Shown: positions 1 through 27,261 of the stretch, piece by piece
Layout of the letters: each line of letters opens with the position of its first letter
How positions within the stretch are numbered: position 1 is the stretch's first letter
Assembly: GCA_036172245.1 (NCBI GenBank)
Contig: JAYWIR010000074.1
Coordinates: forward strand, 372,001-399,261
DNA length: 27,261 bases
From: Raillietiella orientalis
Taxonomy: Eukaryota
Direction of reading: 5' to 3'
Position numbers and translations under genes: made by a program
The notes under the pieces: model-generated
Seen by the model: the letters and a program-made list of their open reading frames with translations, nothing else
What the model was told of the DNA's origin: nothing
Database searches by the model: none

Positions 1-1
1 G

Positions 2-1132
2 CGTCGGGACGGCGGTCTCAGCATCCTGACGCTGGAGCGCGTGGAAATCCAGCTGCGATGGCGGACCCTCGCCACCGCAGCGAAGATGTGGAGCACCGCT
101 TGGTGCATTCCGGCCCGTCTCCTGGCCAGGCGTATGTCCCGCTGCGAAGGACTCGCATCGTTTCTTCTGTGCCCTGGCCGGAAGATTCGAAGATGCGGTC
201 TACTGCTCGGCCTCATGGCAACCCTGGCAAAGGAGAACGACTGGATGGTTTGTGGCCCTGCCAACTCCTCCGCTTGGCTGGAAGAGACTGCTGGCACCTG
301 GGCCAAGCTGAACCAGAGGTGCGAAGACCAGATGAACTGCCTGCGAGTCGGCATTTACGCCCGCCGAACTCTCCGTGAAATACTTGAATTTCCACCGAGT
401 TGCACGTGGGCGGAAGGCACACCCCTTGTTACGGCGATGCCCTTTCTCCAAAGGGCGCTTCACGAAAGCCGGAAGCCAAGGTGGCAAGTCTGCTGCCGTA
501 TCGCGGGCAGAGAGAAGACGATGAGCGGCTGGACCATGGGAGAGTTGACAGATGCAACGACCCCTAGTATCCAGCCGCGTGGATTAAGAAGATGGGGCGA
601 GCTGCTCGGCATTCGATTGGATGACCTGAAGTGGCCCCCGGTTCTACTTGGATCCAGGATTCTTCCCCTGAAGTGGCAAGAATCGGCGCTTCTGTGGCTG
701 CATTGGGGTCTACCCTGCAACGCGCGCCGCTTCCACTGGACGCGGGGAAGAGTAAATCCTGCGTGTGCCAGGTGTGGGGAACGCGAGTCGCTCCCCCACC
801 TCTTAGTTAAATGCCCTGCCGTCCGGATTCTTTGGGAACGTCTTCAAACGGCACTTGGGATACCGGATGCAGGCAATGGTGAATGTATCTTCAGTCTTGT
901 CTTCGTGCGGGACGCCCTCAGTCCAGCTGCAGCCCTGGCAGCACTTTGCTGCATTCGTGGTATAGTGGCGGCCTGGACTGATGCCGAAGATGAAGACTGC
1001 ATCGTGAGGAATGTCATCGAGTATGCTTCTCGCTTCCTGCAGAGAGCTACCCGATGGACCCATCTAGGAAGGATGAAAAAGGAACAAGAAGGCATCCTGC
1101 AAAGGATGGGCCCTCCCAGCAGTTTTCTGTGA
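2..1132 (+). CDS. E1 ORF2 C-terminal part (post-RT region and zf-RVT-like CCHC zinc finger), partial
   Basis: ORF track 41..1132, open to the window start; C-x2-C-x7-H-x4-C motif; clear homology to the E2 ORF2 C-terminus. Confidence 0.88.
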   Translation, partial: RRDGGLSILTLERVEIQLRWRTLATAAKMWSTAWCIPARLLARRMSRCEGLASFLLCPGRKIRRCGLLLGLMATLAKENDWMVCGPANSSAWLEETAGTWAKLNQRCEDQMNCLRVGIYARRTLREILEFPPSCTWAEGTPLVTAMPFLQRALHESRKPRWQVCCRIAGREKTMSGWTMGELTDATTPSIQPRGLRRWGELLGIRLDDLKWPPVLLGSRILPLKWQESALLWLHWGLPCNARRFHWTRGRVNPACARCGERESLPHLLVKCPAVRILWERLQTALGIPDAGNGECIFSLVFVRDALSPAAALAALCCIRGIVAAWTDAEDEDCIVRNVIEYASRFLQRATRWTHLGRMKKEQEGILQRMGPPSSFL

Positions 1133-1218
1133 TCCCTTCCCGGCCCTCCAAACTTTTTTTTTTTTGTGGTTTGTTTTTCTATTTTCTTTTATTTTTCTTT
1201 TTTCCCCCATCCCCCTCC

Positions 1219-1357
1219 ACTGCCGAGGAGAGCCACACCGGGCTGCGTCCCGGTGTCACGGCAGTTCCGGTATTGCGTGGCCGTCAGTGGGGCCTTGTAC
1301 CACGTTCTGTATTGACCGTTGAAATGTTTTTAATAAACGTCCCGGCGTATCCGGGTG
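1219..1357 (+). promoter_or_regulatory. Family-A 3' UTR structured element: nested stem-loop plus terminal AATAAA/hairpin
   Basis: ACTGCCG(1219-1225)/CGGCAGT(1259-1265) encloses ACACCGGG-ctgcgt-CCCGGTGT(1235-1256). Homologous structures at 6593-6717 and 21484-21610. Confidence 0.7.
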
Positions 1358-1374
1358 GCATCGCCGAATCCCTT
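1358..1374 (-). other. 17-bp target-site remnant between E1 and E2 (antisense of K-G-F-G-D-A codons)
   Basis: GCATCGCCGAATCCCTT; the reverse complement reads AAG GGA TTC GGC GAT GC. Same register as the flanks at 6718 and 21611. Confidence 0.7.
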
Positions 1375-1468
1375 GGCGAGTGGACGTGTGTTTCCTTCGC
1401 TCCCGAGTGAGTCGACAGGAAGCGGTTTTTTTCTATTGTTGTTTTGTGTGGAACATCGTTGGTGTCCG

Positions 1469-3222
1469 ATGGCAGCGATGCCTGCGGACACAACGATGGA
1501 GGTAGGTGTGGGGGAGGCTTGCCCACCCCCACAGCCTACAGAATCAGGGGCGTCCGCCCCGGAATCGCCCTCGCCGCTCAAGGCGAGGAGCTGGAGCGCC
1601 ATGGTGGCCGCGCCGAGCGCGGAAACCATGGCCGAGATGGCGGCCTACCGGGCAGCTGGGTACAAGCCCAGCTTGGTTTACCAGGTAGGCAATCTCTTTG
1701 ACGGGCGAACTGTACGCGCTTTTTCGAAAGCGCTGCAGAACGCAAACGTGTTGGAAAAGGACCTTGACGGTCTATCCGTGCTAAGCGGGGGTCAGCGCGT
1801 TGAGGTTGTCTGCAAGGACATCACCTTGGCGCAAAGCTTGATAACCACCCCGCTGAACGTGGACGGACGCAAGATCCTACCAGTCACGATGGACCGCTCC
1901 GTAGTGGTCCATCTGACAGGGATCACCAGCCGCATGACGCGGTCTGCGGTTGGTGATCAGTTAAGAAAGTACGGGGATGTTCACGCGCCTTGGCCAAAGG
2001 CCACAATCTTCGATGGCTTCGATAGCCTTTTCGGAGGGCAGGCCGCCGCGCGCGTGACCGTGAAGGAGAGTGGGCTTCCCCACAAACTAGAGGTCAATGG
2101 CGAAGTCGTAGACCTCTGGTACGTGGGGAAACTCCGCTTTTGTGGCTACTGCAATGCAGTAGGACACTTGCGCAAGCGGTGCCCGAACATTGTGTGCCAC
2201 TTATGCGGGGAGAAGGGCCACGTACGCCGCGTATGCCCTAAACGCCCCAATCCGGTGCCGCCTGCTGCAAAGAAAGCACAGGCAAAACGCGGTAAACTGG
2301 TCGAAAGACCAAAAAGAGATACTGGCCGGCAGCAGCCGCTAGCCCCTCTCCCTCCCACACAGGCGTCGGAAGAAAAACCCTCCGAAAACGCGGGAGTCCA
2401 AGACGGCTGGCAGCTGGTCAAGGCCAGGAAGGAAAAAAAGGTGCCCCCCGCGGAACCCGCGAAAGCGGTAAAAAAGACAGCCGGCAAGGCGAAAAAACCT
2501 GGGCCGCGCTCTAAGACCATGCGGGAGTGTACGGTAGCACTGGAGCGCATAGCCGTTCCCGAGATTGCCACCCGGGGCGACGAGCCTTCCCTCGCCGTTT
2601 CCGCCGCGCCCGAGGTTGGCGACGGCGAACCCTCTGTTTACACAGAGGGTGAGCCGCGCGACGCGCCGGTCGACACTGCGGACGCCGGGTTCACAAAGGC
2701 GGCGGAGGAGCTCGCGGCCACGCTGGCGGAGCGTGAGAACCCCTCACGCAAGGCCGTGCGAAGGCCGGCTCCCGCGAAAAAGGCCCCCACAGGTGAGTCG
2801 GACCTGGGGGCCGGAAGTGCATCCTCCTCCTCGGAGGCACCCCCAGGAAGTCGGGACGCAAGTCCCAGAAACCCAGGAGGCGCCTCCCCTCCACCAGCGA
2901 GGAGGAGAAGCAGGAAGGTAGCGGTAGCGTGGGAATCCCGGAGGGGGAACTCCCACGCTCGGAAGCCGTCGAGCCGGCCACCCCCATGGAGGAGTGTGAG
3001 CAGGGGGGCGAAGTCCTCCCTGCAGTCGCCGAGCCTGAACAGCCCGCCCCCATGGATGAGGGCCAACAGGTAGGCGCGACCCCACTTAAGGGTGACCCCC
3101 TCGACGCGCCGTTACCCATGGAGGAGGGGGACCAGGTGCACGCAGCGCCTGACCCTCCTCCTCCACCTAGCGTCCCGCCCCAACAGGTGGCGGACGCCGC
3201 ATCGCCATCTTCCCAGGAATAA
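1469..3222 (+). CDS. E2 ORF1, gag-like nucleic-acid-binding protein with two CCHC knuckles; probable frameshift near 2850-2920
   Basis: CGYCNAVGHLRKRC and CHLCGEKGHVRRVC. First ATG after the 5' end is at 1469. The C-terminus matching other copies (..SSQE*) lies in ORF 2929..3222. Confidence 0.85.
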
Positions 3223-6200
3223 CACCTGGGCTCGCCAGTCACCGTCGGATTCGCGCCGCCTGTTGGAACGTCAACGGGCTGCGCGACGACGGTAACAGGC
3301 GAGATACGGCCGACACCCTGCGTGAGCTCGACCTGGCCCTGCTGCAGGAGATCCACGTGATCACCGCGGCAGACGCCCAGGAGATCGAGACGATCGCGGG
3401 GGGTCGGCTGTATTGGCGGTGCTGCCTCCGCAACACCTGCGGGGTCGCGTTCTTCGTGAAGCCGGCCATCGACGCGGCCGTGAAGGGCGTGCGCTTCGAT
3501 GACGACGGTCGGGTCGGTCAGCTGATTCTCAGCTGGTCCGACTCGATCGAATTGATCGTCACGAATGTGTACGCCCCTAGCGGTAAACAGGGATACAGCG
3601 ACCGTACGAGGCTGCTGGATTCCATGATGCCCGACTGGCTGGCGGGGGACTGGACGCGACTCTCAGGTGCGAAGGAATACCTTCGCGAATACCTGAGAGG
3701 TGTCACGCTCCGGAATCTCCAGGACTGGGACCTTTTTAAGGAATCGGTCCGCGAGTTCTGTGAGCAGTTCCCCCTGGATCGCCTGCCCCCCGGATTCGGC
3801 GAGGGTGCTTGCAACCATCGGGCCTATTTACAGGCTCGTAGGTACGAGAGAACCCCTAATGTCCGTCGCCTGGCCGAGTACCGCGCCGGGGCCGAACGCC
3901 AAGCCTGGCAATCCGGGTCGGCCAGATTGCTGGACGACCAGGGCCGGGAATGTTCGTCCCCGGCGTCGGTACGGCATCTCGTGCGGAGTTTCTATTCCTC
4001 CCTTTACGCCAGGGAGCCCCCGGATCGAAACGCCTCTCGGCGCTTGCTTCCGGATGGCACCCCGGCAATAGGGGAGGAAGAGATGGAAAGCCTCGACGAG
4101 CCTTTTACCACCGGCGAAATTCTCGCCGGTATCAAAAGGCTCAAGAAACGTAAAGCTCCAGGGGAAGACGGCTTGCCCGCGGAGTTCTTTCAGAGCTTCG
4201 CGGAAGAGCTGGCACCCCTGCTGCTTAAGCTGATCAGGCTGATCCGAGACGAAGGCGATGTTCCCGCCTCGTTTCGGTCAGCCAGAGTGAGGCTCCTGCC
4301 GAAAGGGGGAGACCTCAGGGATTTAAAGAACTGGCGTCCGATCACGATCGTGAATACGGACGCCAAGTTGATCGCAGGGCTATGGGCTTCGCGTCTGGGG
4401 CAGGTGGCAGAATCCGTGATTTGCCCGGAGCAGACTTATGCTGTTCCCGGGCGAAGTATGGATGCCAACCTCTTCTTCGCAAGCACATGGGTGCACATGC
4501 AGAGAAGAGAGAAGAAAGGGATAGGGAAAGTCGGCAACCCCACATTGGGGCCGCCAGCCGGGCTGGGAAGGGACCCCCGGGCGGGGAAAGGGGCCCTAGC
4601 GCTCGCAGTCGATCTCCACAAGGCGTTCGACTGTGTAGACCAGGAACTTCTCTTGGAGCTCCTGGGTCGCATGGGCTTCCCACCCTCCCTGATTTCCTAC
4701 CTGCGCTCTTGCTGGCGGAATGCGATAATTACCGTCTATTTCAGCGGTCAAAAGGTGTATGGCGTGCCGGTGCGGCGGGGCATAAGGCAGGGAGGTAGCC
4801 TCAGCCCCCTGCTCTTCAGCACCTACTTTGAGTTGGTGCTGAGAGCGCACAGGGTGACTTTGGCCCCCTTGCCGAGCTCGTGCCCCGGCACGCCCGCCGT
4901 AGCAGCGTACGCCGACGATCTTCTGCTTTTGTTGCCAATGTCCACCCCGGCAAAGGCGGTCGGAGACTTCTTCGATCTGCTCAGCCGCGGGACCGGACTG
5001 CAGGTTAACAGGGTGAAGTCGTCGGTTGTGCCAATAGGTGCGGCGTGGGCAGGGCAGCAGGACTGGGTCCGTCTGGGGATCCCCACGGCGAGGTGCTTCA
5101 AGTACCTTGGTGTGCCGTTGGGGGACTACTCCCCTGCGGAAGCGTGGTCCAGCTGCCTCCAAAAAGTCGAGACGGCGATCGGCCCGTTCCTGGAAGGCGA
5201 GTTTCACTTGCCGGAACGGGCCGCGGTTTGGAACGCCTCCGCGGCCCCCATCCTCCGCCCCTTGCTTTTTGTTTGCCCCCCCACCGTGGAATCCAAGAAG
5301 AGGAAGAAGGACCTCCTCCGTATCGCCCTTTGGGGCAAGGGGAGGCCCCGAGTCCCACTGAAGGACTTGTGCGCTCTGCGTCGGGACGGCGGTCTTGGCC
5401 TCCTGACGCTGGAGCGCGTGGAGAAGCAGCTGCGGTGGCGAACCCTCGCCATCGCAGCGAAGATGTGGAGCACCCCTTGGTGCACTCCGGCCCGCCTCCT
5501 GGCCAGCCGTGTGTCGCGGTGCGATGGACTCGCGTCTTTTCTTCTGAGCCGTGGCCGGAAGATGCGAAGATGCGGCCTACTGCTCGGGCGCATGGCAACA
5601 TTGGCCAAGGAGAACAGCTGGATGGTTTGCTGCCCCGCGAACTCCCCCGCCTGGCTGGAGGAGAATATTGGAACGTGGGCAGTAGTCAACCAGAGAAGCC
5701 ACGATACGTGGAATCGTCTCCGATGCAGCTTCTACGCCCGCTGCACGCTGCGGAATCTCCTGGAGAGTCCAGCAAGATGCACGTGGGCAGAGACGACCTG
5801 CCTAGCTACGGCGCTACCCTTCCTAAGGAGGGCACTTCACAGCACTCGGACGCCAAGGTGGCAAGTCTCCTGCTGCATCGAGGGACGGGAGAAGTTGATC
5901 AGCGGCTGGACAACAGGAGAACTGGCCGACGCCTCGACCCCGAGCGTCCAGCCGCGAGGATTGTTAAGATGGGGCGAGCTGCTCGCCATCCTCAGGGATG
6001 AGCTGAAGTGGCCCCCGGTGATGAAAGAATCCAGGATCCTGCCCCTCAAGTGGCAAGATTCGGCGTTGCTTTTGTTGCACTGGGGTCTACCCTGCAACGC
6101 GCGTTTCTTCCACTGGACGAGGGGAGATGTGGATCCTGCGTGTGCCAGGTGCGGGGAGCGGGAGTCGCTTCCCCAGCTTATTGTGGATTGTGCTGCCCTC

Positions 6201-6515
6201 CGACCCCTCTGGGAACGGTTCGGGGCGACCCTAGTGCTCCCTACGGGCAGCACCCCCAGAGACGTTCTTCGGCCCCTCTTCGTGAAGGACGCACTGAAGC
6301 CAGCCGCAGCCATCGCAGCCTTGTGCTGCGTCCGTGGCATCGTGGGGGCATGGAGCGACGCCAACAACGAAGGAGTGGGTCCACAGGCGAGGGACGTCAT
6401 CCCGTATGCGAAACGCTTCTTGCAAAGAGCTGCCGGATGGCCACAACTGGGGAATATGCAGGCTGACCTCGAGGGCTTCGTTCGACGGATGGGCCCTCCC
6501 CACAGCGACCAGTGA
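3219..6515 (+). CDS. E2 ORF2: APE endonuclease (C-terminal half deleted), reverse transcriptase and CCHC-like domain
   Basis: CWNVNGL, LLQEIH, NVYAP; KAPGEDG, WRPIT, DLHKAFD, GIRQGGSLSP, YADD, YLG. The frame is open from ATA at 3219, upstream of the ORF-track start at 3357. Confidence 0.93.
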   Translation: MTPGLASHRRIRAACWNVNGLRDDGNRRDTADTLRELDLALLQEIHVITAADAQEIETIAGGRLYWRCCLRNTCGVAFFVKPAIDAAVKGVRFDDDGRVGQLILSWSDSIELIVTNVYAPSGKQGYSDRTRLLDSMMPDWLAGDWTRLSGAKEYLREYLRGVTLRNLQDWDLFKESVREFCEQFPLDRLPPGFGEGACNHRAYLQARRYERTPNVRRLAEYRAGAERQAWQSGSARLLDDQGRECSSPASVRHLVRSFYSSLYAREPPDRNASRRLLPDGTPAIGEEEMESLDEPFTTGEILAGIKRLKKRKAPGEDGLPAEFFQSFAEELAPLLLKLIRLIRDEGDVPASFRSARVRLLPKGGDLRDLKNWRPITIVNTDAKLIAGLWASRLGQVAESVICPEQTYAVPGRSMDANLFFASTWVHMQRREKKGIGKVGNPTLGPPAGLGRDPRAGKGALALAVDLHKAFDCVDQELLLELLGRMGFPPSLISYLRSCWRNAIITVYFSGQKVYGVPVRRGIRQGGSLSPLLFSTYFELVLRAHRVTLAPLPSSCPGTPAVAAYADDLLLLLPMSTPAKAVGDFFDLLSRGTGLQVNRVKSSVVPIGAAWAGQQDWVRLGIPTARCFKYLGVPLGDYSPAEAWSSCLQKVETAIGPFLEGEFHLPERAAVWNASAAPILRPLLFVCPPTVESKKRKKDLLRIALWGKGRPRVPLKDLCALRRDGGLGLLTLERVEKQLRWRTLAIAAKMWSTPWCTPARLLASRVSRCDGLASFLLSRGRKMRRCGLLLGRMATLAKENSWMVCCPANSPAWLEENIGTWAVVNQRSHDTWNRLRCSFYARCTLRNLLESPARCTWAETTCLATALPFLRRALHSTRTPRWQVSCCIEGREKLISGWTTGELADASTPSVQPRGLLRWGELLAILRDELKWPPVMKESRILPLKWQDSALLLLHWGLPCNARFFHWTRGDVDPACARCGERESLPQLIVDCAALRPLWERFGATLVLPTGSTPRDVLRPLFVKDALKPAAAIAALCCVRGIVGAWSDANNEGVGPQARDVIPYAKRFLQRAAGWPQLGNMQADLEGFVRRMGPPHSDQ

Positions 6516-6717
6516 TCCCTTCCCTGCCCTCCAACTTCTTTTTGTTTGTTTCTTTTTTATTTTACTTTTTGTCTCATCCCCATCCCCCTTCGCTGTCGGG
6601 GAGTGCCACGCCGGGCTGCGTCCCGGTGTCCCGACAGGTCCTGTGTTTACGGCCGTGGTAAGGCCTTGTACCACGCATGTAAAGTTTATTAATACACGCC
6701 CGGGGCGTACCCGGGTG

Positions 6718-7616
6718 ACAACGCCGAAACCTGGAGGGAGACGGTTCAGGGGAAACTGGTCGCAGAACTCGCGGACTGAGCTCTTCAAGTCGTCCCAGTC
6801 CGCGAGCGACTGCAGATGGAAGCCTTGCAGGAACGAGCGAAAATGTTGCGCTGCTCCTGCGAGGCGCAACCAGTCCCCTGGCAAACGCCACGCTGTGGAG
6901 GGTGGACCTCTACCGCGCGGGTGTATTTCTAGCACGAGCCGGGGATGGTCGGAAAGTTCGGATAGCACTGCCCCTCGATTTCCCACCCGCGAACACAGGT
7001 GGTTGTCGAGGAACATGTGGTCGATCCTCGTTTCCGTCCCGGCGTCACCGGCCAACAAGTTGCGCGCGTGCATGGCAGCGCACATCTCGTTGACCAGCTG
7101 TGCGCGAATGTCGGGCGCACCTGCCAGCAGGCGGACGTTAAAGTCTTCGGCAATGAGGTGCGCCTTTCGCATGTCTGCTTCGGCCAGCCAATCTCGCCGC
7201 AGGCCTTCGAAGAACGCAGTGCGTTCCCCGCGCCTGTGGCTCGTGCCGGGCGCGTACACGTTGGTCACGACGAGGACGATCGCGTCGGACCACTTGGCAA
7301 CAAGCTGCCCGATTTGACCTTCCCCGTCGAAGTGCACGTCGCGCAGCGCATTAACGACGGCTGGCTTCAGCATGAAAGCCACACCGCGGGTGCGGTCTCT
7401 CCCGGTTTGGTATACGAGCCGCCCGCCTGCGATCCGTTCGATTTCCTGGGCCTCCCCTGCGTGGAGCACGTGCGTCTCCTGCAGAAGCGCCAGGTCGAAG
7501 TCCCGCAGGCTGGCGGCCACTTCTCTCCTCTTGCCGTCGTCGCGCAACCCGTTGACGTTCCAACAGATTACGCGCAGTCGCCGGCAGGAGGAGAGTCCAC
7601 GTGTTGGTGTGTTTAT
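6718..7616 (-). pseudogene. E3 ORF2 APE endonuclease domain, truncated
   Basis: ORF 6231..7547 up to PPGFGVV. The remainder of that ORF is antisense read-through into E2. Confidence 0.88.
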
Positions 7617-9021
7617 TGTGCTTGCTTACCGTCCTCCGCCTGCTGTTCAGCAGGCGGGAGTTGTGTATCCATTGCGACGGGCTGTTGCTCGCAAGGAGGC
7701 GGTCCGTCGGTGGTTGTGGTGGTGGTTGGAGGATCCTGCTTGGCCAGGGACGTCTCCGGCAAGGAGTCGCGAGACCTCGCGGACATCGCCTCCCCGTCGT
7801 CGTGGTCCGACCGCATTTCCTCCTCCGCCGGTGGAGGTGCGGAGCGCCGCGGGTTGCCTACCTTGCGGCCCGCTTTGCGCTTCGGGAGAGCGACAGCCGG
7901 AGCCTTGCCGGCTTCGGCTTCGGACTCGGAAGTCTCCGGTCCTTTCGCCTCAGCCGGACGCCTCAAGGCCTTTTTCTGGGCCTTGGGAGGCTGCTGGAGC
8001 ATGGCTGCCAACTCTTCCGCCGCCTTGTTGAAGTCCCGGTCGTCGCTGCTCACGCTGGGCTCGCGACTTTCTCGCGGCGTCGGCGTTCGCGCGTCGGCGG
8101 CTTGAACAGCTGGCGTGACGTCACATCGCATCGATCCGTCAGCGGAGCGAGTATCGATCGCCGGCACGCGTTTGATGGCCACGCTGCACGCTTTGATTGT
8201 TGGGCGTGGCGCGACCTTCCCCTTGCCCTTCACCACTTTCGCCGGTGCGGGCGCGGTTTTTTTAACGATTTTTACTTTACGGGTGACCAGCTGCCAGCCT
8301 TTCTCGTCGGCAGTCTTTTCTGGGAGCTCCTGTACCGAGTCCCTTTCCTGCTGCGCGACTTTTGTCGGAGCCGACGGCTGATCCCCTTTTGTGGGGTTTA
8401 TTACTATTTTTGCCTTCCCTTCCTTCTTTTGCGGAAGTTCCGGCGTTGAAACGACGTTCATGGGGCACACCACTTTGGTGTGGCCCTTCGCGCCGCACGT
8501 TGGGCAAACCGCGTCCGGGCACCGCTTTTTCAAATGCCCGAACTACTTGCAGTTTCCACAAAATTTAGGTTTCCCCACAAACCAAATGTCGACGAACTCG
8601 TCGCCAATTTGGAGCTTGTGGGGAAGCTGTACGCTTTCTCGAAGCGTCACGCGCGCGCCTACTCGCCCACTAAATGCACCGTTCACTCCGAAGGTGTTGG
8701 GCTTTCTCCACATCGCGAAAACGCTTGCGTATTTTTCCAGTTCAACGCGGATGGCGTTCTCATCCATCCGCACTGTTGTCCCTGTTAGGTGGACCACATT
8801 GGTGTGGTCCACCGTGTGTGGGAGTAAATTCCTGCCCTCAAATTGTACGGGCGTGCAGAGCATCTTGTGGGTAAGAGCTGCATCCTTGCAGATGAGCTCC
8901 GCCATCTGCCCTCCGCTCCGTATAGAGAGGCAAAGAATTTCATGGTCGGCAATGCCCATCTTTTTGATGGCATTGCCGAACTTTCGCGCCCTTAACGAAG
9001 AATATAAATTTCCTACCTTGT
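7613..9021 (-). pseudogene. E3 ORF1 (5'-truncated, disrupted near 8540)
   Basis: ORFs 8543..9268 (3' part) and 7613..8533 together give ORF1 with zinc knuckles. Confidence 0.85.
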
Positions 9022-10700
9022 CTTCTCCTTGGCCAATGTTGCCATGCGCCCGAGCAGTAGGCCGCATCTTCGCATCTTCCGGCCACGGCTCAGAAGAAAA
9101 CACGCGAGTCCATCGCACAAGGACACACGGCTGACCAGGAGGCAGGACGTAGTGCACCAAGGGGTGCTCCACATCTTCGCTGCGATGGCGAGGGTTCGCC
9201 ACCGCAGCTGGATTTCCACGCGCTCCAGCGTCAGGAGGCCAAGACCGCCGTCTCGACGCGGAGCGCACAAGTCCTTCAGTGGGACTCGGAGCCTACCCTT
9301 GCCACAAAGGGCGATACGGAGGAGGTCCTTCGTCCTCTTCTTGAATTCCACGGTGGGAAGGCAAACAAAAAGCAAGGGGCGGAGGATGGAGGCCGCGAAG
9401 GCGTTCCAAACTGCGGCTCGTTCCGGCAAGTGAAACTTTTTTTCAAGGAACGGGCCGATCGCCGTCTCGACTCTTTGGAGGCAGCTGGATAACGCTTCCG
9501 CAGGGGAGTAGTCCCAGAACGGTACACCAAGGTACTTGAAGCACCTCGCCGTGGGGATTCCCAGACGGATCCTTTCCTGCTGCCCTGCCTACGCCGCACC
9601 TATTGGCACAACCGACGACTTCGCCCTGTTAACCTGCAGTCCTGTCCCGCGGCTGAGCAGATCGAAGAAATCTCCGACCGCCTTTGCCGGGGTGGACGTT
9701 GGCAACAAGAGCAGGAGATCGTCTGCGTACGCTGCAAGGGCGGGCGTGCCGGGGCACGAGCTCGGCAATGGGGCCAGAGTCACCTTGTACGCTTTCAGCA
9801 TCAACACAAAGTAGGTGCTGAAGAGCAGGGGACTGAGGCTATCTCCCCGCCTTATGCCCCGCCGCACCGGCACGCCATGCGCCTTGTGACCGCTGAAAGA
9901 TACGGTAATTATCGCATTCCGCCAGCAAGAGCGCAGGTAGGAAATCAGGGGGGAGAAAAGCCCATGCGACCCAGGAGCTCCAAGAGGAGTTCCTGGTCTA
10001 CACAGTCGAACGCCTTGTGGAGATCGACGGCGAGCGCTAGGGCCCCCTATCCCGCCCGGGGGTCCCTTCCCAGCCCAGCTGGCGGCCCCAATGTGGGGTT
10101 GCCGACTTTCCCTATCCCTTTCTTTTCTCTTCTCTGCAGGTGCACCCATGTGCTTGCGAAGAAGAGGTTGCAATTAATACTTCGCCCGGGAACAGCATAA
10201 GTCTGCTCCGGGCTAATTACGGATTCTACCACCTGTTCCAGACGCGAAGCCCATTGCCCTGCTATCAACTTGGGGTCCGTATTCACGATCGTTATCGGAC
10301 GCCAGTTCTTTAAATCCCTGAGGTCTCCCCCTTTCGGGAGGAGCCTCACTCTGGCTGACCGAAACGAGGCGGGAACATCGCCTTCCTCTCGGATCAGCCT
10401 GATCAACTTAAGCAGCAGGGCTGCCAGCTCTTCCGCGAAGCTCTGAAAGAACTCCGCGGGCAAGCCGTCTTCTCCTGGAGCTTTACGTCTCTTGAGCTTT
10501 TGATACCGGCGAGAATTTCGCCGGTGGTAAAAGGCTCGTCGAGGCTTTCCATCTCCTCCTCCCCTATTGCCGGGGCGCCATCCGGAAGCAAGCGCCGAGA
10601 AGCGCCTCGATCCGGAGGCTCCCTGGCGTAAAGGGAGGAATAAAAACTCCGCACGAGATGCCGTACCAACGCCGGGGACGAACATTTCTCGCCCTGGTCG
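9022..10700 (-). mobile_element. E4: internal family-A ORF2/RT fragment with frameshifts, highly similar to E2 about 3935-5614 in inverted orientation
   Basis: DQGEKCSSP...KAPGEDG...WRPIT...YADD...LAKE, with the same RT insert (RREKKGIGKVGNPTLGPPAGLGRDPRAG) as E2. Confidence 0.93.
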
Positions 10701-10748
10701 CGACAGCCGGAGCGTTGCCGGAGGGCTCCGGCTGTCGCTCTCCCGAAG
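10700..10748. repeat. Junction filler with a perfect 14-bp inverted repeat, matching E3 ORF1 sequence
   Basis: GCGACAGCCGGAGC(10700-10713)/GCTCCGGCTGTCGC(10725-10738). Matches about 7880-7911 in both orientations. Confidence 0.85.
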
Positions 10749-13472
10749 TTGCGTCCGCCGTGCACCGCGCAGTCAAGCGGTACTACTCGTCCTTGTACGC
10801 GGAAAAGCCCACGGAACGCAGTCTCTCCGATCTGCTTCTTACAACGGGCAACCCTGCTATCGACGAGGAGGAACGCGCCAGATTGGATTGGCGCTTCACG
10901 GCGGAAGAAGTATCATCTGCCATAGCGGGCCTGAAGATGCGTAAGGCGCCTGGGGAGGATGACCTGCCCGCGGAGTACTTTCAGTGCTTCGCGGCGGAGC
11001 TCGTCCCCTTGGTGCTAAGCCTTTCCTCGCTGATACGTGAGACGGGAGATGTTCCTGCTTCTTTCCGCTCAGCAAAGGTGCGGCTCCTGCCGGAAGGCGG
11101 TGATTTGCGCCACCTCCGCAACTGGCGTCCGATCACCTTGGTGAATTTGGAAGTCAAGTTGTTCTCCAGGGTATGGGTCGCGCGCCTAGGGAGAATCGCA
11201 GAGTCCTTGGTAAGTCCGGAGCAAACGTATGCTGTTCCGGGTTGTTCCATGGACGCGAATCTCTTCTTCGCGCGAACATGGTTCGAGCTGCAGCAGCGCG
11301 TGGCGCAGCAGAGCCAGGCAGCCGAAATCGCCGCAGTCAAAGGTGAGCGGCGGTGTTCAAGGCACGATCGATCGCCGGGAGCCTTAGCGGTCGCCGTCGA
11401 TCTCTGCGAAGCGTTCGACAGCGTAAACCAGGACCTCCTTCTGGAGCTTCTGGGACGCCTAGGCCTCCCGACGCATCTCATCGCCTACTTGCGCTCCTGC
11501 TGGCGATACGCGTTACGCTGTATCTCTTTCAGCGGGCGCCACGTATACGGCATTCTTATACGGCGGGGTATCAGGCAGGTAGACAGCTTAAGCCCCCTGC
11601 TCTTCAGCACCTCCTTTGAGTTGATGCTGAGGGCGTACAGGCTAACGCTGGCTACCCTGCCGAGCTCCTGCCCGGGAACCCCGGCCGTGGCCGCCTATGC
11701 TGACGACCTTCTCCTGCTGCTGCCCACGTCCACCCCGGCATCCAGGCTAGAGGACTTCTTCGAGCTAATTCGTCGGGGAGCGGGCCTGAGCGTCAACAGG
11801 ACGAAATCAACCGTTGTACCGATTGGCTCTACGTGGAAGGGGCAGTCCGACTGGATCCGCCTGGGGATTCCCACGGCCAGGTGCTTGAAGTACCTTGGCG
11901 TTCCCTTGTGCGCCTTCTGTCCAGCAGAAGCGTGGTCGGACTGCCTTCACAAGGACGAGACTGCTCTGGGCCCGTTCCAGGGCGGCAGGTTTCTCCTGTT
12001 GGAACGGGCCTTCGTGTGGAACATTTTCGTTTCCCCCCTCCTCCGTCCCCTCTTTTTTGTTTGTCCCCCTCCCTACTCGGCTAAGCGCCGGGCGCAACGC
12101 CTGTTGCGTAACGCCCTGTGGGGACCGGCGAGGTCCAGGATACACCTGAAGAACTTGGCGGCTCCTCGGCGTGAAGCAGGCTTGGGCATCTTGACGCTGG
12201 AGCGGATCGGACTGCTAGTGCAGTTCCGCATGCTGGCACTTTGTGCGCAGCTCTGCACTGCTCGCTGGTGTGCTCCAGCGCGGCTGCTGCTGCGGCACTG
12301 CACGGGTGGCGACGGTCTACGTTCGTTGCATCTGCGCACGGAGCGCGCCCAGAGAGGATTCGGCTTCCCTTTGAAGCAGCTCGCCACGCTTCTGGGAAAG
12401 CATGAGTGGATCTCCTGCCGGCCCACGAACTTCAACGCCTGAAGGCCGGAAGCCTTATCGTGCTAAGCAGCGCAGCAGGATGTGTCCCGTTTGGAACTCC
12501 GTTGCGTGAAACTTTCCCCATACTCTCCAGTGGGGGAGGTGCTGGAAGACCAGGATCAGTGGACACGCCTAGCCGCTACGCCAATCGCCAAAGCACTGTG
12601 TGCACTGATGGTGCGAGATGACAGTGATCTGCCGGCGAGGTGGGAGATCACTTGCGAAATCGCAAGCGAAACCCGACTGCTGGGTGCCTGGCGGACTTGC
12701 AAAGTGGCAGACGCTGCCACACCTTGCATTCTTGCAAAGCGGCTTCTCCAGTGGAGTGAGCTCCTCGGGGTGCCCAGCGATGAACTTGTGGTCCCTTCTG
12801 CGTGTTTGGACGCGACTCTCTTCCCCCTTCGCTGGATACAGGACGCTTTTCTGCTGATGCATTGAGGTTTGTACTGCAACTAGCAGGCGCACCTGATTTC
12901 CGGAAGAGTTGCTTCCCCGAACTGTGCCCAATGCGGAACGGTGGAATCGCTTACGCATTTGCTGCTTGAGTGCGGTGCCCTCCAGGATCTGTGGCGGCGG
13001 CTGTCTTTAGCGCTCCTGCACCCCGGACACACCGCACTGGATTGGATGCGCCGCTTCTACACGCGTGTCGGACTTTCTGTTGGAGCGGTCGTCGCAATCA
13101 TCTGCTGCGTCTGCGCCATTGTCAGGGCCCACCACGTATTGCAGATGCGAGCAGTTCCAACATCGGTCCCCGACACCGCAGCATGCAACCTGTAAATGGC
13201 TGCCGGGTGGCCACATCTTGGAGCAGAAGTGAGGATGGAGATCGTCGGCATTCACCGCCGGTTCTGAGAAGAGGAACGGTTAGACTGTATACCCCTGTGT
13301 CCGCCCTCCCAACCAATTTATTTATTCATTGTCCCACCTCCTCCCGTTCCAAACTCTCAGTGTGCTTGGACTGCGTTCCGAGAAATCCACTCCCCATTTT
13401 CTGTTCCCCTTGCCTGGGAACACAGTTCCCAGTTGATGTTATAATAAACGTCCCGGCGCAACCGGGTAATAA
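10749..13472 (+). mobile_element. E5: 5'-truncated family-B element (RT, CCHC, 3' UTR), with stop codons in the C-terminal part
   Basis: ORF 10658..12442 (WRPIT, DLCEAFD, YADD, YLG), then CAQCGTVESLTHLLLEC and IHRRF* at about 13267. Terminal AATAAA-CGT-CCCGG-CGCAA-CCGGG-TAATAA at 13443-13472. Confidence 0.93.
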
Positions 13473-14680
13473 ACGACAACGCTGCATTCTTTAATTGGCT
13501 CGCTTGCCTGCTGTTTTTTCTGGCGGTATGCGAGCTTTTTCTCCATCCTCCTCTCCTTCTTTGATTTTTTGGCCGTAGCCACCTGGCACCCAGGCTCCTG
13601 GCTTGTTCCCTCCACTTAATCGGCGTTGTTCGCCGGGGTCTCGGGTGAGGCCTGGGTCTTGGGCGCGGGTGGCACAGCAATTGCGGCAGCTTTTGCCGCC
13701 AGCCTTTTCTGCAGAAGCCGGGCGCGTTTTTTAAGGTTTCTCTTGGAAACCACCAGCAGTGCCTCTTTTGAGCACACCTTCCTCGTGTGACCCATTGTGC
13801 CGCATACTTGGCACTGCTCGTTGGGACTCCTCTTTTTGAGGTGGCCCGACGTATTGCAGAAGCCACAGTATTTCGGCTTCCCCACATACCAGAGGTCGAC
13901 GGTTTCGCCTCCGACCTTCAGTTTGTGGGGAAGAGTGCAGCCCTCCCGAAAGGTCACGCGCGCAGACGTAAGGCCGTGTTTGAGCCCCGTGTAGTCCTCG
14001 AAGGGACTAATTTTCGTCCACTGCGCGTGGATCATTTCATATTCTTCCAACACGGCGCGAACCTGTTCCTTGCGCATCCGCGCGTTAACACCCAACAGGT
14101 GGACCACCAAGCTGCGGTCCTCCGTAATAGGGAAGAGCCAGCGCGTCCCCATCACCACGGAAGTTTTAAGCAGTCGTTCCGCCAGCTCTGCTTGTTTGCA
14201 GATGACCTCAACGTACTGACCCCCGCTGCGGATGGTCATAGCGCTGAGATCCTCCTCTTTCACGCTCTTTCACATCGAGAGCGCGCATGCCCTTCGAGAA
14301 GGTGCGCGCGCTCTCTAAAGAATATAAATTGCCTACGTTGTAGAACAATGAGGGGTTGTAACGCTCCTCTACTTAGGCCGACAATTCCGCTGCGGCTGCA
14401 GGCGATGGCGACGAGACAACGGCGCTCCACGCCCGCGCTGCAGCGGGGACAGATTCTGTGGGGGCACATGCCCCCACCTCCATCGCCCCGGGGGGTGACG
14501 TTGCCGCCGCCTCCTAGCTCTCCATCGCCTCTGAAGGCGGCGTTTCCGCTGCCCTTTGGCCATCCCTGGTAATCGCGTCAGGCATCGCTGCCTGATCGAC
14601 CACCGAACCACACGACGCTTGCACTGGGGGAGACTTCCTGGCACGAGGAACACCGAGAAAACACGTCAACCCTGGAGCAC
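13473..14680 (-). mobile_element. E6: family-C element, intact 5' end and frameshifted ORF1; cut at the ORF1 IKECSVV motif by E5
   Basis: 5' end GTGCTCCAGGG, ATG at 14585, CGFCNTSGH and CQVCGTMGHTRKVC. Closely similar to E8 about 19240-20353. Confidence 0.92.
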
Positions 14681-16731
14681 GCAAGGCGTTCGATTGCGTA
14701 AATCAGGATCTCCTGCTGAAGCTCCTAAAACGTCTCTGTCTAACGGTGCACTTCGTAACGTATTTGCGCGCTTGCTGGCGCCACTGGCTCATTTCCATCT
14801 TTTTAACGGCTAACACGTGTACGGCGTGCCGGTGCGGCGGGGCATTAGGCAGGGCAACTGCTTAAGCCCGTTGCTCTTCAGCATCTTCTTTGAGATGGTG
14901 CTGTGGGCGTACAGGATGACGCTGGCCAACCTGCCCAGCCTTTCTCCAGGAACGCCGTCCGTGTCGGCCTATGCTGACGACCTGCATTTCCTCGTACCCA
15001 TGAGCACCCTGGCGTCCAGTCTCGAGGATTTCTTCTAGCTGATTCGCCGGAGAGCGAGCACGAGCGCAAACCGGAGGAAGAGCGTGGTCGTACCTATTAA
15101 TGCGGCGTGGTAGGGGCAGTCCGACTGGATCCGCCTGGGGATCCCTACCGCTCCGTCCACCCAATATCTGGGCGTTCCGCTGGGAAACATCAGCCCAGTG
15201 GAAGTGTGGTCGGACTGCCTTCGGAAGGCTACGAGTGCGCTGAGCCCGTTCCAGCATGGCAAGTTCCTCCTGTCGGAGCAAGTCGCGATATGGAACACCT
15301 TCGTTGCCCCCCTCTTGCGCCCCCTGTTTTTGGTTTGCCCGCCCCCCTACTCGGTAAAGCTCCAGTTGCACAGCCTATTGAATAACGCTCCGTGGGGACC
15401 TTCGAGGTCCAGCATACGCCTCAAACACTTGGAGGCGCCGCGTAGGGATGCTGGTTTGGGCATCCTGACGCTGGACAGAATCGAGCTGCAGGTGCAGCTT
15501 TGAATGTTGGCCATGTGCGCCAACCTTTGGTCCACTCCGTGGTGCGCTCCCGCGCGACCGCTTCTGCGGCGCTGCATAAGCAGCGATGGACTTCTGTCGC
15601 TGCAGCCGCACACGGAGCACCCCACGACAAGTTTCGGTTTACCCTTGAAACCCCTCTACCTGCTCCTGGCAGCCCAGGAATGGATCTCCTGCCGCCCAAC
15701 GAACTTTCAAGCTTGGCGGCAGGAACCGTTGTATGGCTGGGCAAAGCAGCATGATGTTTTCCTCCTGGAACTTCGTTGCGCTAACCTGTCCCCGTATTGC
15801 ACGTTGGACGAGGTGTGCAACAGCCAGGAGAAGTGGGCCCGCCTGGCCGTCAGGCCGCTCGCCGACGCACTGTCAGCCCTCAGGGCAAGAGATGATAGCC
15901 TCGATCCGACGACATGGGAGGTCGCCTGCACCATTGCAGGAGCAACACGACCTATCAGCGTTTGGAGGATTTGCGAGCTGTCAGACGCCGCCACGCCTCG
16001 CCTCATCTAGAAGGGACTCCTTCCGTAGACCGAACACTTCAGTGTGCCCCCCGAAGAACTTGTAGTCCCTTTCTCCTGTTTGAGCACTTCGGTGTTCCCC
16101 CTTTTGTGGAGGCAGGTCGTCATCATGCTGGTGCATTGGGGTTTTCACTGCAACCAGCGGACGAACCGTGTTTCCGAAGGAGTTGTCTCCCCAAACTGTA
16201 AGCGGTGCGGGAAAGTGGAAACTCTCCCGCACCTGCTCCTGGACTGCGGTGCCCTTCCAGCACTCTGGCGGAGGCTGGTCTGAGGTCTCCTGCACCAGGA
16301 AGACACCGCGAGGGACTTGATACGCCGCTTCTTTAAGCCAGGCAGCCTTTCTTTGGGTGCTGTCGTTGCAACTGTGTGTTGCCCCCGCGCCATCAACAAG
16401 GCCCACCGAGAGTTGAAGAAGCTGGCCATCCTTCGTCAGTCCACCAGATTAGCCAGCAGAAACATGTCGTCGGCTGCCGAATGGGCCCATCTGCTACAGG
16501 GCGTTAGGAGAGAGATCGACGGCATCCATCGCCTGTCCCCCGCCTTTCATATTTTTCTTTTATTTTTTTATAGTAGTGTATTTCTGGTCCCTTTCCTCCC
16601 GTTCCGGACTTTCGGCATACCGACCTACGTGTCGGGGTTACAACCTTCTTCCTCTCTTGTTTTCCCCTTTGTCCAGGAACCCTGTTCCCCGATAGTTTAC
16701 AATAAACGCCCTGGCGCAACTGGGTGATAAA
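14681..16731 (+). mobile_element. E7: degenerate family-B ORF2 3' half starting at RT motif KAFDCV, with intact 3' terminus
   Basis: KAFDCVNQDLLL, YGVPVRRGIRQG, AYADD, CKRCGKVETLPHLLLDC; many stops. Terminal AATAAA-CGC-CCTGG-CGCAA-CTGGG-TGATAAA at 16701-16731. Confidence 0.92.
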
Positions 16732-18583
16732 CAGCCGACACTACGCCATCGTGCACGTTCTGCCCGCTGCAAGTAATGTTGATGAGCGCGTCGCGCCAGC
16801 AGGAGCGCAGATAAACCACTGATAAGGCCGAGAAGCGCAAGCGTCCCAAAAGCTCCAGAAGGAGATTCTGGTCGACGCAATCGAATGGTTTCCGCAAGTC
16901 GATTGCGACCGCAAGGGCTCCCTCCCCCACCCGACCATCCAAACCATTGCCGGCGCACGCACCGAAATTCCGGCTGCGCACCAAGCTCCTTTCTTTTTGG
17001 AGCTCTAACCTGGTAGAAGTGTGGAACAGGTTAACCTCCATATTTCTCCCGGGAACAGCATATGCATCTTCCGGGCTGATGAAGATGTTTGCAACCCTTC
17101 CCAACCACTCTGCCGAAACCTTAGCTGTTAGCTTGGCGTCCGCATTCACTATTGTGATGGGACGACAGTTGTTCATGCTCCTCAGGTCTCCTCCCTTAGA
17201 GAGGAACCGCACCTTTGCCGAACGAAAGGAAGCGGGAACGTCACCTCTCTCGCGTATCAGCATGGTGTGTTGATGTACCAGGGATTAAGCTCAGCCGCGA
17301 AAGTTTGGTAAAACACCGCGGGCAGGCTGTCCTCATCTGGAGCCTTGCGCCTTTTGAGCTTTTCGATGGCCGAGAGGATCTCGTCCATCGTGGAAGCCTC
17401 GTCAAGGGTCTTTCTCTTCTCCTCTTTAATCGCTGGAGCGCCCTCCGGAAGCAAGAGTCGTAAAACGTTCCTCTCTAGAGGTGCCCTGGCATACATTAAG
17501 GAGTAGTAACTCCGCAGTAGGCCGCGGATTTGGGCGGTTGCTGAATGCTCCTGGCCCTGATCGTCCAGCACGCTGGCAGATCCGGACTGACAGGCTTGCT
17601 TCTCGGCTCCCGCTTTGTATTTTGTTAGCCTGCGGATGTCGAGGTTTCAGGCGTAACGACGGGCCTGCAGGTAGGCTCGTTCGTTACGGACCCCGGTCCC
17701 AAAACCCGTAGGTAGGCGGTGCAGAGGGAACTGGTCGCAGAACTCCTGGACCGACCGCTAGAAGCGGTCCCAATCCTGGAGTTTCCGCATCCTGAAGCTC
17801 CGTATGAACGTGCGGAGATGTTTCGCCGCGTCCGGGAGCTTTAGCCAGTCCTTTGGGAGATGCCACGCTAACAAGGGGCGCCCCTGTCGCGCGGATGGAT
17901 CTTGAGGACTAGCGGGCGACGGTCGGACAGCTCGCACGGTAGCTGGCCGCGCCTGACCACGCGAGGGCACAAGTGCTCGTCAAGACACACGTGGTCACTG
18001 CTGTCTTCCATCCCCGGTGCACTGGCCAACCATTTACAGGTGTGCAACGCCATGCACACCTCGTTGACCAGGTCACGCTTTGGATACTGCTTATCTGGTT
18101 TTAGGCGAACGTTGAAATTGCCTGCAACCAGATGGCCATTCCGCATTCCTGCTTCGGTCAGCCAGTCTCGCCGGATGGCAAGGAAAACTTTTTCCGCGCC
18201 CTCCTGGTAATCAGGTCCGCGCCGCTCGGTGTGTACACGTTCGTGACGATAAGATCGATCGTGTCAAACCACCTGAGAGTCAGCTGGCTGCCACGACCGT
18301 GATCGTCGAACCGCAAGCCTCGAGCCACGGCCTCGACGGCTGGTCGAAGCAGGTAGGCGACACCGCAACTACTCGATGTCCCACACCGATGCCACAGCCG
18401 CCCTCCATAGATGCGTTCGATCTCTTGTGCTTGTTCTGCAGAGATCACATGGATCTCCAGCAGCAGCGCAAGGTCGTAGGACTCCAGAAGGGCGGCCATG
18501 TCTTGTCTCCTGTCGGCGTCTGTCATGCCGTTCACGTGCCAAACGGCAATGCCCAGACGACGGCAGGAGTAGATTCCCGGCAT
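16732..18583 (-). pseudogene. E8 ORF2 APE plus RT N-terminal half, fragmented
   Basis: Pieces 18158..18583, 17868..18146, 17684..17866, 17257..17571 and 16697..17263. Confidence 0.85.
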
Positions 18584-20258
18584 TACTGCTGGAAAGATTG
18601 AGGTGTGGAAGAGGCCTCCTCCTGCGATGCGGGCGTGATGTCCATGAAGGTTTCGGCCTTCTCAGTCAACTGATGCACCTGATCGGCCTCCACCTCCTCC
18701 ATCCCCTCCATGTCCGCGCGTGGGAGTCTCTCGGGGGAAGGGTGCCGCAAGTTTCGCACGCTCATGGCACACTCGGTTGCGAAAGCCATCTCTTCCCCCT
18801 CGCCAAGGGACACGAGCTTCCTCGGCTTTGTCGACTCAAGTACAGCCTTCTTGCGGGGTGCCGTGGAAACAAAGGCTGCGCTTCCGGCCTCCACCTCGGA
18901 GTCAGAAGAGTGGGACTCCTGAGGGGAGGCCGGGCGCCTTACGGCCTTCTTGCCATCCTTGGAGAGTTCGGGCTGAAACCAGGCAGCAAGTTCCTCCGCG
19001 GCTCGCGCGAAGGCTACGTCATCGATGGTGGTGTCGATGACGGTCGCCGCCGCCGCCTCGCTCCCCTCGCTGTTGACAGAGTCAACAGAGGGGTTGTCGT
19101 CGGTAGCGGCGAGTTCTTCCTGGCAGCGTTCGGCAACATCGAGAACGGGTTTGACGACTACGCTGCACTCTTCAATTATCGCGCTACCCTGTTCTTTCTT
19201 CTTCTGTTGGTAGGCGATTTTTTTTCCCATCCTTCTTTCCTTCTTTGATTTTTTGGCTGTTGTCACTTGCCAACACTTTTTTGGCCGGCTCCCTCAACTT
19301 TTTGGGCGTTGCTCGCCGGGGTCTCGGGTGACGCCTGGGTCTTGGGCGCGGGTGGCACAGCCATTGCGGCAGCTTTCGCCGCCAGCCTTTTTTGCAGAAG
19401 CCGGGCGCGTTTTTTAAGGTTTCTCTTGGAAACCACCAGCAGTGCCTCTTTTGAGCACACCTTCCTCGTGTGACCCATTGTGCCGCATACTTGGCACTGC
19501 TCGTTGGGACACCTCTTTTCGAGGTTGCCCGACGTATTGCAGAAGCCACAGTATTGCGGCTTCCCCACATTCCAGAGGTAAACGGTTTCGCCTTCGACCA
19601 CGAGTATGTGGGAAAGAGTGCAGCCCTCGCGAGCGGTCACGCGCGCAGCCGTGAAGCCGTGTTGCAGCCATGTGTAGTCCTCGAAGGGACTAACTTTTGT
19701 TCACTGCGCGTGGACCATTTCGTATTCTTCCAACGCGGCACGAACCTGTTTCTTGCGCATCCGCGCGGTAACACCTAACAGGTGGACCACCATACTGCGG
19801 TCCGCCGTAATAGGGAAGAGCCAGCGCGTCCCCATCACCACGGAAGTTTTAAGCAGTCGTTGGGCCAGCTCTGCTTGTTTGCAGATGACCTCAACGTACT
19901 GACCCCCGCTGCGGATGGTCATAGCGCTGAGCTCCTCCTCTTTCAGATCGAGAGCGCGCACGCCCTTTGAGAAGGCGCGCGCGCTCTCTCATGTATATAG
20001 ATTGTCTACCTTGTAGAAAAATGAGGGGTTGTACCCCTCCTCTACATGTGCCTACAATTCCGCCGCGGCTGCAGGCGATGGCGCCGACACAGCGGAACTC
20101 CACGCCCGCGCTGCAGCAAGCTTTGCTTCTGTGGGGGCGGACGCTTCCACCCCTATCACTTCTGGGGGCGACGTTGCCGCCGCCCCCTGGCTCTCCATCG
20201 CCTCTAAGGGCGGCTTTGCCGCTGCCCCTTGGTCATCCATGGTGGTCGCGTTAGGCAT
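18583..20258 (-). pseudogene. E8 ORF1 (several frameshifts and stops)
   Basis: Pieces 20052..20408, 19701..19961, 19263..19640 and 18583..19266 are collinear with other ORF1s. Confidence 0.85.
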
Positions 20259-20353
20259 CGCTGCCTGATCGACCACCGAACCACACGACGCTTGCACTGG
20301 GAGAGACTCCCTGGCACGAGGAGCAACGAGAAAACAAGGCCTCCCTGGAGCAC

Positions 20354-21610
20354 AGAAGGGGTTCGACTGCGTGGAGAAGGAGCTACTGTAGGAGCTTCTG
20401 GGTCTCATGGGCTTCCCACCCTCTCTTTCCTCCTACCTCCGTACTTGCTGGCGGAATGCGTTGATCAAGGTCTCTTTCAGCGGACAACGTACGGCCTGCC
20501 GGTGCCGCGGGGCATACGGCAGGGCGATAGTCTGATTCCCCTGCTCTTCAGCACCTACCTTGAGATGGTGCTGAGAGCGTACAGGGTGTCTTTGGCTGGC
20601 TTGCCTAGCTCGTGCCCAGGCACGCCCGAAGTAGCTGCGTACGCCGACGATCTTCTGCTGATGTTGCCCCTGTTCGCCCCGGCAGTCGCAGTCGAGAATT
20701 TCTTCGATCTGCTAAGCCGTGGGACTGGGTTGCAGGTTAACAAGGAGAAGTCGTCGGTGGTACCGTTCGTTGCGACGTGGGATGGACGCCCTGACTGCAT
20801 CCGCATAAGAATCTCCACAGTCAGGTACCTGAAGTACCTAAGTGTCCCGTTGGGAAATTCTGCCTCGCAGAAGTCTGTTAAGGTCGCCTCCAAAAGGTAG
20901 AGATTGCATTATCAATCGGATCCAGGCTTCTCCCGCTTAAGAGGCAAGAGTGGGCACTGCTGCTGTTGCACAGGGGTTTACACTCCAACGCGCGCCGCTT
21001 CCTCTGTACGCGAGGAAGTGTAAGCTTTGAGTGTGCCAAGTGTGGGGAGCAAGAATCGCTTTCATATTTTCTAGTCGACTGTGCTGCCATCCGACCCCTG
21101 TGGTTACGGTTCGGGACGAACCTAGGGCTCGCAATGGGCAGCGCGCCCAGACACGTTCTTCGGCCCCTCTTCGTGCGGGACGCTCTGCCGTTTGCCGCAG
21201 CCTTCGCAGCTCTCTGCTGCATCCGGGGCATCGTGGCGGCCTGGAGCGACATTTGCGACGAAGGAGTGGATGCCAACGAGAGGGAAGTCATCCCGTATGC
21301 TGTGAGCTTCATGCGAAGAGCTGCAAGATGGCTCCATCTGGGACAAACGCAGAAGGACCTAGAGGGCATACTGCGAAGGATGGGCCCTCCTCCTAGTGGA
21401 TAGTGATCCCTTCTCCTCCCTCCAAACTCCTTTAGTTTTTCTTTATTTTATTTTTTTTTGTTTCCTCCCAAAGTCCCATCCACTGCCGAGGAGCGTGATG
21501 CCGAGCTCCGTCCCGGCGTCCCGGCATGTCCGGTATTGTGCGGCCGTTATTGAGGCCTCGTACTACGTATTTGTGGAGTTTATTAATAAAAGCCCAAGCT
21601 TACCCGGGTG
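20354..21610 (+). mobile_element. E9: degenerate family-A-like ORF2 3' part starting at RT motif KGFDCV, with an internal deletion near 20915 and an intact 3' UTR
   Basis: KGFDCVEKELL*ELLGLMGFPP, GIRQGD, YADD, CAKCGEQES, RRMGPPPSG*. The UTR is homologous to E1/E2 and ends CCGGGTG at 21610. Confidence 0.9.
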
Positions 21611-21709
21611 GAAACACCAAATCCCCGGTTCAGGCGGTGCACAGGGACCTCCTCGGAGAACTCGCGGACCGAGGCCTTCATGCGGTCCCAGTCTTGGAGA
21701 CTGCAGAGC
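21611..21709 (-). mobile_element. E10: 99-bp ORF2 remnant (post-APE region), host of both E9 and E11
   Basis: Reverse complement translates LCSLQDWDRMKASVREFSEEVPVHRLNRGFGV, homologous to E2 LRNLQDWDLFKESVREFCEQFPLDRLPPGFGE. Not in the ORF track. Confidence 0.88.
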
Positions 21710-22800
21710 GGCGAGCGGACGTGTCTTTTCGTTGCTCCTGAGTTTCATTTCCTTTGGTGCTTGTGCGTGGTGTGGGTGGAGGATTAGGCAGAAATGCCTA
21801 ATTCCACCACCGGTGAGGATCCGGGGGCGATGACCTCATTGCCCCCGGAGCAGATGGAGGTAAGGGCTCCCGCATCAGTGGAGGCTCCCGCCAGCACGGA
21901 TGCGCCCCCGGCCCTACCCAGGGCTTGGAACGCCGTGGCTGCGGCACCTACGCCAGCGGCTATGGCGGAAATGCGCGCTTACCTGGAGGAGAGGTATAAC
22001 CCACCCCTTCTATATAAGGTAGGTGGTCTATATAAGGTCTGCTGCGTCGTTGTAGAGCGGATTCCCGCCATCGACGAATGCGGCGCTAAAGAACTCCCTG
22101 CTGCCCCTGCTCAACCCTCCGTTGACAAAGTCAACAAGGAGGGGAGCGAGGCGGCGGCGTCCGTCATCGAGCCCACGCTCGATGACGTCGCCTTCGAGCG
22201 CGCCGCGGAGGAGCTGGCTGCCTCGCTGCAGCCGGTTGCCCCCAAGGCTGGCAAGAAGGCCGTCAGGCGTCCGGCTTCCCCTCAGGAGTCGGCCACTTCC
22301 GACCCCAAGGTGAAGGCCGGAAACACAGCATTCATCTTCGCGGCCCCCCGCAAAAAGGCAGGACGAAGGTCCACAATGCCCCGGAAGATCGTCTCCCCCG
22401 ACGAAGAGGAAGAGATGGCTTCCGGTAGCGAGGGTGCCATGAGCGTGGGAAACTCCCTGGACCCGTCGCCCGAGAGAATTCCACGCTCGGACACGCAGGG
22501 GATGGTGAGGATGGAGGCCGAACAGGTACCCCAGCGCCTGAAGAGGCCTCCGTCCTCGTTCCGATGGTCCTCGTACCGATGGACCTTTCCAACACCTGCC
22601 CCGGGGCAGGTGCCGCGACGCCACTTTCCCAGCCATAATGCCGGGAATCGCCTCTCGCCGTCGTCTTCTGATCGCCTGTTGGAACGTGAACGGGCTAAGC
22701 GACGAAGGCAAGAGGCGTGACGTGGCCGCCACCCTGGCATCCTTCGACCTGGTGCTGCTGCAGGAGATCCACGTGATCTCCGCAGATCAAGCCCGGGAGA
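21710..22800 (+). mobile_element. E11: element with intact 5' end, internally deleted ORF1 (21794-22638) and the start of APE (22638-22800); cut by E12
   Basis: 5' end GGCGAGCGGACGTGT; MPNSTT..., AAEELAA; TAATG at 22636-22640; MPGIASRRRLLIACWNVNGL...LLQEIHVISADQAREI. Confidence 0.9.
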
Positions 22801-25800
22801 TTTCTCACCCGGTCACGCCGGGGCGTTTATTCCATATAACATAACCAAAAAAAGCAATTATACAAAATAAACCAGTTGGGAACCAAACTCCCAACCGACG
22901 ACTGAACAAGAATGAAGAGAATATTGCTGGCACGCAGGCCAGAGTAACAGTTTCCTGAACGGTGTGGGTGGGCGGGAAAAACAATGACACCAAAATAAAA
23001 TAAAAACAATGAATAAGGAGGACGGGATAAGGGTCTTTGGGATCGCTCTGGAAGACACGCGGATAAAAGCATGGGCACCGGAAATTTTACCGAGCGAACA
23101 AGACGAAGTATGAGTGGGCGAGAGGTCGCAGGGGTCACCGGATGAAGCCGTTCTCAAAGGTGTGTAAACCGGCGATGTATGCCGGAGATGTCCTCATTCA
23201 CATTGTCACGAAGATGAGACCACCTTGAAGCCATCTCCATCAATTGAGCTGCAAGCAGGTGAGCCTCCCTTCGCTGCGATGACAACTCCAGGGCGTATCG
23301 GGCCTTCACGATGGCGCGAACGGAACACATGGTTGCGACGATCGCGCCAACCGAAAGTCCATTTTTGCTGAAGAAGCGCCGCAGCACATCAATGGCAGTG
23401 CCTCCTTGTGGCATGATGGCGAAAGTGAGCCTTCGCCACAGTTCCCGGAGGTCACCGCAGTCCAGCAAAAGGTGCGGAAAAGACTCGATCTCTCCGCACC
23501 TTAAACAGTTTAGCAAAGCAGCTCCCCCGGAAACGATGCTTCGGTGCCTATTACAGTGAAATGCACAATGTAAAAAGAGCAGCACATCTTGTTTCCACTT
23601 AAGGGGGAACACGGAGCTGTCCAAACAAACGGGGGGAACCACTATCTCTCCGGGGGGCACACTTAAATGTTCGCTCCACCGAAGCAGTCCCTTCGCCCGA
23701 TTCCGAGGTGTGGCGGCTTGCACCAGCTCATTTGTCGTCCAGCTGCCGAGGAGCTTACTGACTCCCTCTATTTTGCAGGAGAGCTCCCATTCCGCCGGTA
23801 GGCAACCGTCGTTGCTTGTCCTGAGGGCAGACAGCGCTGCGGCGAGTGGTGTGGCGGCCAGACGATCCGACAACTTCTTGTCCTGCAAGTCTTCGTCCAT
23901 ATGATGACTGAGGAGAAGTCGCAGGCGTCGAAGATCTTCCAGGCGCGTTCCTTCGGAAGCTGCCCACGATGAAAAAGATTCCTGCCGCCATGCATTAATG
24001 TTCATGGGGCGGCAGGAGATCCAGCTTTGAACTTCCAGCAGTGAGGACAGCTGCCTCAGCGGGAAGCCAAACCCTATTCTGGTGTGCCGATAGTGCGGTA
24101 GCAAAGAAAGCAGTCCCTCGCTTCCCGTGCAGTGCCTCAGTATAAAGCGTGCGGGTAAGCACCACGGCGTACACCACAGCTTGGCACAGAGCCGCAGCAT
24201 GCGAAACTGCACCTGCAGTTCGATACTGTTTAAGTCGAGGATGCCCAAGCCTGCATCCTGACGCGGCGCCACCAAGTCTATAAGTGTAACACGGGATCTT
24301 GCAGCGTCCCACAACGCTTTGCGTAGAAGGCGCTGCGCCCAGACTTTGACTTCCTGTGGAAGTGGAAAAACAAAAAACAGGGGGTGGAAGAGGGGGGCAG
24401 CGAAGGTGTTCCAGATGCAGGCCCGTTCCCGCAAGACGAACTCGCCTCCTGAAAACGGGCCAAGTGCACGCTCTGCCTTCCGAATTCAGTCCGACCACGC
24501 TTCTGAGATGCACAAGTCGCCCAACGGCTCGCGAAAGTACCTGAGGTACCTGCCCGAGGGGATCCCCAGATCGATCCATTCGGACTGCCCCTCCCACGTC
24601 GCACCCACCGGAACAACCATACACTTACTCCTGTTAACGCTCACGCCCGCACCGCGACGAATCAACTCAAAGAAGTCTTCAAGCGATGTCGCCGGGGTGG
24701 ACATGGGCAACAGGAGAAGCAGGTCGTCGGCATAGGCTGCCACGGCCGGCGTACCTGGACAGGAGCTCGACAGGTTCGCTAGCGTCAGCCTGTAAGCCTC
24801 CAGCACCAATACAAAATAGGTGCTGAAGAGCAGTGGGCTCAAGCTGTCACCCTGCCTAATTCCTCGTCGTACCGGCACGCCGTACACGCGACAGCCACTG
24901 AAAACAAAGGATGTAATCGCGTGGCGCCAGCAGGAGCGCAAGTACGCCAACAGGGATGCCGGAAGACACAGACGTTCCAAAAGCTCAAGAAGAAGCTTTT
25001 GGTTCACGCAATCGAAAGCTTTGTGCAGATCGACTGCAACCGCCAAGGCTCCCGGTGTCTCCCTTTGCGTCCCGCGCCTCCGTCGGTGAGAGATCGAAGG
25101 AGTCGCTTCCGCACGACGATCCACCGCCACACAATGCTGCAATTGCAGCCATTTGCGGATGAACAAGAGGTTCGCGTCCATGGACCGCCCAGGAAAAGCG
25201 TACGTCTGCTCCGGACTTACCAAGGATTCCGCGATCCTACCCATCCGCGCCACCCAAAGTTTCGAGAACAACTTGAAGTCCGCATTCACTAATGTGATCG
25301 GACGCCAGTTGTTCAGTTGGCGCAAATCTCCGCCTTTCGGCAGTAGACGCACCTTCGCTCAGCGAAACGAGGCGGGGACCTCGCCCGAGTCTCGCATCAG
25401 CGACGAGAGTTGGAGCACCAGGGGGATGAGCTCCGCCGCAAAACACTGAAAGAATTCCGCGGGGAGCCCATCTTCGCCTGGCGCTTTTCGTCTCTTGAGC
25501 CCCGAGATGGCCGAGGAAATTTCCTCTGCCGTGAAGGGCTCATCAAGACGCGCGCGTTCCTTTTCGTATACAACAGGTGCATCAATCGGCAGAAGCAGCC
25601 GGGAAAGGCTGCGTTTCGTCGGTGCCTCTGCATACAGAGAAGAGTAATAGCGCCTGACTATCCGTCGCACGTCGGCTGGAGCCGAGCATTTCCTATCCTG
25701 GTCGTCGAGCAGAACTGTCGCCCTTGACTGCCAGACCTGGCGCTCGGCCTTGGCCTTGTACTCCGATAATCGACCAACGTCCGCGCGCCTGGTAAAGGAG

Positions 25801-27261
25801 CGGGCCTGCAGAAAATCTCTGCTGTTGGCTACGCCCTCTCCGAAGCCGCGCGGAAGCTGGTGCAAGGGAAACCGGCAGCAGAGTTCGCGGACCGATCTTT
25901 TCAGATCGTCCCAGTCCTCGAGCCCACTTATGGCAAAGCCGAGGAGGTACTGGCGAAGATGCTCAGACGCCTCCGTATGGCTTAGCCAGTCTCCCGGCAT
26001 CCTCCAAAAACAGTTTGGAGGCCCCTTGCCTGGCGGGAGCATCTCGAACTCGAGCCTGTTGTGGTTTGAAAGCACAGACGGCACGGGACCTCTCCGACCC
26101 ACTCGAGAGAGCAAGTGTTCATGAAGGTATACGTGATCCGGCGTTGCTGTTATAACAGGGTCGCTAGCGAACAAGTTGCACGCGTGCACGGACGCGCACA
26201 TCTCTTCCGCTAGCAACTTTTCCCTTTTCTGGGATCTATTCTCGGAAAGCAGGTGGACGTTAAAGTCCCCCGCAATGAGATGGGCCACAGTAGGGTGAGA
26301 TCGAGTGAGCCACTGGCTTTGAAGGGTACCGAAGAACTCAATCCTTTCGGCCCATCGTCCAGCACCGCTCGGCGCGTACACGTTGGTTGCGACAAGGTCG
26401 ATCGAGTCGGACCACTTGAGTACAAGCTGTCCCACTCGGCTTTCCGTGTCGAAACGAGCGCTGCGCACTGCTCCCGCCAAGGTTCCTCGCACGAGGAAAG
26501 CGACGCCGCACGTACGTGCAACGCCGCACCTATAAAGTAGCGTTCCGCCCGCGCGCCGTTCGATTTCGGCAGCCTGCTCTCCGGAAATGCTGTGAATCTC
26601 CTGCAGGAGCGTCAAGTCGAAGGCGCGCAGAGCGTCAGCCACTAGTCGCCTCTTCTCCTCGTGTTGGAGCCCGTTTACGTTCCAAGACGTTACGGCAACA
26701 CGACGAGAAGACGCGATTGCCCTCATCACGGCTGGGAAAGCGAGGCCGTGGTGCTCGCCTCACCCGGCGAGCGGACAGTAAGCAGCACACGGGCTGGAGG
26801 GCGCGGTCGCCACCGGCCTCAACTGTGCTGCACGTAATCGGGTGCTCCTCCCCGGGTGCAGAACCTGTGGGTTCCGGGGTGAGCACTCGCCGTTCCGCCG
26901 TGCATCTGTCCGATTGCACGGGAATGGTCTTTTCGGCGGTCACAGAAGCGCACTTGCACGCGTTGAAGGCGCTGGCTTTTTCCTTGGAAGTGTCACAAGC
27001 CGCGCGTGTTTTCGTATTCCCGCGACTGCTTTTTCTTTTGGAAGAGCTTAGGGATGGAGGTTGAGGAGCTTTATTTGGAGATTTTTCTTTCCTCCTCTCC
27101 ACAACCTTCCATTCGCCTTCGCGATTTCCGGAGGCTTCCGCGACAGTAGTTGCTGAAACCTACGGTATTTTCGCTGCGTTCTGTGGGGGTGTTGCTTTCG
27201 CTACGCCTTTCAAAGGCGGCAACGGAGTCATCTTCTTGACAGTCGGCAGATCGCTCCGCTC
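22801..27261 (-). mobile_element. E12: family-B element with ORF1 3' part, complete but disrupted ORF2 and 3' UTR; runs off the right edge
   Basis: ORFs 25359..26729 (APE, GDFN), 24486..25352 (RT, YADD) and 23154..24434 (CLRCGEIESFPHLLLDC). Terminal AATAAA-CGC-CCCGG-CGTGA-CCGGG-TGAGAAA at 22831-22801. Confidence 0.94.
23154..26726 (-). pseudogene. E12 ORF2 (APE-RT-CCHC), with a stop at about 25360 and a disruption at about 24486
   Basis: Three consecutive ORFs cover the whole ORF2 with all domains in order. Confidence 0.9.

Follow-up and report, generated by a model that had tools for sequence, protein, structure and literature searches.

Recurrent insertion sites of nested L1/Tx1-like retrotransposons within related coding sequence in a 27-kb window of Raillietiella orientalis

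Fragments of L1/Tx1-like retrotransposons make up the whole of a 27,261-nt stretch of the Raillietiella orientalis genome (here called the window), and two of their lineages are found repeatedly at the same nucleotide of related elements: clade A at the codons of a GFG motif in ORF2, and clade D at the KAFD motif of the reverse transcriptase (RT) domain. At the level of sequence these two recurrences, GFG and KAFD, are real and independent. The best reading combines targeting of the Tx1 kind with self-nesting of the Zepp kind, the new feature being recurrent targets inside the genes of related LINEs. The sequence basis is this one 27-kb window and two contig joints from the public run X1.

Elements in the window

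By tblastn and translation, the window consists of 12 APE- and RT-type non-LTR fragments and no other sequence, and no tRNA and no Rfam match was found anywhere in it. The domain content is that of APE-type non-LTR retrotransposons, and the elements are classed from it as L1/Tx1-like: the APE domain (PF03372), N-terminal to RT in ORF2, was matched at 39.7 bits in E12 and at 26.1 bits in X (cut-off 24.5), RT (PF00078) at 62.9-78.5 bits in X, E5 and E12, and a CCHC zinc finger (PF00098) at 23.7 bits in X ORF1 (cut-off 20.8). There are no LTRs, and E5, E7 and E9 are 5'-truncated with intact 3' termini. The LINE fragments represent at least four deep clades, amino acid identity being 59-65% within clade A versus 33-40% against E5, E7 and E12. 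Among the 150 protein-database matches listed, the close relatives are P0001 (67% identity) and P0058 (70%, over 132 aa); the remaining 148 are at most 37% identical, and the named ones are plant and fish L1-like proteins at 24-37%.

At the left edge lies E1 (1-1357, plus strand), a clade A copy that extends beyond the window and covers ORF2 from residue ~737 to the stop codon, the 3' UTR and an intact 3' terminus (motif at 1332-1357); its 376 codons without a stop are 68.6% identical to residues 737-1112 of X ORF2 (tblastn). Between the 3' end of E1 and the 5' end of X is f1 (1358-1375, minus strand), a 14-18 nt antisense remnant of an ORF2 GFG site, GGATTCGGCG, which has 11 contiguous nucleotides in common with the GFG site of X itself. 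The full-length clade A element X (1376-6717, plus) carries a 93-nt 5' UTR, an ORF1 with a CCHC knuckle and an open ORF2 of 1114 aa from which ~99 aa of the APE domain have been lost in frame, so that no intact clade A APE lies within the window. Its 3' end cuts Y (6718-9021, minus), an element of another clade 5'-truncated at ORF1 residue ~112, directly after the GFG codons. E4 (9022-10699, minus; ORF2 residues ~250-816), with 93.6% nucleotide identity to X, is joined to Y on the same strand, and a contig of run X1 that is 97.8% identical to Y has its alignment end at 9021.

The head-to-head junction of E4 and E5 contains 25 nt of filler (10700-10724), of which the first 14 nt repeat those of E5 exactly, in inverted orientation. 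The clade C element E5 (10725-13472, plus) is truncated at ORF2 residue ~255, and its intact 3' terminus stands antisense against ORF1 of E6, at ECSVV. E6 (13473-14680, minus; clade D) comprises the 5' UTR and ORF1 to residue ~402, is 87% identical in nucleotides to E8, and has its intact 5' terminus at the K codon of KAFD in E7. E7 itself (14681-16731, plus; clade C) runs from KAFD to an intact 3' terminus that follows directly on the 8-mer GTCGGCTG of E8. E8 (16732-20353, minus; clade D) has an intact 5' terminus, ORF1, APE and RT to residue ~533, with several frameshifts, and reads KPFD in place of KAFD. It adjoins E9 (20354-21610, plus; clade A), which extends from K(G)FD to an intact 3' terminus and lacks residues ~652-954. 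A 100-nt antisense ORF2 fragment, f2 (21611-21710, minus; LQDW to GFG), separates the 3' end of E9 from the 5' end of E11 (21711-22801, plus), an element with an A-type 5' terminus, an internally deleted ORF1, and APE to residue ~75. Antisense in that APE lies the intact 3' terminus of E12 (22802-27261, minus; clade C), which extends beyond the right edge; its ORF2 stays in frame over 1201 codons, interrupted by two TGA stops.

Two junctions, the sense-sense one near 9021, where 5'-truncated Y meets E4, and the head-to-head one at 10699/10725, have no intact terminus and were for that reason absent from the first-pass count. E4 does not continue through the palindrome at 10700-10738, identity to X falling from 93.6% to ~60% at 10699. 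Twin priming from a single RNA was rejected for both E8/E9 and E4/E5, the arms being of different lineages (66-70% nucleotide identity).

In public collections, the 3'-end motif gave no match among metagenome, genome and viral contigs, the protein-based locus search returned no locus, and junction-spanning or short proteins had no match in protein databases. Runs X2 and X3 yielded next to nothing beyond low-complexity matches at 6535-6575, and 13 of the 15 run joints listed (of 17) were judged to reflect the splitting of alignments between diverged homologues rather than junctions.

Termini and insertion sites

The six 3' termini, at 1357, 6717, 13472, 16731 and 21610 on the plus strand and at 22802 on the minus strand, share the conserved end AATAAACGYCCCGGCGnnnCCGGGTG. 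A pattern search recovered five of them, with none expected from shuffled sequences; the one at 6717 has a 1-nt indel in the motif and was identified by direct reading. After CCGGGTG come A-rich tails of 4-5 nt (ACAA, GCAT, GAAA, ATAA, ATAAA, AGAA). The 5' termini are of two types, the A-type GCGAGYGGACGTG, starting at 1376 and 21711 (plus), and the D-type GTGCTCCAGGG, ending at 14680 and 20353 (minus). A first-pass annotation had placed these six 3' and four 5' termini each against opposite-strand ORF1 or ORF2 of another element, and translation and tblastn bear this out. Such adjacency is nearly inevitable, because the entire window is made of such elements; the information lies only in recurrence at identical nucleotides and in orientation.

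Recurrence is clearest in clade A, for which the proposed GFG target is supported: all three 3' ends stand at the identical nucleotide, after GGWTTYGGYG, the codons for G-F-G(+1) of the resident ORF2 between APE and RT. Given the 4-5 nt tail, the true junction is directly after this 10-mer, 4-5 nt from the position annotated earlier. Three of the four copies of the 10-mer in the window are occupied, and its 7-mer core TTYGGYG, present 16 times in the mapped elements (f1 excluded from the scan), is occupied at GFG sites only. The lineages concerned (E1, X and E9) differ by a pairwise dS of 0.5-1.1 with dN/dS of 0.28-0.46; they thus diverged under purifying selection and are not copies of one dead junction. 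These junction sequences support site-specific insertion of clade A at the GFG codons, read on the sense strand of the resident. In E8 and E12, whose GFG sites are unoccupied, third codon positions depart from the 10-mer, and in E8 so does the base that opens the following codon.

Another A-type 3' end is found close to each A-type 5' end, at a distance of 14-18 nt for the one at 1376 and of 100 nt for the one at 21711. The adjoining sequences, at 1375 for X and before LQDW at 21710 for E11, had been taken as targets of their own; they are instead fragments of the same GFG target. Compared with the start of the flank to the right of X, f1 matches at 9 of 14 nt without tails and 11 of 18 with tails; it was therefore rejected as a target duplication of X, and tandem duplication in its simple form does not explain X. 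For none of the insertions in the window could a target-site duplication or an empty site be demonstrated. Both flanks lie within it for X and E5 only; those of X are non-identical (9/14), and from those of E5, provided that E4 and E6 belong to a single parent, ~1.25 kb of target would have been deleted. Annealing of the element's 3' end to its target was also considered, by local alignment of the last 30 nt of each element with the first 30 nt of its flank: own-pair scores of 4-9 were obtained against a null median of 5, only E12 reached 0.03, and the idea was rejected.

For the GTGCTCCAGGG-type 5' ends (assigned to a family C in the first pass and to clade D here), the claim of a KAFD target also holds, in both cases in the window and in a third in run X1. 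The two window ends share one junction nucleotide, just ahead of AAGG at the K codon of KAFD; identity between the two cases is 87% on the D side and 70% on the side of the target. In the third case, the run X1 joint 14681->4619 connects a D-like 5' end to an X-like KAFD; the run X1 joints have a depth of 4-6, with sides of 31 and 62 nt. The frameshifts after KAFD in E7 and E9 were rejected as a mark of shared ancestry, the indels being of 1 nt and 4 nt and ~10 nt apart. No clade D 3' junction is among those seen, so that the specificity of D is read from 5' junctions only.

Clade C behaves differently from what had been proposed, the 3' ends of E5, E7 and E12 having no conserved-motif target. 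The 8-mer GTCGGCTG precedes the 3' end of E7 at RT residue ~533 of E8, and in the run X1 joint 3410->22801 the same 8-mer immediately precedes an E12-like 3' end, at APE residue ~80 of an X-like copy. Its use at two non-homologous places points to short DNA motifs, not protein motifs. The 8-mer is absent from the E5 and E12 sites in the window.

The idea that insertion is always antisense stands in part: with repeated use of one site discounted, six of seven independent sites are antisense, and the sense-sense junction near 9021 is the exception (one-sided binomial 0.06). A strand asymmetry of nick motifs was rejected as the cause of the bias, TCGGC[TG]?G occurring 12 times in sense and 14 times in antisense.

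Proposed history and alternative explanations

A series of nested target-primed insertions with lineage-specific nick sites is the explanation we favour from the junction sequences, with a probability of roughly 60%. The window would show one side of a nest that grew as related L1/Tx1-like lineages inserted, one after another and by target-primed reverse transcription, into resident copies. These lineages, with APE and RT, a CCHC ORF1 and a conserved 3' stem-loop with the 4-5 nt A-rich tail, would choose their sites mainly through the nick preference of the endonuclease or RNP of each lineage. Clade A would nick the resident's sense strand directly after GGWTTYGGYG, clade D would insert complete copies, their 5' ends attached at the lysine (K) codon of KAFD, and clade C would use short motifs such as GTCGGCTG wherever they are present. 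The primer would always be the resident's sense strand, leaving the newcomer antisense. The fragments f1 and f2 would be leftovers of the same GFG target, from tandem re-insertion or from co-transcription of a tandem pair. The termini, the nucleotides at which they join, the recurrence of these and the independence of the lineages are read from the sequence; we infer endonuclease preference as the cause of recurrence, as well as the order of insertion and the reason for the strand bias. Decay grows outward in both nests, with X having no stop, Y one, and E4 stops and frameshifts in the first, and E5 having no frameshift, E6 and E7 one, and E8 at least three in the second. The left halves of the nested parents are absent from the window, and this history requires either that they lie past its left edge and that E4 and E6 come from a single parent, or that the sequence was rearranged at 10.7 kb.

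A more elaborate explanation is that the families form a guild in which each targets its own protein-constrained motif in its relatives, always antisense, gaining what might be a safe harbour and perhaps inactivating competitors. It agrees with the use by clades A and D of different recurrent sites, both in conserved motifs (GFG and RT KAFD), with every determinable event being cross-clade, with the deviation of the unoccupied E8 and E12 GFG sites from the 10-mer and with the KPFD of clade D. However, the ends of clade C are at non-conserved places with only an 8-mer in common, the antisense rule is broken once and is statistically marginal, the cross-clade pattern falls short of significance (a rough estimate of ~0.075 for 9 of 9 with about four clades), and the escape changes amount to two anecdotes. 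Moreover, X carries in its own ORF2, at 3792-3801, a perfect copy of clade A's GFG target, and the elements thus target their own kind at least in part, instead of being partitioned; a guild of this kind is regarded as rather unlikely. Bolder and less probable still is an arms race, in which LINE lineages would live only inside one another and their endonucleases would read constrained codon strings (GFG, KAFD), escape being by synonymous or near-neutral changes (E8 and E12 at GFG, KPFD in D), and in which the antisense nests would form a self-renewing repeat block, possibly centromere-like.

The remaining explanations dispense with repeated site-specific insertion. Regional nesting without sequence specificity, the elements preferring the cluster by way of, for example, chromatin or a centromere, would accord with a window composed 100% of elements and with Zepp and ZeppL clusters, which in the available parts of the reports arise by nested insertion into existing copies (PMC8226300, PMC3446292). 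The shared junction positions would then be coincidence, which is very improbable: of the ~10^4 positions and strands that each element offers, three A-type ends share a single nucleotide, three D-type ends likewise share one, and two C-type ends follow one 8-mer. That the recurrent junctions are instead copies of single ancient events, through segmental duplication or amplification of a composite unit, would agree with the similar divergence of element and target sides in clade A, at ~70-76% nucleotide identity. This origin is nevertheless hard to credit, since the dN/dS values among E1, X and E9 and the open frames of E1 and X indicate divergence as functional elements, the two sides of the KAFD junction differ in identity, and flank lengths are unequal (18 nt, 100 nt and 2.3 kb). 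Chimeric repeat collapse during assembly might create false junctions in so repeat-dense a region, and among the run contigs listed none was shown to bridge a window junction; yet the junctions fall at exact termini and recurrent nucleotides, unlike random chimeras, and two junction types also occur in independent contigs, which leaves an artefact with very little probability.

Relation to known systems and significance

The rDNA-specific LINEs of the R1/R2 type join a single target sequence precisely at both their 3' and their 5' ends. They insert into a multicopy gene of the host, and the endonuclease of R2 is of a different kind. The elements of the window resemble them in the precision of their junctions and differ in that the targets here are other transposons.

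Closer parallels are found among target-specific Tx1-clade LINEs, which are likewise APE-type and insert at a defined sequence inside another repeat. The accessible part of one survey records Tx1 families that target other transposons, namely Tx1L in the piggyBac-type Tx1D, Tx1-Mar in Mariner-N4_AMi, Tx1-9_AMi in Harbinger, and Tx1-8_Crp and Tx1-4_AMi in LTR elements, besides Keno in U2 genes, and describes tandem insertions enclosing a target duplication (PMC4494074). Sequence-specific insertion in this style is seen in the window at the sequence level, in the 3/3 clade A ends at GGWTTYGGYG, with the enzyme presumably responsible. In contrast to Tx1-clade elements, to which they are likened by targeting and not by RT phylogeny, the window elements have their targets in ORF2 of related LINEs, including their own kind, and several deep lineages share one nest.

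Nesting itself has its counterpart in Zepp of Chlorella and Coccomyxa and ZeppL of Chlamydomonas, which, like the window, form near-pure clusters of L1-like LINEs inserted into their own kind. A further trait of the Zepp type is a single cluster on each chromosome, at the centromere. According to the available portions of these accounts, L1 clusters of Zepp and ZeppL target existing copies (PMC8226300), Zepp elements are GC-rich (61%; PMC3446292), and C. reinhardtii has a single ZeppL family (10.1101/2022.06.16.496473). The same portions give no nucleotide-level target, strand rule or multi-lineage structure, and the window, compared by description, holds at least four deep clades against one ZeppL family.

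For the strand bias, a possible analogue is human L1, for which, according to the available part of the report, transcription-coupled repair disfavours new insertions in the sense orientation of transcribed genes (PMC5717806). A similar cause might act here, resident transcription being assumed, though the human bias is statistical and without site specificity, unlike the recurrent sites of the window.

If confirmed genome-wide, these observations would explain, at nucleotide level, how blocks of self-nested L1-like elements are built. The coding sequence of relatives would also join multicopy host genes and unrelated transposons in the range of targets used by sequence-specific LINEs. Competition between transposon lineages would then become directly testable, by setting target motifs against escape changes and endonuclease specificity against phylogeny.

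Composition and termini of the nested elements

The window has a G+C content of 56-65% (1-kb windows, 27,261 bases), and CpG is not depleted (observed/expected, 0.97); it has neither tRNA genes nor matches to Rfam, and its tandem repeats are limited to two short ones. Searched by blastn and tblastn with its most complete element, X (1376-6717, +), as reference, it resolves into 12 abutting fragments from related non-LTR retrotransposons without other sequence between them, and Pfam matches identify APE and RT domains, with a CCHC knuckle in ORF1. Among the 150 matches listed from a library of 1.84 billion proteins, the only close relatives are P0001 (67% identity) and P0058 (70%, 132 aa), the remaining 148 having identities of at most 37%, so that this element group is poorly represented in public data. 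P0001 is a 619-aa JGI protein from a 2870-bp contig.

The motif AATAAACGYCCCGGCGnnnCCGGGTG is common to all six 3' termini: a pattern search of the window recovered 5, with an expectation of 0 in shuffled sequence, and missed that of X, which deviates by a 1-nt indel. The motif encloses a 5-bp stem kept in 6/6 copies, among which no compensatory change was found, and is followed by an A-rich tail of 4-5 nt. Two types, with 2 copies each, make up the four 5' termini. The first-pass annotation had described these six 3' and four 5' termini as each adjoining an element on the opposite strand, correctly in 10 of 10 cases. Adjoining a relative's coding sequence is in itself of little information, since the window consists entirely of elements and these are mostly coding; the informative features are recurrence at identical nucleotides and strand.

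Recurrent insertion sites

E1 (1-1357, +; ORF2 C-terminus to 3' end), the full-length X and E9 (20354-21610, +; KAFD to 3' end, internally deleted) form clade A, with 59-65% amino acid identity in the C-terminal domain, versus 33-40% to E5, E7 and E12. The A-type 3' ends had been placed at GFG, conserved ORF2 codons between APE and RT, and all three indeed follow GGWTTYGGYG: the targets of E1, X and E9 read, in parent sense, GGATTCGGCG, GGTTTCGGCG and GGATTTGGTG, respectively, each continued directly by a tail and the reverse complement of an A-type 3' end. The adjoining minus-strand pieces are f1 (1358-1375; a GFG-site piece of 14-18 nt), Y (6718-9021; ORF1 aa ~112 to GFG) and f2 (21611-21710; 100 nt, LQDW to GFG). 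Three of the four copies of this 10-mer in the window are occupied, the free one being X's own site (3792-3801), while its 7-mer core, TTYGGYG (n=16 in the mapped elements, f1 left out), is occupied only at GFG sites. The GFG sites of E8 and E12 deviate from the 10-mer and are unoccupied. Were the GFG junctions dead duplicates of one junction, neutral drift would be expected; instead, at dS 0.5-1.1, dN/dS within E1/X/E9 is 0.28-0.46, and frames remain open (376 codons in E1, both ORFs in X). We conclude that three separate clade-A lineages share one 10-bp site, which all of them use in a single orientation, and clade-A site specificity is well supported.

Clade D consists of E6 (13473-14680, -; 5' end to ORF1 aa ~402) and E8 (16732-20353, -; 5' end to RT aa ~533), 87% identical across 1.2 kb. 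The assignment of this family to the RT motif KAFD was borne out by both of its 5' junctions in the window, since E6 and E8 end with GTGCTCCAGGG and 2 extra nt, followed by the K codon AAGG of E7 (14681-16731, +; KAFD to 3' end) and E9, respectively. E7 and E9 are only 70% identical, belong to different clades and carry frameshifts downstream of KAFD caused by different indels. A contig of X1, a public sequencing run, links an E6-type 5' end to the base before X's KAFD (joint 14681->4619; shorter side 62 nt, 12 nt ambiguous, depth 6), which with E7 and E9 makes three independent KAFD targets. No 3' junction of clade D was seen, and its site specificity is reasonably supported. Clade D itself has KPFD in place of KAFD (16880-16900), and the GFG sites of E8 (17698-17707) and E12 (25838-25847) differ from the 10-mer at third positions of the GFG codons, that of E8 carrying one more difference, at the base that opens the next codon; as anecdotes only, such changes might represent escape.

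E5 (10725-13472, +; ORF2 aa ~255 to 3' end), E7 and E12 (22802-27261, -; 3' end back into ORF1) form a looser clade, C, with 47-50% amino acid identity. Their 3' ends lie where first reported, at ORF1 ECSVV, RT aa ~533 and APE aa ~75, respectively; the idea that conserved motifs are their targets found no support. At its junction with E7, E8 terminates in GTCGGCTG; in a second X1 contig (joint 3410->22801; side 31 nt, depth 4.3), an E12-type 3' end is linked to position 3410 of an X-like copy, where another GTCGGCTG has its final base. Because these two places are non-homologous and non-conserved, they point to recognition of a short DNA word rather than a coding motif. The word resembles the clade-A core (TCGGCTG vs TCGGCG) and is absent from the E5 and E12 sites. 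Without frameshifts, E12 (23157-26759) has 2 in-frame TGA in 1201 codons and E5 (10721-13264) 5 in-frame stops in 848 codons.

Orientation and proposed insertion history

The window contributes 10 antisense events and the X1 contigs 2 more, against a single sense event, the junction at ~9021 of the 5'-truncated Y with E4 (9022-10699, -; ORF2 aa ~250-816; 93.6% nucleotide identity to X). With sites counted once, 6 antisense (GFG, KAFD, the two GTCGGCTG places, the E5 site and the E12 site) stand against this 1 (one-sided binomial, 0.06), so that the rule "always antisense" survives as a strong trend with one exception. The short nick motif has no strand bias (12 sense, 14 antisense occurrences). 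Transcription-coupled repair is described as disfavouring sense L1 insertions in transcribed targets (PMC5717806), and by analogy would give such an antisense bias here, given transcribed residents.

A one-sided nest would account for the fragment order. E11 (21711-22801, +; 5' end to APE aa ~75) and E9 would have inserted at a parental GFG site, f2 being a remnant of that parent, followed by E12 into E11, E8 into E9 at KAFD, E7 into E8, an element with a clade-D head (E6, possibly running on into E4) into E7 at KAFD, E5 into that element, Y into E4, and finally X, or a co-transcribed E1-f1-X unit, into Y at GFG; such a history would place the left halves of the outer layers beyond the window's left edge. 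Decay rises outward, as the nest model predicts, while the mismatch between f1 and X's right flank is a weak point. The nest would also require E4, with its X-like ORF2, and E6, with its D-like ORF1, to be one recombinant parent with ~1.25 kb deleted, or else a rearrangement at 10.7 kb. At the head-to-head E4/E5 junction (10700-10738), a 25-nt filler (10700-10724) opens with 14 nt that repeat the first 14 nt of E5 exactly, in inverted orientation, and resembles a snap-back at a 5' junction. The break in E4 and that in E5 nearly coincide in ORF2 (aa ~250), and P0001 starts (LLDD..) at this position too.

Several copies are peculiar in structure. E11 has an A-type 5' start, yet over the C-terminus of ORF1 and the start of the APE it is most similar to the clade-D E8 (72.7% across 717 nt), a mosaic that suggests modular exchange by recombination among lineages. 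Internal deletions seem common among the copies of this nest, with E11 missing the middle of ORF1 (22031) and E9 lacking ORF2 aa ~652-954 (20903-20920). Although both ORFs of X are open, an in-frame gap (3597-3644) removes ~99 aa of its APE domain. The existence of X-like copies with a complete APE is suggested by a run contig (joint 3639<->7045, depth 16), so that mobilisation of X in trans is probable. G>A and C>T are overrepresented among X-to-E4 differences (46/105). Two other public runs, X2 and X3, gave little but short low-complexity contigs at very high depth on 6535-6588 and 19218-19254, probably unrelated simple sequence, the elements being otherwise absent.

Relation to known target-specific elements

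Tx1-clade LINEs are reported to use other transposons as targets, including DNA transposons and LTR elements, and target duplications sandwiched by their tandem copies are on record (PMC4494074). Clusters of Zepp and ZeppL are described as nested insertions into existing copies, as far as these accounts go without a target sequence or strand rule (PMC8226300, PMC3446292, 10.1101/2022.06.16.496473, PMC11005252), and the exact repeat structure is said to be one that "warrants further study" (10.1101/2022.06.16.496473). The literature searched yielded no account of site-specific insertion by LINE lineages into ORF2 of related LINEs, an absence that is not proof. Partitioning of target motifs among families, with inactivation of competitors, as the first-pass annotation proposed, is a hypothetical ecological reading of such a nest. 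We rate the nest as an extension of both target-specific LINEs and self-nesting LINE clusters, and as worth a genome-wide test.

Follow-up and report, generated by a model that had tools for sequence, protein, structure and literature searches.

L1-like LINEs of one family meet the antisense ORF2 of other elements at a common nucleotide in a nested retrotransposon cluster

Three copies of an L1-like LINE, family A, end where the antisense ORF2 of another element stops, at one common nucleotide directly after the codons for Gly-Phe-Gly (GFG), and at these junctions the guests differ in ancestry from one another, as do the hosts. Family A is probably a target-specific, APE-type LINE with its target inside ORF2 of sister elements. 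The family A junctions number three, all in a single 27-kb window, the whole stretch of DNA that was analysed. The 3' junctions of family A, J1, J2 and J3, lie at 1358, 6718 and 21611. The features around them, together with the unoccupied copies of the same site, are as follows.

2..1357, plus strand: A1, family A, clipped by the window start; ORF2 from aa 737 to its end (open, 376 codons), 3' UTR and terminal hairpin ending CCGGGTG, from tblastn, alignments and the open frame
1358..1362, plus strand: tail of A1, GCATC, the last C possibly host
1363..1374, minus strand: h1, short host remnant, GCCGAATCC, antisense of GGATTCGGC (Gly-Phe-Gly), then CTT; with base 1362 it reads CGCCGAATCC, a candidate for the left copy of a putative target-site duplication of A2
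1375..6717, plus strand: A2, full-length family A; 5' UTR begins GGCGAGTGGACGTGT, 3' UTR ends CCGGGTG
Frame 1337-3073, first ATG 1469, plus strand: ORF1 of A2, with CCHC knuckle
3171-6515, plus strand: ORF2 of A2, 1114 codons, open, with about 100 aa missing from the C-terminal endonuclease half
3792..3800, plus strand: A2's own GGATTCGGC (GFG codons, ORF2 aa 208-210), unoccupied, fits the consensus
6718..6722, plus strand: tail of A2, ACAAC
6723..9019, minus strand: E3, host, ORF1 aa 116 to ORF2 aa 210, stops exactly after GGTTTCGGC
17698..17706, minus strand: GFG site of E8, unoccupied (CCCAAAACC on the plus strand), no fit to RCCRAAWCC
20351..21610, plus strand: A3, family A, ORF2 aa ~481 to the 3' end, internal deletion of aa 652-954, 5' part removed by E8
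21611..21615, plus strand: tail of A3, GAAAC
21616..21707, minus strand: E10, host remnant, 92 nt, ORF2 aa ~180-210, 31 open codons, ends GGATTTGGT
21710..22800, plus strand: E11, A-type, full 5' end (GGCGAGCGGACGTGT), shortened ORF1 and ORF2 aa 10-81, interrupted by the 3' end of E12
25839..25847, minus strand: GFG site of E12, unoccupied (TCCGAAGCC on the plus strand), no fit to RCCRAAWCC

The composite motif CCGGGTGNNNNNRCCRAAWCC (CCGGGTG-N5-RCCRAAWCC) matches at 1351-1371, 6711-6731 and 21604-21624, always on the plus strand. These three matches compare with 0 in 100 dinucleotide-preserving shuffles, and the meeting of family A 3' ends with an antisense GFG site at one fixed nucleotide, as described in the initial annotation, is confirmed. 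Taken singly, the halves give 7 matches versus 2.3 expected (RCCRAAWCC) and 8 versus 5.6 (CCGGGTG), so the non-random part is their linkage. To the left of the junctions lie homologous 3' UTRs and ORF2 C-termini of family A, 69-75% identical between copies. To the right lies antisense ORF2, which stops after the GFG codons at all three ends; its homology extends over 2.3 kb at J2 (6723-9019), 92 nt at J3 (21616-21707) and 9-12 nt at J1 (1363-1374), where the 5' end of a new element follows. The junction point is spanned by three unbroken homologues, namely A2's own copy, E8 and E12, and these uninterrupted copies read GFG[E/T]G. A2's own site is unoccupied though it matches the consensus. The GFG codons are located in the linker between endonuclease and reverse transcriptase, and the 30 nt before the putative nick point are only moderately conserved (rank 420 of 1863 windows).

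The three 3' ends of family B are found at three other sites, so the site choice is not shared by the whole nest.

13443..13474, plus strand: 3' end of E5, family B, same terminal motif, tail ATAAAC; adjoins antisense ORF1 (aa ~402) of E6
16701..16733, plus strand: 3' end of E7, family B, terminal motif, tail ATAAACA; adjoins antisense ORF2 (aa ~530) of E8
22801..22831, minus strand: 3' end of E12, family B, terminal motif, tail AGAAA; adjoins antisense ORF2 (aa ~81) of E11

All six element ends in the window carry an A-rich tail of 4-7 nt after the conserved hairpin, and in the 5-nt stretch there 19 of 30 bases are A, against a background of 19%. A poly(A) or simple-repeat 3' tail is absent from all six. 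Because the family B ends also carry such a tail beside unrelated flanks, the five nucleotides read in the initial annotation as an exact spacer register are better taken as element sequence. Most probably N5 is a short tail belonging to the guest, which would put the break within 1 nt of the codon boundary; the final C of N5 may come from the host. The residues after GFG that had been quoted as host differences (DA, VV, V) come from the guest tail. The proposal that the flank is host sequence holds beyond N5, where E3 and E10 are real elements, and probably fails for N5 itself, the likely guest tail; long host homology is likewise present at 6718 (2.3 kb) and lacking at 21611 (92 nt). The tails look lineage-specific.

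Profile and translated searches show that a nest of about twelve L1-like non-LTR elements fills the window, whose GC content is about 56-64%. All six 3' ends and all four full-length 5' ends adjoin other elements within it. By their predicted domains the elements meet the description of APE-type, L1-like non-LTR retrotransposons. The Pfam profile Exo_endo_phos is covered in E12 from position 2 to 223 of 225 (E 6e-10), E3 retains the DFNV and SDH blocks in alignment, and RVT_1 follows the endonuclease with E-values of 7e-22 (A2), 4.5e-17 (E5) and 3e-19 (E12). ORF1 of A2 has a zf-CCHC match of 23.7 bits against a cutoff of 20.8. Five PDB matches were obtained, all of them LINE-1 ORF2p chains (8uw3 and others, best E 1.4e-18); human L1 ORF2p is thus the closest solved relative, and "L1-like" is an assignment by best match rather than by tree. 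Close matches in protein searches were P0001 at 63-67% and P0008 at 64%, and a search of metagenome, genome and viral collections for relatives found none. The six 3' junctions are all antisense to the neighbouring element, and each joins the 5' side of the host to the 3' end of the guest. The other half of the host was found beside the guest in none of the junctions visible in the window, where for no element can the two flanks be assigned to a single recognisable host, and any target-site duplication is a candidate at most. Near 10700, at a 14-nt palindrome, the elements depart from a simple nesting order.

Under homing of family A, the sense strand of the resident element would be nicked right after the GFG codons, 5'-GG(A/T)TT(C/T)GG(C/T)^, within 1 nt. 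The freed 3'-OH would prime reverse transcription of family A RNA, which would end in the conserved hairpin (CC.CGG...CCGGGTG) and a 4-5 nt A-rich tail. Since priming starts from the sense-strand 3'-OH, the guest would always be antisense to its host and only the host 5' side would stand beside the guest 3' end. A second-strand break 10 to ~90 nt further on would lead to a target-site duplication that restores the target on the upstream side of the newly inserted element. Another family A copy could subsequently land there, giving head-to-tail pairs with a GFG-bearing scrap between them, as A1-h1-A2 and A3-E10-E11 may be. Both full-length A-type 5' ends lie just downstream of an occupied GFG site, at ~10 nt (A2) and ~92 nt (E11). 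A2, which alone shows both flanks, has CGCCGAATCC on the left and CGCCGAAACC on the right, matching at 9 of 10 positions with one mismatch. We infer the nick, the target-primed reverse transcription, the duplication and the identity of the cutting protein. A duplicated target at the joint of tandem copies is the known signature of double insertion, exemplified by R1 (excerpts of PMC5932611), and APE-type LINEs with an endonuclease specificity of ~10 bp are established for R1, TRAS1 and Tx1L into Tx1D (excerpts of PMC1919474).

A2 is the sole family A copy in the window with a 5' half. Its Exo_endo_phos match spans positions 3-114 of 225, and in the alignment it has neither the GDFN nor the SDH block; the window holds no intact family A endonuclease. 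As A2 is without the catalytic half, no family A nuclease can be named as the cutter.

A comparable pattern was found at the 5' ends of family C, where E6 and E8 meet two unrelated hosts, E7 and A3, at one nucleotide in one RT codon.

14630..14720, minus strand: family C element E6, 5' end 14677, adjoined by antisense E7 from 14678, immediately ahead of CAC in the DLHKAFD codons
20300..20395, minus strand: family C element E8, 5' end 20350, adjoined by antisense A3 from 20351; host nucleotide the same as for E6/E7

Identity between these junctions is 254/300 on the guest side and 190/296 on the host side, and the sequences show two independent 5' junctions, a behaviour like that of family A. 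It is possible, if doubtful, that the nest is a closed guild in which each L1-like lineage homes antisense to its own codon address in sister ORF2s: the GFG codons of the endonuclease-RT linker for family A, and for family C the DLHKAFD His codon in RT. The address might be partly read by pairing of read-through RNA rather than by a nuclease, as is suggested by the endonuclease-deleted A2 lineage, which still hit the exact nucleotide. If so, mutual homing alone would build and renew LINE-only, centromere-like clusters, and the lineages would kill one another's copies.

Alternatively, RNA rather than the nuclease might guide the homing. Each family A copy at a GFG site would yield read-through transcripts, whose 3' extension (tail plus GCCGAAWCC...) could pair with the GFG sense strand in other elements, and any nick or free end would start reverse transcription, so that the specificity perpetuates itself and needs no special endonuclease. 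Read-through is known to assist precise initiation in R1 and SART1. The exact placement of A2 despite its incomplete endonuclease fits this reading, as do lineage-specific-looking tails, which are expected if the tail is copied from the source copy. However, a nuclease acting in trans from an intact family A copy elsewhere accounts for A2 equally. Moreover, the 3' UTR and the target have no 8-mer in common at any of the three junctions, and one 7-mer overall versus about one by chance. With no pairing stretch in the 3' UTR, the RNA-guided reading depends wholly on a hypothetical read-through RNA, and we consider it unlikely.

The junctions could also reflect no site preference at all, if segmental duplication, ectopic recombination, gene conversion or 3' transduction of the flank had multiplied one old junction and its copies had since drifted. 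Guests and hosts have indeed diverged to the same order (~25-30% and ~37%), the nest is clearly rearranged at ~10700 with its palindrome, and the short pieces of host at J1 and J3 might have been carried along as flanks. Against this stand the guests, which diverged under selection with open frames. Their pS/pN values are 0.48/0.19 for A1-A2 (376 codons), 0.58/0.26 for A1-A3 (158 codons) and 0.38/0.21 for A2-A3 (160 codons), all without stops, corresponding to pN/pS of ~0.4-0.55. In a neutral simulation with 8-12% change per site, an open frame of 378 codons survived in just 3% to 1% of 2000 runs; neutral decay would rarely keep frames of this kind open. Divergence of the guests as separate lineages under purifying selection is therefore supported.

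The hosts E3 and E10, too, are real elements rather than carried flanks. E3 is 2.3 kb of a recently functional element, with a complete endonuclease, one stop in the 306 codons of its ORF2 part (codon 5) and dN/dS of 0.45 (versus A2), 0.52 (versus E8) and 0.30 (versus E12); the 31 codons of E10 are open with pS > pN. Among the copies compared E10 is nearest to A2's own copy (69 of 93), and it groups with unoccupied copies, not with E3. Sites exclusive to the pair E3-E10 number 5; the counts with the unoccupied A2 copy are 15 for E10 and 14 for E3, and quartets favoured E10 with an unoccupied copy by 6:2:1. These counts support the view that E3 and E10, the two long hosts, do not form a sister pair. 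The host lengths are also unequal (~10, 92 and 2297 nt). Between J2 and J3 the identity is 217/296 (73%) on the guest side and 59/93 (63%) on the host side, a modest drop. The data support separate events for at least J2 and J3, and multiplication of one old junction is quite improbable. The host at J1 is only 9-12 nt and may be the same host copy as at J2, seen through a putative target-site duplication, which leaves at most two clearly independent hosts. The earlier claim of independent insertions thus stands for J2 and J3, by guest pS/pN and by hosts that are not sisters, and not for three different hosts.

A template switch is very unlikely. Here a polymerase on the host sense strand would pause after GFG during the host's own integration and jump to the 3' end of family A RNA, yielding host-sense/guest-antisense chimeras without a nick in resident DNA. 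It predicts both the polarity of all six 3' junctions and the missing other half of the host, which was indeed never found in the visible junctions. Nevertheless, the polymerase would have to pause precisely at a single nucleotide in hosts differing at 37% of positions, ordinary nesting also accounts for the zig-zag order right of E5, and E3 is itself 5'-truncated and hence not a complete new insertion. False joins in the assembly are scarcely credible: the region consists of repeats only and one public run covers part of the stretch with just 19 of 611 contigs at least 99% alike, yet guest end and host have no common sequence to mislead an assembler, and junctions ~25% different from each other break at an identical point.

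Homing of family A into its sisters is best read as a variant on site-specific LINEs combined with Zepp-like nesting. Zepp and ZeppL of green algae are likewise L1-type LINEs that pile into LINE-only, GC-rich nests by insertion into existing copies; the comparison is by architecture rather than by tree, and the ~12 elements in 27 kb match it. Zepp-like clusters of Coccomyxa span 1.5-42 kb at ~61% GC (excerpts of PMC3446292). Zepp differs in its (A)n tail (table in PMC3747384) from the window elements with only 4-7 nt, and the same table lists L1 families of green algae that lack a repeat tail. The window nest also differs from Zepp in that all six 3' junctions are antisense and family A sits at one nucleotide position. 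If family A homes as proposed, a nucleotide-level address in sister elements would offer a testable mechanism for LINE-only nests, and head-to-tail pairs would be accounted for by a regenerated target being hit again. In several green algae the presumed centromeres are marked by Zepp and ZeppL clusters, and how new copies find old ones in LINE-only nests has been described only as "targets existing copies".

Tx1L of Xenopus likewise targets another mobile element, the Tx1D transposon, and its endonuclease recognises ~10 bp around the bottom-strand cut (excerpts of PMC1919474). Its target is an unrelated DNA transposon, whereas that of family A would be the coding sequence of a sister LINE, possibly of its own family, entered antisense. 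The antisense coding sequence of an element's own relatives would then join the short list of site-specific LINE targets. Co-resident LINE lineages would be in direct conflict, each hit splitting the host between nuclease and polymerase. R1, TRAS1 and SART1 also insert at the same nucleotide and in a single orientation into a multicopy target, and R1 tandems carry a duplicated target piece in the joint, from double insertion (excerpts of PMC5932611 and PMC1919474). Their targets are rDNA or telomeric repeats, and the window elements are, among solved structures, nearest to human L1 ORF2p. Sequence-specific APE-type LINEs are of practical interest as tools for targeted integration. Family A resembles this target-specific class in that all three of its ends use the same nucleotide in one orientation, with the independence of J2 and J3 supported.

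The 27,261-base window has a G+C content of 55-65% all along and contains related non-LTR retrotransposons only. A total of about 12 element pieces, alternating in orientation, were found by tblastn with the two proteins of A2, the full-length copy of family A, as probes.

Element pieces in the window (A1 to A3, family A guests; E, other element pieces)
A1: 2-1357, + strand
A2: about 1375-6717, + strand, full-length copy with ORF2 at 3171-6515
E3: 9019 to 6723, - strand, ORF1 aa 116 to ORF2 aa 210
E4: 9023-10700, - strand, A2-like, ORF2 aa ~256-816
E5: + strand
E6: - strand, ORF1
E7: + strand
E8: - strand, ORF1 to ORF2 aa 530
A3: 20351-21610, + strand
E10: 21707 to 21616, - strand
E11: 21710-22800, + strand
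E12: 23154-26759, - strand, nearly complete

A2 has a CCHC knuckle in ORF1. In its ORF2, open over 1114 codons, an endonuclease/exonuclease/phosphatase domain is joined by a reverse transcriptase and, at the C-terminus, a cysteine motif. Among proteins of solved structure, LINE-1 ORF2p chains are nearest and account for all five PDB matches (best E 1.4e-18). Nucleotide identity separates three families: family A (A1, A2, A3 and E4, 69-93% identical, probably also E11), family B (E5, E7 and E12) and family C (E6 and E8, 85-91% identical across 100-300 nt inside their 5' ends). E3 is close to none of them, with 65% identity to A2, 62% to E8 and 61% to E12 over the ORF2 N-terminus. E4, 93% identical to A2, shows that the A2 lineage was recently active. 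E11 has a complete A-type 5' leader and an ORF1 without the stretch matching A2 ORF1 aa ~121-398, including the zinc-knuckle region, and is possibly a shortened, non-autonomous form. E12 retains full endonuclease and reverse transcriptase regions, with two in-frame stops splitting its ORF2 at 25356-25358 and 24483-24485.

All six element 3' junctions in the window are antisense to their hosts; the sole same-orientation joint seen is that between E4 and E3, at about 9019-9023. A single simple nesting order for the whole window fails at about 10700, where E5 is adjoined on the left by the A2-like fragment E4 and not by the missing half of E6. Where E4 and E5 meet head to head, each beginning near ORF2 aa 256-257, positions 10701-10745 hold a 14-nt perfect palindrome (GCGACAGCCGGAGC ... 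GCTCCGGCTGTCGC). Since the nesting order breaks there, the joint is possibly a rearrangement scar.

The 3' ends of A1, A2 and A3 meet antisense host ORF2 at junctions J1 (1358), J2 (6718) and J3 (21611). The initial annotation described these ends as lying in a fixed register next to the Gly-Phe-Gly (GFG) codons of ORF2, aa 208-210 in A2, and the three junctions are confirmed as a real feature: CCGGGTG, five nucleotides and RCCRAAWCC, the antisense of these codons, occur together at all three places and in none of 100 shuffles. CCGGGTG alone and RCCRAAWCC alone are both near chance frequency. The left flanks align as the ORF2 C-terminus and 3' UTR of one family, and antisense ORF2 follows on the right. 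The unoccupied copy of A2 itself and those of E8 and E12 run uninterrupted through the junction point, reading ...LP.GFG[E/T]G....

The five nucleotides, earlier regarded as a spacer of fixed length, were reassigned to the element. They are GCATC, ACAAC and GAAAC in family A, and family B ends carry a comparable stretch (AGAAA, ATAAA(C), ATAAA(CA)), beyond which the flanks are unrelated to one another and to GFG; the A-rich stretch thus most likely belongs to the element. The six tails pooled contain 19 A in 30 bases, against a background of 19%. Nor are the residues DA, VV and V, previously read after GFG, those of the host, as uninterrupted hosts have GAG or ACC as the codon following the last Gly. 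Together these observations place the host break directly after GG(A/T)TT(C/T)GG(C/T), with an ambiguity of one base, as the invariant C closing the tail is possibly the next G of the host.

The 3' ends were compared at 1215-1362, 6590-6722, 21480-21615, 13330-13475, 16600-16733 and 22801-22965 (- strand). All six have AATAAACGYCC.GGCG..ACCGGGTG in common and none has poly(A); a pattern search for this sequence, allowing up to 3 mismatches, found four of the ends with none expected, and those of A2 and A3 have small indels. The terminal motif is AATAAACGYCCNGGCG..CCGGGTG, followed by the short A-rich tail. After AATAAAC a terminal hairpin (CC.CGG / CCGGG) of five pairs is predicted, three of which are kept in every end, and family A ends have several further upstream stems in common. 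These features fit an element that is recognised by its 3' structure. Rfam, searched up to E = 1, gave three matches, all to miRNA families and far under the gathering scores, the best reaching 28.9 bits where 83 are required, and neither a ribozyme nor any other Rfam family at the element 5' ends.

With a sample of three junctions in one window, the feature is probably site-directed nesting. Our analysis moderately favours target-primed reverse transcription, starting where a sequence-specific APE-type endonuclease would nick the host sense strand after the GFG codons. In A2, the one family A copy that retains a 5' half, ORF2 has an in-frame loss of about 100 residues between two DWL motifs (near 3640; compare E3 at 6884-7182), and with it both the GDFN and the SDH block of the endonuclease are gone. 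A2 must therefore owe its position to a nuclease supplied in trans, unless the address is read differently. The main rival would supply such another reading: RNA reading through from copies that already occupy GFG sites would pair with the target. It is unlikely on our assessment; no internal guide complementary to the target was found in the 3' UTR itself.

A somewhat weaker alternative, also improbable, is that the junctions were inherited from one old insertion copied with its host. For the guests, pS/pN is 0.48/0.19 between A1 and A2 (376 codons), 0.58/0.26 between A1 and A3 (158 codons) and 0.38/0.21 between A2 and A3 (160 codons), with no stops in the compared frames, which leaves no more than about 30-46% of the synonymous distance to have accumulated after the copies died. 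In 2000 simulated trials, 378 codons remained open in 3.4% at 8% random change and in 1% at 12%. These ratios, the open frames and the simulation indicate that the guest lineages were already apart while active.

The occupied hosts are E3 at J2 and E10 at J3. E3 spans 2.3 kb of element, its endonuclease is complete and a single stop interrupts 306 codons; its dN/dS is 0.45 against A2, 0.52 against E8 and 0.30 against E12. The 31 codons of E10 are open, and pS exceeds pN in each of the four comparisons. E10 matches E3 at 59/93 positions and the unoccupied copy of A2 at 69/93, E3 matching the latter at 68/93. Of the sites common to exactly two of these three, five join E10 and E3, while 15 join E10 and 14 join E3 to the A2 copy. 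Quartets with E12 as fourth taxon favour E10 with an unoccupied copy by 6:2:1. E10 and E3 are therefore not each other's nearest relatives, which bears on the refuting condition set in the initial annotation, host ancestry mirroring that of the guests. Because a dead occupied copy cannot spawn unoccupied active ones, J2 and J3 are read as separate insertions. The support is good rather than conclusive, given the short host stretch and the modest drop in identity across J2 and J3, from 217/296 on the guest side to 59/93 on the host side. Among the other origins of the joints considered, template switching at a pause site is far more doubtful, and misassembly is barely credible.

The proposed independence of all three insertions is supported for J2 and J3, and J1 may need a different reading. 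Its host is only GCCGAATCC plus 3 nt, that of J3 being 92 nt, and directly beyond both scraps stands a full A-type 5' end with the leader GGCGAG[T/C]GGACGTGT, conserved in all four full-length 5' ends. The sequence next to A2 is CGCCGAATCC at its left end and CGCCGAAACC at its right end; the two match at 9/10 positions. In the simplest reading of these head-to-tail pairs, a full-length A-type element would enter the GFG site with a target-site duplication of ~10 nt (A2) or ~92 nt (E11), the target would stay intact in the upstream duplicate, and a later family A copy (A1, A3) would strike that duplicate. The candidate duplication of A2 has one mismatch. J1 and J2 would then lie in the same host copy, and GFG sites would have been hit four times, in two hosts. 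The other half of any host is not visible in the window, which starts inside A1 and loses its order at about 10700.

The GFG site lies ~70 residues beyond the endonuclease domain, ahead of the stretch that aligns to human ORF2p residues 391-509. It is absent from all four distant homologues that align across the site region, of five included, and its surroundings are only moderately conserved within the nest, so that the address is private to this element group. The target is not the most conserved ORF2 stretch: windows that end on the site or just short of it hold ranks 316-693 among 1863.

A second fixed junction gives independent support to the conclusion that elements of the nest pick defined positions in one another. 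At 14677/14678 and 20350/20351, the 5' ends of the family C pieces E6 and E8 meet the antisense reverse transcriptase of E7 (family B) and A3 (family A) at the same host nucleotide, just before CAC of ...VDL/HKAFDCV... (DLHKAFD codons). On the guest side the two loci are identical at 91/100, 173/200 and 254/300 positions, and on the host side at 54/100, 120/196 and 190/296. Such a sharp step shows that two close relatives inserted separately, at one site, into hosts unrelated to each other. Family B 3' ends fall at three different places (ORF1 aa ~402, ORF2 aa ~530 and ORF2 aa ~81). The idea that families A and B use one target motif was rejected, since only the E7 site (GTCGGC^) resembles TTCGGC^ and those of E5 and E12 do not.

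No relatives were found by a protein-profile scan of metagenome_contigs, nor in genome_contigs and viral_contigs. Two loci matching the DNA pattern of the 3' terminal motif look like chance, with no family-like 3' UTR before the match and no tail after it. A protein database search with A2 ORF2 gave six matches, one of them close and without name, and an exhaustive protein search only three below 1e-30; the frame that crosses the junction, from host ORF2 into the guest, had no match in the protein database. One public read run contains 38% of sampled words, and 387 of 611 of its contigs are less than 90% alike (20-kb stretch, J1 left out). Neither J2 nor J3 appears among the matches listed for that run, and its joints at 16750/20494-20514 are most simply uninterrupted reverse transcriptase copies mapped across two homologous elements.

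Zepp and ZeppL of green algae form nested, LINE-only, GC-rich clusters that 'target existing copies' (PMC3446292, PMC8226300, PMC9940879, PMC11005252). The available portions of these four papers, to which the original descriptions do not belong, name no defined site. The likeness lies in clustering habit, and the tail type is unlike that of the elements here. According to the available text of PMC5932611, R1 and P elements form tandems by double insertion, leaving a target duplication in the joint, and family A pairs with a target piece in the joint resemble this route. Functionally, family A conforms to the target-specific APE LINEs; R1, TRAS1 and Tx1L are described, in the part of PMC1919474 available, as using target-primed reverse transcription with nucleases that read about 10 bp. 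Judged from the sequence, what would be new relative to these LINEs is a target within the coding sequence of sister, perhaps own, elements, entered in antisense and at a codon boundary.

What the first reader, a model, noticed from the sequence alone, without database searches (positions are those of the whole stretch)
1332..22831. No poly(A): all six 3' ends share an AATAAA plus GC-hairpin terminus across diverged families
Consensus AATAAA-N3-CCCGG-CGN3-CCGGG-TG, at 1332-1357, 6691-6717 (AATACA, 8-bp stem), 13443-13467, 16701-16726 (changes give G-U pairs), 21585-21610 (decayed) and 22831-22806 on the minus strand. The rest of the UTR is not alignable between families A and B. Family A ends at TG, while B-like copies add a short A-rich tail (TAATAA, TGATAAA, TGAGAAA). 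L1-clade elements typically end in poly(A). The motif may be the RT recognition or 3'-processing signal, and a shared one could permit cross-mobilisation.
Basis: partly seen in the sequence, partly recalled or inferred. Interest (0 to 1): 0.7.

Follow-up and report, generated by a model that had tools for sequence, protein, structure and literature searches.

The report
Hairpin-ended LINE retrotransposons lacking poly(A)
A large group of L1-like jumping genes ends in one fixed 30-base signal (a poly(A) signal, a small GC hairpin, then five or six bases) with no A tail in the DNA, most likely because copying starts at a fixed point just behind the hairpin, an unusual version of a known way for such elements to recognise their own RNA.

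Summary
Confirmed and extended. The six motifs are the 3' ends of the window's six L1-clade ORF2 copies, from four families. The genome holds 1,280 exact matches plus 179 and 285 of two variants (reversed-pattern controls 0). Copies picked by protein, not by motif, also end this way (30 of 30; 25 of 30), and only 7 places show six or more A's behind the hairpin. Target-site duplications (36 pairs, mostly 13-14 bp) put the end at hairpin-TGNNA(A) in all families, so 'A ends at TG, B adds a tail' is wrong. The stem is nearly invariant and does not covary. An upstream arm matches the AATAAA strand (G-C versus A-T), but that is one lineage-level change. Best reading (0.6): a normal polyadenylation signal ends the RNA, and the hairpin sets reverse transcription at the first one to three A's. 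Families with identical hairpins keep separate landing sites, so cross-mobilisation is not supported; no SINE was found. Stem-loop-ended and tail-less L1-clade elements are published, and this scan noted the motif before on other DNA of this genome. New variant of a known kind.

The parts
1332..1360 (+). 3' terminus 1 (family A, subfamily A1): AATAAA 1332-1337, hairpin 1341-1355, tail TGGCA 1356-1360; T-rich arm just upstream
   Evidence: end placed by analogy with L027, same subfamily, whose duplication starts after TGGCA
2..1132 (+). C-terminal part of ORF2 of copy 1 (runs off the window's left end)
1362..1371 (+). 5' copy of the 10-bp target duplication of copy 2 (differs at one base from the 3' copy)
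1372..6721 (+). Near full-length family A copy 2: 5' UTR, ORF1 (1466-3073, zinc knuckle), ORF2 (3171-6515: endonuclease with an internal deletion of about 100 aa, RT, C-terminal zinc finger), 3' UTR
6691..6721 (+). 3' terminus 2: AATACA (family consensus AATAAA), 6-bp-stem variant ending 6715, tail TGACAA
6722..6731 (+). 3' copy of the target duplication; antisense to the endonuclease-RT linker (profile position 294) of the host copy
6722..9019 (-). Host copy (ORF1 and endonuclease) interrupted by copies 1 and 2
10730..13472 (+). 5'-truncated copy 3 (third family); left end approximate
13443..13472 (+). 3' terminus 3: hairpin 13452-13466, tail TAATAA; flank antisense to ORF1 position 359 of a host copy, as in two other copies of this family
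14677..16730 (+). 5'-truncated copy 4 (family B); left end approximate
16701..16730 (+). 3' terminus 4: hairpin 16710-16724 with two C-to-T changes, tail TGATAA; flank antisense to the RT of a host copy
20353..21614 (+). Decayed, internally deleted family A copy 5; left end approximate
21585..21614 (+). 3' terminus 5: decayed hairpin 21594-21608, tail TGGAAA; lands at the same linker site (294) as copy 2
22802..22831 (-). 3' terminus 6 (family C): hairpin 22822-22808, tail TGAGAA; lands antisense at endonuclease position 53 of the host, as do 5 of 5 family members
22802..27261 (-). Copy 6: ORF2 in pieces (endonuclease 26720-25362, RT and C-terminus to 23154), 322-nt 3' UTR; 5' part runs off the window

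Best explanation
The motif is the shared 3' end of one lineage of L1-clade non-LTR retrotransposons that has radiated into many families in this genome. Shown: copies insert with target duplications and 5' truncations, and end 5-6 nt behind a 5-bp (family A: 6-bp) GC hairpin, at TGNNA(A). Inferred step 1: TGTA and T-rich bases, then AATAAA, form an ordinary cleavage and polyadenylation signal, so the RNA is cut about 22 nt downstream, right after TGNN, and gets a poly(A) tail. Inferred step 2: ORF2p binds the hairpin, by sequence as well as shape, and this fixes where the nicked target primes, at the first one to three A's of the tail, so the rest of the tail is not copied. Inferred step 3: each family's own endonuclease picks the landing site and acts mostly on its own RNA. 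It works like a stringent-type LINE end; that the hairpin is required has not been tested.
For: End geometry: of 213 distinct ends, base 5 behind the hairpin is A in 208 and base 6 in 200; in 36 curated duplication pairs base 5 differs from the target copy in 32, base 6 in 24 (always to A), and base 7 matches in 34. The A run covering base 5 is 1-6 nt in 208 of 213, most often 2-3, as expected if priming wobbles within an A tail. Rare long tails exist: A11, A12 and A14 among the 7 places, and one family-B copy with A7 at the usual B landing site (L032). Signal context: TGTA lies within 45 nt upstream in 30 of 60 cluster representatives, against 14.4 shuffled and 8 further upstream; UGUA is bound by CFIm and AAUAAA-type elements lie 10-35 nt before the cut (PMC6413133 passages). 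Four of four host HSP70-family genes whose end I could find have AATAAA 10-84 nt after the stop. The hairpin sequence is kept across families whose ORF2 C-termini are 25-61% identical, apart from one near-identical pair (median 41%, 60 pairs), and whose UTRs do not align. Precedent: stem-loop binding by ORF2p in ZfL2 (PMC4176376); conserved hairpin ends in L1-clade families (PMC3472496).
Against: No transcript data were available, so neither the cut site nor the tail is observed. The GC stem shows no compensatory change (1 of 695 cells), so RNA folding is predicted, not shown. For three of the long-A copies (L033, L039, L041) no duplication was found within 1.5 kb and for L034 only an A-run self-match, so their A's are not proven to come from the element; slippage after insertion is possible. 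AATAAA can pair with an upstream arm (95 of 148 C-type ends against 39 shuffled), which would hide it from the processing machinery. The 30 nt behind the ends are T-poor (19%), with no U-rich downstream element. In SART1 and R7Ag a long poly(A) is needed and is copied into the DNA (PMC7265360), the opposite of what is proposed here.
Confidence: 0.6

Rival explanations
1. The RNA is not polyadenylated: it is cut 5-6 nt behind the hairpin (geometry like a histone mRNA end, recalled), AATAAA is mainly the 3' strand of a second helix with the upstream GTTT/ATTT arm, and the RT starts at the free end and adds or copies one or two A's.
For: Fixed 5-6-nt distance. Upstream arm enriched: GTTTAT in 24 of 78 representatives against 2.8 shuffled. 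The seventh signal base tracks the arm: C with G in 26 of 38 clusters, T with A in 7 of 8; genome-wide 933 GTTT against 276 ATTT matches for C-type, 46 against 284 for T-type.
Against: The T-type ends belong to one clade (99/99), so this is one change; swapping the seventh base costs T-type ends nothing (29 against 29 of 61); 9 of 60 clusters have no T-run. TGTA enrichment, host use of AATAAA and rare long A runs fit polyadenylation. No Rfam family matches in the window.
Confidence: 0.17
2. The template is a read-through RNA that carries the donor's downstream target sequence and pairs with the nicked target, which gives precise tail-less junctions and hands the landing site on (as reported for some rDNA elements; recalled, and touched on in PMC7265360).
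For: Families keep their own landing sites; copies sit in tandem, each followed by a short target copy; no downstream processing element; a few pairs differ at bases 7-10.
Against: From base 7 on, the 3' duplication copy matches the 5' copy in 32-35 of 36 pairs at each position, also at off-site insertions, and all 24 differences at base 6 are to A; no donor flank was seen carried along.
Confidence: 0.12
3. Copies had poly(A) tails that were lost afterwards, or collapsed in the assembly.
For: Many copies are old and decayed.
Against: Copies with open 1,215-aa frames end the same way; the duplication abuts the 5-6-nt tail; long T runs in the same UTRs and A11-A14 runs elsewhere are kept.
Confidence: 0.03
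4. The motif is a DNA-level palindrome: a target site or a separate small repeat, not part of the element RNA.
For: The palindrome is sequence-invariant and does not covary.
Against: It lies inside the duplication, at a fixed distance behind ORF2, and the flanks are interrupted reading frames of other copies.
Confidence: 0.03

Closest known systems
Stringent L1-clade LINEs: monocot 1a group (LINE1-1_ZM) and Chlamydomonas L1-1_CR (PMC3472496, first third read; PMC3747384, passages)
   Same: L1 clade; a 3' end far better conserved than the body; predicted hairpin near the end.
   Different: There the stem varies with compensation and partner SINEs exist; L1-1_CR ends in poly(A). Here the stem is invariant, the loop varies, AATAAA is part of the module, there is no tail and no SINE was found.
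L2-clade UnaL2, ZfL2-1, ZfL2-2 (PMC4176376, passages)
   Same: Short 3' stem-loop; general stem with family-specific loop, as the loop spectrum here suggests (20 loop sequences among 74 representatives with the 5-bp stem).
   Different: Other clade; those end in short tandem repeats (UnaL2 TGTAA repeats, PMC3747384); binding is shown there, only inferred here. Here several families share one loop.
Target-specific Tx1-clade elements, e.g. Tx1 in Tx1D and crocodilian Tx1-Mar (PMC4494074, passages)
   Same: Endonuclease-RT-zinc-finger elements that prefer sites inside other mobile elements.
   Different: Here the targets are coding sites of sister families; Tx1 membership could not be tested without named references.
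Zepp of Coccomyxa (PMC3446292, passages)
   Same: L1-type, GC-rich, clusters of nested copies.
   Different: Zepp ends in (A)n (PMC3472496 Table 1); here many families nest in each other and none has a tail.
SART1 and R7Ag, R1 clade (PMC7265360, passages)
   Same: 3' UTR-dependent, precise start of reverse transcription; site-specific.
   Different: They need a long poly(A) and genomic SART1 copies keep about 20 A's.

Membership tests
L1-clade non-LTR retrotransposon (broad, with Tx1) | ORF2 with AP-like endonuclease, RT and C-terminal zinc finger, preceded by ORF1 | tested here: met
   Pfam RVT_1 7.4e-22, Exo_endo_phos 8.8e-6, ORF1 zf-CCHC 4.1e-5; zf-RVT hits are members of this group; best solved relative human L1 ORF2p, 1.3e-18
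L1-clade non-LTR retrotransposon (broad, with Tx1) | Target-site duplications and 5' truncation | tested here: met
   36 curated pairs, 11-18 bp, inserts from 37 nt upward; about 10 bp for full-length family A copies
L1-clade non-LTR retrotransposon (broad, with Tx1) | RT groups with L1-type sequences | tested here: inconclusive
   Six own RTs and one database protein form one long branch (support 100) among fish, cnidarian, fungal and plant hits of about 30% identity; no other clade was included as outgroup
Relaxed (mammalian-type) L1 | 3' poly(A) tract in genomic copies | tested here: not met
Tx1 clade | Phylogenetic placement with named Tx1 elements | not testable with these tools
   No named Tx1 reference among the hits
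Tx1 clade | Target-sequence preference (over 20% of flanks in one repeat type, PMC4494074) | tested here: met
   Family C 5 of 5, family B 8 of 20, family A 23 of 77 at one position each (family A oversampled)
Stringent-type LINE | Conserved 3' sequence able to form a stem-loop | tested here: met
   93.8% and 96.3% of cells paired, against 23-51% when slid
Stringent-type LINE | Compensatory changes in the stem | tested here: inconclusive
   None in the GC stem, which hardly varies; one lineage-level change in the upstream helix
Stringent-type LINE | 3' end required for retrotransposition and bound by ORF2p | not testable with these tools
   needs an assay
Stringent-type LINE | Partner SINE sharing the tail (common, not obligatory) | tested here: inconclusive
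   29 of 213 ends lack ORF2 upstream; 14 of them are 37-284-nt inserts by their duplication, read as truncated copies; no tRNA in 12 loci scanned; the sample is a small part of the genome's ends
Any Rfam family (histone 3' stem-loop included) | Match at the gathering score | tested here: not met
   0 matches in the window

The most novel reading that the evidence does not exclude
An L1-clade lineage whose RNA is polyadenylated but whose RT is placed, by an invariant hairpin set between AAUAAA and the cut site, at the very base of the tail, so that the tail is left out of nearly every insertion; the upstream arm that can pair with AAUAAA would switch the RNA between a processing-competent and an RT-competent fold. 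One 30-nt module would then serve many families that each keep their own landing site inside sister elements.
Probability: 0.3. Interest if true: 0.65.

Novelty: new variant of a known kind. Interest (0 to 1): 0.42.

Why it matters
It is a natural case between the two textbook modes of LINE RNA recognition: an L1-clade enzyme that seems to ignore the poly(A) tail on which mammalian L1 depends. That bears on Ohshima's proposal that stringent recognition was ancestral in the L1 clade (PMC3472496). A 30-nt end that gives junctions precise to one or two bases, with many natural families that target different short sites, is a compact and directly testable system. It is not a new class of element: hairpin ends, tail-less L1-clade families and nesting are each in print.

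Tried and rejected
RNA evidence: no RNA holder listed, so no reads were laid. Other organisms: the motif matched 36 metagenome stretches, none with a hit to the element profiles; most look like bacterial two-way terminators. Only one database protein is close (73%, unnamed; next 32%). Covariation of the GC stem: none; the G-U pairs seen are scattered single changes, 29 of 47 being C-to-T or G-to-A. A second, independent switch of the upstream pair in L255 was rejected, because the model places that copy's own end elsewhere. An early idea of a C-every-third-base target preference for the whole group was only weakly visible in pooled targets and was replaced by family-specific sites. Read-through templating: tested on 36 pairs, little support. 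SINE search: nothing. Of 50 candidate duplications I dropped 14: 3 were the end of a preceding tandem copy, 6 had more than one distal mismatch, 5 matched inside the element or away from a 5' end. Literature: searches showed no paper describing an AAUAAA-hairpin, tail-less L1-clade end; the library lacks most subscription papers, the R1Bm 3'-end paper was not held, Repbase was not available, and the supplements of PMC3472496, which list the tail-less families, were not read. The host organism was not identified.
Full report
Observation. A search with up to three mismatches finds these six and nothing else; shuffles give 0.55 on average and never six. The window is a nest of non-LTR retrotransposon pieces with exactly six ORF2 C-termini, each followed by one motif. 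ORF2 has an AP-like endonuclease and an RT, ORF1 a zinc knuckle; the best solved relative is human L1 ORF2p. The UTRs at 1332, 6691 and 21585 align at 73-78%; the other three align neither with these nor with each other, and the ORF2 C-termini of the two groups are 31-40% identical. So the window shows four families.

Genome-wide. The strict pattern has 1,280 matches in 210 Mb, a 6-bp-stem variant 179, a variant with AATAAAT and a CA loop 285; reversed-pattern controls are 0. A looser pattern gave 2,000, a round number that may be a cap. To avoid picking copies by the motif I also picked them by protein. All 30 best loci for the family A C-terminus (one is the window's own copy) carry the motif 187-203 nt downstream and none has eight A's within 420 nt. 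Of the 30 best loci for the generic zinc-finger family PF13966, 25 carry it with at most four errors, one shows a decayed form by eye, two show none and two only a doubtful match; four pairs look like duplicates of one insertion. The 5-bp hairpin with a CG loop is followed by six or more A's at only 7 places; that pattern does not cover the two variants.

Where the element ends. Among 213 distinct ends, base 1 behind the hairpin is T in 210, base 2 G in 193, base 5 A in 208, base 6 A in 200. Of 50 candidate target duplications I kept 36 (reasons for the 14 drops under Tried and rejected). They are 11-18 bp, 22 of them 13-14 bp. Base 5 differs from the upstream target copy in 32, base 6 in 24, always to A, and base 7 matches in 34. 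Four full-length family A copies with both host flanks show the same with a duplication of about 10 bp (L198, L199, L218, L224).

Structure. The GC stem pairs in 93.8% of cells in 32 ends (the six window ends and 26 cluster representatives that I chose) and 96.3% in 25 distinct model matches from the zinc-finger loci, but no pair changes on both sides and shuffles do as well. The stem is conserved as sequence across families whose ORF2 C-termini have a median identity of 41% (RT cores 58-76%), while the loop takes 20 forms. That points to sequence-specific binding but leaves the fold unproven. I tested it: GTTTAT is enriched (24 of 78 against 2.8), and the seventh signal base tracks the base before the T run (C with G in 26 of 38 clusters, T with A in 7 of 8; genome-wide 933:276 against 46:284 matches, several per site possible). 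Against it: the T-type ends form one clade, so this is one event; predicted pairing is weak for T-type ends (29 of 61 against 19 shuffled) and indifferent to the base in question. The second helix is possible, not shown.

Mechanism. AATAAA ends 22-24 nt before the element end, inside the 10-35-nt range given for such signals, and TGTA, the CFIm motif (PMC6413133, passages), is enriched upstream (30 of 60 against 14.4). Four host HSP70-family genes have AATAAA 10, 15, 84 and 14 nt after the stop (six loci, five genes, one without a recognisable end). The last one or two bases of the inserts are A's that do not come from the target, their number wobbles, and a few copies carry 7-14 A's. The simplest account is a polyadenylated RNA on which reverse transcription starts at the base of the tail, placed by the hairpin. 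Junction geometry is shown; polyadenylation, hairpin binding and the start point are inferred. No RNA run was listed. An unpolyadenylated cut end (0.17) and read-through pairing (0.12) remain open.

Cross-mobilisation. Families land at their own sites: C 5 of 5 antisense at endonuclease position 53, B 8 of 20 at 61-62, A 23 of 77 at linker position 294 with 19 more followed by the next copy's 5' end, another family 7 of 8 at sense 152 (possibly one old insertion carried along). Of 233 ends, 90 have a flank that matches an element profile, 59 antisense and 31 sense; family A was oversampled. Several families share the identical hairpin and loop yet share no landing site, so the shared end does not make them interchangeable in the genome's record. 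One locus (L015) has a family A UTR joined to a family B end at B's site; it may come from template switching or recombination at the shared motif. No SINE was found.

Comparison with what is known. Ohshima (PMC3472496, first third of the text; PMC3747384, passages) reports L1-clade families with a conserved 3' hairpin and lists 9 of 233 plant and 5 of 15 green-algal L1 families without any 3' repeat. ORF2p binding to a 3' stem-loop is shown for ZfL2 (PMC4176376, passages). Tx1-clade elements target other mobile elements (PMC4494074, passages); Zepp forms nested clusters (PMC3446292, passages) but ends in (A)n; SART1 needs and keeps a poly(A) (PMC7265360, passages). It works like a stringent-type LINE end. 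It fails the poly(A) test for relaxed L1; its place within the L1/Tx1 group is unresolved, since its RTs form one long branch with no named neighbour. My ten searches showed no description of this exact arrangement, within the limits of the library. The histone-like geometry and rDNA read-through pairing are recalled, not taken from a call.

Verdict. Real, genome-wide and mechanistically suggestive; a new variant of a known kind. This scan reported the same terminus and the antisense nesting earlier on other DNA of this genome; those notes are not independent evidence. Interest 0.42.

Noticed in passing
window 6722, 13473, 16731, 21615, 22801: Five of the six copies sit antisense inside reading frames of sister copies; 6722 and 21615 are the same linker site, and each family reuses its own site across the genome.
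   Followed up: partly
window 1362-1371 and 6722-6731; L225, L228: In full-length family A copies the 5' duplication copy differs from the 3' copy by the same A-to-T change in three cases; the element's 5' end may carry target-like bases from its donor site.
   Followed up: partly
L293 (G000:C20:2925850-2926600, minus strand): Four 3' termini in tandem with a 62-nt period; each unit is a short target copy plus about 54 nt of the element end, starting just above the T-rich arm.
   Followed up: no
L015:1471-1530: Family A 3' UTR joined to a family B terminus at family B's landing site, followed by a truncated B copy.
   Followed up: partly
L120, L126, L130 and related loci: A subfamily of family A with tail TGTAA lands at a different site, which reads as the sense strand of another family's ORF1 region (compare window 22241-22280), so nesting is not always antisense.
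   Followed up: no
window 3639-3644: Copy 2 keeps an open 1,114-aa frame although about 100 aa of the endonuclease are deleted in frame; intact relatives have 1,215 aa.
   Followed up: no
window 9019: An ORF1 piece joins a family A RT piece on the minus strand with no terminus or duplication: a deletion or recombination junction.
   Followed up: no
L004, L013, L047, L088, L094, L096: A family with tail TGTCA repeatedly lands in one unidentified repeated sequence that matches none of my three element profiles.
   Followed up: no
L268-L271: Host HSP70-family genes are AT-rich with short introns and AATAAA soon after the stop, in contrast to the elements at about 60% G+C.
   Followed up: partly
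P0001: One unnamed database protein of 619 aa is 73% identical to the family A RT and falls inside this group; all other hits are near 30%.
   Followed up: partly

Follow-up and report, generated by a model that had tools for sequence, protein, structure and literature searches.

Two copies of one LINE family (family C) were found to end at the same codon of the reverse transcriptase (RT) of two different host lineages. We lean towards the explanation that these LINEs home, antisense and sequence-specifically, into other LINEs, in a manner comparable to Tx1, R1 or Zepp. Within the 27-kb window (the whole 27,261-nt stretch of DNA analysed), 2/2 family C 5′ ends (n = 2) lay antisense at H|KAFD of RT motif A, in hosts of different lineages. 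The guests, E6 and E8, were recognised by tblastn as minus-strand 5′UTR and ORF1 and the hosts, E7 and E9, lie on the plus strand, giving a head-to-head arrangement:

13473..14680, minus strand: E6, family C copy 1, with natural 5′ end (14680), 5′UTR and ORF1 to ~aa 410 (tblastn to reference ORF1, 5′UTR alignment)
14681..14682, no strand: 2-nt filler 'gc' of junction 1
14683..16732, plus strand: E7, host 1 RT half, starting at K484 (KAFDCVNQ...) and ending with the 3′ hairpin tail ...GGGTGATAAAC, on the E5/E12 side of the RT tree
16733..20353, minus strand: E8, family C copy 2, with natural 5′ end (20353), 5′UTR, ORF1, APE domain and RT to ~aa 536
20354..20355, no strand: 2-nt filler 'ag' of junction 2
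20356..21614, plus strand: E9, host 2, family-A-like RT half, from K484 (KGFDCVEKELL*) to the 3′ tail ...GGGTGGAAA

Positions 14670-14693 and 20343-20366 both consisted of CCCTGGAGCAC, a 2-nt filler and AAGG(C/G)GTTCGA, base for base. At junction 1, CCCTGGAGCAC (14670-14680) was followed by gc and AAGGCGTTCGATTGCGTA, and at junction 2, CCCTGGAGCAC (20343-20353) was followed by ag and AAGGGGTTCGACTGCGTG, which confirmed at these coordinates the strings in which the initial annotation had placed family C beside the RT motif of two hosts. Its description of the guests as closely similar and of the hosts as dissimilar families also held. In pairwise alignments, E6 and E8 were 88.0% identical (1053/1197) from 13473 to the junction, with 92/100 identical positions in the final 100 nt ahead of it, while E7 and E9 were 60.3% identical (311/516) to its right, with 54/100 in the initial 100 nt past it; the junction was the exact point at which identity fell from 88.0 to 60.3%. 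Both junctions were clean, with a 2-nt filler, and inverted repeats were searched for at them and were absent. Since three uninterrupted RTs of the window (4620+, 10016−, and 25022−) read AVDLH|KAFDCV at the homologous place, E7 and E9 both start at one codon, K484 in the numbering of the reference ORF2. In the 5′UTR alignment, the 5′ ends of E6 and E8 fell within ~3 nt of where two other full-length elements start, and both family C ends are natural 5′ termini. The family C 5′UTR included a 46-nt invariant block. Both C junctions seen are 5′ junctions, neither C copy retains its 3′ end within the window, and neither a C target-site duplication nor a pair of filled and empty sites is visible there. 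By hand arithmetic, the probability that two random insertions into a ~5.4-kb element agree to ±2 nt and in orientation is p ~ 5/(2 × 5360) = 5e-4.

In an RT tree of six copies, a split with 100% support separated E9, E2 and E4 from E7, E5 and E12, and each side of the split included members with an uninterrupted RT. Because the hosts sit on opposite sides of this split, the two junctions formed independently, and a simply duplicated junction, already considered a poor explanation in the initial annotation, was ruled out by the same grouping into two lineages. The 3′ end of E9 itself lies at the canonical family-A site in E10′, so that the unbroken element that left E9 (H9; likewise, H5 and H7 left E5 and E7) was an ordinary insertion there and the material left of its K484 came later. 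E9 also has an internal deletion of ~aa 653-953, near 20860-20920. E8 was homologous to E2 ORF2 aa 6-530 (tblastn), and its APE piece gave a weak Exo_endo_phos match (E = 4.6e-4, 20.4 bits) below the Pfam cut-off of 24.5. E8 is cut at ~aa 536 by the E7 3′ end, and E6 at ORF1 ~aa 410 by the E5 3′ end. With E8 ending at aa ~536 and E9 starting at aa 484, the geometry fits an inversion-type event too. Twin priming on a single RNA was considered and rejected, the 155-nt overlap of E8 and E9 (91/155 identical) being no closer than that of unrelated lineages.

The hit hosts E7 and E9 carry AAGGCGTTCGA or a one-mismatch version of this 11-nt site, and the uninterrupted E5, E12 and E8 show 2-4 differences from it; E2 and E4, the youngest elements, have the perfect site yet are unhit. 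RTs of the window vary in the motif itself, which reads CEAFD (TGCGAAGCGTTCGAC) in E5, AAAGCTTTCGAT in E12 and RKPFD (CGGAAACCATTCGAT) in family C, where E8 has AIDLRKPFDCV at ~16891. The earlier suggestion that a victim cannot readily mutate this target away was therefore overstated. The further statement that the motif hit carries a catalytic Asp was imprecise, as the metal-binding Asp lies three codons upstream of the break; set against motif A of HIV-1 RT (D110) and of TERT, it is the D of 'VDLH' and not the D of KAFD. The C insertion splits motif A and spares the catalytic codon.

A second lineage of the same window was also associated with a fixed nucleotide. The remaining elements are as follows:

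1362..1371, plus strand: left copy of the E2 target-site duplication, 10 nt CGCCGAATCC, directly 3′ of the E1 tail
1373..6721, plus strand: E2, family A reference, full-length and intact; ORF1 with CCHC knuckle, ORF2 with APE and RT
6722..6731, plus strand: right copy of the E2 duplication, 10 nt CGCCGAAACC, also the start of E3 (antisense ORF2 cut at ~aa 210)
6732..9019, minus strand: E3, from ORF1 aa ~116 as far as ORF2 aa ~210, where E1/E2 interrupt it at the family-A site
9020..10700, minus strand: E4, family A fragment with 93.6% identity to E2, spanning ORF2 ~aa 816 to 256 and facing E5 head-to-head
10714..13472, plus strand: E5, 5′-truncated, ORF2 from ~aa 250-260 to the 3′ tail ...GGGTAATAA, antisense within E6 ORF1
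21615..21710, minus strand: E10′, what is left of the oldest host, ORF2 ~aa 210 to 182 in antisense
21711..22800, plus strand: E11, natural 5′ end, antisense in E10, cut at ORF2 aa ~73 by the E12 3′ end
22801..27261, minus strand: E12, fourth lineage, near-complete ORF2, 3′ hairpin tail at 22801-22831, KAFD site uninterrupted at 25022

All three family A 3′ ends (E1, E2, and E9) adjoined the same nucleotide position in an antisense GGATTCGGCG site (PGFG, ORF2 aa ~210); in the target sense, these 3′ ends lie right after GG(A/T)TT(C/T)GG(C/T)G in this one window. The initial 10 nt of E10′, CACCAAATCC, are a decayed family-A target site, and the two copies of the E2 duplication agreed at 9/10 positions. 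E2, the ORF2 of which matched the Pfam models RVT_1 (E = 7.4e-22) and Exo_endo_phos (E = 8.8e-6), holds both target sites unoccupied, GGATTCGGCG at 3792-3801 and CAC|AAGGCGTTCGAC at 4617-4631. The 3′ hairpin was conserved, and compensatory pairs were sought in it and none found. The family A lineage behaves as family C does, at a different site (GGATTCGGCG^). Because this second lineage hits a fixed nucleotide three times in the same window, the site-specific reading of family C gains weight. The site-specific insertion of C put forward in the initial annotation is accordingly retained in part: it is the most economical reading, given two host lineages and a second lineage with a fixed nucleotide, but for C itself the sample is n = 2, with 5′ junctions only.

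Taken as a whole, the window can be read as part of a Russian-doll nest of L1-like LINEs, of which it holds the right half. Its 27 kb have a GC content of 55-65% and are filled by 12 LINE fragments, and every junction is of LINE against LINE; no other genes or RNA families were found in it, and Rfam and tandem-repeat searches returned nothing relevant. A simple nest explains every junction. On the main chain, 5/5 plus-strand elements retained their 3′ ends and all minus-strand elements retained 5′ parts only (tblastn). By hand count from the tblastn map, 10 of the 11 inferred insertions were antisense to their host. E4 meets E5 at aa ~250-260 and not at the family-A aa ~210, so that the nest model must assume a target deletion there. 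This head-to-head junction contained a messy templated filler; a fold-back palindrome proposed for it was discarded, its arms being only 67-69% alike. As for age, stop density (a rough measure) was zero in the innermost E1 and E2 and the outer elements were damaged, with a non-monotonic gradient (1.03 stops/100 aa in E6 vs. 0.50 in E8). CpG observed/expected ratios were flat across elements, with no age signal. As a test of independent descent, dN/dS between E6 and E8 was 0.55 (p = 0.04), but with a wrong-frame control of 0.50 this value carries no information. Outside the window, neither the ORF2 protein nor the conserved 3′-hairpin pattern matched the genome contigs or viral contigs searched. 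Comparison of ORF2 with a protein database gave six matches at E ≤ 1e-10, the best being a metagenome protein (67% identity) and the next at 28%. A metagenome locus (L001) sharing a 22-mer of the conserved C 5′UTR block was set aside as a chance match, having nothing else in common with the window.

According to the homing model, family C would be a sequence-specific APE-type L1-like LINE that integrates by target-primed reverse transcription, antisense, into RT motif A of other LINEs (...GTCGATCTCCAC|AAGGCGTTCGA...). E8 would have entered a family-A element, leaving E9 as its remnant, and E6 would later have entered an element of the other lineage that had itself landed inside E8, leaving E7. 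The predicted order is E10 ← H9 ← E8 ← H7 ← E6 ← H5 ← E4 ← E3 ← E1/E2, with the side branch E10 ← E11 ← E12, and all left-hand halves would be expected upstream of the window, among them the left part of H7 ending ...GATCTCCAC. Family A would home to antisense GGATTCGGCG^ (PGFG, ORF2 aa ~210), duplicating 10 nt of its target. Most full-length C 5′ ends should be preceded, in C orientation, by ...TCGAACGCCTT, and C 3′ ends should carry a common AATAAACG-hairpin-TGRNAA tail, beyond which the upstream RT half is expected in antisense (GTGGAGATCGAC...), whether or not a short CGAACGCCTT-like duplication is present. We infer recognition of the site by the C endonuclease or RNP, as well as the position of the C first-strand nick, the C duplication and the left halves outside the window.

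Two other explanations are, in our judgement, improbable, and equally so. The first is an inversion-type compound insertion, in which twin priming would use two RNAs, host-family RNA on the bottom strand and C RNA on the top strand, and the cDNAs would be joined 3′ to 3′, yielding C inverted to its 5′ end and then the host from K484. The head-to-head geometry agrees with this, the inverted arm of the second unit ends (aa ~536) near the start of its direct arm (aa 484) as in classical cases, the C end closes with 3-4 nt (CAC / GCAC) that match the His codon ahead of KAFD in intact RTs, and the templated filler between E4 and E5 shows that end-joining does happen here. However, E8 and E9 are only 59% identical over their overlap (91/155), which means that the arms do not come from one RNA, and the 2-nt filler between CAC and AAG leaves the microhomology unused. 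Moreover, such an event gives no reason for one codon to recur in two host lineages, and the same rare two-RNA event would be needed twice, each time with a full-length C cDNA.

The second invokes segmental duplication of one ancestral junction between C and a family-A host; an E7-lineage insertion that came later into copy 1 would have recombined or been end-joined with the first ~11 nt of the old host, the rest being deleted, so that the second host would be secondary. The 11 nt after junction 1 (AAGGCGTTCGA) are indeed identical to family A (E2) and 2 nt off each of E5 and E12, bases diagnostic of the E7 lineage begin only at nt 12, and the E7 3′ end lies inside E8, the position expected after an insertion-mediated deletion between tandem duplicates. 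A consensus site in a hit host is also predicted by the site-specific model, however, and the crossover would have to fall in the final 11 nt where homology is available. Eight exact blocks of at least 10 nt are common to E7 and family A, among which the KAFD block is tied fourth, and a growing cDNA would meet a 23-nt block at 14823 first. In addition, ~60-65% identity makes a poor substrate for homologous recombination, and insertion at a fixed site does take place in this window, as the recurrent family-A site demonstrates. Least credible by far is a duplicated junction followed by unequal divergence or by gene conversion homogenising the C parts only: tracts donated by other C copies would naturally run out where C homology ends, which is the junction, but they would have to be long and reach the last base in both copies, and the reading is already contradicted by the RT tree, in which E7 and E9 fall in different lineages, each with intact full RTs, and cannot be diverged duplicates of one truncated host.

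If antisense homing were confirmed genome-wide, it would provide a nucleotide-level mechanism for the growth of Zepp-like LINE nests (candidate centromere DNA in some algae), with each lineage recognising a short stretch of conserved coding sequence in other copies. Such homing would plainly be parasitism of transposon on transposon, directed at an enzyme active-site motif, and would predict an arms race readable in the motif codons, e.g., RKPFD in family C as the attacker and CEAFD in one of the lineages not hit. It would also yield new sequence-specific APE endonucleases with defined 10-20-nt targets. More tentatively, and as a view we hold to be somewhat short of probable, there may be a guild of diverged LINE lineages, each homing antisense to its own conserved codon block (RT motif A; PGFG). 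Such hyperparasitic 'LINEs of LINEs', whose target would be kept intact by selection on their victims' enzymes, would automatically build onion-like, possibly centromere-type nests without harm to host genes, family C perhaps being shielded by its RKPFD.

Transposons are listed among the known targets of target-specific LINEs (PMC4640811). A literature search for a LINE targeting the RT motif of another LINE found none, older descriptions of Zepp junctions lying outside its coverage. L1 twin-priming 5′ inversions resemble the junctions in having an inverted 5′ segment head-to-head with a direct 3′ segment, whereas in the window the arms come from different families (59% overlap identity) and the breakpoint recurs in two host lineages. 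In the text consulted on Zepp and ZeppL, L1-like LINEs of green algae (Coccomyxa, Chlorella, Chlamydomonas centromeric clusters), nested insertion targets existing copies, Coccomyxa Zepp is GC-rich (61%), and the target is not stated at nucleotide level (PMC8226300, PMC3446292). The window likewise reads as an L1-like nest built by insertion into existing copies, of comparable GC content (55-65%). As far as that text describes them, Zepp arrays consist mostly of tandem 3′ ends and 5′-truncated copies, whereas the window nest is mainly antisense with full-length 5′ ends common, and several ~60-75% diverged lineages coexist in it. By behaviour, there is also a close likeness to target-specific APE-type non-LTR retrotransposons of the Tx1 and R1 clades (Tx1L in Tx1D, R1 in 28S rDNA): LINEs with APE and RT that use one fixed sequence of a multicopy target, with precise junctions, a short duplication (10 nt in family A) and a structured 3′ end without poly(A). 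The window differs from these in that other LINEs of the same guild provide the target, their coding sequence being entered antisense, one family using RT motif A and another the PGFG codons past the APE domain.

The 27-kb window consisted of LINE sequence throughout and nothing else. With both proteins of E2 (ORF1 and ORF2) as rulers, tblastn partitioned it into twelve pieces on alternating strands: E1+, E2+, E3-, E4-, E5+, E6-, E7+, E8-, E9+, E10'-, E11+ and E12-. The main features, in window coordinates, are as follows:

1373-6721, plus strand: E2, the only intact element; ORF1 with CCHC knuckle, 1114-aa ORF2 with APE endonuclease and RT domains
1326-1362, 6685-6721, 13437-13473, 16695-16732, 21579-21614 and 22801-22837 (the last on the minus strand): 3' ends, AATAAACG plus 5-6-bp GC hairpin plus TGRNAA
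1354-1386, 6714-6745 and 21607-21640: 3' junctions of E1, E2 and E9 (family A), at one nucleotide of antisense GGATTCGGCG

The only close ORF2 relative in the protein database was a metagenome protein (P0001; 619 aa, 67% identity, aligned to 3927-5760), the next matches being at about 28%. P0001 starts at ORF2 aa 253, within a few codons of the truncation points of E4 (aa ~256) and E5 (aa ~250-260); this start could be a contig edge or a further recurrent breakpoint. Searches of genome and viral contigs with the ORF2 protein and the 3'-hairpin pattern gave no matches, a metagenome scan with a 5'UTR 22-mer of family C (the guest LINE, copies E6 and E8) gave a chance match only, and within the window the Rfam search found no family and the tandem-repeat search nothing notable. 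Internal deletions were present in E9 (ORF2 aa ~653-953 missing; 20858-20921) and E11 (ORF1 aa ~122-397 missing; 22033-22040).

As the initial annotation had noted, both family C copies end at the same place in the RT motif of their hosts: at 14670-14693 and 20343-20366, CCCTGGAGCAC is separated from AAGG(C/G)GTTCGA by two bases of filler (gc or ag). Left of the junctions, E6 and E8 are minus-strand 5'UTR and ORF1 of one family, their reported close similarity amounting to 88.0% identity (1053/1197); to the right, the hosts E7 and E9 are both RT halves on the plus strand, with 60.3% identity (311/516). In pairwise alignment, identity fell exactly at the junction, from 92/100 before to 54/100 after. 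All three uninterrupted RTs of the window read AVDLH/KAFDCV at the homologous place, and the RT halves E7 and E9 therefore begin at the same codon. Aligned with E2 and E11, the family C ends deviate from the 5' termini of those elements by no more than ~3 nt, indicating natural, full-length 5' ends. The motif had been said to carry a catalytic Asp; in alignment with motif A of HIV-1 RT and TERT, this residue is the D of VDLH, three codons upstream of the break, rather than that of KAFD.

A maximum likelihood RT tree of the six copies covering aa 484-652 grouped E9 with E2/E4 and E7 with E5/E12, the split having a support of 100, and unbroken RTs were present on both sides of it. E7 and E9 are thus not diverged duplicates of one truncated host, which bears out the earlier view that the guests entered different host lineages and that a duplicated junction explains the pattern poorly. 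Judged from these sequences, the two junctions are independent events. The dN/dS between E6 and E8, at 0.55, did not stand out from a wrong-frame control (0.50).

The explanation we consider somewhat likelier than all others together is that family C is a site-specific LINE that enters other LINEs at RT motif A, in antisense orientation. Both hit hosts carry AAGGCGTTCGA or a one-mismatch form at the target site; in the unhit E5 and E12 and in family C's own RT, 2-4 of 11 target-site bases differ. E2 and E4, the youngest elements, have perfect, empty KAFD sites. Family C's own motif A (16880-16900, minus strand) reads AIDLRKPFDCV (CGGAAACCATTCGAT) vs. AVDLHKAFDCV and differs at 4/11 bases of the apparent target site; the RKPFD variant may be a form of self-immunity. 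Given a 10-nt duplication as in family A, the first nick would fall ~10 nt inside KAFD.

An unlikely origin of the head-to-head units is a two-RNA inversion event, the geometry of which fits (E8 extends to aa ~536, and the first residue of E9 is aa 484), but it leaves the same codon in two host lineages without a reason, and the 2-nt filler sits between the host and the sole microhomology (CAC). Classical twin priming was rejected: the arms E8 (inverted) and E9 (direct) were identical at 91/155 positions of their 155-nt overlap, like unrelated pairs. Just as improbable is a duplicated junction at which a later E7 insertion was joined to the initial 11 nt of the former host; those 11 nt after junction 1 are indeed family-A-like, yet eight exact blocks of at least 10 nt are common to E7 and family A, the KAFD block being only joint fourth among them, and a 23-nt block would have been encountered earlier. 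Conversion-only models of a duplicated junction are scarcely credible, failing against the placement of E7 and E9 in different lineages.

Homing into fixed coding sites has a better documented example in family A, whose PGFG site exceeds the KAFD site in this respect. CGCCGAA(T/A)CC, or CACCAAATCC in its decayed version, comes after the 3' tail of each of the elements E1, E2 and E9. Read in antisense it corresponds to GGATTCGGCG (PGFG, ORF2 aa ~210), and in target-sense alignment all three junctions break after the same G. A target-site duplication of 10 nt, mismatched at one position, flanks E2 (CGCCGAATCC, 1362-1371, vs. CGCCGAAACC, 6722-6731), and E1 and E2 lie head-to-tail because both used a single PGFG site. 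This recurrence demonstrates that LINEs of this cluster do insert into other LINEs in antisense and at a fixed nucleotide, and the E9 3' end identifies its unbroken precursor, H9, as an ordinary family-A insertion preceding family C's arrival. Site-specific LINE-into-LINE homing explains the observation well, the case comprising 2 + 3 events in one window. The point at which E7 runs into E8 with its 3' end corresponds to GVPVRR in antisense (aa ~536; 16722-16750). In family A sequence the homologous target would be ...CCC^CGCCGCACC, similar to ...CCT^CGCCGAATCC at the family-A site; this single case is a hint that the endonuclease preferences are related.

At each of the six 3' ends visible in the window, AATAAACG was accompanied by a CCCGG-N5-CCGGG hairpin and by T(G/A)RNA(A/T), and a poly(A) tail was absent. 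Retention of this end across lineages otherwise only 60-75% alike suggests stringent 3'-end recognition common to the whole LINE guild; no compensatory hairpin changes were seen among the window's 3' ends.

All window junctions fit a nest in which each LINE would have inserted by target priming into a previously inserted element, in this order: along the main chain E10, H9, E8, H7, E6, H5 (H7 and H5 being the unbroken E7 and E5), E4, E3 and E1/E2, and in a side branch E10, E11 and E12. Left halves would lie upstream of the window. Such a nest predicts that main-chain plus-strand members retain 3' ends and minus-strand members 5' parts only, and that no element but the innermost, E2, is complete, as observed. 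Counted from the tblastn map, 10/11 inferred insertions were antisense to the host (the sole sense case being E3 into E4), and stops followed a rough trend from 0 in the innermost elements to 0.3-1.1 per 100 aa in outer ones. The head-to-head junction of E4 and E5 contained a perfect inverted repeat of 14 nt (10700-10713 / 10725-10738), and 10717-10748 matched the reverse complement of the E3 ORF1 C-terminal region (7880-7912) at 31/33 positions, the two elements elsewhere being only ~65-70% alike. Either templated filler or a transfer of sequence could account for this.

A literature search for LINEs homing to coding motifs of other LINEs, its coverage excluding the original Zepp reports, found none. 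The Tx1 and R1 clades are established site-specific APE-type LINEs with multicopy targets including transposons (PMC4640811), and clusters of Zepp-like LINEs reportedly form by targeting existing copies (PMC8226300, PMC3446292). What would be new here is a target consisting of conserved coding motifs of fellow LINEs, hit in antisense, together with several coexisting lineages that have different sites, and a resolution down to the nucleotide.
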